Shown: positions 1 to 64,000 of the stretch, piece by piece
How positions within the stretch are numbered: position 1 is the stretch's first letter
How the letters are laid out: the number at the start of each line of letters is the position of its first letter
Source: Callorhinchus milii
Taxonomy: Eukaryota
NCBI RefSeq assembly: GCF_018977255.1
Contig: NW_024704742.1
Location: 134,666,001 to 134,730,000, forward strand
Reading direction: 5' to 3'
DNA length: 64,000 nt
Program-made: the position numbers and the translations under genes
The notes under the pieces: generated by a model
Seen by the model: the letters and a program-made list of their open reading frames with translations, nothing else
Told to the model about the DNA's origin: nothing
Database searches by the model: none

Positions 1-904
1 TATGTGTTAAAAAAAAGTCTTCCAAATCATAAGCCCATAGGAGTATGTTGATGTCTTTTAATTCTCCCCTTTCTTTTACTTCTTCCGCCACCACCCCAGC
101 CCATCTCCCAAATAAATAGCAACGAAACAAAGTTTACCAAACATTTTAAAATATTTTTTTAAAAGCTTTATACATTACTAAACAACACAACATTATCATA
201 TACCCTATGATAAGATGTGTTGTCCTATCCTGGATATCAGGATCTCTCAATATATAGTCTGGGACACAACATGCCATGCAACTGCCAACATAGTGGAAGG
301 CGAACTGGACATTGAACATGGACCTTGGTCCTCTTTCGCCTAGCAAATTCTTATGGTCCCATATAAGAGAGAAGCATTAAACGGATATACAGCCTGGTCA
401 CAACCCGTCAATCACTTAAACTGTTAGTCAAATGGGTGTTGATATTTCTTCATCCATAACTTGCGAAGGATTCTCCTTTTGTTTCTCTCTCCGTAGCCCA
501 TGGTAATGGAGCAGAATAGTGGGAGAGCTGGTACCATCACAGACATGGTGGGGTGGATAGCCTGCTAGGCTATAAACATCCTGTGGTGATGCACTATTGC
601 ACAACAACAATAATAATCCTTGCATTTGATATGGTGCCTTTTTATGTCTTTGAGGCGTCTCAAAGCGCTTCACAGAATATATTATAAAATGGAATAAAAA
701 CAGAAGTCACTGGGAACACACAACAGATTAGGCAGCATTTATGGAGAGAGAAATATTTGTTAACATTTCAGCTCGATGAACTTTCGTCAGAACTATAATC
801 AACATATTATTCAATGACCTTTCTGAACCAATACTAATCTCCAAAAAAATCTTTCTTCTGCTGTAATTTCCATATTCATTAACTTTCTGTTTGTTGTTTT
901 AAGG

Positions 905-1095
905 CTTCTCTTGTTCTATTGGCAATGCTCTATTTCTAAATTCTCGTTTTCCTACAAGTGCTTAATTTGCTAACATAGTTTCATTTTGACAAACTTCTGG
1001 CCCTGTCTTTGGGGAAAAAACTCTGCACGCTCTCTGTATCTCACAGGATCTTGTGCCCCTTCCTGTTCCTGTGTTCTGAATAGCTTCTGTATTGA
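905..1095. repeat. Unclassified ~200-bp interspersed repeat (other copies at 42475-42685, 33510-33690, 33915-34080, 11895-12040, 35600-35715)
   Basis: Reverse complement matches 42475-42685: cagaagctattcagaacac…gcacaagat…aaaatgaaact…aggaaaacgagaatttagaaatag. Confidence 0.7.
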
Positions 1096-1714
1096 CTTAG
1101 CTTCTTTATTCGGAGCTACAGTGTATTCTGGCTAACACTTATTCCGCACACTCCCAGTTCCTGCTGATTAATGTTTTGTCGGTTTGGTATCCTGTTTAAT
1201 ATCAATAACTTTTTCTGATACTCCTGACTTTTCCACAGAGGCTTTTCCCTTGTACTAAGGTTTTTCTGATACCTCACTATTATAAACCACTAAATCGCTA
1301 TTATTCATGTGTGAGACCAATTCTAGCACGCTCATGTGCAAGTCAATCTGAGGTCAGCACAATACTATTGACATTCATACTGCGCTTTTCATGTCAGAAG
1401 GGCATCTCACAGCTCCTCACATTGTTGGCTGGGCACCTGAGCTTGTGGGGAGTGGGGTTTGGGAGCCAAAGTGCGTGCGTGTGTATTGTGGGAGGGGAGG
1501 GAGGGGGAGAGATGACTGAAAGCATGGTGCGGTCAAAGAGACATGAGTAGGAATTGTGACCAGGGATCGTTTTAGCTTGCATTGGTCACTTTCACTCTAG
1601 GCAATGCTTCAACTCAGACATCAGGGAGAAGGGAATGATTGCTCAAGGTTACATTTTGAAACCAGATTCACTATATTCTATCCGTCTCTCCCCCTCCCCT
1701 TTTTTTTCCGTTAG

Positions 1715-4700
1715 GATGTGAGTGACAAGTTGTCTCTTCGCTTCCCGAAACTTTACAACACTGGGCAGATGGATTCTCTCTTCAATTACACCAAGTTTTT
1801 CATCAGCCTGTTACACGGCATCTTGATCTCCCTTGTTATTTTCTTTGTACCTTACGGGGCTTTCCTCCAGACCATGGGCCAGGATGGTGAGGCTCCGACT
1901 GATTACCAGTCCTTTGCAGTCACCACAGCCTCCGCCCTCATCATTGCTGTCAATCTCCAGGCAAGTCCAAGCATGTTACCAAGCTCTCGCTGTAATCGTG
2001 ATGTGATCCTCTTGTCTTGTCATTATCATGAGAACCTACTAGCTACACAGCATGGTTGAAGAGATGGGTCTTAAGACAGGGTGTAAAAGGTGGGGAGAGA
2101 AAATTGAGGCGGCAGGATTGTGACCGACATGGAGTTTCAGAGAGAGGGGGCAGAATGGCTGAAAGCTCCCCTGCTGATTGATTGGGTAGATTGGCCGGGC
2201 GGGGAAGCAGTGGGGAGAGAAGCAGCCAGAGTTTGCTAAATGAGCGAGGGAAGGGGGTGGCATGGGGTTGAGATCCCATAGGGTTGCAGGAGGCAGGGTC
2301 GACCAAAACCATGGAGGGATCTGAAATGTGAGGACAAGGATCTTGAATTTGATTTGTTTGTATAAAATTACATTTGTAAAGCGCCTTTCACATCGGGAGG
2401 ACGTCCTGAGGTGCTGGCGCAAGCACTTTCAGAGATAAAACTGGCAAGAAATGAAAGTGAATGTTATGTTGGCAAATATGGTCATGGATTTTCTGTCAGC
2501 AATGTTGAGCTGAGAAACTAATTCATCTTAATTTTCATGAGGAGGATAATTCCAGGGCAAAGTCAATGTTCACAAGCGAGCAAGAGAGATTGCATTTTTG
2601 TAGAGCTTTATCATGTTCAAATATGTTCAGAGCCTTCACAAGAACGTTAGGCAAGCTTCCTTACTCCACATGCCTCTGTTTTGGTAGGAGTTGATTGGAA
2701 CCAGGTTTGGGACGTCCTCCCAGTGTGAAAGGTGCTTTACAAGTATAATTTTGTTGTTGTTGTTAGGGTTATTATTATAAATCCTTCTGATTCCTCCTTC
2801 CATAGATTGCTCTGGACACCTCGTACTGGACATTTGTCAATGCCTTTTCAGTCTTCGGAAGTATTGTGATTTATTTTGCCATCATGTTTGACCTTCACAG
2901 CGCAGGAATCCACATCCTCTTCCCATCATCGTTTACCTTTACCGGTCAGTGCTTCTCTCATGCCCTCTCCCTCTCTCGTGTTGTTACACTCACTCTCTTA
3001 AGTCTGCACTCACGCACACTTATTTTCCTTCTCTGCCGCACGTGTGCTCACACTCTCTTGTGCATGCTCTGCAAGGTGTAAGAGTGTGAAGAATCATGTA
3101 GTGTTACAGCTTGGAAACAGGCCGTTCGACCAACTGGTCCATGCTGGCAATACAATGCAATACAAATTTTGTAATACAGCGTCAATCAAAAGTTCTTACT
3201 CCTTCACCTATATGAGATACTCAAACTGCATTCAATGTTAGACGTTTACACATCATCTCGGTGACAAAAACATTCATGAACACAATGAAAGATGTCTCTG
3301 TAACAGCTACACACTGAGAGATAAATAAAAGAACATAATTAATCAGTAAAGACTTATAGTTCACCCTGTATAGCGTCTTTCACACAACCCAAGGTGTTTG
3401 ACGATACTGGCTTGGCACCCGAGCTGGGTGGGTAGCCAGGAGGGTGGGAGGGAGAAGGTGACTACATTGTCTGAGGTAAAACAACTTGCATTTACATAGT
3501 GCCCATCATGCAGGGTAGAGTCCCAGAGTGATCTTGAACGAGGTGCATGGAAGCATCCCAGGTAGATCTTGAGGAGACGAGTTGGTGGGACTCTGGGATG
3601 GAGTTCCGGAGAGTGAAGGCCCGCCTGCTGATGGTGGGGCGGGTAGAATTGGGGACATGAAGCCAGCGGTGCTTGCTGAACAAAGGGAATGGCCAGGATC
3701 GGGAGGATTTGAGGAGGTCACGGAGGTAGGGTGAGGGCGAGAAGGGAGGCACAAGCCTCTTCCCATCTTATAATCCTCTATTCTCTGGAAGAAGAGAAGT
3801 TTGGGAGGGAGCGAGAGAGATTGACTGACCTCTAGTTACAATATTTTGATGTTTGATAATGGTGTAGAAGTCATATTACATGTTGGAAACCGAGTGCGAC
3901 CAAAAAGCATGTTTAAATGGAGGGAACGAGATGTGCTGAAGTGAGGGTATTTGGACTATCGTTAGAATTAAGATTTTTCACTTGAGCTGGACAAGTAGCA
4001 AGAAAGCTTTCCAGAGAGTGCTTCCAAAGACAAGTTGTGTGGTTTTAGCTGATTGGAATCCAGCAGTAACCCAGCGTGCCCTCAACAACAACAACAACAA
4101 GATTGCATTTATAGAGCGCCTTTCACGTCGGGAGGACGTCCCAAGGCGCTGGACAGTTGGGTCAGGACCCGAGTAGGGGGGAAATGGTCAGGGGGAGGGA
4201 AGGGAGGGAGCGAGGAGGGGGTAGAGAGCCGAGAGGAGAGCTGAAGGCACGGCTGAAGAGAAAGGTCTTGAGAGGAGGAAAGGGAGGAAGCAAGGCACTG
4301 GGGGATGGAGTTCCTCTGAGGTCCCCAAGCCTTAGCACTTGCCAACCTGACCCAATAATTTGTGGAATTAGGTAAACAAGAGAGAGAGAGAGTATTCACA
4401 TTCCAGTCCAACGCAAGGAAATGTGTATGTGGGAATCATGGAACTCTGTTGGGTTTGGAATACTTTTAAACATGGTGATGGGTTTCAGCGTGTCAGACAC
4501 CCGGCTAACAAAAAAAAATTGCCATTAAACTTGCTGGTTCTGAAAGTCTGTAATTATTTTGGATGTTCTTCACTTAGGTGCTGCTCCGAATGCACTTCGA
4601 CAGCCTTATCTGTGGCTGACCATCATCTTAACTGTCGGAATCTGTCTGTTCCCTGTTCTTGCCATTCGTTTCTTCTTGAGGATTACCCGACCGTCAATAA

Positions 4701-5222
4701 CTGAACAGGTGAGTAAAGGAACCGTTGCATTTTGATAGCACCTTATCACACCGGCCGAGCTTTGCAACAATGACAATAAATGACATTTGTGTAGCGCCTT
4801 TCACATCGGGAGGAGACGTTGTGGTGGGGCGAAGCCTGGCGAGGACTGGAGTGACTGGGTAGGTGGAGTTTGCTGCAGGTTGACCTTCGGTGGAGAGATT
4901 GTACAAGCACTCGAGACGCCTCTATGATGCGATGAGACGCGATATCAAACAGAAGGATTATTATTGGATTATTATTTTATTCTTAAATCCTTAGATTCAG
5001 ATGAACCGGAAGAAATATGAGAGCGAGCCACTGCCTCCGACCAGGCAGCCGAGCGGATTCCAGAGGAACGTCTCCACTCGGCGATCAGCCTACGCATTTT
5101 CACACCAACGAGGATTCGCGGACCTTATCTCCTCGGGCAGGAGTATCCGGAGAAAAGACCCGAACTCCCATGCCGGAGCCAGCAGGAGCACACAGAATAA
5201 TGCGGGCGGAGACGCCAGCTGA
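1715..5222 (+). CDS. ATP8B1: ATP8B1 (FIC1-type P4-ATPase phospholipid flippase), last four coding exons; 5' part lies upstream of the window
   Basis: Exons 1715-1960 ([18 protein letters not shown]...[21 protein letters not shown] donor), 2806-2944 ([36 protein letters not shown]...), 4578-4708 ([19 protein letters not shown]...) and 4995-5222 (IQMNRKK...[28 protein letters not shown]...TGA). Splice phases are compatible. The [12 protein letters not shown] motif is typical of the ATP8B1 C-terminus, and synteny with NARS1/FECH supports the call. Confidence 0.93.
2040..2420 (-). mobile_element. L2 LINE fragment in ATP8B1 intron (similar fragments at ~3400-3770 and ~4085-4330)
   Basis: [15 protein letters not shown] remnant and the L2 3' motif gggaggacgtccc. 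Confidence 0.65.
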
Positions 5223-5995
5223 AACCAACGACTTTCTTTTTAAAATACAATACAACATTTTTTTTAAAGAAAAGGACACTTGGGAAGCCTCGGGAGGTGG
5301 AGTAGGATGAAAGGGGGGAATTAATTTTAAACCCACATTTCTCGGGGATTGATAGGAAGATTGTAAGTTTCATTTCCAAGCTATTTGCTGTCGCTCTTCG
5401 GATGATGATCAGTACGGTTTTGTACGAGACGTGAGAATGATTTTGATGCCACCCCCAACACCCACCCCCCCCTCCAACCCTACTCTACCTACTCTCTCAA
5501 TCCCCCCACCCTCCAGGGGCCAATGCTGGAGCCAGAACTGACTTCTGAGGGAATCGCTGTCTTGATCTCCAGGAGCCAATGGTACAAATGAAACTCAACA
5601 CAGAATCCCAGGGTTTCCGTTGCTACTATGAGACAAGTCAACAGTACATAATCTCCACAGAGCAACTTAGAGAGGATGTGTATTACAGTTTAAGTTCAGA
5701 GCATAAGGCAGAAGACGATGTGTGCTATTTTAAAACTGTCCAATGTTTACATATGTATAATGTACAGATTCACTCTTGTTCATAAAGTCCTCATCACTGC
5801 TTGTAAATACAGAATTATATTTTTCCTCCTGCTTTACCTAATTTGGTGACTCCATACCTTTATTAAAAAAACAAAGGTTTCTTGTTGATCTTCTAATACG
5901 CAGTATCTAAATATATTTTTTATCTGCACAAAAAACATTTTGTGTTTCATCTGAAGTTCTTAAAAAAGAGAATATTTTGTAAAATTTCAAGAGTA

Positions 5996-6042
5996 AATAA
6001 AATTGTTTCAGTTGATTCAGGTTTTCCTCTGTTGACAATAAA
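5996..6042 (+). terminator. Candidate ATP8B1 polyadenylation signals (AATAAA at 5996-6001 and 6037-6042)
   Basis: Two AATAAA hexamers ~780-820 bp after the stop codon, in an AT-rich 3'UTR followed by T-rich sequence. Confidence 0.5.
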
Positions 6043-6829
6043 CTTTTTTAAACAAAGGAAATGTACTGAATGATTTTAAAAATCTATATGCATTTGTCAT
6101 CTGCTTCTGTTGTTAATATTTTAACTGCATGTTTTTTCTTTTTAAAGGGGAAGAGGTGGATTAAGTAGTGGGATGTTCTGACAATGTGTTATCAAATATA
6201 AGGATTATTAAATGGAGGACATGGTATTCCTCTGTTGTAACTATCTGAATGCAAGTTTTACATAGGGACAGCAATTTACAAAAGAAGTTATGGGTGGTTT
6301 TGAGGCAAATTGTCCCAATGGTTCCCAGTGTCCATCAACCCTTCAAATCAGCCTCCATTTTCTCTCTCGTACTGGCCATACAAGTCTATATGCTATAACT
6401 TATTACTGCAAACATGATCATCAATGGCCCCTAATACTTCACGGGAGGCACTGGTTCTATTCCTATCAGAGTTCACAATTGAGCCCATTTTGCTGATCTC
6501 CCTTTGCATCTTGGAGATGTATTTTTTTCAAATTTTTCACCAAAAATGCAGGTTATCCCATTAAATACTCTTGCCGCTACTGGGGTTTGACTTTTGACAG
6601 CTATAAAAACAAGCTCAGATATAATATAAAAATAATCCTTACATTTGCTATAGTGTCTTACATATCATTGAGACGACTCAGTGTTTCAGAATATACTGTT
6701 AAGTGAAGTGTTGTAGGCAAAAAGGGTGTGGAGTAAGGACACTTGCATAAGGTTTCACCTTGCCCAGGAATCGAATTCAGGTCCTCTTGCTTGAGAGGTG
6801 AGCGGTCTAACCACTAAGGACTCCAATCA

Positions 6830-7250
6830 GAATTGTACAGCACAGAAGGGGGGCATTCAGCCCATTGTGTCTGTGCTGGCTTTTGGAAAAGAGCTATCAA
6901 ATTAATCCTACTCCACCACTCTCCCTATAGCCCTGCAAACTTGTCCTTCCGCCCAAAAATATCTACTCTCTTAAAAGTTGCTATAGAATCAGCTTCCACC
7001 ACCCTTTCAGGCAATGCATTCCAGATCCAAACAACTCGATGTGTGAATAAATTTCTCCTCACCTCGTTTCTTTTAAGAACTATTTTAAATCGGTGTCCTC
7101 AGGTTACAGACCCACCGAGCAGTGAAATTATTTTTTCCTTGTTCACCCTATCGAATCCCCTCATCATTTTGAAAACTTCCATTAAGTCTCTCTTAAACTT
7201 CTCTGCTTCAGGAATAATAATCCTAGCTTCTCTAGCCTCTCCTGATAATA
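6830..7250 (-). mobile_element. CR1-like LINE 3' fragment
   Basis: tacagcacagaagggggcattcagcccatt…ccaccaccctttcaggcaatgcattccagat, typical of a CR1 3' end in reverse orientation. Confidence 0.6.
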
Positions 7251-7406
7251 GGTAAAGGTAGTCATTTCAGAACCGAGACAAGAAACATCCAAAACAGTGC
7301 ATTGTAGGACAATCAGGCCAAACCTGCAAACCTCCTACAATCAGGCCAAACCTCTTCAACACCCACTTTTGGCATTCAGATGTTAACAATTCCCTTTTTG
7401 TATAAA

Positions 7407-7412
7407 TTTAAT
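7407..7412 (-). terminator. Candidate poly(A) signal ATTAAA of NARS1 copy A
   Basis: ATTAAA on the minus strand ~250 bp after the stop, at the position homologous to the copy B signal. Confidence 0.55.
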
Positions 7413-7664
7413 GGACACAGCATATACAAAAAGACACTCAACAAAAAGAAAATCAGTGCACTTAATGCTTTTTGGGGTCATTTAATATAGATTAGGAGTT
7501 GGTGAAACAATAATTGCTTGAAGGTTACATGTTAAGGAAACAGGCAAGAAAAGCATTTTTTAATGACATATGCAATGTTTAATCAGCTGTGGTTTGTTTC
7601 TAAGTGGTTTCCTTTTGCTCAGATTTCTTTCAATCTTGCAGAACATTGAGAATTAGTTGAGGCA

Positions 7665-10600
7665 TTACGGTTTGCAACGCTGAACGAAACGTGGGTACAA
7701 GACGACATCTCTGATATGGTGCCTGTTGAGAAGCCAAGTTAAGAAACGTTCCAGCCCCAATCCATATCCGCCATGTGGACACGTGCCATATTTACGCTGG
7801 GGAGGAAAGAATAAGTAAGTTACTGCGTGAGGATTTACAGAAATCTAACTGGCTGACCTAAATCTAAGTGGCTCTTTGATGAGAAACCCAGACACATTTC
7901 TTAAAGGAAAAGAAAATTGGGCTCTAACTTACCTGGTCAGTGTACCAGTAATATGGAGTGCAATCAATCCCTTCACGTTTGTAACCCTCCAACAGCTCAT
8001 CACTGTCCCAGATACGCATCGATCCTCCCACAATCTCACCAACATTCGGCATCAGAACATCAACCTGGAAAACAGCTCAGATTATAACATCAGAAACCAA
8101 ATTATTCCTTTAGTCCTGTCTACGAGGTTACAAACAAAAACTTCAGGTTTCACAACACACGCACGTTTGGTCTGTAACACAAAGATAGTTTCAATAACAT
8201 TTTCTCTTAAACAAATCAAGTTACACAACGACAATTTACCGAAAATTTGCTCATCCTACTCTTGTCAGTCTCAGTCATTTCAAGAACTGTGGAAAACCTT
8301 CGTCCACACTAAAATTGAGTTCCAACTGATCTTAAACCTTAATAGCATAAAAGTAATGACCGTGAGGAATGCAGACGTCTGGAGTCTTTTCTGAGCTCTA
8401 TTTTATGCAAGCGGCGTATTGGGGGTAATGAGATACCATCCACGTGCACAGCACAGTCTCCAAGACATGGACAAATCCAATATAAAGATTATTAAATTAC
8501 AGGTTACAGTACAACAGCATCAATTACATGCAGCTGTGCAACAGTCAAAGCTGTCAGTTCACCTCATTTATATACAAGTCAGGGAGAGCAAGGATCTGAA
8601 GACAATACTAAGCTTGCTTTCCCTAGTCTAAATCAAAGCCCATTGGCAAACGGCACCAGGACACAGAATGTAGCCTGCACAGATCATTTGGTGATAAATA
8701 AAGTCTGATGATGGCTATAAATCTAAAAGCTCTTTGGAGGACTGCTTCATTTGGGCCAATTCACAGATGTGTTTGACTTCAACGAGCCGCCCACAATGGC
8801 TACACGTGCAACCTAGGCACTGACCGATTCAGTCAGCCTGCGATCCTCAGGGCAGCGCTCCATGTAGAAAGACTTGATCTCAGCAGGGAAGCGACACAGC
8901 AGAATTGGCTCGTTGATCGCGTCGGTCATCATTCTCTCCGGAGCCTCGGGAATATCCTGTGGGAGGAAAACATAACAGGTTGATTTTGTCCAGACACATG
9001 ACTGTTAATAACTGGCCTCGATCACTTTCTCAAGTTCAATATTTACCCTCAAACACAGTCACTCAACTTTACAGTAAATCCTGTGAAGCACTTTGGGACT
9101 TTCATGACGTGAAAGGCACTGTACCAAATACACAGATTACCTTTCCAAACTCTGGATCAAAGCAACAAAGCTCTCTGCCACCTCAATAATTTAGCCCTTT
9201 AATAAACCAGGTGTCACCATACAAATGTGGCAAATAGGATACACAGCACAGATCATCACTGGTATTTCACATAGATTTAACAAGTGATAGGAATAAGTTT
9301 AGCAACATTTTAACAGCAACCCTACCTACAGCACCAAGCCAGCTCTTCAACTTGTTCAGTGCCCTGGCCTCAACCACTCTCCCGACAACCTGTCTGTCGG
9401 TCATCCCTTAGCCAAAGAAATTCTCCCCAGTTTCTGTGATAACATGTCCTTTAGAACTCTGGGAGTCTTGTCCTTTTGCCTTGACATTATTTAAAGCATT
9501 GTTCTGGATTTACTTTCTCCATGATACAGGCTATATACTTGCTAGTGATCATCCCATTGTTTGTTATTCTTGATACGGTAAGTTACAATGCTTGGCTGCT
9601 TCCTCCAAATCAATAGTAAGTATAGTTGCTATTAAGATTTTGCTGAACTTATTCTCATCACTTGTTGAATCTATATGAAACACCAGTGATGATCTGTGCT
9701 GAGTATCCTATTTACCACATCCTACGTCTCTCCCCCCTCCCCCCACCTTTGTAACTACACTGAGTAACCGAGCCATTAATAGGCAACACTAACAGATCAC
9801 AGCATATAACTCAGAGGTGCCCACTGAATACCTCCCAGATTTGAACCTAACCTCCCATTACCACCACCCTAAGCTTCCACCCCCAGGAACAGTTACCAAT
9901 TCACATTCACATCTTACCCTCAAAGACCACTGACAAGTATATTTCTATATCACTTTACCTCTAAATCTCTCTCCTGTCTCACACTGCTCCTCAACCAGAA
10001 CACTCTTCCTCTATCCCTTGCTCCATCCTTCCCGATCTTCAGATCGCGCCTGAAGACCTTCCTCTTCGACCGTGCCTGCAGTCACCTTCCCCCCCACTCG
10101 GCATCATGCTCCGCCACTATCAAGGGCTCCGGGATGTTATAAAAATGCAACACTCACTTCTCCAAACTCGTAGAAAGTTCCATCTTCCTTTTTATAGTCG
10201 TGCTCTTTGAGCCAGGTGATGGCATCAGTGTAGTTCATCCTCCTGAACGGGCGCTTGGGCGGCTGAAATTCCTAAATTAAAAAAAACGCAAAAGAAGACA
10301 TTAACACAGAGACATTCAAGCCAAGTAGCTTCTCCTGATTCTATTGATTTTATTTAGTGGTTATTTAGTTATTTAGTGGTATAAAAGCTGAACAAATGGC
10401 CAGGCTGATATCTTTACACTAAACAGAGAGAGGTTTTCCTGTCACTTACTGGATGCAATTCACGCACAAGATCTCCAAACGGTGACTTGAGAATACGGTC
10501 AACCACGTCACACACCAGATCTTCCAGACGGTTCAGAAGGTCATCGTAGGTAATAAAGGCACATTCTCCCTCAATGTGAGTGTACCTACAAGTTAGAGCA

Positions 10601-13600
10601 CACATAATTGAAGGTGCTCTCACTGCAATTCTACTGCATTAGACTATGTGAATGGCTCCATCCATCATGTCATAAGTGGGGCTCAAAATTGAAACAGTCT
10701 TCATAATAATATGACAATCCTTGCATTTGATATAGCACCTGATCACGTCTTTGAGACGTCTCAAAGCTCTTCACATAATATACTGTAAAGTGAATTGACT
10801 GTATATTTTGTGTGCGATTCGCAGCAGCCAATTGCGTACAGCAGTGTCCACAAACAGTCATGGATTGAAGTGACCACTTTATTATTGTTTTATTTTTTGA
10901 AGGAATTACTATCCCTGGAAAAGCGATCCGCCAATCGACTAACAACCAGGTTCCTACTTACTCCTAGATAAACAGAATTGTGTGGAGTAAGGAAACTTGT
11001 CAATGATTCGCTCTGCCAGGAATCAAAACCAGGTCTCTTGCTTGCAAGGCGAGTGCTCTATCCACTGAGGTACAGGACTGCATAAACTTATAAACAGAGT
11101 TTTTGAGAGACATGGCCCAGAGCTAGTGAAAACAAAACTAAGTTTGTAAATAACGCATTTACAGGAAAACAAGAATATTGTGCTCTGAATAACAAACCAC
11201 CTTCTTTGGCAAAGTAATAATAATAGTCTTTGTATTTGAAATAGCATCTTGTCACATTATTGAGACATCTCAAAGCACTTTGTAGAATTGATTGTAAAGT
11301 GGATTGACTGGGTGTATTCTGTAGGTGAAACCCGTCAGCCAATTTGTGCACCATCGTGGATTGAGTGACCAAATTCCTTTTTGGTGGGATTATTAACCCC
11401 GGAAAGGAAAACGCACAGCAATGTCCCACAAACAGTCGTAGATTGAAAATGACCAATTTATTATTGTTTGTTGGTTTTGGAGGGATTATTATTAGGCTCT
11501 GTGTGGAGTAAGGTAACTTGCCCACGAGGTTTCGCCCTCTGCCGGGAATTGAACTCAGGTCTCTCACTTGCAAAGCGAGTGCTCTAACCACTGAGCTACA
11601 GGACTCCATGATAAACACTTTAACAATGGCGGACACTGAGCCGGGGAAAGAGGGGAGATGAGCGTAGGTACGATCAAAAAGGAAGGTCTTCGTGTGAGAT
11701 CTGAAGATGGGTAAGGAGGGAGCAAAGTGGGGATTGAGGCTGGGAGTTTTGAGGTTTAGTGGCTGAAAACACGGCTGCTGATGTAGTGGAAGGGCTCGAG
11801 GGATGTAAAGATGGCCCAATTCATTGTGTTTGTGTGTGTGGTGGTGGATGGGGGGAGGGGCTGAGGGTGTGAGAGATTAGCAACACTTTCTATATAATAC
11901 TCGTTTTCCTATAAATGCCCTATTTCTTATCTTAGTTTCATTTTCACTTAGCCGTTTGGTCTCTTGGCAAAACTTCTGTTAATAAGTTCTTTTTATCCTT
12001 CAGGTCAAGTACTCTCTATGTCTCACTGGAATCTTGTGCTCTGAATAACAAACCACCTTCTTTGACAAAGTAATAATAATAGTCTTTGTATTCGAAATAG
12101 CATCTCGTCACATTATTGAGACATCTCAAAGCACTTTGTAGAATTGATTGTAAAGTGGATTGACTGGTTGTATTCTGTGGGCGAAACCCGTCAGCTAATT
12201 TGTGCACCATCGTGGATTGAGTAACCAAATTCTTTTTTTGTGGGATTATTAACCCCGGAAAGCGATTTGCCAAATGACTACCAACCGTTTTCCAACTTAC
12301 TGTTAGGTAAACAAGTTCTAGGCGTGTGGAGAAACTTGCCTATGGTTTTGTCCCGCCTGGAAATTGAACACGGGTCCTAACCGGGCTAACCATAATTCAC
12401 TGCTGTTTTCGTGTTCATGAACCAATAGTTTAATAGCAACACAATAGAGCATGACAGTTAAGGAATGTAAATGCTCACAAAAAAGAAAGGTTACTGACTC
12501 TGCAAGGTGTCTACGTGTCCGAGACTGTTCAGCACGATAGGACTGGGCGATGCAGAAAACATCCCCAAGGGAAGGCAGGCAGGTCTCCAAGTACAGTTGA
12601 GAAGACTGGGTCAGAAAGGCTTCCTCTCCAAAATAGTTCATTTTGAAGAGAGTGGAACCTCCCTCCACCTGTGTCTGCACCAATGTCGGTGGAGTGATCT
12701 GGAGGATTAAAAATACATCAACCAAAATGCTCAGTTGCTTCAACATGTAGAAATTAAACGCTTCTCCTCTCACGTACTGTCATAGTTGGGTGTTCACTTG
12801 TGGCCAGGCAATGTGAACCCAAAGAGCAACAACAACAAAATGGATGGGTTAGAAAGATGAATTTCTAACCCTTGTGGAACCCTTCTAATCTTCTTGTAAG
12901 TAAGGACTTTTAACTCTCAGTCCAGTCTGACACCCCCAATACAGTGCTGAGGGTGTGCTGCATTGTTGGAGGTGCCGTCCTTCAGACGAAACAAACATCT
13001 GCCCCCCCCCCCCCTTGCACACTTAGCACAAAGAAGACGGCAAGTAACGTACCTCAAAGTAGCCGCGGTCAAAGTAGTGGTCCCTAAAGCACTGTATCAG
13101 TGCGGATCGTACTTTGAAAATCTTGGACATGTTCTCCCCTCTCAGCATCATGTGACGATTGTTGAGCTGCACGTCTACGTCAGATTCCTCGTTCAGCAAA
13201 TTGTCTGCACCTCCAGGTGGGGCCAGGCCGATCAGCTCCCAGTAATCACAGATCAATTCGTGCCCACCAGGAGCCTGAGGAAAGAGTCAAGGCACCACTT
13301 TAAAGCAGAAGTGGATGCATAGAAAGGAACATCTTTCCTCATCAAAGCCCTCACTGGTTTTCATTTGCCCTTAAGTTAACTACATTAATAATACACTCAG
13401 TCTCCCTTTCATTCACACAGAAAGTGCATAGTTGAAAAAAACTGCACGTTGTCAATATTTGAAAAGACATCAATGCTTAAAAAGTTGCTGCCAATTTATT
13501 TTTTGAAGATACTAGAAACCACGGTGCACTTATATAGCGCCCTCCATGCAGGGTAGTGTCTCAGAGCGCTTAACAGTGGCGGAGCCCGACTCCAAACCTG

Positions 13601-16600
13601 GGGGACGGGGGAGGTGGCATAAGCACGGTCGAACAGGAAAAGTTTTCAAATAGGACTTGAAAGAGAGGAGATTCTTCATTCAAGAGAAGATTGATTCTGG
13701 GCTTGGGATAAAACACAGCTCAGTCAGAGGTTGGAATAGGAGCAAGATGTGCATGAGACAAATTATCCGGGTTGTTCTTTTTCCTACACTTTTCTTATGT
13801 GTTCATCATATCCTTACCATCTTCCCTTCTGGTACAATCTTCAAGGTACCATAAAGTGCAACGGAGCTCTCTGTGGACAGGACCAGTGCATTGTAACATT
13901 GACACTGCAAGAGGAAAAGCAGAATTGTTTTACGTTCTGATGAATTGCATTTAAAACACACGTACTCTTTACCGTAGTTTGTGGGTAAATACAAACACAA
14001 CAGAAAACGCACCCAACTCTGGTTGTACATATCAAATTAATTAGCGATCCCAAAATGTTTTTATATTATTGCAAGCAATGATTGTATTGCTAAAGTGAAC
14101 AAAAAAAATCACACGATTAAGGCAGTTGTTGAACACCTTGAGTGTTGAACACTTGTATTGGTAATGTGCACCATACTTTATACAATTTAATGAATTTTGC
14201 ATTTAATGAATTGTAATAAAGAAAACATAAGGCTCTTTACCAGCTCATCACTGAGTACACACTGCAGGAATCCTGTGCCATCTCGCAGAATCACAAACAT
14301 CAAGTTCTTTCCTGTAAAGACAAACGTTACAGTCATCACCTTTCCTAATAGCAAACATTTGTCTTACTGTTTAAAGTGTAATACAACAACAATCCTTGGA
14401 TTAATGCAGAACACTCATCTCCATGCTTCAGGGCATCCAAACCACACAAGGTGGATACCATGGGGTGGGATAGCTGGCCTGGGAGAAAATTACTTTCTTT
14501 TTCCAAAGAGATGATAGCAAATCATAACTTGTAACACTATTACCAACATTTTAAATAACTGACTCAACAGTATTTTCGATATTTTAAAAGAGAAAAGAAT
14601 TTATAAAGTATGTACAGCACGGAAACAAACCACTTGGCTCAAACAACCCATTCCGGTATTCATACTCCCAACCAATCTTCCCCCATTCCTTATTCTCTCT
14701 CACACCTTTCGATTCCCCCCTCCCTCATGTCACGGTCTAGCGTCCTCTGAAGGCTTCTACAATAGTTGATTCAACCACCGCTTCAGATGGCAAGTTCCAA
14801 AATCCCACTATCCTCTGCGTTCTTTTTTAGATCCCCTAATCTCTCTTATACTTGTGTCCCCTAGTTACAGATCCCCAACCAGGAGACATAGCCTATTTAT
14901 GTTCAACTCATTAAACCATTTTATAATTGTAAACACCTCTATCAGGTCCTCTCTTAAATATCTCCTCTAGCGAATAAAGGCCTAACCTATCCAGGCTATC
15001 CTGATAGCAGTAACCTGCCAGCCCTTGTAAGATCCTCATAAACATAATACATTAAACATAATGTGGTCAAACCAAGGTTTTATATAAATTCAACATCACC
15101 TCCTTACTTTTATATTCTAGCCCTCTGGATATGAAGCCAGACCCCATTGGCCCTTGTACTAGCCTTATCTACCTGTGGAGCTACATTTAGAGATTTTGGG
15201 ATCTGAATCTCCAGATCTCTTTGCTGCTTTACTCCTCCTAGGTTCCTATCACCTAGACTCACCCACCCCCCCACCACACACCCACATCCCACACCCATTA
15301 CCTACATGTGTAGAAAGAAACAGAAAACAATTACAAGAACTGAGTAATGTTTCCACCCTAGAAATAATCTCAAAGGCAGAAATCGCACCTTGTCTGCGTA
15401 ATCTATGAATCCAGCCAAAGATCTTCACTCGCTCCCCTCGATGAGCTTCAGTGTCTCGTATTTTCACCTGCAGGAAAGAAATTCAAAGTTTATCCGCATC
15501 CAACACATTCCAGATACAGGCACATTTCTGTCCCAAACACAAATCCACAAAGCAGTATAAACAGTGTTACTTTGAGGGAAAAGCCACAAAAGCTTAATAG
15601 AAGTGTAAACGCAGATTTCCAGGGCAGCACACAATTTATTAGCAAGCTCAGAAGAGGGAAAGGGAATAGACAAGTTGAGATCCCATTACTTTTAATGAGA
15701 GCAGTGAATACATGGAATGGATTCTAAGGGAGGCAGTGGAGGCTGACTGCATCAGCAAATTTAATAGATAATTATGTGACACAGAGATTGATTTAAGAGA
15801 CAAGAGATAAGAGCAGTGCACATTTCTTTTAAAGAACTCTTGAGATCACCAGATGAACCTCAGTTTCTATTCCACTCCTTTGTAATCCTATTGCTGTGAG
15901 CAATTATTGTCTTTATACTTACTAACTGAACGTGTATTTTTGTGCCAATGAGCGATTGGTGATGTGTCAGGTCTTTCCCACAAATATCAAGTCCTGCTAA
16001 GGGCTCAGACACCTTCAATGTGCACAGAACCACATCAGTTCATTCACTGATGGATAAGAAAGTAGAAACATGTACCGAACCCATGTCTAAGTCACAGTCC
16101 TGAAAGGATTATCTCAATATTTGAGTTAAAAGTTAATTTTTTTCCCCACAAGGCCCACCAAACTTCAAAGTCATCAGGCTTCAACCAGACTGTACAGGGC
16201 TCTTGTCTGGAAAGGATTGCTCACCAGTTGAAGAGGACTGATGCACTGTTACTTTTCAAATATTACTTACCAACTTTGGCTCTGGAAGACTGGGGTCCAG
16301 TTTAATGACTACCTTTCTGGCCTCTTCCAGATTCTTCTCTCGGCGTAACGCATCTTCAATCTGTTGAGAGTGATATTCGTTTTAAAATAATAAAGGTTGA
16401 ATTTGGCATCCTATAAACCATGTGTTGATAGGAGCACCCACTCGCCTGTACCACAAGATCTTTGGTTCCTGAGGGCACGGCAGCTCTGATGATGCAGTGG
16501 TTAGAGCTGCAACTTACAAACAGGAACTTTCTGCTTCAAACCACAGTTCTTGTTGAGTTTGGTGTTCTCAGATCTTGTTGCATGGGGTAATAATAATAGT

Positions 16601-19600
16601 TCTTGCATTTGATATAGCACCTGATCACGTCATTGAAATATTTCATAGCGTTTCACAGAATATATTGTAAAGTGGAGTGACTGTGCATTTTGTGGGCAAA
16701 ACGTGGCAGCCAATTGACTAAATTAGTTAAATTAAATTGGGGTGGCTAAATTAGGCTCTACCTCCCTAACTCACAGGGATAAGAAGGTTAAAATAGGCCA
16801 GGTTACCCATCCTAGTCTCTCTTTGGAACCCACCACTGTAGTGTACGTATGGCAGCCGTGTGGGGAGAGTCAGGCTTAGATGTGACACCCTCTACAATCG
16901 AGGCAGGATTGACAGTTTCACCCCAATCGCAACCTCTGTGGGTTCAGAGAATGCAATTAGTATTGAATTACATACAGCAATGTGCCTGGACTGTGCCCTC
17001 TAGGAATTAGTCTGCCCAAAATAATTTTGCTTACAATACATAAATCAGGGGTCGGTTTCAATATTTATTGTCCCCACACCTTATTCAAAGGTTGATTGTC
17101 AGCCTGTGCTGACTGAGGCAGGAATTTTGAGTGCTACACGCCTCTATCCTTAAACTACTTCCCTCTCTCTACCCCTTTGTCACTCCCACTTCCCATCAGT
17201 TTTTAAGTCCAGCCTTAAAACCTACTCCTTCTCCACAAGGCCCACGATCACACAGAAGCCTTCTAACACACGTTAGGAACTGACACTGAAATGCTCTTGG
17301 AACTAGACAGCAGGAATAGAGAAAAAAACCTTCATATTCTGATCATTAGTAAAGGAAACAGAGTATGTCAGAGCGGACTACTAATATGTCAAAAGTGTAT
17401 GAATGACTACTCGCACACTTTTCTGTTAACACTCACCTCTTTTTGGGCTGCTGTTTCATTCTTCACCTGTCCTCGTTGACAGAGCTTCTTGAGATTTTTC
17501 AGCTGTGTGTTAGATATAACATCCCAGCGCTGAAAGATAGATTATTGCACTATTAAATGTGGCCTTGCAATATGTGAACTTACTGTGAATGTGATCGTCT
17601 CACTGGAAGTAGAAGGGTTAACTTCACTCTATTATGGCAGTAACAAGGTGATTATCTTAACCCCCTATTTCTTCCTTGCTCTCTCAATTCCCTCCCATAC
17701 TTGCAATGAGCCAAGTTTGTACGTCTGTACTGATGAAGCATTCTCACCAGGACATTGATAGAAGCAGCGACACGTGCTTCATTGCAAAAGTCAATGTATT
17801 TGTTAACTATTGGCAGGTTTACCTAAAATGCAACCTTGCTACATCGACTGACATCAATCCCCTTCCATAACTCCAGATTCCCAACTAATGTGTGTTTGTA
17901 CAGTTTGATCTATCGCAGCGTTGTCCAATGCGTTAGTCACACGTAGCGATTGGGAATCCAGAGGTGGTGAAATTGTATTTTGATCAGTAAATAAAAAATG
18001 AGTAACAGCCATCGTCATTGGACATGTGATCGCAAAACTCGTATTCACACGACATATGTATGTGTACTTTGATGTTTTGGTATGCTTGTTGGTAAAATGG
18101 TAAGCAACATGTGAATGTTTTATGATTGTTGTGTATGCTTTACTTCCTCGGTTATTGCTTGTTGGTTATCGGCTAAAACAGTATGTAACACGATTGAAAA
18201 CGCCGGATCTAGTGCGGCTCACAAAAGAAAATAGATGTTTAAGTAAAAATACATGTAAACATACATGCAGTGCATTTTTTCCTTTATGTTTCATTGTGTA
18301 AGTAAGGCATTTTCTACTAACATTAGTGCATGTGGCTAAAACAGAGTTGTCCTTGGCACACCCGTGGCATTAGTTCTTTGCATGTTCATACGCATGGTTT
18401 GGAAAAGCTAAAGCAAAAGGAAACACACTGTACCTCGCCTTCCTTTTGGGAATCCACGTAAATAGTAGGGAATGGCTCCTTCCCAAATGCAGTCAGTGCC
18501 TAAAAGACAGAAACGAAATGAATGCAAGGGTCACGAGAACATTTAAAATGAAACAGAAGCTCTTCCTCTTTGAAAACACAAAGCAGAATTAATTTTTGTT
18601 TTTTTACCTGAAGAGCTGTCTTGAACGGTTTCTCTTTCGTTCCTGTGCCTGCTGAATCATCCCCTTCACGATCAGACACGTACAGTTCATCTACAAAATA
18701 TTAATTCTCAATCTTTTAGTTGTCGAGAGGAAAAGCAGCAGCAGTTATTGTGTCCATCAAAAGACCTTTTTGGGGGAACAATATTAACAACAACAACAAC
18801 AACAAGATTCCATTTATAAAGCGCCTTTCACGTCAGGAGGACGTCCCAAGGCGCTGCACAGTTGGGTCAGGACCCGAGCAGGGGGGAAATGCTCAGGGTG
18901 AGGGGAGGGAAGGGAGGGAGCGAGGAGGGGGAAATGGTCAGGGTGAGGGGAGGGAAGGGAGGGAGCAAGGAGGGGGGGAAATGGTCAGGGTGAGGGGAGG
19001 GAAGGGAGGGAGCGAGGAGGGGGAAGAGAGTCGAGAGGGGAGCTGAAGGCTCGGTCAAAGAGAAAGGTTTTGAGACCGGCCTTGAAGGAGGAAAGGGAGG
19101 AAGCGGCGAAGGCACTGGGGGAATGGAGTTCCAGAGCCTGGGGGCTGAGAGGCTGAAGGTCCGACCACCGATGGTAGGGCGATTGGGGCGGGGGACGTGG
19201 AGCAGACCGGAGCCGGAGGAACGGAGGGTACGGGCAGGTAAGTAGGGGGATAGTAGGTCAGAGAGGTAGGAGGGAGCAAGGCCGTGATGGCCTTATAGGT
19301 GAGGATGAGGATCTTGAAATCAATCCTCTGGGGGATGGGGAGCCAGTGGAGGCGAGTGAGGGTGGGAGTGATGTGGTTGCGGTGCCTGGTGTGGGACAGT
19401 ACACGAGCTGCAGAGTTCTGAGTGACCTGCAGCTTGTAGAGGGAGTGGCGGGAAGGCCGGCGAGGAGAGAGTTCCCATAGTCCAGCCTTGAGGTGACAAA
19501 CGCGTGGACCAGGGTTTTAGCAGCGTGAGGGGTGCTTACCAGTGCTTCTTTACTCTGCCCCCCAGCTCTGTAAATTACCTACAAAGCAACCAACCTCAGT

Positions 19601-21196
19601 GGACGATATCTTCCCCTATAAATAACACTTCAACTGCCCTCTCCCTCCCATAAAACAGCTACTGAATTTCTTTCTCTGTATCACTGATGTCTAACTCCCA
19701 TCCCTGATATTCAAGAGAACAGTCTGCTCCTTTCAATCACTGGGAAAGTGAAAGAGGGAATGCCAAATCCCTAATAACAAAAGGGGAGAGTGATACCACC
19801 AATAACCAGGGGGCTGAAATGCGAGACGAAATGTAAATCCCCAAACCTATTCACCCAGGGGTATAAGTATTGCCCTGGCCCCGATAAGCAAGCGGGTAAA
19901 GGGTAACACCCAATAGCTAAGGGGCTAAACTGGGGCAGGGGAAGATGTAAAACAACAAAAAATTATATGTATACCAACACCTTTCATATCGGAAAGGGTT
20001 TGCAATCAAGAGGGGTGGAGGGTGGGGTTAAAATCCCTGGCAACAAAAACGATGATGGGAAAATGGAGACTGTAAACAACAACTTGCATTTATATAGTGC
20101 CCTTCACGTGAATTAGCATCCTGAAAAGCTTAACAGTGGCAGAGCCTCACATCAAGCCAAGCTAAAGGAGGAGGTGGCCGGAAGCACAATCGAAAAAAGG
20201 TCATCAGTTGTGATCTAAAAGAGCGAAAGAAGAGAGCAAGGCGGAGGGATTGAGGGTTACGCGTTGGGTACGCTTTGTTACTCCACAAGCCAGTTTACCT
20301 CGCAGTAAGTAGGAACCCAATTGCTAGTCGATCGCAAGTCTCTTATCTCTTTCTGCCCCACCTATCTCTCTCTCCCCCTCTGATCTCTCTCTTTCTCCCT
20401 CCAAAAAGGAAAAAAATAATTTGGTCACTTAATCCACAACTGTTTGTGGGACACTGCTGTGCACAATTGGTTGCCATGTTTCGCCCCAAAAATGCAGTCA
20501 ATGCACTTCACAGTATATTCTGTGAAGCGCTTTGCGATGTGTCAAAGACGTGATAAGCACCTTATCACGTCATTGAGACATCTCAAAGCGCTTCACAGGA
20601 TATACTGTAAAGTGAATCGACTGTATATTTTTATTATTATTATTTGTGGGCGAAACGCGGCAGCCAATTGGGCACAGCAGAGTCCCACAAACAGTCGTGG
20701 ATAGAAGTGACCAATTTATTTTTATTTTTTTGAAGGAATCATTAGACCACAGAAAAACAATCTATCAATCGACTGACAACCGGGTTCCTGTTTACTGCTG
20801 GGTAAACAGAGGCGTGTGGAGTAAGGAAACTTGCCTAACATTTCAATCTGCCGGGAATCGAACCCTCTGACTTGCGAGGCGAGTTCTCTAACCACTGAGC
20901 TACAAGACTCACAGATAGAGAGGCAGTGTGAGAACCTAATAATATTATCACTAATATTAATAATTACTTCTATGAATAATTATCTTAACAATATAAAAGT
21001 GTTACTATGAATAATTACTAGTAACGATAACCTTAATAACACTTTTAACAGTAGTACTGCGAATAGTTATTACTATTAATAATTATCTTAACGACAATAT
21101 TAACAGTATTACTAGCAATAATAATAATAAGAATAGACCTGATCACTTACCCAGTGACAGCTGAGCCGTCTGTTTGCTCACGTCCCTGCCAGGCAT
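7665..21196 (-). CDS. NARS1: Cytosolic asparaginyl-tRNA synthetase, copy A (inverted duplicate), 15 coding exons, 560 aa, intact ORF
   Basis: Minus-strand exons 21196-21151 ([15 protein letters not shown]), 18690-18608, 18499-18434, 17529-17437, 16360-16271, 15467-15389, 14311-14241, 13904-13818, 13274-13053, 12698-12499, 10585-10450, 10271-10158, 8956-8825, 8064-7933, 7796-7665 (…[10 protein letters not shown]). All introns are GT-AG, and the exons sum to 1683 nt with no stops or frameshifts. Class IIb motifs are present ([34 protein letters not shown]), as is the ELYVSD N-terminal extension of cytosolic NARS1. Confidence 0.95.
10705..11080 (-). mobile_element. tRNA-derived SINE, long form (NARS1 copy A intron 10)
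   Basis: Reverse-complement head, linker, core and tail. Confidence 0.75.
11410..11608 (-). mobile_element. Young SINE, head and partial core (3'-truncated)
   Basis: Near-identical to the short-form SINE head. Confidence 0.75.
14610..15260 (-). mobile_element. CR1-like LINE fragment in NARS1 copy A intron 6
   Basis: ORF remnant [27 protein letters not shown] resembles the CR1 ORF2 C-terminus; absent from the 82-bp copy B intron. Confidence 0.65.
18787..19535 (-). mobile_element. 5'-truncated L2 LINE, specific to NARS1 copy A intron 1; contains a ~45-bp purine-rich tandem triplication (18880-19030)
   Basis: Same L2 family as 37512-38326; (CAA)n tail on the plus strand. The homologous copy B site at ~26875 is empty. 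Confidence 0.88.
20557..20910 (-). mobile_element. tRNA-derived SINE, long form (copy A intron 1), abutting a plus-strand SINE remnant at ~20270-20555
   Basis: Head …gagctacaagactc, linker and core, recognised in both orientations. Confidence 0.72.
20935..21135. repeat. AT-rich low-complexity repeat at the start of copy A intron 1
   Basis: Degenerate aataattac/tattaat units. Confidence 0.7.
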
Positions 21197-21516
21197 GACT
21201 CTGGGCTGTTTGTGCTGCTGACAGGCGGACGGTGGTGGAGGAGGAGAGGAACACAGAACACACTGAGGCTCGAGAGGAAATATAATCTGTGCATAAATGT
21301 GGTTCAAACCCAATATATAAACCCAATGAGAGAGACACGGGCCCTCCTACAATCACAACCCCTCCCACACCGGCTCCACCCGCCAAACACCCCCTCATCT
21401 CCCCCCACCCCACAGCAGGTCAGGCAGCATCTATGGAGAGAGCAAAGCGAGTTGACATTTCGGGTCAATGACAATTTGTCGGAACAATTCGCCGCCCACT
21501 GCTCCCACTTTCACTT

Positions 21517-21525
21517 GTTGCATCA
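21517..21525 (-). promoter_or_regulatory. AARE/CARE (ATF4-C/EBP composite) element TGATGCAAC upstream of NARS1 copy A
   Basis: Minus strand reads ggcTGATGCAAC, sharing 11 identical bases (ggctgatgcaa) with the copy B element; ~320 bp upstream of the copy A ATG. Confidence 0.6.
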
Positions 21526-22884
21526 GCCTCCCCCAAAAAATCAGAGAGCATTCTGGAGACCCGCGAATGGAAAAGGGACTTTCCGTTTACAGCACAGCTT
21601 GCAGATTGAGGAAGGAAAAGGGAAGGAAGAAAACAATACGTGGAAATCTAATGCTGTGATTATCAGGGCCAGATTAAGGGATGTGGAGGGGGGGGGTCTA
21701 AAACAGATCACAATTGCGTACTCTTTGAACTGCACGGGCAAAATATGCAACAATACCGTTCTAAAATACTTCCTTCCATTGCTTGTAAACATACACAATA
21801 TAAAATTACGTTTGTATAGCGTCTTACACGTTTGGAGGGCATCCCAAGGCGCAGGTCAGGGATTTGGACCCGAACGGGGGGTGGGTGGGTGGGGGTTGGA
21901 TTAGGGAGCGCGGAGAGCAGGACGGTGGCCAAAGGCGTGGTCGAAGAGCTCATCCCGCTCCTCGTGCGGAGGAGGGGGGGGGGGGGGGCGGTTGGTGTTT
22001 GTGGGCGCGGAGCTGGCGAGGGGAGGCTCGGGTTGTGGTTGTGGGAGGGGCCGTGTCTCTCTCATTGGGTTTAAATTTTAGGTTTGAGCAACATTTATAG
22101 AGATATACCTACATACTAACTTTGTGTGACTGATGTACAAGAACATCCAAATCCCTCTGAACACCAACACTACCTAGTCTTTCCCCCTCTAGAAAATAAT
22201 CTGTTTTCTATGTTTACAACCTAGGTGAAAACTTCACACTTCCTACAATATACTCCATATGCCACCTTCTTGCCCACTCTCCTAGTCTGTCTACTTCCCT
22301 TTGCATTCTTCGTGTGTCATCCTCATCGCTTACTCTCCCACCTATCTTCGTACCGTGGCTTGTCTAATCGTTGCTCATTCTTCTATTATTGGGGGTCATC
22401 TTACATCCTATCTGCTGTCTCTAGGGCCTGGGTAGCCCCCTTATAAGGCAGTGACCAAAATTATATGCAGTCCTTCAGTTGAGGCCTAATGTATATAGCT
22501 TGAGTAAGACGTCTGGTGATCCCAACTCTACTGATTTAGCAATATAGCTAGAATTCTGTTGTTTATTGCTGCTTCAAGCTCATCCTAAACACCTCTCTCT
22601 GTCAGATCCAACCAAGGACCTGTCTACATCTTCTTCAGGATGTCACTTTTTGGAAAGAGAAGGGAGTTTCTCCCTGTATCCTGGCCAACAATCTATCGCA
22701 TTAGTAAGCAGTCTTTCACCTCATAGCTGTTGTCTGACCTTGCTAAGGGTAAATGGCTGCTGCATTTGTCTATTAACAATTCCTTTGCTTCACAGTAATT
22801 TTTGTGAAACGCTTTTGAGATGCTTTAATGCAACATTATAAAATACGGGTTCTTCTTCTTCTTCTTCTTCTTCTTCTGCCTTCC

Positions 22885-23380
22885 CCCACCTCCGCAACAT
22901 CTCCCGGCTCTGCCACTGTCTCACACCCTCAGGCCGCTGAGACTCTCATTCGAGCATTCATAACATCCAGGCTTATGCAAACTCCTTGCTTGTCGGCCAC
23001 CCCAACTTCTCCCTCCACAGGCTGCAGATCACCCAGAACTCTGCAGCCCGTGTCCTCTCCCGCGCCAGGCTCCGCGACCCTATCGCCCCCGTCCTCACTC
23101 GACTCCACTGGCTTCCCATCACACAGAGGATACAGTTCCAAGATCCTGGTCCTCACCTTCCAAGCCCTCCATTGCCTCGCACCCCCTTATCTCTGAGACC
23201 TCCTAAGCCCCTACTATCCTGGTCGCTCCCTCTGCTCAGCGCCTCAACATTGGCGGGCGGGACTTCTGCCACTCCGCCCAAACCCTCTGGAACTCCATCC
23301 CGCAGTCCCTCCGCCCTCGCCCCGGCCTCCTTCAAGACCCGTCTTGACGACCCTCTTCTTCGACCGTGCTTTCGATCTCC
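22885..23380 (+). mobile_element. L2 LINE fragment in the inter-NARS1 spacer
   Basis: [53 protein letters not shown]. Confidence 0.85.
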
Positions 23381-23399
23381 CCTCCTCCTCCTCCCCACC

Positions 23400-23795
23400 C
23401 CTGCCCCCAAGCCTGAGCCCCCGAACCCCAGCCCGAACCCCCCAGCCCCAACCGCCCACTCCCAGTCAGAGCACCCGAGCCCCCCAGCCCCAACCGCCCA
23501 GACCCCCAGCCTGAGCCCCGAGCCCCCCCAGCCCCCAGCCAGAGCCCCCAGCCTGAGCGCCCCAGCCCGAGCCCCCCCAGCCCAGAGCCCCCCAGCCTGA
23601 GCGCCCGAGCGCCCCAGACCCCCAGCCCGAGTCCCCAGCCCCCAGCCCGAGACCCCAGCCTGAGACCCCCAGCCCGAGACCCCAGCCTGAGACCCCCAGC
23701 CTGAGACCCCCTGCCCCCCGCCCCAGCCCGAGCGTCCCAGCCCCCAGCCCCCCCGGCCCCAGCCCCCCCAGCCCCCCCAGCCCCCCGGCCCCAGC
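23400..23795. repeat. GC-rich minisatellite of CCCCAGCC(C/T)GAG-like units
   Basis: Degenerate tandem units visible directly, upstream of the copy B CpG island. Confidence 0.85.
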
Positions 23796-23799
23796 TCGG

Positions 23800-24330
23800 G
23801 TCCACGGCGCTGACTGTCCGGCGTGAAAGGCCCTTTACGAAATATAACCAAACATGAGGGACAATCATGACTGCAGTCTCCCCCTCCCCTCCCCTCCGCG
23901 CCCCCCACCCCGCGGGGCCACGTGTCCGGGCCGCCCTCCTCGTGGCTGATGCAATCAGCGGGGCGGCTCTTGCTGAGCCAACGCAACTTGATCATCGGGT
24001 GCGCCGGGACTGCGCAGGCGCTCGGGGGGCGCGAGAGGGGCGGGGCCAGGTGCCCGTCACTCCACCCCACCCCTCGTCCAATAGGCGGCGAGGACGTGGC
24101 GGTTTCCACCGCCGCCCCGCCCCCCTCCGGGCCAGCAGGTTAGGTTGCGGGCAGAGCCGGCGAGGCTGAGATTGTGGGCGGGGCCGTCTCTCCCTCTCCC
24201 TCTCTCTCCAGTGCTTTACCTTTCACCCCCTCCTCCCTCTCCCCTCTCACTCTATCGCAGCTCAAACAGCCCAGAGGAGTCATGTCGGCCGGGGACGCGA
24301 GCGAGCAGACGGCGCAGCTGTCACTGGGTA
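23800..24330 (+). promoter_or_regulatory. CpG-island promoter of NARS1 copy B: E-box CACGTG (23919-23924), AARE/CARE TGATGCAAT (23947-23955), GC boxes, CCAAT (24078-24082)
   Basis: Very GC/CpG-rich segment directly upstream of and including exon 1; motifs read directly from the sequence. Confidence 0.75.
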
Positions 24331-27300
24331 AGAGGCCTCCACATCTCCCTCCCTCTGAATCTCCCTCCCCCCCCACATCTCCCTCCCCCCCCCACATCTC
24401 CCTCCCCCCCTCTGTATCTCCCTCCCCCCTCATCTCCCTCCCCCCCTCTGTATCTCCCTCCCTACTCTGTATCTCCCCCCCCCCCCCCACTGTATCTCCC
24501 TCCCCCCACATCTCCCTTCCACCCACTGTATCTCCCCCCCCCCACATCTCCCTTCCCCCCATATCTCCCTCCCCCCCACATCTCCCTCCCCCCACTGTAT
24601 CTCCCTCCCCCCACTGTATCTCCCTTACCCCCATATCTCCCTCCCCCCACTGTATCTCCCTCCCTTCCCCCCCATATCTCCCACCCCATATCTCCCTCCC
24701 CCCACTGTATCTCCACCCCATATCTCCCTCCCTCTGTATCTCCCTCCCTTCCTCCCCATATTTCCATCCCTCTATCTCCCTTCCCCCCCATATCTCCCTC
24801 CCTCTGTATCTCCCTCCCTTCCCCCCATATTTCCCCCCCTCCCCCATATCTCCCTCCCTTCCCCCCATATTTCCCTCCCTCCCCATATCTCCCCCTCCCT
24901 CTGTATCTCCTTCCCCCCCTTCCCCCTCATATCTCCCTGCCTCCCAGTATCTTCCTCCCCCTGTATCTCCCTATCTCCTTCCCTCTCTTCCTGTATGTCC
25001 CTCCCTCTCCCCACTCGTATCTCTCTTCCCCTTATCTCTTGTCCCCCATCTATCTGCTTTTATCTCTCTGTCTCCCCCCCCCCCCCCCGCCTCCCCTCTT
25101 TCTATTTTAAAAAAATTATTTGGTCACTCAATCCACGACTGTTTGTGGGACACAATTGGCTGCAGCGTTTTGCCCACAAAATACACAGAAAATCACTTTA
25201 CGGTATATTCTGTGAAGCGCTTTGAAACTGCTCAACAACGTGAAAAGGTGTTAAATCAAATGCAAAGATTATTATTATTTCTTTTTCTCTATCTTTCAAC
25301 TTGCCTCCCCTCTCTCCCACCCTCTGGCTCTATATCTCTTTCTGTCTCGCCCTCCAGCTCAACAAAAAATATAAAAATAATATCAAATGCGAGGATTATT
25401 ATTCTCTCTTTCCCTCCCTCTCTAGCACATTCCCTCCCTACCGTTCTCTCACATTCCCTCCCTCTTTCTATCTCTGGACATGCTTCACATTCCCTCCCTC
25501 TCTCTCTCAGGCAGAGGGAGGATCCTCTATTCATCATCATCATCATCATCCCGTAGGCACAGGAAGTGCAGGAGCATTGCCCTCTCCTTATCTTCCCCTT
25601 CCCCTGTTTGCTCCCCCTGGTTATAGGGGCTGGGCTGTTACCCTTTACCCCCTGGGTTATTAGGTCTAGGGTTTTACATTCCCTCCCCCATTTCAGCCCT
25701 TTGGTTATTGGTGTTGTGGTATTACTTTCCCCCCTTGTTATTAGGGGTGTGGCGTTCCCTCTTTCCCATCCCCAGTGATTGGGAGGAGCGGACTGGTTTC
25801 TTGGGTATCAGGAGTTGGAGGTAGACACCAGGGACATAGGAAGAGATTCATTTGGCATTTTATGGGAGTGTTATTTCCTCATCTGCATGCTCCCTCTGGG
25901 CGATGTCATCCGCAGACACGGGGTAAACTTCCGCATGTTTGCGGATGACTCACAAATCTACTTGGTCTCCTCCAGCATCGACTTCAGGCCCGGATGAGCG
26001 TAAACTTCCTGTCACTGAATGTGGACAAAGTAGAGCCATACACTTTGTCTCCCGTCAATGTCTTCACACCTGCGTATCTAAACTCCTCAACCTCCCTGGG
26101 CTCTCCCTCAGACTCACCAAACCAGTGTGCAACCTAGGCATCTGGTTCGACCTCCAGCTGTCCTTCCTCTCCCACATCTGGTCCCTGACCAGCATGGCCT
26201 TCCTCCACCTCTGCCACATTGCCCATCTCCGACCATACCTTACCCCAAATGCAGCCAAAACCCTCGTGCATGGGTTTGTCGCCTCCTGCCTGGATTATTC
26301 AAAAGCGCTCCTCGCCAGTCTCCCCAGCTCCACTATTCCAAAAAAATCCAGCTCATTCAGAACTCTCCTGCCCACATACTTACCCGGACCAAACACCAGT
26401 TGTGGCCAGACTCACTGGGCTCCCCATCACCGGACGGATTGACTTCAAGATCCTCACCCTCGCGTTCAAATCCATTCATTCTCTGGCACCTCTCTACCTC
26501 TCCAACCTTCTCACTCCCTAGTCTGCTCGACTGGCATCAGCCTCGTAATTGTCCCTCTCACCCTCCGCTCCCCCATTGAAGATTGCGCTTTCGGCCACTA
26601 TGCCCCGAAACTATGGAATACTCCCTTAATCCCTCCGCCTTGTCCCCCTCTCTACCTCCTTTTTCAAGTGTCACCTTTACGACCGTGCTTACGGTCACCT
26701 TCCCCCCGCTCCTCCCTCCGGCTCAAAATCAGGCTCTGCTACTGTTAAGCGCTCTGAGACGCTACCTGCGTGGAGGATGCTTGTTGTTATTTATGGGGGA
26801 AGAGATAGTCCACTGAGGGTTGATTTCTTTGTAGGTAATTTATGGAGCTAGGGAGCAGAGTAAAGAAGCACTGGTTATAATTGTTCCTCAAAAAGGGCTT
26901 TTGATGGACATAATAACTGCTGCTGCTTTTCCTCTTGACAACTAAAAGAGTGAGAATTAATATTTTGTAGATGAACTGTACGTGTCTGATCGTGAAGGGG
27001 ATGATTCAGCAGGCACAGGAACGAAAGAGAAACCATTCAAGACAGCTCTTCGGGTAAAAAAAAATTCATTCTCTTTGTGTTCTCAAAGTTGAAGCTCTTC
27101 TGTTTCATTTTAAACGTTCTCGTGAGCCTTGCATTCATTTAGTTTTTGTCTTTTAGGCACTGACTGCATATGGGAAGGAGCCATTCCCTACTATTTATGT
27201 AGATTCCCAAAAGGAAGGCGAGGTACAGTGTGTTTCCTTTTGCTTCAGCTTTCCCAAACCATCCGTATGAACATGCAAAGAACTAACGCGAGATCGGTAT

Positions 27301-30300
27301 TGTCCTATAGAAATTGCTGAACAGCCACGGGTGTGCCTAGGGCAACACCGTTTTAGCCACATGCACTAATGTTAGTAGAAAATGCCCTACATACACTTAC
27401 ATAATACAGCTAAATGTACTTCATGTATGTTTATATTTATGTTTACTTAACCCACATTTATTTTTCTTTCGTGAGACATGGCAGATCCAGTGTTTTCAAA
27501 CGTGTTACACACTGTTTTAACCGATAACCAACAAGCAGTAACCAAGGAAGTAAAGCACACGCAATCATGAACCATTCACCCACTTTACTTTTCGTCTTAC
27601 CATTTTACCAACAAACGTACAAAAACATCAAAGAATACATATAGATAGATATTTGGGGATGACACATTTTCAGGGCTAAATGGAGAGAGTGGTGGAGAGC
27701 ACTTTCACAGAGCCAGCACGGACACGATGGGCTGAATGGCGTCTTTCTGTGCCGTATAATTCTACGATTCTATGATATGCCCTATGTATACGAGTTTTGC
27801 GATCACATGTTCAATGACTCATTTTTTATTTACTGGTCACAAGTACAATTTCCCCATCTCTGGATTCCCAATTCGTTAGGTGTGACTATGGCTAACGTAT
27901 TGGACAACACTGCAATAGATCAAACTGTGCAAATGCAGAACAATTAGAAATATTGTTAGACTGGCGTTATGAAAGAGGATTGACGTAGCAAGGTTGCATT
28001 TTAGGCAAACCTGCCGACAGTTACCAATACATTATCTTTTGCAATGAAGTTTGTGTCGCTGCCTATATTCATGTGGAGTCCTGTAGCTCAGTGGTTAGAG
28101 CACTCGCTTTGCAAGCGAGAGACCTGAGTTCAATTCCAGGCAGAGGGCGAAACCTGGCAAGTTTCCTTACTCCACACAGAGCCTAATAATAATCCCTCCA
28201 AAACCAAAAACAATAATAAATTGGTCATTTTCAATCTACGACTGTTTGTGGGACATTGCTGTGCGCAATTGGCTGCCGCGTTCGCCCACAAATATACAGT
28301 CAATTCAGGGTGTTCTGTGAAGCGCTTTGGGACGCCCTCCCGACGTGAAAAGCGCTATATCAAATACAACGATTATTATTATTATTGCTGTGAATGCTTC
28401 GTCTGAACAGAACTGGCTTATTGACAGTTTGGGTGGTGCGAGACAAGGAATTAAAAGGGAACAAGGAAGAAATAGGGGATTAAGATAATCACCTTGTCAT
28501 TGCAGTAATAAATTGAAGTTAACTCTTTTACTTCCAGTGAAATGATCACGTTCACAGGAAGTTCACATATTGCAAGGCCACATTCAATAATTCAATAATC
28601 TATCTTTCAGCGCTGGGATGTTATATCTAACACACAGCTGAAAAATGTCAAGAAGCTCTGGCAACGAGGACAGGTGAAGAATGAAGCAGCAGCCCAAAAG
28701 GAGGTGAGTGTTAACAGAAAACTGCGAGTCGCCATTCATACCCCTAATGTTTGACATACTAGCTCGTCTGTTCTTTCCATTACTGATGTTCAGAATATAA
28801 AGGTTTTCTCCTGTTCCCACCTGTCTCTCCTGAAGTATTGCCTTGCTACGGTACAGTTCCAAGAGCATTTAAGTGTCAGTTCCTAATGTGTGTTAGCTAA
28901 GGCTTCTGTGTGTTAGTGGGCCTTGTGGAGAGGAGGCTGGATTTAAAGACTGATGGGGAGTGGGAGTGACAAAGAGGCAGAAAGAAGTAGTTTAAGTAGT
29001 TAAGAGGAGTTTAGCACTCAAAATTCCTACTCCAGTTAATATGCACAGGCTGACAATCAACCTTTGATTAAGGTGCGGGGACAATAAATATTTAAACGAC
29101 CCCTGCTTTATGTATGTCAGCAAAATTATTTCAGGCAGACTAGTTCCTGGAGGGTGCAGTCCAGGCACATTGCTGTATGTAATTCGATACTAATTGCATT
29201 CTCTGAACACACAGAGATTGAGGTTGGGGTGAAACTGTCAGTCCTGCCTCGATTGTATAGGATGTCGCATCTAAGCTTGACTCTCCCCACACGGCTGCCA
29301 CACATACACTACAGTGGTGGGTTCCAAAGAGAGACCAGTACGGGTAACCTGGCCTATTTTAACCTTCTTATCCCTGGGAGTTAGGGAGTTAAAGCATAAT
29401 TTAGCCAATTTAGTTTAATTGAAATAATTTAGTCAATTGACTGCCACATTTAACCCACAAAATACACAGTCACTCCACTTTACAATATATTCTGTGAAAC
29501 GCTATGAAATATTTCAATGACGTGATCAGGTGCTACATCAAATGCAAGAACTATTATTATTATTATTACCCCATGCAACAAGATCTGAGAACAGCAAACT
29601 CAACAAGAACTGTGGTTTGAAGCACAAAGTTCCTGGTTGTAAGTTGCAGCTCTAACCACTGCATCATCAGAGCTGCCGTGCCCTCAGGAACCAAAGATCT
29701 TGTGGTACAGGCGAGTGGGTGCTCCTATCAACACATGGTTTATAGGATGCCAAATTCAACCTTTATTATTTTAAAACGAATATCACTCTCAACAGATTGA
29801 AGATGCGTTACGCCGAGAGAAGAATCTGGAAGAGGCCAGAAAGGTAGTCATTAAACTGGACCCCAGTCTTCCAGAGCCAAAGTTGGTAAGTAATATTTGA
29901 AAAGTAACAGAGCATCAGTCCTCTTCAACTGGTAAGCAATCCATTCCAGACAAGAGCCCTGTACAGTCTGGTTGAAGTCTCTTGACTTTGAAGTTTGGTG
30001 GGCCTTGTGGGGAAAAAAATTAACTTTTAACTCAAATATTGAGATAATCCTTTCAGGACTGCGACTTAGACATGGGTTCGGTAAACGTTTCTACTTTCTT
30101 ATCCATCAGTGAATGAACTGATGTGGTTCTGTGCACATTGAAGGTGTCTGAGCCCTTAGCAGGACTTGATATTTGTGGGAAAGACCTGACACATCACCAA
30201 TCGCTCATTGGCACAAAAATGCATGTTCAGTTAGTAAGTATAAAGACAATAATTGCTCACAGCAATAGGATTGCACAGGAGTGGAATAGAAACTGAGGTT

Positions 30301-33300
30301 CATCTGGTGATCTCAAGAGTTCTTTAAAAGAAATGTGCACTGCTCTTATCTCTTGTCTCTTAAATCAATCTCTGTGTCACATAATTATCTATTGAATTTG
30401 CTGATGCAGTCAGCCTCCACTGCCTCCCTTAGAATCCATTCCATGTATTCACTGCTCTCATAAAAAGTAATGGGATCTCAACTTGTCTATTCCCTTTCCC
30501 TCTTCTGAGCTTGCCAATAAATTGTGTGCTGCCCTGGAAATCTGCGTTTACACTTCTATTAAGCTTTTGTGGCTTTTCCCTCAAAGTAACACTGTTTATA
30601 CTGCTTTGAGGATTTGTGTTTGCGACAGAACTGTGCCTGTATCTGGAATGTGTTGGATGCGGATAAACCTTGAATTTCTTTTCTGCAGGTGAAAATACGA
30701 GACACTGAAGCTCATCGAGGGCAGCGAGTGAAGATCTTTGGCTGGATTCATAGATTACGCAGACAAGGTGCGATTTCTGCCTTTGAGATTATTGCCTAGA
30801 ACCTTTCTAGGGTGGAAACATTACTCAGTTTCTGTAATTGTCTTTGCAGGAAAGAACTTGATGTTTGTGGTTCTGCGAGATGGCACAGGATTCCTGCAGT
30901 GTGTGTTCAGTGATAAATTGGTACAGAAGCCTATGTTTTCCTCCTTATTAAGATTCATTAAATAATATTGCTTAAAGTGTGGTGGTTATTACCAATGCAG
31001 GTCTTCATAACTCCTGCCTTAACCTTTAGGAAATAACATAATGGGATAAAATACATAAGTAGCTTGGGACATATCCGGAATGCGAACTAGATGGATCTTG
31101 GTCTTTTTTCATCTAGCATTTCTTATGTTCTTAACCGTGTTCACAGACTGTTCACTTTAGCAACACAATCATTGCTTGCAATAATATAAATATTTTGGGA
31201 TCACTAATTAATTTGAAATGTACCTCCTTACTTGGCTGTGTTTTATGTTGTGTTTGTATTCCAAACAATTTAGCCGCAAACCATGGTAAGTGTTTGTTTT
31301 TAAATGTTATTCATCAGAACGTAAAACAATTCTGCTTTTCCTCTTGCAGTGTCAATGTTACAATGCACTGGTCCTGTCCACAGAGAGCTCCGTTGCACTT
31401 TATGGTACCTTGAAGATTGTACCAGAAGGGAAGATGGTAAGGATATGATGAACACATAAGAAAAGTGTAGGAAAAAGAACAACCCGGATAATTTGTCTCA
31501 TGCACATCTTGCTCCTATTCCAACCTCTGACTGAGCTGTGTTTTATCCCAAGCCCAGAATCAATCTTCTCTTGAATGAAGAATCTCCTCTCTTTCAAGTC
31601 CCATTTGAAAACTTTTCCTGTTCGACCGTGCTTATGCCACCTCCCCCGTCCCCCAGGTTTGGAGTCGAGCTCCGCCACTGTTAAGCGCTCAGAGACACTA
31701 CCCTGCATGGAGGGCACTATATAAGTGCACCGTTGTTTCTAGTATCTTCAAAAAATAAATTGGCAGCAACTTTTTAAGCATTGATGTCTTTTCAAATATT
31801 GACAACGTGCAGTTTTTTTCAACTATGCACTTTCTGTGTGAATGAAAGGGAGACTGAGTATTATTAATGTAGTTAACTTAAGGGCAAATGAAAACCAGTG
31901 AGGGCTTCTGATGAGGAAAGATGTTCCTTTCTATGCATCCACTTCTGCTTTAATGTGGTGCCTTGACTCTTTCCTCAGGCTCCTGGTGGGCACGAATTGA
32001 TCTGTGATTACTGGGAGCTGATCGGCCTGGCCCCACCTGGAGGTGCAGACAATTTGCTGAACGAGGAATCTGACGTAGACGTGCAGCTCAACAATCGTCA
32101 CATGATGCTGAGAGGGGAGAACATGTCCAAGATTTTCAAAGTGCGCTCCGCACTGATACAATGCTTTAGGGACCACTACTTTGACCGCGGCTACTTTGAG
32201 GTACGTTACTTGCCGTCTTCTTTGTGCCTCGTGAGCAAGAGGTTGACAGTAAATCTGGTGCAGCAACTTCTGAATAATCTTTCAACTGTGCAACTGTGTG
32301 TGTGGGGGGGTGGGCAGATGTTTGTCTTGTCTGAAGGACGGCACCTCCAACAATGCAGCACACCCCCAGCACTGTATTGGTGGTGTCAGACTGGACTGAG
32401 AGTTAAAAGTCCTTACTTACAAGAAGATTAGAAGGGTTCCACAAGGGTTAGAAATTAATCTTTCTAACCCATCCATTTTGTTGTTGTTGCTCTTTGGGTT
32501 CACATTGCCTGGCCACAAGTGAACACCCAACTATGACAGTACGTGAGAGGAGAAGTGTTTAATTTCTACATGTTGAAGCAACTGAGCATTTTGGTTGATG
32601 TATTTTTAATCCTCCAGATCACTCCCCCGACATTGGTGCAGACACAGGTGGAGGGAGGTTCCACTCTCTTCAAAATGAACTATTTTGGTGAGGAAGCCTT
32701 TCTGACCCAGTCTTCTCAACTGTACTTGGAGACCTGCCTGCCTTCCCTTGGGGATGTTTTCTGCATCGCCCAGTCCTATCGTGCTGAACAGTCTCGGACA
32801 CGCAGACACCTTGCAGAGTCAGTAACCTTTCTTTTTGTGAGCATTTACATTCCTTAACTGTCATGCTCTATCGTCTTGCTATTAAACTATTGGTTCATGA
32901 ACACTAAAAACAGCAGTGAATTATGCAGGAACAATTTTAAGTTAACTCGGCAGCTCAAAATTTAAGGCTGTTCAATTGGTTTAAAAAACAGCTATTGACT
33001 TTATTCAATTAAGTTCACACTTAATTCACACTTTATTCAATTAAGTCCACACAGGTTTTTTGATCGTTTCGAATCATTTTCGAATTGCACATCTTGTTTT
33101 GTAGTCTATATACAGTAAACTCCTGATAACATCACTCCAAGGTAAAAGAGTCCCATAGTGTAGTGGTTAGGACCCGTGTTCAATTCCCGGGCGGGACAAA
33201 ACCATAGGCAAGTTTCTCCACACGCCTAGCACTTGTTTACCTAACAGTAAGTTGGAAACCAGTTAGTCATTTGGCAAATCGCTTTCCGGGGGTAATATTC

Positions 33301-36300
33301 CCACAAAAAAAGAATTTGGTCACTCAATCCACGACTGTTTGTGGGACACTTGTGCACAATTGGCTGCAGGGTTTCGACCACAAAATAGCCCCAGTCAATC
33401 CACTTTACAATCTATTCTACAAAGTGCTTTGAGATGTCTCAATATGTGACAAGATGCTATTTCAAATATAAGGACTAGTATTATTACTTTGCCACAGAAG
33501 GTGGTTTGTTATTCAGAGCACAAGATTCCAGTGAGACATAGAGAGTACATGACCTGAAGAACAAAAAGAATTTACAAACAGAAGTTTTCCCAAGAGACCA
33601 AACAGCCAAGTGAAAATGAAACCTAAGATAAGAAATGAAGCATTTACAGGAAAAAGGAGTATTTAGGAGCAGAGTGTTGCTAATCTCTCTCACCCTCACC
33701 CCCCCCCCCCCACCATACACAGAAACACATTGAATTAGACCATCTTGCCCACAAAATACCTGCAGTCAATCCACTTTACAATATATTCTGCAAAGTGCTT
33801 TTGAGATGCCTCAATGTTGTGATAAAGCAGTATATATGTTATATTATATATCAAATGTAAGAAATATTATTATTATTTTGCACAGAAGATTGTTATTCAG
33901 AGCCCCAGAACAATAAGGGGCACAAGATTCCAGTGAGACATAGAGAGTACATGACCTGAAGGACAAAAAGAACTTATAAACGGAGATATTCCCAGAGACA
34001 CAAGGCCAAGTGAAAATGAATTTAAGATAGGAAATAAACCATTTACAGGAAGACGAGAGTTTAGAAAATATGCGTGGGCAATCTCTCTCTCTCTCGCACA
34101 CAAACTCCTCCCACCACCACTCCCCTCACTGATTGAACTAGGCCATCTTTACATCCCCTGTCCCCTTCCACTACATCAGCAGAAGCTGTGTTTTCAGCCA
34201 CTAAGCCCCAAAACCAAACGGCTAAGTGAAAATGAAACTAAGATAAGAAATAAGGCATTTATAGGAAAACGAGTATTATATAGGTGTTGCTAATCTCTCA
34301 CACCCTCAGCCCCTCCCCCCCACCCACCGCCACACACACAAACACAATTAATTGGGTCATCTTTATATCCCTCGAGCCCTTCCACTACATCAGCAGCCGT
34401 GTTTTCAGCCACTAAGCCCCAAAACTCCCAGCCTCAATCCCTCCACTTTGCTCCCTCCTTATCCATCTTCAGATCTCACACGAAGACCTTCCTTTTTGAC
34501 CGTACCTACGCTCATCTCCCCTCTTCCCCCGGCTCAGTGTCAAGCTCCACCATTGTTAAAGAGCTCTAAGACTCTACGCTGTGTGACCGGCGCTTGTGCT
34601 GCAAAAATGCAAGTTGTTGAATCGAGCAACAATACTAAAAATAGCCATCCTTTCATTACTGGTTTATCATGGGATTTACAGGGTTGGATAGACCGCAGTC
34701 ATAGATGGTTGTTAGTCGATTGATAGATTGCTTTCTGGGGGTAATAATCCCTTCAAAAAAATTATTATTATAAGAGCTCAGTGACTAGTTATCTGGAGTG
34801 GCTAGATGAGCATAGGTCCTCCAGGATCACAATGGTGCGATGTGACTGGTGTGTGTGATCAGCGAAGGTTGGACTTGTATGCTCAGATGCGTTGCAGAGG
34901 CCTCTCATCTATTGCAAGGCACCAGATCGGGCACGGAGCCTCTGCAAAGTAACACGCAATCTTAAGGGACTAGTTGTTCTGATCAGTTTCATACCTGTGG
35001 TTAATCACAAACACCTTCTATATTATCGCGAAAGCCTGTTTTTTTGTGTGGGTGTGTGTAAGATATCTAAAATTCTCGTTTTCCTGCACACTCCACCTCA
35101 CTGAGCCAGTCCAGAACCTTGGGGTCTTGTTTGACCCTCAACTATCCCTTCTACCCCACATCTGTGCCATAACCCGCTCTGCCTTCCCCCACCTCCACAA
35201 CATTGCCCGGCTCCGACACTGTCTCGCACTGCAGGCCGCCGATACCCTCATACATGCTTTCATTTCATCAAGGCTCGACTATGCAAACTCATTGCTTGTT
35301 GGCCTCCCCAACTCCTCCCTCCACAGGCTACAGATTATCCAGAACTCTGCAACCTGTGTCCTCTCCCTCACCAGGCTCCGCGAACCTATCACCCCAATCC
35401 TTGCCCAACTCCACTGGCTTCCCATCACACAGAAGATACAGTTCAAGATCCTGGTCCTCCCTTCAAAGCCCTCCACGGTCTTGCTCCCCCCTACCTCTGC
35501 GACCCCTTAGCATCCTGTTCGCTCAGGTCCATAACTCTGTCCAGCACCTTGGGACTTTCCTAACGTGAAAGACGCTTTACAAATGTAATTTTGTGTTGTT
35601 GTAAATGCTTTATTTGCTAACTTTGCTAACTTTAATTTTCACTAGCTCTAGGCCCTGACACTTGAAGAAAACTCTATTTATAAGTTCTTTTTTCTTCAGG
35701 TCACATCCTCTCTGGTTGATTATAAACATAATTGGCCAATGAGGGGATATGAGTTTCTATGATTTTTTAAAAAAATTACATAAATAATATTTAAGAATTT
35801 GATCACTGAATCCACGACTGCTGTGTGCAATTGGCTGCTACATTTATTCAACAATATATACAGTCAATTCACTTTACAGTATATTCTGTGAAGCGCTTTG
35901 AGACATCTTGAAGATGTGATCAGGAGTATATCAAATGCAAAGATTATTATGACGATTTTATTATAAATTTGAATTTTGAGTCTCACTTATGACATGATGG
36001 ATGGAGCCATTCACATAGTCGAGTGCAGTAGAATTGCAGTGAGAGCACCTTCAATTGTCTCTAACTTACAGGTACACTCATATTGAGGGAGAATGTGCCT
36101 TCATCACCTACGATGACCTTCTGAACCGTCTGGAAGATCTGGTGTGTGACGTGGTTGACCGTATTCTCAAGTCACCGTTTGGAGATCTTGTGCGTGAATT
36201 GCATCCAGTAAGTGACAGGAAAACCTCTCTCTGTTTAGTGTAAAGATATCAGCCTGGCCATTTGTTCAACTTTTACACCACCCGTAGTAACCGCTAAATA

Positions 36301-38860
36301 AAATCAGGAGAAGCTACTTGGCTTGAATCTCTCTGTGTTAATGTCTTCTTTTGCGTTTTTTTTTAATTCAGGAATTTCAGCCGCCCAAGCGCCCGTTCAG
36401 GAGGATGAACTACACTGATGCCATCACCTGGCTCAAGGAGCACAACTATAAAAAGGAAGATGGAACTTTCTACGAGTTTGGAGAAGTGAGTGTTGCATTT
36501 TTATAACATCCCAGAGCCCTTGATAGTGGCGGAGCATGATGCCGAGTGGGGGGGAAGGTGACTGTAGGCACGGTCGAAGAGGAAGGTCTTCAGGCACGAT
36601 ATGAAGATGGGGAAGGATGGAGCAAGGGATAGAGGAAGAGTATTCTGGTGCAGGAGCAGTGTGAGACAGGAGAGAGATTTAGAGGGAAAGTGATATAGAA
36701 ATATACTTGTCAGTGGACTTTGAGGGTAAGATGTGGGTTTGAATTGGTAACTGTCCCTGGGGGTGGAAGCTTAGGGTGGTGGTAATGGGAGGTTAGGTTT
36801 AAATCTGGGAGGTATTCAGTGGGCACCTCTGAGTTACATACTGTGATCTGTTAGTGTTGCCTGTTAATGGCTCGGTTACTCAGTGTAGTTACAAAGGTGG
36901 GGGGAGGGGGGAGAGACGTAGGATGTGGTGAATAGGATACTCAGCACAGATCATCACTGGTGTTTCATATAGATTCAACAAGTGATGAGAATAAGTTCAG
37001 CAAAATCTTAATAGCAACTATACTTACTTTTGATTTGGAGGAAGCAGCCAAGCATTGTAACTTACCGTATCAAGAATAACAAACAATGGGATGATCACTA
37101 GCAAGTATATAGCCTGTATCATGGAGAAAGTAAATCCAGAACAATGCTTTAAATAATGTCAAGGCAAAAGGACAAGACTCCCAGAGTTCTAAAGGACATG
37201 TTATCACAGAAACTGGGGAGAATTTCTTTGGCTAAGGGATGACCGACAGACAGGTTGTCGGGAGAGTGGTTGAGGCCAGGGCACTGAACAAGTTGAAGAG
37301 CTGGCTTGGTGCTGTAGGTAGGGTTGCTGTTAAAATGTTGCTAAACTTATTCCTATCACTTGTTAAATCTATGTGAAATACCAGTGATGATCTGTGCTGT
37401 GTATCCTATTTGTAAGATGACTCAGTGTTTAATAAGGGTAAGCTTTATGAGGTGGCAGAGAGCGTTGCTGAGAGTTTGCAAAGATGATAATGTTTGTATT
37501 TGGCATAGCTCTGGCGCTTACAGCATCAGCATCCAAGGCTGCACTCTCCACCTCTCAAAGCCGGTCAGGAACCTCGGTGTTCTGTTCGACCCTGAGCTGT
37601 CCTTTCTTCCTCATATCCGCACCACAACTGGCACCGCCTTCAATCACCTCCAGAACATCGCCAGACTACGGCACTACCTCACCCCTCACGCTGCTGAAAC
37701 TCTGGTCCACGCCTTTATCACCTCAAGGCTGGACTATGGGAACTCTCTCCTCGCCGGCCTTCCCGCCACCTCCCTCCACACTGCAGGTCATTCAGAACTC
37801 TGCAGCTCGTGTACTGTCCCGCACCAGACACGGCGACCACATCACTCCCTCCCTCGCTCACCTCCACTGGCTCCCCATCCCCCAGAGGATCGAATTCAAG
37901 ATCCTTATCCTCACCTACAAGGCCATTCACGACCTTTCTCCCTCCTACCTCTCTGACCTACTATCCCCCTACTTACCTGCCCGTACCCTCCGTTCCTCTG
38001 GCTCCGGTCTGCTTCACATCCCCCGCCCCAACTGCCCTACCATCGGTGGCCGGGCCTTCAGCCTCTCAGCCCCTCGGCTCTGGAACTCTATCCCCCAGTG
38101 CCTTCGCCTTGCTTCCTCCCTTTCCTCCTTCAAGGCCGGTCTCAAGACCCTTCTCTTTGACCGTGCCTTCAGCTCCCCTCTCGACTCTCTACCCCCTCCT
38201 CGCTCCCTCCCTTCCCTCCCCTCACCATTTCCCCCCTGCTCGGTTCCTGACTCAACTGTACTGCACCTTGGGACGTCCTCCCGACGTGAAAGGCGCTCTA
38301 TAAATGGAATCTTGTTGTTGTTGTTGTAGCGCCTTTCATGTCAGTAGGACATCCCAAAGTCCTTCACAGGATTTACTGTGAAGTGGAGTGACTGCGTTTG
38401 TGGGCGGACACTGTTCGAGGCCAGTTAGTTACAGTCATGTGCCATGAACAAAATTAACCTTTTATGCTTTTCTCCTACAGGATATTCCCGAGGCTCCAGA
38501 GAGAATGATGACCGACACGATCAACGAGCCAATTCTGCTGTGTCGCTTCCCTGCTGAGATCAAGTCTTTCTACATGGAGCGCTGCCCGGAGGATCGCAGG
38601 CTGACTGAATCGGTCAGTTCCTAGGTAGCACGTGTAGCCATTGTGGACGGCTCGTTGAAGTCAAACACATCTGTGCATTGGCCCAAATGGAGCAGGTCCT
38701 CCAAAGAGCTTTTAGATTTATAGCCAAATGATCTGTGCAGGTTACATTCTGTGTCCTGGGTGCTGTTTGACAATAGGTTTTGATTTGGACTGGGGAAAGC
38801 AAGCTTAGTATTTCCTTCAGATCCTTGCTGTCCCCCACTCTGTCTCAGTCTCTATCTCTG

Positions 38861-38894
<34 letters not shown>

Positions 38895-40466
38895 CTTCTG
38901 TCCTGTTGAAAATAAACAAAAGAAGAAGGGAGCTTTGTAACTAAACAAAAACTGAGGTGAACTGACTGACTGTTGCACAGCTGCATGTAATTGATGCTGT
39001 TGTACTGTAGCCTGTAATTTAATAATCTTTACATTGGATTTGTCCATGTCTTGGAGACTGTGCTGTGCACGTGGATGGTATCTCATTACCCCCAATACGC
39101 CGCTTGCATAAAATAGAGCTCAGAAAAGACTCCAGACGTCTGCATTCCTCACGGTCATTACTTTTATGCTAATAATGCTAAGGTTTAAGATCAGTTAGAA
39201 CTCAATTTTAGTGTGGACGAAGGTTTTCCACAGTTCTTGAAATGACTTGGGACTGACAGCTACAAGGGTACAATGAGCAAATTTCCGGTAAATTGTCGTT
39301 GTGTAACTTGATTTGTTTAAGAGAAAATGTTATTGAAACAATCTTTGTGTTCAGACCAAACGTGCGCGTGTTGTGAAACCTGAAGTTTTTGTTTGTAACC
39401 TCGTAGACAGGACTAAAGGAATAATTTGGTTTCTGATGTTATAATCTGAGCTGTTTTCCAGGTTGATGTTCTGATGCCGAATGTTGGTGAGATTGTGGGA
39501 GGATCGATGCGTATCTGGGACAGTGATGAGCTGTTGGAGGGTTACAAACGTGAAGGCATTGATTGCACTCCATATTACTGGTACACTGACCAGGTAAGTT
39601 AGAAATTTGTCTGGGTTTCTCTTGAAAGAGGCAGTGTTATTTGCAGGATGTCCTCACCAGCACAAAACTTTGCATCCATCACGCCAATCCTCACCAGGCT
39701 CCAGCTGGCTCCCTGTTCCCGAACAGATTTCAAGCTTTCAATCCCTTCACACTCTACAACCAGAAGCAAAACCAACATAGCCTTGAGGGCCCAAACAGCT
39801 TTATCATCTGATGTAATTTCAGTGGACTTGCAATGTTTTTAAACTACTAGCAGTAAAATGCTGATATGTTTGAGAGGAAGCTCGACTTTCACATAAGGGA
39901 GAAGGGTAATAATAATAATATTCCTTGCATTTGATGAAGCGCCTTACGGCTTCGAGATATGTCTGGTCTCCAAGCAGTTTACAGAATATACTATAAAGTG
40001 AATTTACTGTATATTTTGTGGGCGAAATGCGGCAGCCAGTTACGCACAGCAATTGTATTGCTTGTAATTGTAGTAATTAATTGTAAATATAATAATAAAT
40101 AATTATACAGGAGGAAGTAAGCACCTTGGGACGTCCTCCCTGTGTGAATAATTTGTTGCTGTAAACAGTGAGTTCAGACTAGTGTTGAGTAAACCCTGGC
40201 AAGGGCCCTGATTTCATGCTGTACATTTTTTGTAAATTTTTGTTAACGTACGTAGTCACATGTGGCTCATCAGATTTAGTATACGGTTGGCCGGTTAGAT
40301 TTCTGTATGCAGTAACTTATTCTTTCCTCTCCAGCGTAAATATGGCACGTGTCCACATGGCGGATATGGATTGGGGCTGGAACGTTTCTTAACTTGGCTT
40401 GTCAACAGGCACCATATCAGAGATGTCGTCTTGTACCCACGTTTCGTTCAGCGTTGCAAACCGTAA
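24282..40466 (+). CDS. NARS1: Cytosolic asparaginyl-tRNA synthetase, copy B (ancestral orientation), 15 coding exons, 560 aa, intact ORF
   Basis: Exons 24282-24327 ([15 protein letters not shown]), 26971-27053, 27157-27222, 28611-28703, 29796-29885, 30689-30767, 30850-30920, 31350-31436, 31979-32200, 32618-32817, 36072-36207, 36372-36485, 38481-38612, 39462-39593, 40335-40466 (TAA). All introns are GT-AG and the exons total 1683 nt. Same motifs as copy A, and same strand as ATP8B1 and FECH. Confidence 0.96.
24340..24980. repeat. C-rich minisatellite of (TG/CA)TATCTCCCTCCCCCC-like units at the start of copy B intron 1
   Basis: Dozens of ~18-20-bp degenerate units; source of the spurious Pro/Ser- and Gly-rich ORFs. 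Confidence 0.9.
25870..26790 (+). mobile_element. Degenerate L2 LINE fragment (copy B intron 1)
   Basis: [64 protein letters not shown]. Confidence 0.85.
28073..28386 (+). mobile_element. Young tRNA-derived SINE (Deu-like core, L2-type tail), short form; specific to NARS1 copy B intron 3
   Basis: Head GTGGAGTCCTGTAGCTCAGTGGTTAGAGCACTCGC…GAGTTCAATTCC (Pol III A/B boxes), core TGTGGGACATTGCTGTGCGCAATTGGCTGCCGCGTT, (TTA)n tail. Absent at the homologous copy A site (~17750). Confidence 0.85.
33155..33485 (+). mobile_element. tRNA-derived SINE, long form (copy B intron 10; homologue in copy A at ~12075-12385)
   Basis: Head remnant, linker, core and tail; shared by both NARS1 copies, so it predates the duplication. 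Confidence 0.7.
35085..35600 (+). mobile_element. L2 LINE fragment (copy B intron 10)
   Basis: [18 protein letters not shown]…[18 protein letters not shown]…[16 protein letters not shown]. Confidence 0.85.
37512..38326 (+). mobile_element. 5'-truncated L2 LINE (ORF2 C-terminus + 3'UTR), specific to NARS1 copy B intron 12
   Basis: [14 protein letters not shown]…[21 protein letters not shown] / [12 protein letters not shown]…[21 protein letters not shown]…[16 protein letters not shown], with one frameshift and a (TTG)n tail. Absent in copy A at ~9120. Confidence 0.9.
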
Positions 40467-40704
40467 TGCCTCAACTAATTCTCAATGTTCTGCAAGATTG
40501 AAGGAAATCTGAGCACCACTTAGAAACAAACCACAGCTGATTAAACATTGCATGTCATTTAAAAAATGTTTGCTTACCTGTTTCCTTAACATGTAACCTA
40601 CAAGCAATTATTGTATACCAACTCCTAATCCACTGCTGTATTAAATGACCCCAAAGAGGATCGTCTGCAAAGAGTTTTCTTTTTCTTCAGTGTCTTTTTG
40701 GTTC

Positions 40705-40710
40705 ATTAAA
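40705..40710 (+). terminator. Candidate poly(A) signal ATTAAA of NARS1 copy B
   Basis: cATTAAAtgtatacaaaaag matches the copy A context cATTAAAtttatacaaaaag. Confidence 0.55.
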
Positions 40711-40739
40711 TGTATACAAAAAGAGAATGGTTAACTCTA

Positions 40740-41190
40740 CCGACTGCATACTTACCCAGACCAAACTCCTTACCCACATCTTACCAGTTCTGGCCAGGCT
40801 CCACTGGCTCCACCATCACCGAATGGATCGACTTCAAGATCCTCACACTTGTGTTCAAATCCCTTCATTCTCCCTACCTCTCTGACCTCCTCACTCTCCA
40901 ATCCACCACCTGGCATCTTTGCTCGATTGGCACTGGCCTCCTGCTCATCCCTTGCACCCTCTTCCCCCACCACCACCATTGGAGGCTGTATTTTCAGCCA
41001 CTACGCCCTGAATCTGTAGAACACTAATCCTCAATCCCTCCACCTTGTCCCCTTTTTCAAATCCCGCCTGAAAACCTTCCTTGGCCATGCTGATGGCCAC
41101 CCCCCCACCTCGGAGTCAGGCTCCATCACTGTTCAGCACTCTTGAGACACCACCCTGTGTGTAGGGTGCCACATAAGTGCATGTTGTTGT
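40740..41190 (+). mobile_element. L2 LINE 3' fragment downstream of NARS1 copy B
   Basis: [23 protein letters not shown]; (TTG) tail; gttaac on both sides (possible target-site duplication). Absent in copy A. Confidence 0.75.
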
Positions 41191-42071
41191 TAACCATTGA
41201 ATGCCCAAACTGGTTGCAGAGGTAAGCAGGTATTGCTTAGTTAAGCTCCAAGTCTCCCAACTAGTGGAACTGTTGCTCAATGGGAAGGGACATGTGTCTG
41301 AGTTGTAGACAGAAAGATGGTTGCAATGCTCTCACCCTTTTCATGCTGAGCTCTATTGCCACCAATACACTTGAAGGGAGTTGCTGGTACCTACCATTCA
41401 CTTAGTGAGAGTTCAAGCCTGTGCTTGTCACTGGGACATCTTTCTGACGTGAAGGGCGCTATACAAGTATAATTGTTGGATGTCAAATGACCAATTAGTG
41501 ACTCCTCCTTGGTGTAGAGAGGTAAGGGTCTTCCGGGAGCTGAAGTGGCTCCAAGGTGACCATGGAATGTCTGAATCGAGCCAGCCCTCTATGGTGGTCT
41601 AGTCCACTTTCTGAGGCAGATAACCACCAGTATTCCAGGGCACTGCTGCTGACAGCACAGCATTTGAAATAATAGTTTGAAATAATATTTTCATAAAAAT
41701 ATCTGACCCATGTTGCGTTTCTCTATCACAGTGTAACTGATTTTATTAATTTTTTTAAGTGTGTGATTTAACTGAGCTGATTGAGCCTTGAGGTAACACC
41801 TAGAATCTGACAGAAAGAATTGCTTAACTTATTTATATTTAAGAGTGAAGGTTTATTTGAATATGGACTGGGTGGAATAAATTTAAATATCGATAATTTA
41901 TACACTAGAAAAAGCAATATACTATATATTTGATATGCAAATTCAACTTCATCATCAAGTTCTCAAACCTGTATTTCCTTCTTAGTTGTGTTTTACTTAT
42001 GTTTTTTTATGCCTCTGTTTTGGTGACCCATGGATCCATTATATAATTGTGCTATCAACACTTGAGTAAGA

Positions 42072-42420
42072 TACGACTGTTTGTGGGACATTGCTGTGCG
42101 CAATTGGCTGCCGCGTTCGCCCACAAATATACAGTCAATTCACTTTACAGTGTGTTCTGTGAAGCGCTTTGGGACGTCCTCCCGACGTGAAAAGCGCTAT
42201 ATCAAATGCAAGGATTATTATTATTATTATTATTATTGGCAGGACGTGGAAGGGAGGACCAGTCATCAATTGACTAACAACCGGGTTCCTACTTACTGTT
42301 AGGTTAAACAAAGGCGTGTGGAGTAAGGAAACTTGCCTAAGGTTTCGCCCTGCCTGGGAGTTGAACCCAGGTCTCTCATTTGTGAGGTAAGTGCTCTAAT
42401 CAGAACACTACACTCCACTC
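42072..42420. mobile_element. Young SINE 3' half (+, 42072-42236) next to an older SINE head/linker (-, ~42262-42420)
   Basis: Core and (TTA)n tail match the young family, followed by a reverse-complement head. Confidence 0.7.
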
Positions 42421-43459
42421 CTAAGTGATAGCCAGAATGCACAGTAGCTCAAAATAAAAAAATTTATACTTCGCCTCAGAAGCTATTCAGAACACGGGCA
42501 GGAAGGGGCACAAGATTCTGTCAGATACAGAGAGCACGTGACCTGAAAAACAAAGAGAACTTAGAATCACTTTTTTTATTACGAGAGACAGAGCCAAGAG
42601 TTAGTCAAAGTGAAACTAAGTTAGGAATTGAAGCATTTATAGGAAAACGAAAATTTAGAAATAGGGCGTTGCTAACAGAACAAGGCAAGCCTTTCAGCCA
42701 CTGCGCCTCAAAACTCGAACTCCTATCCTCAATCCCTCTGCCGTCCTCCCTCCTTGCCACTCTTCAGATCTCACATGAAGAGTTTCCTTTTCAACCATAC
42801 CTACGGTCATCTCCCCTCTTTCCCAGGCTCAGTCAACCTCCGCCATTGTTAAGAGCTCTGAGGCGCTACGCTGTGTAACAGGGCTTGTGCTGTATAAATG
42901 CAAGTTGTTGAATCAACCAATAACACTAAAAAGAGCTGTGGGTCAAACCTGACACCTGGGTTGTACTCTGGTTTGGTAAGCCTAAGGGATAGGCTAGGGA
43001 GCTTGAGGAGGTCAGAGCCGTAGGATAGAAGACTTTGACAGGAGCCAATGAGTATGGCTTCCATCTTGTCAACATTTAGTTGTAGGAAGTTCCAGCCCTG
43101 ATGTCTGCCAGACAAGCAGAGAGAACATCGGTTGACCTGGAGCTGCAACTGGAGGAGATGTAGATTTGGGTGTCATCCATTTCACTTCTGCATGGCACTT
43201 TTCACATTTACACAGCGAAAATTCCTATGGTTACCAGGAAGAGTTATTTCACCCTCTTATAAACCAATAGTTGGCTGGTTCACTTCCACATTTTTAGCTC
43301 GCTGACTTCCACATTCCAGTTTTAAACTTACAGAAGGATTTTCTATTAGTCAGTTATGCAGTAGGCACTCGCCTTGCCCTACCCCTACCCCAACCAAACT
43401 CACTGACCACTGACTTTTGATATGTTCACTGACCAGTTTGTTTCACTCTTGTCTCAAAG

Positions 43460-43850
43460 TTCAACAGGTTGTGGGTTCAAGCCCCACGTCAGGCCTTAGA
43501 ACTCTGTCTCGACTGACACAATTTTGTGCTGAAGGAGTGTGTGTTTGTCAAAGTCTCCAACCTTTTATGAGACATTAAACTAATGCTTGATCTGTGCCTG
43601 TTCAGATGGTGTCCAAGATCCCTTACTAGTACTTGGAAAGAAGAGGGAGTTTTTCCTGGTATCCTGGCCAATAAAACCCCAAAATAAAATTGGTTACTCA
43701 CTCCATGGCTGTTGAGGGACATTTCAACACTGAACAACGAATAGACAAGTTAGTGCCACAAAATACACGTGAATCCAGTTCACAGTGTATACTTTGAAGT
43801 GCTTCGAAATGTCTTGATGATATGGCACAATATCAAATGCAAGGTTTGTT
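43460..43850 (+). mobile_element. Old DeuSINE (SacSINE1/AmnSINE1-like) remnant; similar remnants at ~63130-63480, ~22650-22850, ~12900-13000
   Basis: gttcagatgg…aagatccc…gaaagaagagggagtttttcctggtatcctggccaata, recognised from memory of the Deu-domain consensus. Confidence 0.5.
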
Positions 43851-44792
43851 CTTATTATCTTTAAAATCTCTCATTAAGACTTATCTCTTCCTCTGTGCCT
43901 ATTGTCACCCTCTTCCAACTCCCTCTCTCTTTCACTCTGTATCCAACCCCACCTCTGTACAGAGACCCAAGACTCGATTCTGCATGAACAGCACTAAGTA
44001 AATGTAAATGTATCTGTTGAAAAGCCTCTAGATCAACCCGAATGCCCAGTCCTTGGATTGTTCATAAATCGCCCGCCGTGTTTGCTTACAATTACTTTGA
44101 CTGACAGTAAAATCTGCTTTGAGATATCTCATGATTTAAGGATGATGATTATTATCATATTCTGGTTTGGTGAAGCTCTGTGTTGTTGGACCACAATCTT
44201 TTTGGGGTGCCATTAACCCAAGGTCCAGCCAGCCTGATTTGGAGAGGTTGGACAGGAGGGGTGAGAGAGCCAACAACTGTTGGAACAGAGAAAGGATTTT
44301 CTGCCCGGTGGCCTGGCTGGCATTTCTCCCCTGGATTAAAAATCGCTCGGTCGTCTAGTTTGTGGGGAGATTACATTCAAAAAAACATTTAAAAGTCTGC
44401 ACATGCCATGAGAAATCAGCCTCTCTCTCTCTCCTCCTGTCCACCATTCCAGCAGGTTGGGCAGATTAGGTTCACTATTGCCTCTTAGTGAAGAATTGGG
44501 AACGCTGGCAATGCTGGCAACCACAGACTTTTTGGGGTCAGTCGGGTGTCTAATACATTTGAAAAACCACCACCTTGCTTAAGGGTGTGCAAACCAGAAT
44601 GAGTTCCACATCATGTATGCCCACGGAAATTTCCCCATGTCTGGAATGGAATGCCCACATTCTCACCAGAGTGTCCATTGGGGGTAACTGCTCGAGTTTA
44701 ACCGGCTAAATCCGTGTAGCTTGCCATTGAGTGCACTGTCTGGCAAGCTTTCCACTGCTTGTCCACGAGGACTACCCAACCCTATTCCAGGT

Positions 44793-45155
44793 GTGGAGTC
44801 CTCAGTGGTTGGAGCACTCGCCTTGCAAGCGAGACACCTGGGTTCAATTCCAGGCAGGGCGAAACCTTGGGCAAGTTTCCTTACTCCACACCCCCAATAA
44901 TAATCCCTCAAAAAAAAAAAAAATTGGTCATTTTCAATCCATGACTGTTTGTGGGACACTGCTGCGTGCAATTGGCTGCCGAGTTTTATCCCCAAATGTA
45001 CGATCAATTCACTTTACAGCATATTCTGTGAAGCACTTTGAAACGTCTAGAAGATGTGAAAATCTCTATATCAAACGCAAGGATTATTATTATTACCAGT
45101 TGGGACGTCCTCCCGGCATGAAAGGCGCTATACAAATATAAATCTTGTTGTTGTT
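44793..45155 (+). mobile_element. tRNA-derived SINE followed by a short L2 3' tail
   Basis: SINE at 44793-45095, then tgggacgtcctcccggcatgaaaggcgctatac…(TTG)n. Confidence 0.78.
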
Positions 45156-47309
45156 AGGGCTAAGGCTTGCAGAGTTAACAAGAGCTGAATGGGAAGAATT
45201 CCTGCTCCCAGTGACTGGACTGCTCTTCCAAGTCCTACTAATAAGTCAGGCTGACTGGCCTGTCATCAGCAATGCCCTGGAGTAATGCAGACCTGCCTCA
45301 ATGAAGTCTGGCCTCAGCTGGTAACCATTTCCAGTCATTAAATACTGCGCAAAGAAAAACTTCCTGGCATCTGTCCTGAAATTCTCCATCTGAACTCCCC
45401 TGTGTTTTAGTGCAGCCTAAAATATTGTTCTAGGTTTACTTTTTTAATCCCTTTTAAAATAGTTATACATTTTATAACACCCCCTCTGAGATAATCTCAC
45501 ACTTAAGACTGAAGAGCTTTAACTTGTCTCATTGTTTTTCAGTGTTGGAACAAGTAGAGATCTGCTAACTTGCCCAACCCATATATTGGAGACAAAGAGC
45601 TTTGTACCAGAGCATTAAGTGGAAAGTTTCACACCACAACCAAGTAAGGTGTGAGTGGGGTGGACGGTGGGGGAGGATGAGGTGTGTGTGTGATGCATAC
45701 GTATCATTTCTAAAAGACTGCAAGAGTTGTGTTTCGAAGCATTATGTTAAATAAATTTTCCCAGTGGTTTAATAGCGAATTACCATCTTGGTGTAAGACA
45801 GGACTAAGCCAGAAGGCCCCAGGCGCAGGGTGGAGGGTAGCGCTGGAGTGGGGGTAATGGAATTATCCTCGCACCACGGTAGAGTTTGAGAATAAATGTG
45901 GTTCTTGTTCTCATCGCTATCTGGAAACCCAGCTAGATGATGAGTGTTTGGGCCTCGATCACTCCTGGGCTGGGCCATAGCTCTGCAACTCCAGGACTGA
46001 GTTACTGTTTAATCCCTTTCACTTCTGACCCAATTATAAATCTCACTTCACAGAGTCCCTTAGCATGGTGATTAGCTCGCTCGCTTCACAGACGAATGGA
46101 CCTGTTTGATTCCCGGTCGGGGAGGAACCTTAAGCAAGTTTCCTTACTCCACACGACTCTGTTTACCTAGCAGTAAGTAGGAACCCATTTGTTGGTCGAT
46201 TGGCGGATCGCTTTCTGGGGGTAATAAACCCTTCAAAAAAATTTGGTTGCTCAATCCACAACTGTTTGTGGAACCCTGCTGTGCACTTAAGAGAGAAAGG
46301 GATAAACTAGACTAGCAAATTAATAAAATAAACTTCAACACACAGGCCAATGAATGGGAATTTCAGAGCATCTGAAGATAATGCAGGAGAAGAAAAGCAC
46401 TCAAACCACACACACAGTTACCCAACTTGCCAGTCTCTTGAAATGTCGCTCTCTGGTGGAGGGTCTCGAGGATTGCAATAAATGGATTGAAAGTAATAAG
46501 AAAAATTTAATTTCCATGGCCGGTGCCTTGTATTGGAATATTAACTCCCCAAAATCACCGTCTCTTCTCTCCTCCCCCTTAACAGTATCACACAGTCAAT
46601 TCACTTTACCGTATATTGTGTGAAGCGCTTTGAGATGTGTTAACGATGTGATAAGTCGCTATATCAAATGCAAGGATTACTACAACACAATACAAAATTA
46701 TATTTGCAAACCGCTTTTCACTTCGGGAGGACGTCCCAAGTTGCTGAACAGTCAGGGATTAGGAGCTGAGCTGGGGTAGGGTTGGGGAGGTTGGGATTAG
46801 GGAGGGTAGAGAGCGGAGAGTGTAGGAAGATGGCCGAAGCCAAGGTAGAAGAGGAGGGTCTTGAGGCGTGCCTTGAAGAAAGCAAGGGAGGTGAGCGAGG
46901 CGAAGGGAATGTGGGATAGACTTTCAGAGGGTGGGGGCAGAGCGGCTGAAGAACTGACCACCGATAGTTAAATATTATCACTATTAACACACAGTAACAC
47001 ACACAGAATGATCGGAGCTACAGTGGTGACTAATAAGGCAGTTTATTTGTTATCTCTGCTCATGGGGATTCAAACAATTTTAAAGATATTTTTCAAAAAT
47101 GTTGTTAAAGGCTTTATTTAATTACACTTAATCGGAAATTCCTCAGAAGACTGAGTGTCCCCCTCCCCCAATTGGTCCAGTTGCCGGGGTTTTAAGCGCA
47201 TGTAAAAGTGCTCAATGCTAATGCAATGCTATCCTGTTTTTTAATTGATGAGCGAGGTTAGGTCTGCTCACCCTATTATCCAAATTAGACCAAAATGCAT
47301 TCCACTACA

Positions 47310-48850
47310 ACAACAACCTCAACAACAACTTGCACTTACATAACGCCCTCCACGCCGGGCGGCGTCTTAGAGCGCTTAACAATGGTGGAGCCCGAGGTCG
47401 AGCCGGGGGAGGGGGAAGGTGACTGTGCTGCGGTCGAAAAGGAAGGTCTTTAGGCGCGATCTGAAGACAGGGAAGGAGGGGGTGAGGCGAAGGGGTTGAG
47501 GGAGGGAGTTCCAAAGTTTCGGGGCGTAGTGGCTGAAGGCACGGCCGCCGATGATGGAGCTGAGGATTCGGAGGAGGCCGGACCGAGTAGAGCGGAGGCA
47601 GTGGGTACTGCTGTGAGGAGAGAGGAGGTTAGAGAGATAGGTGGGGCCAAGGAATGGATGGATTTAAACACTAGAGTGAGGATCTTGAACTTGACCAGGA
47701 GCCGGTGGAGTTTGGGAAGGAGACAGGCAATGTGGCGGAGGTGGAAGAAAGCGGTGCTGGTCAAGGACCGGATGTGGGGGAGGAAGGATAACTGGGGATC
47801 GAACCTAATGCCTAAGTTACGCACAGGTTCAGAGAGTTTTAAGGTCAGGTCGGGTAGGTTGAGGAGGTCGGAACCATGGGACAGACATCGGCGGGAGCCA
47901 AAGAGTATGGCTTCTGTCTTGTCGACATTTAACTGCAGGAAATTTGCACTCATCCAGCTCCTGATGTCCGACAGATAAACTGACACAACATCAGGGAACT
48001 GGGGGTCGCAGCTGGAGGGGAAGAGTAGAGTTGAGTGCCATCCACATACGTGTGGAAGTTAACCCCATGTCTGCGGAAGACATCACCGAGAAGGAGCACA
48101 TAGATGAGGAAGAGAAGGGGGCCAAGGATGGATCCTTGGGTTACCCTGCAGGTGATCGGGTGGAAGTGCGAAGAAAAGCCATTTTCAGAAATGTAGTGCT
48201 GGCGGTTTGTGAGGTAGGACTCGAGCCAAGTGAGTGCGGTCCCACTGAGGTGGATGATGGCGGACAGGGGGTGGAGGAGGATGGCATGATCGACTGTATC
48301 GAATGCAGTGGGGAAGTCCAGGAGGACAAGGAGGCAGAGAGAGCCCTGGTCACAGATAGAGAGGTTATCGTTGTGGCCTTCACGAGCGCTGTCTTTGTAC
48401 TGTGAGCAGTGCGGAAACCGGACTGAAGGGGTTAGAGTAGGGTGTGGAGGGAGAGGTGTGCGCGAGGAGGTGATGGGCAGTGGAGCATAGGATTTTGAAG
48501 TTATTGTTAGCCTCCAGTATGATGTTTCAATAGTGCGCAATTTTGCTTGCGACAGATAGCGGCTATAGGTATGAAGATGCTCGCGCCACAGCTGGTGGTG
48601 GACCGTGAGGCTGGTTTTCTGCTACCTGCGCTCGAGCAACCAGGTTTGGGGTTTTAGGGAGCAGGGATGGCTGTTGTACCAGGGAGAGCGGGTGGCTTTG
48701 GAGACGGTCCTGGATTTCAGGGGAACGAGGGAGTTGAAGGTGGAGGAGAGGTGATCATGAAGCAGCTTGACGGCTGCTTCAGGGTCGTTGCGGGTAGAAG
48801 GCCAGAGGAATAGAAGGTCTGAGCACGAGAGGGTTTTGTGAGAGTGTCAA
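47310..48850 (-). mobile_element. Degenerate L2 LINE (reverse-transcriptase remnant)
   Basis: ORF track: LLVLLDFPTAFDTVDH…QGSILGPLLFLIYVLLLGDVFRRHGVNFHTYVDGTQLY; WMSANFLQLNVDKTEAILFG. Confidence 0.9.
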
Positions 48851-49273
48851 GGGAAAAGGGTTGTCCCCGCACACAAGCCCCAATCCCCCCCTAATCTCTT
48901 CTAAGCCCCAAAATGTCAAAGGACAATGTGGACCTGAATCGTGGCTTCACGAGCACCCATGCAAGTAAGGTGACGGGATGTCCTCTCTGGCTGGACAAGC
49001 CTGGCCTGAGCCTAGTGAGTATGTAAACTCTGTATTTCAGTATCTCCTCTTCCTTTGTGTGAGGGCTGATCAAATTCCTCAGGTCAGAACTACTGCAACA
49101 CCGATCCTAACCAACAGAGGCCTGAAGGCATAGCTGTTGCCTGGATCCCAACTATAACAGCCCCTAAAATTATGGGTGAGTTTCGGTTGTGTTCAATTTA
49201 CCACAAGGCAATCTCAACAGGAGCACTTTTCCGGCAGGTGCTAACCCAAGAAGTAACTGCTAAGAACAGTTGC

Positions 49274-49710
49274 GAAGTCCTGTAGAGCAGTGGTTAGCCC
49301 ACTCGCCTCACAAGTGAGAGAATCATAGAATTATACAGCGCAAAAGGAGGCCATTCGGCCCATCGTAGCTGTGCTGGCCTTTTAAAAGAGCTATCCAGAA
49401 TAATCCCAATCCCCCACTCTCCCCATAGCCCTGCAAACTTATCTGAGAGGACCCAGCTTTGATTCCCGGGCAGGGCGAAACCTTAGTCAGCCAATTGTGC
49501 ACAGCATTGTCCCGCAAACAGTCGTGGATTGAAACCAAATTGTTGTTATTTTTTTGAAGGAATTTATCACCCCTGGAAAAGCAATCAGCCAATCAACTAA
49601 CAAACGGGTTCCTACTTACAATTCACTTTACAGTATATTCTGAGAAGCGTTTTGAGATGTCTCAACGACGTGATGAGGCACTATATTAAATGCAAGGATT
49701 ATTATTATTA
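49274..49710 (+). mobile_element. Rearranged SINE: CR1-like tail inserted in the head and internal ~133-bp inversion
   Basis: Head (+) 49274-49320, insert 49321-49444 flanked by gagag, head resumes to 49486, linker/core inverted 49487-49619, tail (+) 49620-49710. Confidence 0.65.
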
Positions 49711-50289
49711 AAGGGGTTATATCAAATGTAAGAATTATGATTATTTATTAGTTGCTCTCGTTATCCCTGTATTGATGATGGATCATACCCCCTTTCAACA
49801 ACTTGCACTTAAAATAACGCCTTTCACTTAGCACGAACGTCTCGAAGCACTTTCATTTAACTCCCTGCTGATTCCCAGGGCATTTGTTTTTAATTTCAGC
49901 AATCGTTTTCGTTTATACCTTTTCTTTTCAAAATAAAGGAAGCACGTCTGTCAACACCAGACTCCTGGTGCAAAACAGAAAAATAAATAAACCTTGTGAC
50001 CAAAGTTGGCAGAAATTAAAATTTGCTTGTAGCTCAAAATCGACCAAATGCTAGCCCCAAAATAGCCCAAAATGATGCATTGTCTATTAATAGAATATTC
50101 TTCCTCAATTCCTCCGGCTTGCTCCCTCCCTCCCCATCTTCAGCGCACCCCCGAAGACCTTCCTCTTCGACCGTGCCTAATGTCACCTCCCCTGGTTCTG
50201 AGTTGTGCTCTGCCACTAACGCTATCCTACAGTAGGGGCAAAAGAATTGTTTTGTATGTTCACATCAAATGGCAAGTGTGAAGAGGTCC

Positions 50290-51950
50290 TAGACTTCTTC
50301 GCTTGAAAAATTGAAAACATCCGTTCGGCTACATCGCGCTCTTCCCCCTCCCAAGTCACCTAGCACCCCACCCAGACCATCCACACCGCCTTCTCCTTCC
50401 GAACACGGCTCCTCACACTCCTTTGCCGCCATTTCTCCCTCCTCTCTTTCAACCACATCACCTGGATGAAGTTCACCACCTGCTGCCTCGACCTACTCCC
50501 CACCGAGCTGCTGGTCACTCAACTCCCCTTCTCTCCCTCCTGCTGGCCGACACGGTGAACCAGTCTCTCTCCTGTCGCACACTACCGTCCTGTCTCCAAC
50601 CTACACTTCCTTGCTAAAGTCCTGTAATGCATTGCTGCAGGTCAACTTCGGTCGCACCTCTCCCTCCACTCCCTCCTCGAGCCCCTGCAGTCTGGTTTTC
50701 GCCCTGTCCACAGCATAGAGACAGTGCATGTCAAAGTCACAAACGACATTCTCTCTGTGACCAGGGCTTCCTCTGCCTCCTCGTCCTCCTGGATCTTTCT
50801 GCCGCATTTGACACAGTCAACCACCTATCCTCCTCCATTATTGGGCCCGCACTCGCATGGTTCGAGTCCTACTTCACCAACCGCCTCCATTTCATTCTCA
50901 GCAAATGTTTTCTCCTCCCACTCCCACCCGGTCACCTGTGGGGTACCCCAGGGCTCCATCCTTAGCCCTCTTCTTTTCCTTATCTACATGCTCCCACTGG
51001 GCGATGTCATCCGCAGACACGGGGTAAACTTCCACATGTATCCCGATGACACACAAATCTACTTTTCCTCCTCCAGCACCAACTCCAGATCTGCCGATGT
51101 TCTATTAGCTTGTCTGGCAGACATCAGGGGCCTGGATGAGTTTAAACTTCCTGCAGCTAAACATGAACAAGACGGAAGCCATACTCCTTGGCTTCCGTCA
51201 ACGTCTTCACTCCTGCGGATCCAAACTCCCCAACCTCCTTGGGCTCTCCTTCACACTCACCAAACCAGTGCGCAACCTAGGCATCCGGTTCGAACCCCAG
51301 CTGTCCTTCCTCCCCCACATCAGGTCCCTGATCAGAACCACCTTCTTCCACCCCCGCCCCATTGCCCGCCTCTGTCCAAACCTTACCCCAAATGCAGCTG
51401 AAACCCTTGTGCACGTGTTTGTCTCCCACTTGGATTACACCAACACAGTTCCACCATTCGAAAGATCCAGCTCACTCAGAACTCTGCCATCCAGATAATG
51501 ATGTGGACCAAACTCCGTACCCACATCTCACCAGTTCTGGCCCAGGCTCCACTGGCTCCCCATCACTGAACAGATCGACTTCAAGATCCTCATACTCGTG
51601 TTCAAATCCCTTCACTCCCCGGCACCTCCCTACCTCTCCGACCTCCTCACTCCACAATCCACCACCTGGTGCCTACGCTCGACTGGCAATGGCCTCTTGC
51701 TCGACCTTCAAACCCTCTGCCCCAAGATTGGAAGTCGCACTTTCAGCCATTACGCCCCAAAATGTGGGAACACTCTCCCTCAATCCCTCCATCTTGCCCT
51801 CTCTCTCCCTTCTTTCAAGTCCCCCCTGAAAACTTTTCTCTTTGACCATCCCTACGGCCACTTCCTCGGCTTGGTTTCAGGCTCCGCCACTGTTAAGACG
51901 CTGCCCTGTGTGGTGGGTGTTATACAAGCGCAAGTTGTTAATGTTGCTGC
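50290..51950 (+). mobile_element. Degenerate L2 LINE (reverse-transcriptase remnant)
   Basis: [70 protein letters not shown]; frameshifted. Confidence 0.9.
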
Positions 51951-52279
51951 CGTTTAAATGAATTACGTAATAATTAAGAACAAAACCGCACCAAACTTTT
52001 TTTTGAATCATAGCCCACATAATCCAACAGAAAAAAAAAACCCCGCCCAACCTGACCACATTATCCTTCGTGACAGGTCCCACACCAAATACGATGTGGT
52101 TTTTTTCCCTCTTTTTTTCCCTCTTTATCATTACTCTATTATTATTTTCTCTCAATTCAATTGACTTTACAGTTTATTCCGTGAAGCGCTTGGAGACGTC
52201 GAGAAGACGTGAAAAGCGCTAATACCCAATGCAAGGGTTATTATCATTACGGTCAACTCAACAGAACACAGGTGGGAAT

Positions 52280-52830
52280 TGTGAATGAGAAGGTGCGGCG
52301 TGGCGGGGGCGGGCGGGGTGGGGGTGGGGGGGGGAGAGAAGAGAGAGACCAGGAGAAGGGTTGGGGGGAGAGCGAGCGAGCGAGCGAGAAAGACAGAACG
52401 TGGAGAGAGAGAAAAAAAAGAAAAAGAAAGAAAGGAAGGAGACGGATTGGGCGAAGGGAGGGATGGAGAGGGAGGGAATGGGGCAGTTTGCAGCAGAGCC
52501 TTGAGATTGGCGGACAGGAGGCTCAGTGGTGGGGGCGGTGGGGGCTGGTGATGGAGTGATGATGGAGGGAGGGGGGCGGGGGGGGGCGTGGTGGTGGGTG
52601 GGGGGGGTCGTGGTGGTGGGGGTGGGGGGGGATGGTGAGGGCCAGGAAAGGGGCGGGACCTTTTGTCGGGGCGGAACGGAATGCAAGGGGAGCCAACAGC
52701 AGGGACCGGGGGGACGGGTTAGAGGAGGGGACACACACTCACTCACCCACACACCCACACACACAGAGCAGCGCAGGTGGTGTCATGGCGCTGAGGGCGG
52801 CCGCTCGGCTGCTGTTCGGTGAGTCTCTGT
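52280..52830 (+). promoter_or_regulatory. GC-rich FECH promoter with Sp1-type GC boxes and inverted CCAAT boxes
   Basis: G-rich, CpG-containing region upstream of the ATG at 52785; GGGCGGG at ~52651 and GGGGCGG at ~52668; ATTGG at ~52446 and ~52506. Confidence 0.55.
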
Positions 52831-55800
52831 TGCTCTCTCTCTCTCTCTCTCTGTTTATTATTATTATTATTTTTTTCTCTCTCTCGCGCTGTGGTTGTGA
52901 GGGGTCCGTCCGTCCGTCCGTCAAAGCTTCGACGCCTCTCCTTCTTTCCGGCGCACAAATATATATATATATACATATATATATGTAAAATATTAAATAT
53001 ATATATATTTATATATATGTATTTAATATTTATATATATATATTTATATATATATAAAAGAAATAAAACGGACAAGGAGTGGAGTTCCTGACCTTTAAAA
53101 CACTCATTTCTTCCCTCTCTCTCTCTCTCTCTCAATCTTTCTCTCTCTCTCTCTCTTTCTGAAAACAGCCCCTTTTCTCTCTCTCTCTCTCTCTCTCCCT
53201 CTCTCTTCCCTCTCCATCTCTCTCTCTCTCTCTATCTCCATTCTAAATCATCACTTCATTATCACCTTCTCTCTCTCTCTCCGCTTGAGGTTTTGCCTTT
53301 TCTTTTCCCCCCTCTCTCTCTCTCTCTTTATTACTATTATCGCTTTATTACTATTATTCTCTCATTCCCTCTCTCCCCCTCTCTCTTGAGAATTCTTTCC
53401 ATCACTTCATTATTATTATTGTTATTATTATTTTTTCTCTCTCTTTTGTTCTGCTTTGAGAATTCACCTTTTCCCTCGTTACATAAAGGGCCGCTTCTGC
53501 AGCCATTATATAAACCAAAGAGGGGAGGGAGGGAGGGAATGAGATAGGAGAGAGGTGGAGAGGATAATTATGTAAGGAGCTGTTTATGTAACCAGGTGGA
53601 ATGTGCTGGAATTTTAAACTGGATCAAAAGACGTATCCTCGCACAGAGGATCATTGAGTAATAATAATAATAATATTAATCCTCGCATTTGATACAGCGC
53701 TTTTCACGTCGGGAGGACGTCCCGAAGCGCTTCGCAGAACACACTGTAAAGTGAATCGACTGTATGTTTGTGGGCGAACGCGGAAGCCAATTGCGCACAG
53801 CAATGTCCCACAAACAGTTGTAGATTGAAAATGACCAATTTATTATTGTTTTTGGTTTTGAAGGGATTATTATTTGGCTCTGTGTGGAGTAAGGAAACTT
53901 GCCCAAGGTTTCGCCCTCTGCCTGGAATTGAACTCAGGTCTCTCGCTTGCAAAGCGAGTGCTCTAACCACTGAGCTACAGGACTCCACCGATATAAGTGG
54001 CCATGTTTTATTATCTGTTCTTATATCTACAACATATTTTTATATCTGTTGTATAATCTGTAATCCGTGGAGTCCTGCAGCTCAGTGGTTAGAGCGCTCA
54101 CCTCGCAAGCGAGAGACCTGGGGTTTAATTCCTAAGACAAGTTTCCTTACCCCACACGACTCCGTTCACCCGACAGTAAGTAGGAGCTCGTTTGTTAAGT
54201 CGATTGGCAGATCGCTTTTCCGGGGGTAATAATCCCTTTTTGTTTAAAAAAAACAAATTGTTTTATATAATAATTTAGTCACTTAATCCATGACTGTTTG
54301 TGCGACACTGCTGTGTGCAATTGGCTGGGTAATCTTTTGTTTATAAATTAAAATTGTTTTTGTTTGTAAATTTGTAGATTAGAAGTCTTTTGTAGAAACA
54401 ATAACGTAATTTTTCAAGTAATTTGATCTTCATTTTTGCTGTCTCATATCATCCTTGTGGTTCTTCATTTCCTGATGTATCTTTTTTAGCATTTTGTTCC
54501 TGTTGCCTTCCTGAGGTGAAAAGGAGAGGCCGATTTTGTTTATTATGCAATGATATTTAGTGCCTTGAGAGTTAACACATCGCTATGCTTAAGAGAATAT
54601 AAGCTATATTTAGTTCCGTGCATCCTACCTATACATGGAAATCTCAGTGATAAATTGTTGGAATGGAATGCGCACTCTCTCCCTGAAGGGATGCATCCTG
54701 CTTACCTAATTCTGGAAAGCAATACTACAACAACCTGCATTAGTATAGTGCCCTTCACGCCAAAAACTTGCCAACATTTCGTCTTGTCCGGGAACCGAAC
54801 CCGGGTCGTCTCGCTTGCGTACCGAGCGCTCTAACCACTAACCTGCAGGACTCCAAAATGGGATGTTGCTAATTGGTCAATTGGCGCATCAAGTTGGCGC
54901 TTTAAAAAAAGTGACGATGCGTGCTAATTAGCACATGAAACGGGTTAGGAAAAGTTGCATTCTACCCACTCAAAGGGACTTTTGAAATCTGCTTTCTGTT
55001 GCAAGGATTAACTAGGGATTGCTTCTCTGGCTTAGTTTTCTTTACAGTAACTCTCTCATAGTTCTCATTCTGTGTAGATAATGCAACAAATAATTCCTGA
55101 CTTGGCTCTTACAATGTATTTAAATCTATTAGTAATAATCCTTACGTTTAATATTACGCCTTTCATGTCGGGAGGTCGTCTCAAAGCTCTTCACAGGATT
55201 TTTGAGTTTAAGAGTAGTGACTGTATTTTGTAGGCAAACTCCTACGAAATCCACTAATTTCTTGCTCTTAAAATTTTGTTTCTTTGAGACCGTGACCGTG
55301 GAGTCCTGTAGCTCAGTGGTTAGAGCACTCGCTTTGCAAGTGAGAGACCTGAGTTCAATTCCAGGCAGAGGGCGAAACCTTGGGCAAGTTTCCTTACTCC
55401 ACACAGAGCCTAATAATAATCCCTCCAAAACCAAAAACAATAATAAATTGGTCATTTTCAATCTACGACTGTTTGTGGGACATTGCTGTGCGCAATTGGC
55501 TGCCGCGTTCGCCCACAAATATACAGTCAATTCACTTTACAGTGTGTTCTGTGAAGCGCTTTGGGACGTCCTCCCGACGTGAAAAGCGCTATATCAAATG
55601 CAAGGATTATTATTATTATTATTATTATTTGCTTTCCCTGCTTGAATTGATGCCTTTGTCTGTATCCCCAGATTCTGTTTGTTTGGACTCAGGTATTGCA
55701 AGCCACCAAAAAGCACCACTAAGAATTAGAAGGGTACATTCTTTACTTGAGGCTCAATGCACATTGGAACGACCAATTGAGTGTTGTGCAGTTGGAGACA

Positions 55801-58442
55801 TTGAATTGTAGGAAGCGCCACCGATTGAATGAGGGATTAAACTGAATTTGCTTAGGTGTGCATTTGTGTGTGTCTGTGTGTGTGTGTATTGTATATTATA
55901 TAATTATAGATAAATACACACACACACACACACCTGTTGCATCAGTTGGGACTATGATATTTAATATGACTTATGTAAAGTATGAGTTATGCAACTGGAA
56001 TAGATCATATTTATGATTTATGTAAAGTTATATACAAGTTGGATTTTATGACTTACACGTAACAATTACACAAATACTGTACTGGCTTTGGGGCATAAAC
56101 GTAAGGTTTCTGTACTGTGTTTAACGAATGCATATTAAAACTATCTTAGACCATTCTTTCATATTCTTACATGTACTGTATCTCACGTGCAAAAAACCTG
56201 TGCTGTATATATGCTATATTTTTATGTGGCTGTGTGTTCAACTTAGTAATTATTCTTTTTTTAAAAAAATCAAGTCTTAAGTTTTAACTTCATTTTAACT
56301 AAATTAAGTGTTTACAAATTTTCTTCATTTGATCTTACACTTTTTACATTGGCCAAACGTCAGTCCCTAAACGTGGCCGTATTTCAACTGGCTGATTTGA
56401 TTGTTGTTATCGGCTACGAAGTGACACTGCAGAAAGCTGCCTCTCTCAAACTGTTTACACCCACTCCTCTACCCACCCACTTCAATCAGGAGGTTCTGAT
56501 AAGGCACCTTCCACATGACTCTCGTCTCCTCCACTCAACTATGCTTTCAGCCACTATGCCCCGAAACTCTGGAACTCTCTGCCTCAATACCTCATATTTA
56601 TTCCCTCTTTGCCCAACATCAGATCCCATGTGAAGACTTTCCTCTTTGACTGTGCCTGCAGCCACTTCCTCTTTCTCCCTGGTTTGGCACCAACAACAAC
56701 AAAATTACAATTGTATAGCGCTTTTCACATCGGGAGGATGTCCTAAGGGGCTGGACAGTCAGTGTTTTGGACCCGAGCTGGAGGTTGGGATTGGGGAAGA
56801 TGGAAGGCAGTGGGGGTGGGAAAGGAGGATGATCGAAAGCACGAAGAGGAGGGTCTTGAGATGGGTCTTAAAGGAGGCAAGAGAGGGGGTGAGATGGAGG
56901 GACTGGGATGGAATTACAGAGGGTGTGAGTAGAGTGGCTGAAGGCCTGCCCGCCAATGGTGGGGTGGGCAATGCAGGGGACCTGAAGCAGGCTGGAGCAG
57001 AGGAAGCGGCCAGGTTGGTAGGGGCTTAGGATGCCGCAGAAGTAAGGGGGAACGAGTGCTTTGAAAGTGAGGACCAGGATCTTGAACTGTATCCTCTATG
57101 TGATGGGAAGCCAGTGGAGTCGAGCGAGGATGGGGGTGACGGAGCCTGGTGCGGGAGGACACGGGTTGCAGAGTTGCAGAGGCGAACTGCAGCCTATGGA
57201 GGGAGAAGTTGGGAGGCTGACAAGCAGGGAGTTTGCATAGTCAAGCCTGGATGTTATGAATGCATATATAAGGGTTTCGGCGGACTGCAGTGTGAGACAA
57301 TGGCGGAGCCGGGTGATGTTGTGTACATGGGGGAAGGTAGATCGGGTCATGACACTGATGTGGGGTAGAAAGGATAGTTGAGGCTCAAACAAAATTCCAA
57401 GGTTCTGGACTGGCTTAGTAAGGTGGAGTGTGCAACCATGGATGGTGATGCTTTCAGCGCGTGAGGTGTGGAGGCACTGACGGGAGCTAATCAGGATGGC
57501 CTCGGTCTTGTTGATGTTCAACTAAAGGAAGTTGTCTCTCATCCAATACTTGTTGAGACATTCTGGACAGTGGTCAGGAAAACAGTGGTCCTGGAGTTGA
57601 GGGCGGAGGCAGAGATACAGTTGAGGGTCATTCGCATACATAAGGAAATTGACCCCTTGTCTGCGGATGATGTCATCGACATGTCATTCCAGACAGGGCG
57701 AAACCTTGGGCAAGTTTCCTTACTCCACACGCCTAATAATAATCCCTCCAAAACCAAAAACAATAATAAATTGGTCATTTTCAATCAACGACTGTTTGTG
57801 GGACATTGCTGTGCGCAATTGGCTGCCGCGTTCGCCCACAAATATACAGTCAATTCACTTTACAGTGTGTTCTGTGAAGCGCTTTGGGACGTCCTCCCGA
57901 CGTGAAAAGCGCTATATCAAATGCAAGGATTATTATTATTATTATTATTATTATCGAGAGGGAGCATATAGATATTGAAGAGGAGGGGACTAGGGACAGA
58001 GCCCTGAGGAACACCACACAAGACGGTGTGGGGGCTGGAGGAGAAACCATTTGTGGACATGAAGTGGAGACGGTGTGAGAGGTACGATCTGAAACAGTTA
58101 AGGACAGAACCATGAAGGTTGAGGTGAGCGGAGAGAGGCAGTGGATGAGGATAGAGTGGTCAACGGTATCGAAAGCAGCAGAAAAGTCAAAGAGGCAAAG
58201 ATATCAAGCTGTGATATTGTTAAATGCGAGGATGTTACCCCACGTTAAGGACGCTATATAAATGGAAGTTGTTATATAGTGCTATTGTTTTTTTCGGTCA
58301 AGAAATGGTAAGCAAGGCATTCATTTTGTTTCCATGTTCAGTGCATTTTGCACATGCAACAAGACAGTAGAACGAAAGTACATAAGCTTTTGCTTGTAGT
58401 CACTACACTGGATGGTAATATCTGTGAAGATATTCAGTATTT

Positions 58443-58473
<31 letters not shown>

Positions 58474-61400
58474 CAGCAATAAACAAGGACTGACATGTGC
58501 TTTGTGTATGGGAAAGCAGCCAAACAATACTGCAGGAAAGAAGGTGCTGGATAGAAAAATCCCGCCAGACACGTGGGGAGCTGTGGTAACTGGCCACAAA
58601 TGAGCCGAAATGAAAGGGGACAAAGTAACTTGCGTTCAATTAAAGCTGGAAAGTAGCTTTGCAAGTGGAATTTTCCGTGCTTTGTAATCCATTTCAGTCA
58701 CGGATTATAATTTATCAATTTCTAAAATCCATTAATTATGATGAAACATGGACCTCCTAAGTGAACGTGGCACTCGTTTGCTGCTGAAAACACTTCAGCC
58801 AGTATTGGGTTTTACTTGAATGAGACTGTGAGGTTTAGCTTTCACTTCCACTCCTTTGTAAATCATCTGCTGGACTTAATACTTACCTGCGTTGGGTATT
58901 ATATTTACTTCAAATCTGCTTTTTTTTTCATTCACTGCAACAAAGATTGATATGTATGCTACAAAAATTGCTCCTCATCCAACTAATTGCTTCGCCCTTC
59001 CCTGGTAACTGGTCCTTGATTATCATCTGAGTAAAGAAAAACTTCTCTAAGTAAAGAAAACTCACGTCTTCTTGATCAGCTGTCTTGTTGCATCCTAAAG
59101 TATTGATTTAGCTTTACTTTTTCAATCCCCATTTAAAATTTCATGCACTCCTATGAGGTCCATTCTGAGATGTTTTTCTTGTCTAACGGTTGATCATAGG
59201 CTATAGCTCTTTTCTCCAACACTGGAGATCATTGCTGCTGTTCTCTGTACTGCCTTCGGGATGTGGGCGGATCCTGTATGTCGCAGTGACCAGTACTCGA
59301 GGTGCAATCTGACTTGATCACTGCACAGCCTGAGTATGATGTCTGGGACTCCAAACTGAAATCTGAACTGATTTAGCAGTATAGCCCAGCATCCTGTTTG
59401 CCTTATTTATTGCTGCCTCTTGGTGTGTGTGTATATGAAATACTGAATATCTTCACAGAAATTTCCATCCAGTGCAGTGACTATAAGCAAATATAGCTGA
59501 TTTGTTTACACAGGGCTCTCAATCAGCCATGAATTGAATGACCAATTGATCTGAAGGATTATTAACCAGGACACTGGGAGAAACTTGAGTTCACCTAAGG
59601 AACAGGCAGACAGATCCTGGTTTGTCTGACTCGGCTTTGCTCACGCTTGGCCCAAGCCGAGTGAATGCAAATCTGACTGCATGTCTTCAGGCTTGAAGAC
59701 AGGACAACAGGACAAAATGTGGAGTCCTGTTGCTCAGTGGTTAGAGCACTCGCCTTGCAAGCGAGAGGGCCTGGGTTCGATTCCCATCAGGGAGAAATGT
59801 TGGGCAAGTTTTCTTACTCATACGTTCATTTACCTAGCAGTAAGTAGGAATCCGGTTGTTAGTCGATTGGCAGATTGGTTTTCCGGGGATAATAATTCCT
59901 TCAAAAAATAATGATAATCAATTGGTCACTTCAATCCACGACTGTTTGTGGGACACTGGTGTACATTATTGGCTGCTGCGTTTTGCCCATAAAATATAGT
60001 GTCAATTCGCTTTACAATATATTCTGTGAAGCTCTTTGAGATGTCTCGAAGACGTGATAAAGCGCTATATTATTAATTATAATAACAATAATAATCCTTG
60101 CATTTGATATAGTGTTTTTCACGATGTCTCAAGGCGCTTCACCGAATAGACTGTAAAGTGAATTGACTGTATATTTGTGGGTGAAACGCGGCAGCCAATT
60201 GTGCACAGCAATGTCCCACAAACAGTCGTGGATTGAAAATGACCAATTTATTATTGTTTTTTGTTTTGTAGGATTATTATTGGGGGTGTGGAGTAAGGAA
60301 ACTTGCCCAAGGTTTCGCCCTGCCTGGAATTGAACCCAGGTATCTCATTTGCAAGGCGAATGCTCTAACCACTGAGCTACAGGACTCCACATTGCGTGAT
60401 TCTATTATGCAGAAATGGTGCCTATAGTAAAGTTCGTTAAAACTTTCTTATACGCCAAGTAAGGTTGTGTGATGGTGATTTACTATGAATTAATTTGGCT
60501 TTGTTTGCCCCAGGCCACAATGGAATTTGTAATATTTGGTTGTGTATTTTCATTAGCATGTAATTCTTGTGCTCAGTTTATCTTGTAAACCTTCATAAAA
60601 GTGATCATGTCTAGTGGTATATGAATAGTTACTCGGTTCCTGTTAACCCTGCAAGCCAAAGCCTAAACGGGTATGGTGGACCTAGTGGAAAAGCTTGCCA
60701 GACCGCAATATCAATGGCAAGCTATGAGATTTTAGCGAGTTAGACTCCAGCAGTACTCCCAACGCACACTCTGGGGTCCCCAAGCTTTGGTTCTTGCCAA
60801 CCTGTGCCTGATACTTTCCGGAATCAGGTAAGCAGGATGTGTTCATCCAGGGAGAGAGCGCGGATTCTATTCCAACAATCTGTCTGGCATTTCCACATGT
60901 TGGTGGGATGTGTGGAAATTCTCTTAAATCATGGTGATGGATTTCTGCATGTGTCAGATACTCAGCTGCCTCAAAGAAAATATGAATAGTTACTGAATTA
61001 TGAATCAATTAGACTAAAGTTGGCAGGATCTCTCCAATGTATTTAGTAAGTTTGGCTACGGTAAACTCTGTTTTGTAAAGTATATGTAAGAAGCATTTGG
61101 GGTCTCCAGATCTGCTGAGTTACTTTGCCATAGCCTCCCTGGTGGGTTAGTTGTAAGCTAAATTGTTGTGGTGGATTAACAGCAAAATGTTTCCTACACA
61201 GCTGCAAATAGCTGTTCGAGTAGATGGTGTTGTCGAGTCCAGTGGCGATGGCATTCAACTGCAGCAGTGACGAAGGGAGAGGTAGACGACATCAAAGAAA
61301 ACGTTCAACTTAACAAAAGGTAAATTGGAATTAAAGGGTGAGGGAGAATTGTTTTATTATCCGTCATTAAATAGGATTTATGCCATATTGATGGAACCAG

Positions 61401-63660
61401 TTAGGGAGTGATGTTGGCGGCTGCACTTTCAGCTACTACGCCCCAAAACTTTGGAACAATCTCCCTTATTCCCTCCGTCTTGCTCCCTCCTTCCCTAGGT
61501 TATGCCTGAAGACCATTCTTTTTGACTGTGCTTAAGGTCACCTTCCCCCCTCCCTCCGGCTCAGTGTCATGCTCTGTCACTTTCAAGCACTCTGGGAAGC
61601 TGTCCTGCGTGAGGGACGCTATGTACATGCAAGTCGTTGTTTGTTTGAACTGTGGGCACTCGGATAGTGCCAATAGTCTCGCAAGATTCTCTCATTAAGG
61701 GATGCACCTTTTAATTACTGAACTCTATTCAAATATATTTATGTAAAACGTGCATCAGAACTCTTCTGTATTATCAACTTATATGTGCAGTTTCTAACAA
61801 TGACTCAAATGGAAATGCATATTTGGATAAAGAATTCTGCCTGATATGTCATTAGTTCTTTCAGATTCTGATAGATCTGATGGGAATTTTCTAGTATTTT
61901 TGTTTTATATTTCCAGCTTCTACAATTTGATGCATCTACAATTTCCAGCATTTATATGGAGGCCTGTAGCTCAGTGGTTAGAGCACTCGCTTTGCAAGTG
62001 AGAGACCCGGGTTCGATTCCCGGCAGGGTGAAATCTTGGGCAAGTTTCCTTACTCCACACGTCTGATAATAATCCCTCAAGGGAAAAAAAATAAATAAAT
62101 TGGTCACTTCAATCCACGACTGTTTGTGGGACATTGCTGTGCGCAATTGGCTGCCGCATTTCGCTCACAAATATACATTCAATTCACTTTACAGTCTATT
62201 CTGTGAAGCGCTTTGAGACGTCTAGAAGACATGAACAGTGCTATATCAAATGGAAGGATTATTATTATCATTAATTTTCTGTTCAGTCCTCTGTCTCTGG
62301 CAACCCACCTGCGTGAAGTGCCTTCACAATGCTGAAGGACCTACAGGTGTTGCTGACAGATATAGGATAAAGTAGTACAAGAGTAGAGCATTGTTGCTGG
62401 CCAGATTAAATATCCCCTACCCTAAGACACGGTGTATTCAAAGCACTAATTACTATATAGTTTGTTACATGTTTAGCCAGCAATAAGCCAGAATATAACT
62501 GCCCAAAGATTTTTGAGGGGGCAGAGGAAAAGGATTTAGTATCAACTGAAAATTTGTATAGGCTGTGTTTGCCTTCTTCTGACTTCTTTTGCATAAGCAC
62601 AATATCCAACACAGTATGTGTGCAACTCCACTGATGCATTGACACCTAAGTGACTTCTCCCCAGACTTTGCTGTCTGTGTGATAGATGATTTATCCCGCA
62701 CCCCCTTCACGTCTCTTTATGAGGCTGAAGACTTCTAGCTTATCAAAAAATGTTCACTTAATGCCAGTCTTTAATTTTGTCATACATTATATAAACTTTG
62801 CAAAATGTTTAGTCAGTTTTTTTTTTGTCCAGGAAACCCAAGACTGGAATCCTCATGTTGAACATGGGTGGACCTGAAACGTTAGATGACGTGCACGATT
62901 TTTTACTCCGGCTTTTCTTGGACAAAGATCTTATTCCTCTTCCTGCTCAAAGGTAAAAAAAGAGATTGCACTTGGCTCGCACGCGAGAGGATCTGGGTTG
63001 ATTTTCGGGTGGGGTGAAATCTTAGACAAGTTTCCTTCCTCCACACGCCTCTGTTCACCTAGCAGTAAGTAGGAACCTGGTCGTTAGGTGATTGGCGCAT
63101 CACTTTCCAGGGATAATAATTTTTGATCACTCAAGGGTGTCAGGACTTGAGTTCATGATCCAGACGGATACTTCCAATACAGTGTTGGGGGAGCACTACA
63201 TTGATGGAGATTCCGTCAATTGGAAGAGATGTCAAACTGAAGTCATGTTCAGATGGGCGTTAAAGATCCAGTAACATTTTGAAAGAGAAGTTAATTTTCC
63301 ACAAGTGTCCTGGCCAATAATCCTCCTTGTAACTTAGTCATTCATTCCATAGCTGTTAGTAAAACCCTGCATGTGCAAGTTGGTTGCTGGGTGTGCCGAC
63401 AAATTGTCACTCCCCTTGACAGGTTCCTGTGGAGTGCGCTGAGATGTATTTCAACTTTATAAGTTTGCATCGAGTGCAAGCAAGGATTGTTATTGTGTAT
63501 TATTGTTTCAGCAAACTCGCTCCTTTTATTGCAAGACGTCGTACTCCTAAGATTCAGGAACAGTACCACAGGATAGGTGGCGGATCCCCAATTAAAATGT
63601 GGACAGCCGTGCAAGGAGATGGCATGGTGAAACTGCTCGATGAATACTCCCCAGAGACAG
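52785..63660 (+). CDS. FECH: Ferrochelatase (mitochondrial), first four coding exons; gene continues past the window end
   Basis: Exon 1 52785-52818 ([11 protein letters not shown], transit-peptide-like, donor GTGAGT), exon 2 61202-61319 (…[13 protein letters not shown]…VQLNKR), exon 3 62833-62952 ([39 protein letters not shown]), exon 4 63512-63660 ([31 protein letters not shown]…). Phases are compatible. Exons 3-4 are unmistakable; exons 1-2 are slightly less certain. Confidence 0.92.
52830..53440. repeat. Microsatellite cluster, (CT)n, (TA)n and (TTA)n, at the start of FECH intron 1
   Basis: Directly visible simple repeats. Confidence 0.85.
53659..53988 (-). mobile_element. Full-length young tRNA-derived SINE, short form
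   Basis: Reverse complement of the 55298 element with few differences. Confidence 0.88.
55298..55629 (+). mobile_element. Full-length young tRNA-derived SINE, short form
   Basis: Same head, core and tail; nearly identical to the copies at 53659-53988 and 57696-57953. Confidence 0.88.
56690..58200 (-). mobile_element. Degenerate L2 LINE interrupted by a SINE (FECH intron 1)
   Basis: [12 protein letters not shown]…[14 protein letters not shown]…[13 protein letters not shown]…LHWLPIT; L2 3' tail at ~56690-56750. Confidence 0.85.
57696..57953 (+). mobile_element. 5'-truncated young SINE inserted into an older L2 fragment
   Basis: SINE body and (TTA)n tail interrupt the minus-strand L2 RT remnant in the [14 protein letters not shown] region. 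Confidence 0.8.
59719..60070 (+). mobile_element. tRNA-derived SINE, long form
   Basis: Head plus the extra linker (tacctagcagtaagtaggaa…gattggcagat), core and tail. Confidence 0.8.
60088..60390 (-). mobile_element. tRNA-derived SINE, short form, tail-to-tail with the previous copy
   Basis: Ends in …gagctacaggactccac (reverse complement of the head). Confidence 0.82.
61957..62270 (+). mobile_element. tRNA-derived SINE
   Basis: Same head, core and tail. Confidence 0.82.
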
Positions 63661-64000
63661 GTATTGTGTCAGTGCCAGATAATGTTGCAATATCACTTGA
63701 TCCAAATCAGGGGCGTGTTAGTAAACTTCCTTATTCATCAGTCCAGACACTCTTCAAGTCATCACTCTAAACCACACCCTCTGGCTCACTCCCAGTGTCC
63801 CTTTGAACTTCCTGCCTGCCCTTCATATTGGTCCTTTAGTTAATTGTCAATTTACTCTTAAAGGCGTATCCAACAAATGCTCTACTGACTGCCGAAAGAT
63901 AGTACAGGAATCACTCAACAGTGTAAACTATTGACTTAAGAGATCTGGTGATGGGTTCCCACATGCACTAGTAGGCAAAGCTGCAGATCAGTTTTTTATA

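Follow-up and report, generated by a model that had tools for sequence, protein, structure and literature searches.

What keeps two intact genes for cytosolic asparaginyl-tRNA synthetase (AsnRS, NARS1) facing each other at one locus of Callorhinchus milii, the elephant shark? We analysed a stretch of 64,000 nucleotides around this locus, hereafter the window, which is free of any N.

Two NARS1 genes at one locus

Built by coordinate, two NARS1 frames lie head to head, each with 15 exons and 560 codons. Copy A occupies the minus strand (coding span 7665–21196, ATG at 21196, stop at 7665), with exons 1–8 at 21196–21151, 18690–18608, 18499–18434, 17529–17437, 16360–16271, 15467–15389, 14311–14241 and 13904–13818, and exons 9–15 at 13274–13053, 12698–12499, 10585–10450, 10271–10158, 8956–8825, 8064–7933 and 7796–7665. 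Its protein matches NP_001279862.1/AFM91006.1 at 560 of 560 residues. Copy B runs on the plus strand (24282–40466, ATG at 24282, stop at 40466), with exons 1–8 at 24282–24327, 26971–27053, 27157–27222, 28611–28703, 29796–29885, 30689–30767, 30850–30920 and 31350–31436, and exons 9–15 at 31979–32200, 32618–32817, 36072–36207, 36372–36485, 38481–38612, 39462–39593 and 40335–40466; its product equals XP_042191908.1/V9KL59 over 560 of 560 residues. Exon lengths are identical, both frames have 1,683 nt (560 amino acids plus stop) and the two ATGs are 3,086 bp apart. All 14 introns of A and all 14 of B are GT-AG, and no frameshift or internal stop was found in either frame, both having been built exon by exon. 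A preliminary description of this DNA, which had announced two complete, canonically spliced frames of this size on opposite strands without disabling lesions, is borne out on each of these counts, and the span it gave (7340–41230) agrees with the limits of homology near 7364 and 41212. Its conserved poly(A) signals hold only as putative ones: ATTAAA is found three times at matching places in the 3′ UTRs of A (7364–7664, minus strand) and B (40467–41212, plus strand), but AATAAA is absent.

The pair is flanked on the plus strand by exons for the C-terminal part of a P4-ATPase and by ferrochelatase exons. On the left are 3′ exons of a phospholipid-translocating P-type ATPase (1715–5220, PF16212), which we take from synteny to be ATP8B1; on the right is the 5′ part of ferrochelatase (FECH, 52785–64000, PF00762), with a candidate exon 1 at 52785 and exons near 62830 and 63490. 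NARS1 would therefore lie between ATP8B1 and FECH, presumably as in human. Copy B is co-oriented with these neighbours and copy A is inverted, which fits the earlier proposal that B is the ancestral gene, though in position only, since its sequence has derived residues of its own at 175, 416, 442 and 540 when compared with most sharks. The window holds neither a third NARS1 copy nor an exon relic, and no third copy appeared among 30 scored candidates from the genome, where 28 of 29 matches fell inside the window and one, at 42%, elsewhere.

Each of the two proteins already has its own Callorhinchus milii entry in public databases. In the older annotation series the A- and B-type models bear the consecutive accessions XP_007901268.1 and XP_007901269.1, and the first 205 residues of A form an entry of their own (XP_007883517.1). 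GenBank contains three A-type proteins, and the full-length-type GenBank entries listed are A-type in three cases out of three. In RefSeq, the NP entry for NARS1 of the elephant shark is copy A, which is inverted and has a derived N-terminus. No description of the pair was found in the literature searched, outside subscription journals and judged by titles and the opening of abstracts; "NARS" is absent from the main text of PMC12952989 and from one supplement file of PMC3964593, and "asparagin" and "synthetase" from PMC3466250. The duplication is thus undescribed in the literature covered, but not unannotated.

Sharks and rays are listed with one NARS1 gene per species in 22 species among the best 120 matches, in agreement with the claim that copy A is specific to the elephant-shark lineage; NARS1 proteins of other holocephalans were absent from the best 120 matches of each of three database comparisons. 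A second cytosolic synthetase had also been called unusual for a vertebrate. The 22 sharks and rays listed with one gene each agree with this, but second NARS1 entries exist under the database names Molossus molossus, M. nigricans, Mesocricetus auratus and Nycticebus coucang.

Contigs of both A and B type occur together in the DNA-like run X1 and in the putative RNA run X6, hence in three of four conspecific sources (window, X1 and X6). In X6, both letter types are present in exons 3 and 4, with splice joints at exon borders; the other putative RNA run, X5, has B letters only in the rows inspected. X5 and X6 are taken as RNA on the tool's guess, no listed run being on record as such, and the stretch used for contig comparison excludes the spacer between the arms. 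Contig depth was set aside as a measure of copy number, to which it is not equal. In X1, copy-specific contigs have depths of 3.8–9.7 and shared ones about 14, against 7.8–13.0 per contig for the repeat-joint background; in X17, the exon 8–9 contig reaches 56.8 and two contigs over exons 2–4 sum to 64–69, against a background of 43–93. Subject to that caveat, the depths lean towards a gene pair in X1 and a single copy in the outgroup (organism B).

Selection and patchy divergence between the arms

In both proteins the domains PF20917, PF01336 and PF00152 (AsnRS N-terminal, OB-fold anticodon and class II D/K/N catalytic) score above cut-off, and alignment to the human AsnRS structure 8TC8 is full-length and gap-free with intact class II motifs. 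The three domains and motifs are those of vertebrate cytosolic NARS1 generally, which elsewhere is encoded by one gene rather than by two intact genes at one locus. The coding sequences differ at 40 of 1,683 bases and at 17 residues. Purifying selection on the pair is clear, as the preliminary description had proposed: dN/dS is 0.22 over the whole frame (17 non-synonymous and 23 synonymous differences, Fisher p 3e-6) and 0.069 over residues 177–560, and coding indels number 0 against about 8 expected from the introns. Residues 1–176 reach 0.42 (Fisher p 0.022 between the regions) and hold 14 of the 17 residue differences, leaving only 3 for the catalytic domain. Neutral evolution of one copy can be rejected for residues 177–560, where 3 of 16 differences are non-synonymous (p 4e-4), but fits residues 1–176 (p 0.39), and the N-terminal excess of dN is not significant given the higher local dS (p 0.10–0.12). 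Our dN/dS tests of A against B gave no support for positive selection on the N-terminal part.

The three catalytic-domain differences are all derived in B, as judged from the majority of 19 proteins from sharks and rays. The outgroup has B letters at codons 48, 78, 82 and 91, so that the residues of A are derived there. A set of 139 other vertebrate proteins yields 347 near-invariant columns (conservation of at least 95%); the exceptions among them are residue 160 in A only, residue 540 in B only and residue 7 in both copies. At position 82, where copy A has C, 139 of 139 of these proteins have W or F; W82C and V160I both fall on invariant-class sites. With a mean pLDDT of 46.7, the structure predicted for A was not usable beyond placing residues 78, 82 and 91 in a long helix.

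Homology between the inverted arms extends over about 7364–21218 (A) and 24257–41212 (B), that is about 13.9 and 17.0 kb, separated by a spacer of about 3.0 kb (21219–24256) that contains both upstream regions and aligns arm to arm only at one short motif. The outward end of homology falls near 7364 in the 3′ UTR of A; in that of B, a 462-bp repeat fragment confined to this copy (40736–41197) precedes the final 15-bp match to A (41198–41212). Before their ATGs the two genes have only about 22 bp and the short motif in common. Upstream of B lies a CpG-island-like region (23801–24300, plus strand; GC 0.69–0.71, CpG o/e 0.76–0.85), and this character is less marked in the 300 bp before A (GC 0.54, CpG o/e 0.51). 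The shared motif is GC-box-like (21332–21352, minus strand, in A; 24172–24192, plus strand, in B) and has three matches in the window against none in 100 shuffles. A third, exon-less copy of the upstream element (21974–22098, plus strand; 78% to 21293–21410, inverted) is a possible relic of the duplication junction. Rfam gave eight tRNA-like matches, which we read as SINE heads.

In well-aligned intron columns A and B differ at 548 of 7,649 positions (7.2%), so that introns are 92.8% and exons 97.6% identical, and 22 stretches of at least 40 bp are unaligned between the arms. The term "~34-kb palindrome" suits the inverted arms and short spacer, but is loose in view of these differences. Intron divergence ranges from 0–1% up to 18%. 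Exons are indeed better conserved overall, as had been noted; introns 5, 8 and 9, however, differ by only 1–3%, much like exons, and dS (6.0%) is near the mean intron divergence. The preliminary description had drawn its argument for selection from the contrast between exons and introns and had overlooked gene conversion, which confounds it.

Several features point to patchy arm-to-arm gene conversion, with statistical support from the heterogeneity among introns (chi2 255, 13 df), from the longest identical intron run (385 columns, above all 5,000 permutations, mean 92) and from the outgroup. A–B differences against those to organism B number 6 versus 38 around exons 8–9 and 23 versus 33 in intron 4 (Fisher p 0.0036), a contrast not accounted for by constraint alone. 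A tract of 378 bp in intron 12, identical in both arms (9236–9613 in A, 37030–37407 in B), is a candidate for a recent conversion. An intron-8 segment (13427–13812) is 98.7% identical between the arms; it includes a repeat fragment whose other scored copies reach at most 90%, and it is mostly absent from the organism B contig. Intron 6 of A contains an old 991-bp repeat lacking in B (14333–15323), whose nearest scored genomic relatives are about 70–76% identical over long stretches and 84–87% over 160–200 bp; it adjoins exon 7, which has diverged more than any other internal exon (6 of 71). Columns no more than 100 from a large insertion differ at 10% and those over 200 away at about 4%, an excess near insertions that alignment error or indel-linked mutation could cause as well as conversion. 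One X1 contig is of A type across 16687–17304 but of B type as far as exon 4 is concerned, and no 20-mer is common to both types at the point of change; this contig might be an assembly chimera.

How both copies may have been kept

Two frames, purifying selection on both and patchy divergence are what has to be explained. The reading that we favour, with about an even chance of being right, is that the duplicate is old, redundant and co-expressed with its partner, and that conversion, together with selection against dimer-poisoning subunits, has kept it intact. Long ago, we infer, the elephant-shark lineage acquired a whole-gene copy A, inverted and upstream of B, the original gene. Both copies would be transcribed and are predicted to encode working, largely redundant synthetases. 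The facing arms would recombine, conversion tracts overwriting one arm with the other in patches, most rarely beside large insertions and at arm ends. AsnRS should function as a dimer, as the human enzyme does (PMC12513289), and with only three catalytic-domain differences A and B subunits should mix if made in the same cells. A damaged yet expressed copy would then spoil its partner, as a catalytically dead human subunit is reported to do in the same paper, and damaging changes would be purged in both; shared dosage probably adds to retention. Such paralog interference has been reported to preserve redundant paralogs, with only about 6% of deleterious changes interfering in experiment (bioRxiv 10.1101/2025.06.13.659495, in part). 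Given this small share, and as promoter silencing and early frameshifts are not blocked, interference slows loss and may not be enough by itself for very long retention. Pure redundancy also predicts neither the W82C change of A nor its different upstream region.

These upstream differences suit another explanation, possible but considerably less probable, in which B is expressed from a CpG-island housekeeping promoter and A from a changed one, so that both are needed for split expression or dosage and conversion is incidental. The divergent CpG content, the B letters alone in X5 with both types in X6, and the uniformly A-type full-length GenBank entries favour it, but contigs give no levels and drop variants. 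W82C would fit early neofunctionalisation, which we think rather unlikely: A would keep its catalytic domain while the N-terminal extension and anticodon-binding domain were being adapted to altered tRNA binding or to a function outside translation, a change that TARS3 shows to a greater extent. The N-terminal clustering of differences, the derived residues 48, 78, 82 and 91 and the two changes at invariant-class sites count for it, as does the link of the human N-terminal extension to CCR3 chemotaxis (PMC6883034, in part). Against this, the clustering loses significance at the higher local dS, the N-terminal dN/dS stays below 1 and fits relaxed constraint on one copy equally, and protein length and domain order are unchanged. 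A new role for this part of A is possible; the data give no sign of the stress- or tissue-specific isoform or the non-canonical function that the preliminary description had considered. An improbable elaboration makes A a TARS3-like offshoot more than 100 million years old, its catalytic half tied to that of B through dimer interference and through conversion, and its separately promoted N-terminal half (F48, L78, C82, T91, I160 and new first residues) having a distinct non-translational or tRNA-binding role; vertebrates would then have a second duplicated cytosolic synthetase whose copies have diverged in function.

It is very unlikely that the assembler placed two highly divergent haplotypes, for example those of an ancient inversion polymorphism, in cis as A and B. 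No contig was seen to cross the spacer, which the stretch compared leaves out, XP_007883517.1 is a separate older entry, and duplicate heterozygous contigs had to be removed from the published long-read assembly (PMC8302630, in part). Yet the window without N, the consecutive accessions, the presence of both types in three of four conspecific sources and the separate flanks of each copy speak against it. So do the intron substitutions and the 22 long unaligned stretches, since a 7.2% intron difference is far beyond the usual allelic range. Hardly more credible is a dispensable A whose constraint is only apparent, being repaired by conversion from B. The conversion signals, the fit of residues 1–176 to one neutral copy and the X1 contig in which an A-type context may carry a B-type exon 4 agree with it, but 13 synonymous differences persist in the catalytic exons with no A-derived amino-acid change, where a neutral A with 4–9 synonymous changes should show 13–29; coding indels are lacking, and A-type putative transcripts and cDNA-type entries are present.

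Comparison with known systems

According to PMC10200997, no aminoacyl-tRNA synthetase gene of vertebrates other than TARSL2 (TARS3) is duplicated, a statement to which the NARS1 pair is an exception. Both cases involve a second cytosolic synthetase with the catalytic core kept and the differences concentrated at the N-terminus. TARSL2, however, occurs throughout the vertebrates and its N-terminal extension has twice the length, whereas the NARS1 copies are lineage-restricted, adjacent, of equal length and 97% identical: the gene is single in the 22 species among the best 120 matches, and A has no new or larger N-terminal extension. Molossus, hamster and loris likewise possess a second full-length NARS1 frame without recent genome doubling. 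Their pairs differ by only 2 residues each and are therefore young, against 17 in the elephant shark, whose copies are diverged and under selection; the entries of each Molossus species lie on a sequence of equal length, and the hamster and loris copies on other sequences. Gene-bearing palindromes with arm-to-arm conversion are described for the mammalian X and Y (bioRxiv 10.1101/800185 and PMC3723533, both in part). They share with this locus inverted arms above 10 kb, a short spacer and signs of conversion, but exceed 99% arm identity, in contrast to about 93% and many copy-specific insertions here, in a housekeeping gene on the largest chromosome-scale sequence. With the interference system of bioRxiv 10.1101/2025.06.13.659495 (in part), the pair has in common a duplicated homo-oligomer of known dominant-negative behaviour, although interference is here proposed by inference.

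A local inverted duplicate under conversion belongs to a well-known class of mechanism, so the surprise is moderate: the duplication is unusual, the mechanism ordinary. The locus offers a natural pair on which dimer poisoning and conversion can be tested as keepers of a redundant essential enzyme, and it supplies two ready N-terminal variants of AsnRS.

Two NARS1 genes on opposite strands

Self-comparison of the window revealed an inverted match chain linking positions ~7380–21220 to 24260–40735. Exon models rebuilt by coordinate gave two asparaginyl-tRNA synthetase (AsnRS) genes, copy A on the minus strand (coding span 7665–21196) and copy B on the plus strand (24282–40466). Both comprise 15 exons and 560 aa, as the preliminary description had proposed, and run to 1,683 nt with equal exon lengths and GT-AG borders at 14/14 introns; the distance between the two ATGs, recomputed, is indeed 3,086 bp. 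The frames are separated by 40 base differences, which affect 37 codons and 17 residues. The N-terminal, OB-fold and class II catalytic domains of AsnRS were found in both proteins, which align without gaps to human AsnRS. The human gene order is ATP8B1-NARS1-FECH. Here, P4-ATPase exons on the left and ferrochelatase exons on the right share the plus strand of copy B, and A is therefore the inverted copy. SINE-like sequences form a self-inverted pair (77%) in intron 1 of A (20398–20736). Long degenerate C-rich tandem arrays (23406–23786 and 24343–24972) flank the promoter and exon 1 of B, and would likely break short-read assemblies.

Copy A is identical to NP_001279862.1/AFM91006.1 and copy B to XP_042191908.1/V9KL59, all from Callorhinchus milii, and both annotated entries are placed on one 139,202,109-base sequence. 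Two other GenBank proteins, AFM90253.1 and AFK10725.1, are A-type at 17/17 diagnostic sites and carry 4 and 2 changes of their own, respectively; their accession series suggests that these two and AFM91006.1 derive from a full-length cDNA project (PMC3466250). An older RefSeq series gives consecutive accessions to B and to a 404-aa A-type model, with A residues 1–205 as a separate entry. A NARS1 search of the C. milii genome placed 28 of 29 matches within the window and found no third copy. Other class IIb synthetase matches fell at four chromosomal places and on one small contig; the exons on this unplaced contig (G000:C1749:938-2657) may belong to a haplotig or to an extra duplicate of another synthetase. 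The duplication is already recorded in databases, though our literature search found no paper describing it: the pair is real, annotated already and apparently undescribed in print.

It is very unlikely that A and B are alleles or haplotypes misjoined by the assembler. Duplicate heterozygous contigs had to be removed from a published long-read assembly (PMC8302630, supplement), which keeps this risk above nil, but intron divergence of 7.2%, 22 long unaligned stretches between the arms and separate flanks for each copy argue against alleles. The window assembly contains no N. Contigs of four sequencing runs were compared over 13000–21300 of arm A and classed by known A-B differences; since this interval does not cross the spacer, it is the assembly that supports the head-to-head arrangement. 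Of the 8 pieces listed for the conspecific DNA-like run X1, 5 are A-type, 2 B-type and 1 mixed, the A-type pieces carrying 0–4 other letters at 2–104 differing sites, and one of them crossing an A-only insertion. Run X6, from another study and RNA by guess, displays splice joints at exon borders. A letters occur in it alongside B letters in exon 4 (B 670.8 of 975.6) and likewise in exon 3 (B 453.7 of 711.6), values that are not expression levels, whereas exons 6, 7 and 9 have B letters only. In X5, also labelled RNA by guess, the rows listed contain B letters only, which does not prove the absence of A because contigs drop variants.

Probable exchange between the arms

The preliminary description spoke of diverged introns and did not consider conversion. 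The divergence holds for introns 3 and 7 (13%) and intron 1 (18% in its alignable part) but not for intron 8 (1.1%) or introns 5 and 9 (2.3–2.6%), and divergence is heterogeneous among introns (chi2 255, 13 df). In intron 12, the arms share a 378-bp tract without a single difference. Columns no more than 100 from a large insertion or an arm end diverge by 10.4%, those beyond 200 by 3–5%, a contrast to which gap-side alignment error could contribute. In intron 8, a repeat fragment lies within a segment 98.7% identical between the arms, its nearest other scored copies reaching at most 90%. Around exons 8–9 there are 6 A-B differences against 38 between A and organism B, the outgroup of run X17, compared with 23 against 33 in intron 4 (p 0.0036); this contrast removes the objection that constraint mimics conversion. 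The arms miss the >99% identity of sex-chromosome-type palindromes but probably work in the same way.

A 105-bp inverted repeat (87%), which is no common genomic repeat, brackets the identical tract of intron 12 in both copies (9225–9329 and 9616–9720 in A; 36931–37027 and beyond 37407 in B); its fold-back could initiate conversion. Record 5 of X1 (window 16687–17547) is A-type for 618 letters in intron 4, then B-type by letters and length (17305–17547); where the type changes, no run of 20 letters or longer is shared. As exon 4 is B-type there, the record lacks L78, C82 and T91 of A. The record represents a recombinant allele or else a chimera, and possibly a product of segregating conversion or of spacer inversion.

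Selection on the two copies

Between A and B, dN is 0.013 and dS 0.060 (ratio 0.22, p 3e-6). The ratio is 0.069 for residues 177–560 and 0.42 for residues 1–176. With one copy neutral, non-synonymous changes would be expected to make up 63% of differences; the observed counts are 3/16 in the former region (p 4e-4) and 14/24 in the latter (p 0.39). The purifying selection claimed for the retained copy thus acts on the catalytic domains of both A and B; in the N-terminal third of A, relaxation and adaptation look alike. By comparison with 19 shark and ray proteins, the derived state lies mostly with B at the three differences in the catalytic domain and mostly with A at those in the N-terminal part; organism B reads as B at codons 48, 78, 82 and 91. 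C82 of A is W or F in 139/139 other proteins, I160 of A is V in all others compared, and V540 of B is L in 137/138. The N-terminal excess reaches p 0.01 against between-species patterns, but weakens to p 0.10–0.12 once a higher local dS is allowed for.

Age, origin and retention

In the least homogenised A-B tracts, corrected divergence is 14–21%, as large as the separation from organism B (15% in intron 4 and ~20% for silent positions in exon 9). The intron 6 insertion present only in A is old as well. From its distance, organism B is guessed to be a chimaera of another family. If so, given a Callorhinchus-Chimaera split put at ~187 million years (PMC12952989), the duplication would be more than 100 million years old, in agreement with the slow neutral rate reported for the elephant shark genome (PMC3964593). 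Most likely, an inverted copy of the gene was placed upstream of the existing one in a single template-switch or break-repair event. The upstream element recurs a third time at 21974–22098, in plus orientation and not followed by an exon 1, and this copy may be a scar of the event; a CpG-rich patch covers 21801–22100.

Retention would be best explained by a redundancy that is hard to lose, with conversion resetting the arms. In the human enzyme, described as a dimer, an inactive subunit poisons the other (PMC12513289); where a second copy is expressed, selection would therefore act against changes that damage it, as in bioRxiv 10.1101/2025.06.13.659495. Such poisoning, which gives no guard against silencing of a copy, would fit the contrast between a catalytic half that forms the dimer and is frozen and an N-terminal half that is looser. 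The main rival, split expression of A and B, is less probable, although their upstream regions differ. Bolder, and more doubtful still, is a new role for the N-terminal part of A; CCR3 activity has been reported for the human AsnRS extension (PMC6883034).

According to PMC10200997, TARSL2 is alone among vertebrate synthetase genes in being duplicated; the A/B pair departs from this statement in one lineage. Compared with TARS3, the pair is not widespread and has no new extension. Among the matches listed, 22 sharks and rays have one NARS1 gene each; four mammals have second full-length entries with 2 residue differences: two Molossus species (P0079–P0085), the golden hamster Mesocricetus (P0166/P0167) and the slow loris Nycticebus (P0177/P0187). 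NARS1 duplication is therefore not unique, and the elephant shark pair is set apart by depth, adjacency and selection. The Molossus accessions fall in a consecutive range, and the Molossus copies may be another local duplication, common to both species. A 74-aa entry labelled Escherichia coli (P0314) clusters with vertebrate NARS1 fragments, probably through contamination in the record.

Eight tRNA-like Rfam matches over 11008–62031, the highest-scoring at 61960–62031 (60 bits, full length), coincide with dispersed repeat copies and were read as SINE heads. The SINE copies at 42072–42240, 55298–55632 and 57686–57952, which lie between B and FECH or within the first intron of FECH, are 97–100% alike and constitute a young subfamily.

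Follow-up and report, generated by a model that had tools for sequence, protein, structure and literature searches.

Our analysis revealed that NARS1 is present twice in the window, the whole 64,000-nucleotide stretch of Callorhinchus milii DNA that was analysed, as inverted head-to-head copies flanked by ATP8B1 and FECH. Copy A lies on the minus strand (21196 to 7665) and copy B on the plus strand (24282 to 40466). When the gene models were assembled from GT/AG-bounded exons, each copy had 15 exons of equal length in A and B and encoded 560 amino acids without an internal stop. The features are as follows.

1715 to 1963, plus strand: exon of the neighbour ATP8B1 (phospholipid-transporting ATPase IC), E 5e-36
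7665 to 13904, minus strand: copy A exons 8–15 (rest of the OB fold, hinge, catalytic domain), with only N416D, T442A and V540L
14241 to 14311, minus strand: copy A exon 7 (aa 153–176), with V160I, F172L and K175E; 6 differences from B in 71 nt, and 13.6% divergence in the flanks
14312 to 15388, minus strand: copy A intron 6, 1077 nt versus 82 nt in B
15389 to 15467, minus strand: copy A exon 6 (aa 127–153), with Q138E
16271 to 16360, minus strand: copy A exon 5 (aa 97–126); 0 of 90 nt differ; within a 274-nt identical run (16519–16246)
17437 to 17529, minus strand: copy A exon 4 (aa 66–96), with V78L, W82C and A91T; the introns on either side differ from B by 13%
17479 to 17481, minus strand: copy A Cys82 codon TGT; the B counterpart is Trp TGG at 28659–28661; human W70
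18434 to 18499, minus strand: copy A exon 3 (aa 44–65), with Y48F
18608 to 18690, minus strand: copy A exon 2 (aa 16–43), with R43Q, a CpG transition
21151 to 21196, minus strand: coding part of copy A exon 1 (leader, aa 1–16), with S2P, A3G, G4R, A6V and E8K
21197 to 24281, no strand: spacer from the A start codon to the B start codon, 3.1 kb
24282 to 30920, plus strand: copy B exons 1–7 (24282–24327, 26971–27053, 27157–27222, 28611–28703, 29796–29885, 30689–30767, 30850–30920)
31350 to 40466, plus strand: copy B exons 8–15
62840 to 63650, plus strand, the strand of copy B: first two PF00762 matches of the neighbour FECH

The human gene order is FECH, NARS, ATP8B1 (PMC7349262, excerpt), and by this order the pair sits at the orthologous FECH/ATP8B1 locus. 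Within the spacer, the 5′ UTR of B begins at 24128 or earlier, and that of A reaches at least 21290. The region ahead of B is GC-rich (71% GC, CpG observed/expected 0.71 at 23751–24250), against 46–52% GC ahead of A. In the coding part of exon 1, 8 of 46 nt differ between the copies, five of them at CpG sites of B. Judged by synteny, promoter composition and its shark-like leader, B looks like the parental copy in its ancestral place and orientation, and A like an inverted daughter.

Both proteins matched PF20917 (AsnRS_N, aa 33–122), PF01336 (OB fold, aa 140–220) and PF00152 (class II catalytic domain, aa 238–553) of Pfam, in that order and above the cut-off; the AsnRS_N scores were 97.4 bits for A and 99.4 bits for B. 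The motif 2 and motif 3 residues R334, E336 and R534, equivalent to the catalytic R322, E324 and R522 of human AsnRS (numbering per PMC10831071 and PMC12513289, excerpts), are invariant in all 30 aligned sequences, A and B included. The same is true of R150, F158, Q169 and E211 in the OB fold. A is identical, letter for letter, to the database protein P0006 and B to P0007, and NCBI already names both asparagine-tRNA ligase (NP_001279862.1 is A, XP_042191908.1 is B). Two further C. milii entries, K4GHP7 and K4FSQ1, have the A state at 17 of the 17 sites that differ between the copies. C. milii thus shares domain order, motif 2/3 arginines and locus with vertebrate cytoplasmic NARS1 (class IIb; PF20917 + PF01336 + PF00152; human 8tc8, 4zya). 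Each copy encodes a full cytoplasmic AsnRS at the level of sequence and splicing, and both are presumably active. In contrast to the two intact head-to-head copies of C. milii, the elasmobranch protein entries examined show a single NARS1 product per species, isoforms aside.

Copy-specific spliced joints of exons 2 and 3 were found for both A and B in all three runs that we call RNA-type, none of the runs listed by the search being on record as RNA; no such joint was found in a fourth run. Contig depth is unfit for ranking the expression of A against B, so the depths of the joints were left unused. Contigs of two of the RNA-type runs, X1 and X3, contain the Cys82 codon with no other letters. 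These results bear on whether A and B could be haplotypes set next to each other by the assembly, or whether A is a decaying gene. Several A/B blocks are indeed 97–100% identical, but introns up to 14% apart and kilobase copy-specific blocks separate the copies, whereas run X11 differs from the window by about 0.5% in single-copy stretches (16 other letters in 3339 nt, records 9–13). X11 contigs unique to each copy have depths of 8.3 and 7.7, and about double (13–14) at near-identical parts. Both frames are open and both copies are spliced. An assembly artefact or pseudogene is already contradicted by these data and is scarcely credible.

Mosaic contigs of X11 were considered as polymorphic conversion tracts (the stretch compared for record 8 contains 25 sites diagnostic of A or B, and 8 other letters were seen) and were discarded as evidence, as they have doubled depth and may represent assembler collapse of both copies. 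Read variants matching the paralogue base (19 of 32 checked) were likewise discarded as a sign of ongoing conversion, since about half would be expected to match if the other allele were the older state.

The rebuilt models returned exactly the 17 B-to-A substitutions of the preliminary description, those given by exon above. Its positional skew was also reproduced: 10 of the 17 lie in aa 1–96, 14 in aa 1–176 and three in aa 177–560. So was W82C (TGG in B, TGT in A at 17481–17479), and the human Trp that it had named is W70 within KKMWHREQ (PDB 8tc8, 4zya). Under uniform spread, the probability is 1.3e-4 for 10/17 and 2.2e-5 for 14/17, the latter with a boundary at aa 176 picked post hoc from data already seen. 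The regions to which the skew had been assigned fit less well. Half of the ten changes ascribed to the N-terminal extension belong to the exon-1 leader (aa 2–8), ahead of both AsnRS_N and the human-alignable part (from aa 15), and three of the four ascribed to the anticodon-binding region fall within the single 71-nt exon 7. CpG decay was rejected as a full explanation: CpG transitions account for just 4 of the 14 replacements in aa 1–176, and two of the three C-terminal ones are also CpG, in the opposite direction.

Divergence between the copies is patchy in the introns as well, from about 1% to 14% (intron 8, 1.1%; intron 5, 2.6%; intron 3, 12.8%; intron 7, 13.8%). The 395 differences at 6419 aligned intron sites are clustered to a degree reached in none of 10,000 permutations, and the longest mismatch-free run covers 385 sites, the mean in the permutations being 102. 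Flank divergence is 12.4% for exons 1–4 and 7 and 5.5% for the other ten exons (heterogeneity among exons, P 1e-10). Identical runs of 293 nt (13945–13653) and 378 nt (9613–9236) lie in the region of A exons 8–15. The diverged exon 7 adjoins intron 6 of A, about 1 kb of which is copy-specific. Since exon 5, inside AsnRS_N, is fully homogenised, and noncoding introns are as diverged as the flanks, block boundaries follow insertions and not domains.

Mosaic concerted evolution has been reported for the mammalian pairs BMP8A/B (inverted), DDX19A/B and TUBG1/2 (Carson and Scherer 2009, PMC2720389, excerpt). By the definition in that text, the NARS1 copies would belong to this class: they lie less than 1 Mb apart, their differences are clustered into blocks, and in two places a pair of successive exons is, together with its intron, more than 97% identical (exons 5–6 with intron 5, 97.4%; exons 8–9 with intron 8, 98.3%). 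As in those pairs, blocks of more than 97% spanning exons and introns stand beside diverged ones, and converted blocks map poorly onto domains; unlike them, as described there, the C. milii pair was examined in one species and its arms begin 3.1 kb apart. The clustering is observed, and gene conversion between the copies is its probable source. No second holocephalan NARS1 was among the best 120 listed matches of either protein search, and a multi-step duplication could likewise give patchy identity.

The N-terminal part also changes fast in orthologues. Of parsimony changes, 48.9% fall within aa 1–176 among 99 vertebrate orthologues and 50.3% among 23 elasmobranch sequences, and an ordinary orthologue pair, P0179/P0180, has seven of its eight differences there. 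Replacements per exon, scaled by orthologue rate, track flank divergence (Spearman 0.77, P 0.0007). A model multiplying orthologue rate by flank divergence gave 8.7–9.5 expected changes in aa 1–96, where 10 were observed (P 0.34–0.50), and 10.8–11.2 in aa 1–176, where 14 were observed (P 0.08–0.12, at the low power of 17 events). By exon, the goodness of fit was P 0.67 for this model, 0.01 for rate only and <0.0001 for uniform spread. Neither factor sufficed by itself for 14/17: conversion alone, as length times local divergence, left P 0.0013, and orthologue rate alone left P 0.005–0.007.

Pairwise counts gave no pN/pS above 1 in any region tested. The ratio is 0.43 in aa 1–176, below neutrality at P 0.04, and 0.31–0.53 across the N-terminal windows with synonymous changes (0.39–0.53 for aa 1–16, 17–96 and 1–96); it is 0.07 in aa 177–560. 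This low ratio and the identical catalytic motifs agree with the earlier suggestion that the copies share catalysis, as far as can be read from the sequences. An equal excess of synonymous change in the N-terminal exons would have told against a functional difference, and such an excess was found in part. Synonymous divergence is raised 1.7-fold (0.080 in aa 1–176, 0.048 in aa 177–560; P 0.16), while pN differs about 10-fold. As the synonymous excess is far smaller than that of pN, weaker N-terminal constraint is also needed. The contrast of nonsynonymous to synonymous changes (14/10 against 3/13) has a Fisher P of 0.022, and of 0.14 once orthologue rates are allowed for.

We therefore consider that the N-terminal skew is probably the product of weak constraint and escape from conversion, and largely ordinary duplicate-gene evolution. 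NARS1 would have been duplicated locally, as an inversion, in the chimaera lineage, with B staying ancestral and A becoming the head-to-head daughter. Conversion between the inverted arms would have reset some blocks to near identity, while those next to insertions confined to one copy and to introns that align poorly (exons 1–4 and 7) may have escaped and retained older divergence. What these exons encode (leader, UNE-N and OB-fold start) is also the part of the protein under least constraint, so that more of their mutations would persist as amino-acid changes. Older sequence under weaker constraint could thus yield the skew without functional change. Against this explanation, 14/17 stays above the model expectation. 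If it is right, weak constraint and patchy conversion together mimic domain-specific functional divergence of paralogues, and an N-terminal skew is misleading when judged by a uniform null. No paper on the C. milii NARS1 pair was found in open-access full text.

Polarity, read from tallies in the 23 elasmobranch outgroups, could be given to some of the sites: eight are A-specific (the A residue in 0/23, that of B present) and two B-specific. Within aa 1–176 the count is 8 against 1 (sign test ~0.04, hand arithmetic), and the A branch (0.0153) is longer than that of B (0.0083; aa 16–560). Of the 99 orthologues, 92 have W and 7 have F at position 82, and all 23 elasmobranch sequences have W there; W82C thus hits a site aromatic in 99/99, as V160I hits one that is Val in 99/99. 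A copy-specific relaxation could explain this asymmetry. A would have lost part of a constraint on its leader and UNE-N, set by tRNA anchoring or a secondary interaction and retained in B, whereas selection and conversion would have held the catalytic half of A intact. W82C, the loss of an aromatic in the last UNE-N helix, would then be mildly destabilising but tolerated. The start region of A, far less GC-rich than that of B, fits; mammalian daughter copies tend toward promoter methylation gain (PMC11683416, excerpt). However, four of the eight A-specific residues lie in the fast-evolving leader, two being CpG transitions; outside it the count is 4 against 2, and over the full protein 8 against 2 (P ~0.11, hand arithmetic). 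The AsnRS_N score of A is hardly lower, B too is altered at an invariant site (V540, where the change belongs to B and orthologues have L in 99/99), and A is spliced in the same runs as B. Although mild relaxation of the A N-terminus is plausible, this account of the difference as a whole seems rather unlikely.

The asymmetry resembles that between parent and daughter copies (de la Fuente et al. 2024, PMC11683416, excerpt). Likewise A, which no longer has the ancestral orientation, starts in the less GC-rich region, shows exon 1 CpG loss and carries most of the copy-specific residues; unlike the daughters described there, it is not obviously silenced, being spliced in all three runs of B.

Chemokine-like UNE-N activity has been described for human and Brugia malayi AsnRS (PMC6883034, PMC7014954, PMC12513289, excerpts), with human UNE-N tied to CCR3-mediated chemotaxis and the Brugia enzyme to IL-8 receptors (PMC6883034, excerpt). 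Both C. milii copies have the UNE-N domain. Adaptive neofunctionalisation would mean that selection split the UNE-N and OB fold of A from those of B for a new extracellular or tRNA-binding role, blocking conversion in the N-terminal exons and promoting it where the catalytic and dimer domain is encoded. The unconverted blocks do coincide with N-terminal domains, W82C is radical and is carried by the database proteins P0003, P0004 and P0006 as well as by two of the RNA-type runs, and the elephant shark is tabulated with CXCR1/2-group receptors (PMC3568907, Table 2). But the CCR1/3 group, that of the human receptor, is tabulated as missing in the elephant shark and all surveyed non-mammals (same table, from the fragmentary 2012 genome). 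The null model fits the skew, N-terminal pN/pS stays below 1, exon 5 is homogenised inside AsnRS_N, and the OB-fold invariant residues are unaltered. This reading is highly unlikely. A new chemokine-like role for A finds no support here, and the way the changes are distributed does not back the moonlighting or tRNA-binding difference proposed in the preliminary description, the excess being gone after orthologue rate and intron divergence were included.

There is a slim chance that two AsnRS isoforms are kept on purpose, with catalytic and dimer domains held near-identical by conversion and selection, functional A/B heterodimers, and an A UNE-N (C82 where jawed vertebrates keep an aromatic, L78, T91, E138, I160) with a different signalling or tRNA-anchoring role. 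If true, moonlighting would have been split naturally from housekeeping in a vertebrate synthetase. KLMT-1 of Caenorhabditis tropicalis is a neofunctionalised tRNA-synthetase duplicate that reportedly lost its translation role (PMC13192637, excerpt). It and the C. milii pair both derive from duplication of an essential synthetase gene; unlike KLMT-1 as described there, only three residues differ in the C. milii catalytic domain.

Given W82C and the A-biased asymmetry, some functional difference is possible, as a conjecture. Structure models of A made for judging W82C were too poor for the purpose: mean pLDDT was 32.3 when no alignment was supplied, and 47.5 (UNE-N blocks 52–59) when 30 sequences were. 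W82C is nevertheless a useful lead, an expressed natural variant at an aromatic site, for which the near-identical sister enzyme could serve as control, and would permit the role of the last UNE-N helix in stability, tRNA anchoring or signalling to be tested.

Comparison of the window with itself showed an inverted duplication, about 7.4–21.2 kb against 24.3–40.7 kb. Exon models of the two arms gave genes with identical exon lengths, lying between two neighbours:

1715–1963, plus strand, ATP8B1 exon
21196 to 7665, minus strand, copy A, 15 exons, 560-aa open frame (exon models)
24282 to 40466, plus strand, copy B, 15 exons, 560-aa open frame (exon models)
From 62840, plus strand, FECH exons

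Both genes are NARS1. PF20917, PF01336 and PF00152 were found at the same coordinates in A and B, and R334, E336 and R534, which correspond to human R322, E324 and R522 according to parts of PMC10831071 and PMC12513289, were invariant in all 30 aligned sequences. The best protein matches to A and B carry the label Callorhinchus milii; copy A is database entry P0006 (NP_001279862.1) and copy B is P0007 (XP_042191908.1), while K4GHP7 and K4FSQ1 have the A residue at 17 of the 17 differing sites. An exon 10 DNA query gave two matches in the 991.5-Mb genome, both within the window. A tree built from 22 sequences (aa 16–560) placed the 20 other than A and B in a single clade with 100% bootstrap, which makes A and B mutually closest relatives; their branch lengths were 0.0153 and 0.0083, respectively. 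Our literature search, over open-access full texts, found no publication on this pair. Among further NARS1 entries (P0080, P0081, P0084, P0137, P0161), those of Molossus molossus, on equally long contigs, are named both "cytoplasmic" and "cytoplasmic-like", and "-like" entries also occur in hamster and slow loris; these are possibly independent duplicates or retrocopies in mammals.

Copies A and B are both real and spliced. Four sequencing runs were compared over 13000–32900, three of them, from two studies, being RNA-type by the guess of the software. Both A-specific and B-specific exon 2–3 joints with canonical ends were found in each RNA-type run, and no exon 2–3 joint of either copy was seen in the fourth run over this region. 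The Cys codon in A exon 4 was covered in runs X1 and X3 with no other letters. In run X11, intron-3 contigs had depths of 8.3 (A-specific) and 7.7 (B-specific), rising about twofold where the copies are near identical, contig depth being no basis for ranking A and B expression. In single-copy stretches, X11 and the window differed at about 0.5% of positions (16 of 3339 nt, summed by hand), far below the 13–14% divergence of introns 3 and 7 between A and B. One contig of run X9 has A>G at 27190 (B exon 3, codon 55), which would give T55A at a nearly invariant position of the N-terminal extension (UNE-N) and is possibly a segregating variant.

Orientation, start-region GC and residues S2 and G4 suggest that B is the parent and A the inverted daughter. 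B has the same orientation as ATP8B1 and FECH, and human FECH, NARS and ATP8B1 are presumably all on one strand. GC of the start region is 71% in B and 46–52% in A, with similar CpG observed/expected, and B keeps S2 (22/23 elasmobranch sequences) and G4 (23/23). The human order is FECH, NARS, ATP8B1 according to part of PMC7349262, and the A/B asymmetry resembles the parent/daughter pattern described in PMC11683416. The spacer holds a third, partial, inverted copy of the A 5′ upstream sequence (22030–22098, plus strand, against 21293–21361; 69 nt, 88% complementary, 668 nt from its counterpart), possibly left behind by a fold-back event from which the duplication arose. C-rich degenerate tandem repeats lie upstream of the B promoter (23400–23790) and at the start of B intron 1 (24340–25000), without an A counterpart. 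The likely first coding exon of FECH (52786–52820, plus strand; ATG and GT donor, GC-rich surroundings) precedes the first Pfam match by about 10 kb.

The exon models reproduced exactly the 17 replacements (written B to A) of the preliminary description, with ten in aa 1–96, 14 in aa 1–176 and three thereafter; alignment also placed W82 at human W70 in KKMWHREQ. Twenty codon differences were purely synonymous, giving 23 synonymous steps with codons 2, 8 and 175 resolved. Transitions at CpG sites of B account for four of the 14 replacements in aa 1–176 (G4R, A6V, E8K, R43Q). Under uniform spread the skew has P = 2.2e-5; uniform spread is the wrong null for it.

From 164 proteins, 155 were not from C. 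milii, 104 of these had 545–565 aa, and 99 remained after the alignment filter removed five. Among these 99 orthologues, 48.9% of parsimony changes fell in aa 1–176, and 13% in the 16-residue leader (exon 1) alone. The share of aa 1–176 was 50.3% among 23 elasmobranch sequences, a set restricted to 560-aa entries with matching N-termini and including four near identical to skates. Constraint alone predicts 8.3–8.5 of the 17 in aa 1–176 (P 0.005–0.007), and the observed share was reached by 1/206 close vertebrate pairs and 1/20 close elasmobranch pairs.

Intron divergence between the copies is patchy: introns 8 and 5 differ by 1.1% and 2.6%, introns 3 and 7 by 12.8% and 13.8%. With intron 1 and the repeat-rich intron 10 core set aside, 395 differences were counted over 6419 intron sites; their clustering was matched in 0/10,000 permutations, and the longest stretches of unbroken identity measure 378, 293 and 274 nt. 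Flank divergence is 12.4% at exons 1–4 and 7 against 5.5% at the other ten; exon 7 has an A-only block of about 1 kb on one side and, on the other, an intron 7 of unequal length in the two copies, and exon 5, within the Pfam UNE-N domain, has no A/B differences. We infer gene conversion between the inverted arms, whose tracts would have ended at insertions and so left the patchy divergence. The pair behaves like the mosaic gene pairs described in PMC2720389 on two of its criteria, here in one species. Local age alone gives P = 0.0013 for the skew.

Intron 12 of both copies holds an inverted repeat of 105 nt with about 86% identity (9225–9329 and 9616–9720; 36923–37027 and 37314–37411), which flanks the longest A/B-identical run (378 nt). 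A intron 6 (14312–15388), about 1 kb longer than the 82 nt of B, borders the most diverged internal exon and presumably contains LINE-like fragments, by resemblance to the eye. Young copies of a tRNA-like SINE, 92–97% alike, lie at 28067–28386, 53659–53988, 55298–55627 and 57686–57953, the first being within B intron 3 and absent from A intron 3.

Constraint and local age together fit the skew, at the low power that 17 events allow. Orthologue rate multiplied by flank divergence predicts 8.7–9.5 replacements in aa 1–96 (10 seen, P 0.34–0.50) and 10.8–11.2 in aa 1–176 (14 seen, P 0.08–0.12), with flanks of at most 100 aligned bases per side and parsimony undercounting fast sites. Per exon, this model fitted with P = 0.67 (0.01 with rate only, <0.0001 under uniform spread), and rate-scaled changes per exon tracked flank divergence (Spearman 0.77, P = 0.0007). 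pN/pS was 0.53 (aa 1–16), 0.39 (17–96), 0.31 (153–176), 0.43 (1–176) and 0.07 (177–560); the N/S contrast had Fisher P = 0.022, and P = 0.14 with orthologue rates allowed for. The N-terminal concentration first described is right; the functional difference proposed from it is unneeded.

Parts of the reviews PMC6883034 and PMC7014954 connect UNE-N of the human enzyme with chemotaxis through CCR3, and the AsnRS of Brugia with IL-8 receptors, and part of PMC12513289 also allows tRNA anchoring by UNE-N. In Table 2 of PMC3568907 the CCR1/3 group is confined to mammals, and CXCR1/2 is entered for elephant shark, whose genome was then fragmentary. The present data do not tie the A/B substitutions to signalling.

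OB-fold residues R150, F158, Q169 and E211, which we take from class IIb synthetases to contact the anticodon, are the same in both copies. By elasmobranch tallies rather than formal ancestral states, the A residue was absent from all 23 sequences and the B residue present at eight sites (2, 3, 4, 8, 82, 91, 138, 160), four of them in the leader; the reverse held at two (175, 540), both residues were seen at six and neither at one. Conservative changes at invariant sites are V160I, carried by A, and L540V, carried by B. Position 82 is W in 92/99 and F in 7/99 orthologues, and W82C is the sole radical change at a constrained site and a modest lead; V78L, one helical turn away, could be a putative compensating change.

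Follow-up and report, generated by a model that had tools for sequence, protein, structure and literature searches.

Candidate ATF4-response elements at both copies of a head-to-head NARS1 duplication in Callorhinchus milii, the elephant shark

In a 64-kb window of the elephant shark (Callorhinchus milii) genome, the window being the whole stretch of DNA that was analysed, a large inverted duplication places two NARS1 genes head-to-head, one per arm, and both genes have a motif of the CARE/AARE pattern TGATGxAAx upstream of the start codon. The reading favoured here, at a probability of about 0.55, is that the genes would be served by two independent ATF4-responsive promoters, and that the promoter of copy A would have been rebuilt around a surviving CARE and GC box. 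That the two sites are homologous, that the one at copy A is under selection, and that ATF4 binding and induction take place in the elephant shark is what we infer from the observations on motifs, gene integrity, promoter anatomy and chance levels laid out below.

A preliminary description of this DNA had placed one such motif upstream of each gene, and both were found: TGATGCAAC on the minus strand at 21525-21517 for copy A, and TGATGCAAT on the plus strand at 23947-23955 for copy B, each in sense orientation to its own gene. The distance from motif to ATG is 329 bp in copy A (ATG at 21196, minus strand) and 335 bp in copy B (ATG at 24282, plus strand), close to the 320-330 bp first estimated; measured in this way to the ATGs, both sites lie well inside the limit of about 3 kb from the start of a synthetase gene that is an ATF4 target. 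Either motif is immediately preceded on its 5' side by GGC (21528-21526 in copy A), and the 11-mer GGCTGATGCAA occurs at two places only in the 64-kb window, namely at the motifs of copies A and B.

In mouse, Atf4 induces 16 of the 20 cytosolic synthetase genes via TGATGxAAx sites, and Nars is Atf4-bound and has a site of the TSS class, according to the available portion of PMC5175342. This agrees with two earlier claims, that cytosolic aminoacyl-tRNA synthetase genes including NARS1 are ATF4 targets in mammals and that the motifs are C/EBP-ATF composite sites, the consensus being that of the type bound by Atf4 at mouse Nars. The PMC5175342 supplement lists TGATGCAAC as the CARE of mouse Nars, spanning positions +29 to +37 relative to the TSS in sense orientation, and TGATGCAAT as that of mouse Sars, Wars and Hars; copy A thus carries the Nars 9-mer, likewise in sense orientation, and copy B the Sars/Wars/Hars form. 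The likeness to the mouse ATF4-CARE regulon lies in one TGATGxAAx site near the gene start. The elephant shark differs in having two paralogous genes, whose sites, known here from sequence, are found some 330 bp ahead of the start codon, whereas that of mouse Nars spans +29 to +37 from the TSS.

Both NARS1 copies are full-length with a complete domain set. Copy A (7665..21196, minus strand, the inverted duplicate) and copy B (24282..40466, plus strand, upstream of FECH and in the same orientation) each have 15 coding exons and encode an intact protein of 560 aa, with AG/GT splice sites throughout in both gene models. Pfam families PF20917, PF01336 and PF00152 were found on the proteins of both copies, PDB matches were obtained, and both have the intact reading frame of cytosolic NARS1, in which an N-terminal extension goes with the OB-fold and the class II catalytic domain. 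An exon query matched Callorhinchus milii entries at 100%, with 93% for the species that came next. By inspection, the copy A protein is NP_001279862.1 / AFM91006.1 and the copy B protein is XP_042191908.1; copy B also has a UniProt V9 entry. For copy A there are one RefSeq NP_ record and three AFK/AFM proteins; relative to the genome, two of the latter show 4 and 2 residue differences. The AFK/AFM records are presumably full-length cDNA clones of PMC3466250, and because copy A is found in such transcript-type records it is very likely transcribed. Among the 120 matches listed in each of two protein searches, there was no other holocephalan-labelled protein.

In mammals, NARS1 lies upstream of FECH and is co-oriented with it. 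Since copy B has this arrangement, and its N-terminus is closer to those of sharks and rays than is that of copy A, copy B is presumed to be the ancestral copy in the ancestral position. The coding sequences of the copies show 41 differences. The two proteins differ at 17 residues, and pN/pS is 0.21 (17 non-synonymous and 23 synonymous differences; p=1.6e-6 versus neutrality); a low pN/pS is also obtainable by gene conversion between the copies alone. The amino-acid differences are concentrated in residues 1-190, which hold 14 of the 17 (Fisher p=0.022), and of 16 changes that could be polarised, 9 fall to copy A and 7 to copy B, those of copy A including W82C at a position where 12/12 outgroups have W. 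Over the 12 introns, out of 14, in which more than 60 bases were aligned, divergence between the copies is very uneven, at 1 to 19% (chi2 p=1.5e-52), a pattern that suggests an old duplication that was partly homogenised by gene conversion between the arms. Divergence is highest in intron 1 (19%), and near the promoters it is of the same order in coding exon 1 (8/46 bases; 21151..21196 on the minus strand in copy A) and in the core promoter (7/33, counted by eye). This promoter-proximal divergence of about 20% is the better clock for retention of the CARE.

The promoter of copy B lies in a CpG island (23601..24400) and is presumed to be of the ancestral type. Its GC content at 23880-24281 is 71% with a CpG o/e of 0.73, versus 53% and 0.50 at 21197-21600 in copy A and an o/e of 0.47 for the window. 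A scan with what we take to be the consensus patterns of these elements identified housekeeping-type motifs over 23919..24181 on the plus strand, comprising an E-box at 23919, GC boxes at 23961, 24038 and 24176, an NRF1-like site at 24012 and a CCAAT box at 24078; none of 11 inducible-element patterns (0/11) was found in this promoter. Copy B, whose design is almost certainly ancestral, would have kept a CpG-island housekeeping promoter together with one CARE, at which ATF4 and a C/EBP partner would most likely increase transcription when amino acids are limiting, in the manner of mouse Nars.

The promoter of copy A has no CpG island, and upstream of the ATG it consists, in order, of a leader and core, a repeat fragment, a 28-bp stretch and the CARE. 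The core promoter and 5' leader (21293..21410, minus strand) are homologous to the core of copy B, but their GC box has decayed and they hold an A-type insertion of 48 bp. Core and CARE are separated by a fragment, 78 bp long (21411..21488), of a repeat of very high copy number, which matches 719-796 at 74% (E 5e-8); the summed contig depth of bin 21410-21467 reached 1.6e5 and 5.6e5 in two sequencing runs, with loose ends at 21413. The 28 bp between this fragment and the CARE hold a GC box, GGGCGG at 21492..21497 on the minus strand, which is a candidate homologue of that at 23961-23966 in copy B, and an IRF-type site; the NRF1-like site and most GC boxes are absent. An Rfam scan of 20900-24400 returned 3 matches, all far under the gathering scores, and we take the repeat fragment to resemble a decayed minimal hammerhead of the Penelope type. 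Minimal hammerheads are carried by Penelope-type elements, as the available text of PMC6155905 describes. Further out, the A-type core occurs a third time as an orphan (21974..22098, plus strand), which is inverted relative to that of copy A, matches 21293-21410 at 78% over 125 bp, and carries neither CARE nor exon 1. The remaining spacer (22106..23786) is filled by interspersed repeat fragments, by a LINE-like fragment at 22875-23401 and by a minisatellite at 23406-23786.

Set beside copy B, this anatomy suggests that an old head-to-head duplication of NARS1 came to have two separate promoters, and that in copy A the repeat fragment took the place of about 175 bp of GC/NRF1/CCAAT sequence of the B type; there the CpGs would have decayed and the core would have been locally re-duplicated. 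A short inherited module, GGC-CARE followed by the GC box, is likely to have survived these changes, and it probably still makes copy A ATF4-responsive.

The motif block of copy A was compared with contigs from four of 24 sequencing runs over the interval 21120-22840. Two of the four (X5 and X6), presumed to be RNA runs, did not cover exon 1 of copy A, a blank that is uninformative on expression and on the TSS. A contig from an independent 2013 run (X6) covers 21453-21622 with 0 differences, and the block is therefore not an assembly error. Pieces from another run (X1) cover 21120-21429 and 21688-21944 with no differences, the gap between them spanning the CARE of copy A. A run from a second organism (X17), with 80% likeness, had a depth of 0 in four bins, at 21178-21351 and 21526-21583, a blank that is uninformative on conservation. 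Bin 21526-21583 displayed no repeat pile-up, with depths of 0, 0, 0 and 7.2 in the four runs, of which the blanks alone prove nothing. Delivery of the CARE by the adjacent repeat was ruled out, as the repeat match stops at 21488, 28 bp before the motif, and an nhmmer search of 21490-21700 against the rest of the window found no other copy (best E 4.3). Both repeat content and motif background were judged on the 64-kb window and the sequencing-run contigs.

Chance levels for the motifs depend on the pattern and on the interval. With 9 observed versus 10.9 expected, the 64-kb window shows no enrichment of the loose consensus TGATGNAAH, and the strict form TGATGCAAY was observed 3 times versus 1.58 expected, with at least 3 occurrences in 22 of 100 shuffles. 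The third strict site, at 55936-55944, lies next to a CA repeat in apparent intron 1 of FECH (apparent exon 1 at about 52786, read by eye; FECH exons from 62813), and as a counterpoint to the ATF4 reading such sites do occur off promoters. The site of copy A is unusual because of its placement upstream of that gene and not because of the window-wide motif count: of 5000 dinucleotide shuffles, 1.56% gave a strict site within the 600 bp upstream, and for the 211-bp block beyond the repeat the figure was 0.34%. Pure chance is thus an unlikely source of the site (1.6% of shuffles).

Homology between the two upstream regions is uneven. The preliminary description had called the flanks of the motifs barely alignable, which is true upstream of the motifs (100-bp flanks, p=0.89) but not downstream, where core and 5' leader align. 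It had also noted the near-equal distance to the ATG, which proved to be a coincidence of compensating indels. Measured from the homologous core-promoter landmark, the sites do not hold the same position, lying 171 bp upstream in copy A versus 223 bp in copy B, with the 78-bp repeat inside the interval of copy A; the 48-bp insertion downstream in copy A compensates for this, so the ATG distance is no evidence of retention. The 11-mer that bears the CARE is the longest string common to the 211-bp block of copy A and the upstream 340 bp of copy B (p=0.022, 3000 shuffles), and in either copy the next element after the CARE is a GC box (p=0.03 in an anchored shuffle; p=0.047 for 50-bp downstream flanks). 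The 29 bp of copy A gave no significant alignment to the next 100 bp of copy B (p=0.69), nor did the whole blocks align significantly with each other (p=0.10). These comparisons, with a homology signal that is weak at p 0.02-0.10, indicate that copy A probably retains only a remnant, consisting of CARE and GC box.

Whether such a remnant would owe its survival to selection turns on its age. Eleven unchanged bases would survive neutrally with a probability of 0.25 at 12% divergence, 0.10 at 19% and 0.04 at 25%, so that the 19-25% divergence found near the promoters corresponds to 4-10%. The motif of copy A could also be a homologous but unselected relic, in a gene that is constitutive or tissue-specific and has no ATF4 input; we regard this as unlikely, but as deserving real weight. 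In its favour, the chance of neutral survival stands at 10% (d=0.19) or 25% (d=0.12), and the uneven intron divergence of 1-19% makes the local age uncertain. The promoter of copy A has lost its CpG island (o/e 0.50 versus 0.73) along with its NRF1-like site and most GC boxes, it tolerated a repeat insertion beside the site, and the protein carries 9 of the 16 polarised changes, W82C among them, all of which would suit a relic. Against this, the CARE lies in the longest exact string common to both upstream blocks, and the single base changed between the copies gives another experimentally used CARE. Taken together, the evidence favours a selected remnant at copy A, short of proof, and selection on its site is plausible.

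Two further sites near the start of copy A have no counterpart in copy B. An IRF-E/BLIMP1 (PRDI)-type site, AAGTGAAAGTGGGA (21503..21516, minus strand), adjoins the 3' end of the CARE, and a consensus NF-kB site, GGGACTTTCC (21575..21584, plus strand), lies 50 bp upstream of the CARE. The former contains the IRF-E core AANNGAAA at 21507-21516, and its first 10 bases, AAGTGAAAGT, occur once in 64 kb. As far as the available texts of the sources go, AAGTGAAAGTGGGA matches a human IFNB enhancer probe at 14/14 bases (PMC10308904) and the site matches the BLIMP1 consensus AAGTGAAAGTGAA at 11/13 (PMC2938208); it is a partial match to the IRF1 preference GAAAGTGAAA (PMC10201418), and GGGACTTTCC is exactly an NF-kB consensus probe sequence (PMC2199015). 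No full ISRE GAAANNGAAA, with its tandem GAAA cores, was found in 21197-21800. The kB and IRF-E consensus sites occurred together in 0.12% of block shuffles and 1.2% of 600-bp shuffles, and they are 59 bp apart at copy A versus 286-1091 bp for the window's other kB-consensus matches. None of 303 real 211-bp tiles held both a kB and an IRF-type site, but a tile edge splits the pair of copy A itself, so no p-value was taken from this count.

These sites raise the alternative that copy A was rewired, its CARE lying inside a composite CARE-IRF/BLIMP1-NF-kB module, which is compatible with the ATF4 reading. Taken as one joint reading, rewired copy A would be inducible by interferon, inflammatory or lymphocyte signals, or repressible by BLIMP1; we hold this to be a rather improbable outcome. 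It would draw on the placement of the window's sole AAGTGAAAGT directly beside the CARE, on the presence of one of the window's two exact kB sites 50 bp away, on the rarity and close spacing of the pair, on the lack of all 11 inducible-element patterns in copy B, and on the clustering of amino-acid changes in residues 1-190. The N-terminal domain may have non-enzymatic functions (available text of PMC12513289). The argument is, however, post hoc, as at least 2 of the 11 pattern families were found in 17 of the 303 real tiles; copy A has a single AANNGAAA core and no full ISRE, and its IRF site could have come from slippage of neighbouring AGTG/AGTGGG units. Moreover, the window's other exact kB site, at 35551, stands in a repeat tail (by eye), which indicates that the genome makes this 10-mer without selection. 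At the same rather low probability, copy A would be an immune-regulated NARS paralogue with an altered N-terminal domain and a catalytic part sheltered by gene conversion, and copy B the housekeeping gene.

Two known systems bear on the rewiring of copy A. The human IFNB enhancer resembles it in the 14/14 PRDI match, the 11/13 BLIMP1 match, the exact kB site and a bZIP-type site beside the IRF site; it differs in having tandem IRF cores versus one in copy A, an ATF2/c-Jun site versus a CARE, and an overlapping kB site versus one 50 bp upstream, and the gene of copy A is a synthetase, known from its sequence. WARS1 is an interferon-gamma-inducible synthetase and an earlier example of a cytosolic synthetase that answers to ATF4 as well as to interferon, as the available text of PMC9166799 has it; it is a single-copy gene, compared here by its regulation. 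Among the matches listed in a search of the open-access literature, no title dealt with interferon control of NARS.

Origin of the motif of copy A anew or by chance, in sequence not homologous to that of copy B, appears improbable. The absence of homology in the upstream flanks (p=0.89) and the whole-block p of 0.10 would allow for it, as would the loose consensus, which appeared in the 600 bp upstream of copy A in 12.5% of shuffles; the strict match at 1.6%, the common GGC prefix, the same orientation and the GC box that follows speak against it.

A bidirectional promoter is one short intergenic promoter with starts within about 1 kb. The preliminary description had proposed the 3-kb spacer as a single bidirectional ATF4-responsive control region, a proposal that the head-to-head layout invites and that the action of mouse synthetase CAREs as enhancers 0.5-2.4 kb from the TSS (PMC5175342 supplement) makes physically possible through cross-talk, but which is very improbable given that core and CARE are separate for the two genes, that the sites are 2,422 bp and the ATGs 3,086 bp apart across interspersed repeats as well as a LINE-like fragment and a minisatellite, and that the CpG island (23601-24400) is on the side of copy B only. 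The likeness to divergent CpG-island promoters ends with the head-to-head gene pair, since here the ATGs are 3.1 kb apart, the cores separate, the island one-sided and the spacer filled with repeats. Since the sites are separated by 2.4 kb with repeat debris in between, the locus has two promoters in place of a control region common to both genes.

No paper on the elephant shark NARS1 duplication or its promoters was found in the open-access literature; the regulatory logic is already known, and both gene models are already public. NARS1 is an essential enzyme of protein synthesis. Control of NARS1 by ATF4 at a start-proximal CARE, established in mammals, would be extended by the ATF4 reading to cartilaginous fish, the oldest lineage of jawed vertebrates, an extension that would not surprise specialists. 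The two copies also offer a natural experiment, in which two near-identical enzymes of the expressed type have one intact and one rebuilt promoter, and in which it may be seen which element survives remodelling. If the IRF and NF-kB sites found only in copy A work, the locus would be an uncommon example in which duplication has brought an essential enzyme of translation under immune regulation.

The two arms of the inverted duplication carrying the head-to-head NARS1 genes, copy A (minus strand) and copy B (plus strand), were compared over positions 7382-21218 and 24257-40735 of the window. Intron divergence between these arms was very uneven, ranging from 1 to 19%, with long tracts 97-99% alike, and repeat insertions differed from arm to arm. 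Because the divergence is so uneven and the repeat insertions are arm-specific, the arms are consistent with an old inverted duplication with patchy gene conversion. Copy A carries W82C in exon 4 (17437-17529, minus strand), at a position where the outgroup proteins have W (12 of 12); copy B likewise carries derived substitutions of its own at conserved residues, namely E175K and L540V.

Between the genes, an orphan third copy of the copy A core promoter lies inverted at 21974-22098 (plus strand), shares the 48-bp insertion of that core, and sits in sequence richer in CpG (observed/expected ratio of 0.90 across 21850-22100). The copy A core and the orphan core flank, on both sides, the block formed by the ATF4-C/EBP-type motif (CARE) of copy A and its neighboring IRF/BLIMP1-type and NF-kB consensus sites, and this block could in principle flip between the inverted pair. 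A contig from run X5, whose RNA origin is a guess, was placed on 22027-22186 with 11 differences. A very high-copy repeat, present at 21411-21488 and 719-796, is presumably similar to a degraded minimal hammerhead element of the Penelope type. A GC-rich minisatellite (23406-23786) immediately precedes the copy B promoter, and a pyrimidine-rich tandem array (24343-24972) occupies the start of copy B intron 1; copy A has no similar-sized counterpart of either.

Downstream of copy B lies the co-oriented FECH gene; its promoter is rich in CpG and its first exon is presumed to lie near 52786 (52200-52820, plus strand), with later exons from 62813 on (62813-63767, plus strand). The purine-rich stretch upstream of FECH contains one GAAANNGAAA match. 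The third strict CARE-type 9-mer in the window (55936-55944, minus strand), in presumed FECH intron 1 and adjoining a CA repeat, is probably due to chance.

Intron 6 spans 1,077 bp in copy A (14312-15388) compared to 82 bp in copy B, whereas intron 14 spans 136 bp in copy A and 741 bp in copy B. These length differences are copy-specific insertions, and they could serve as markers for dating.
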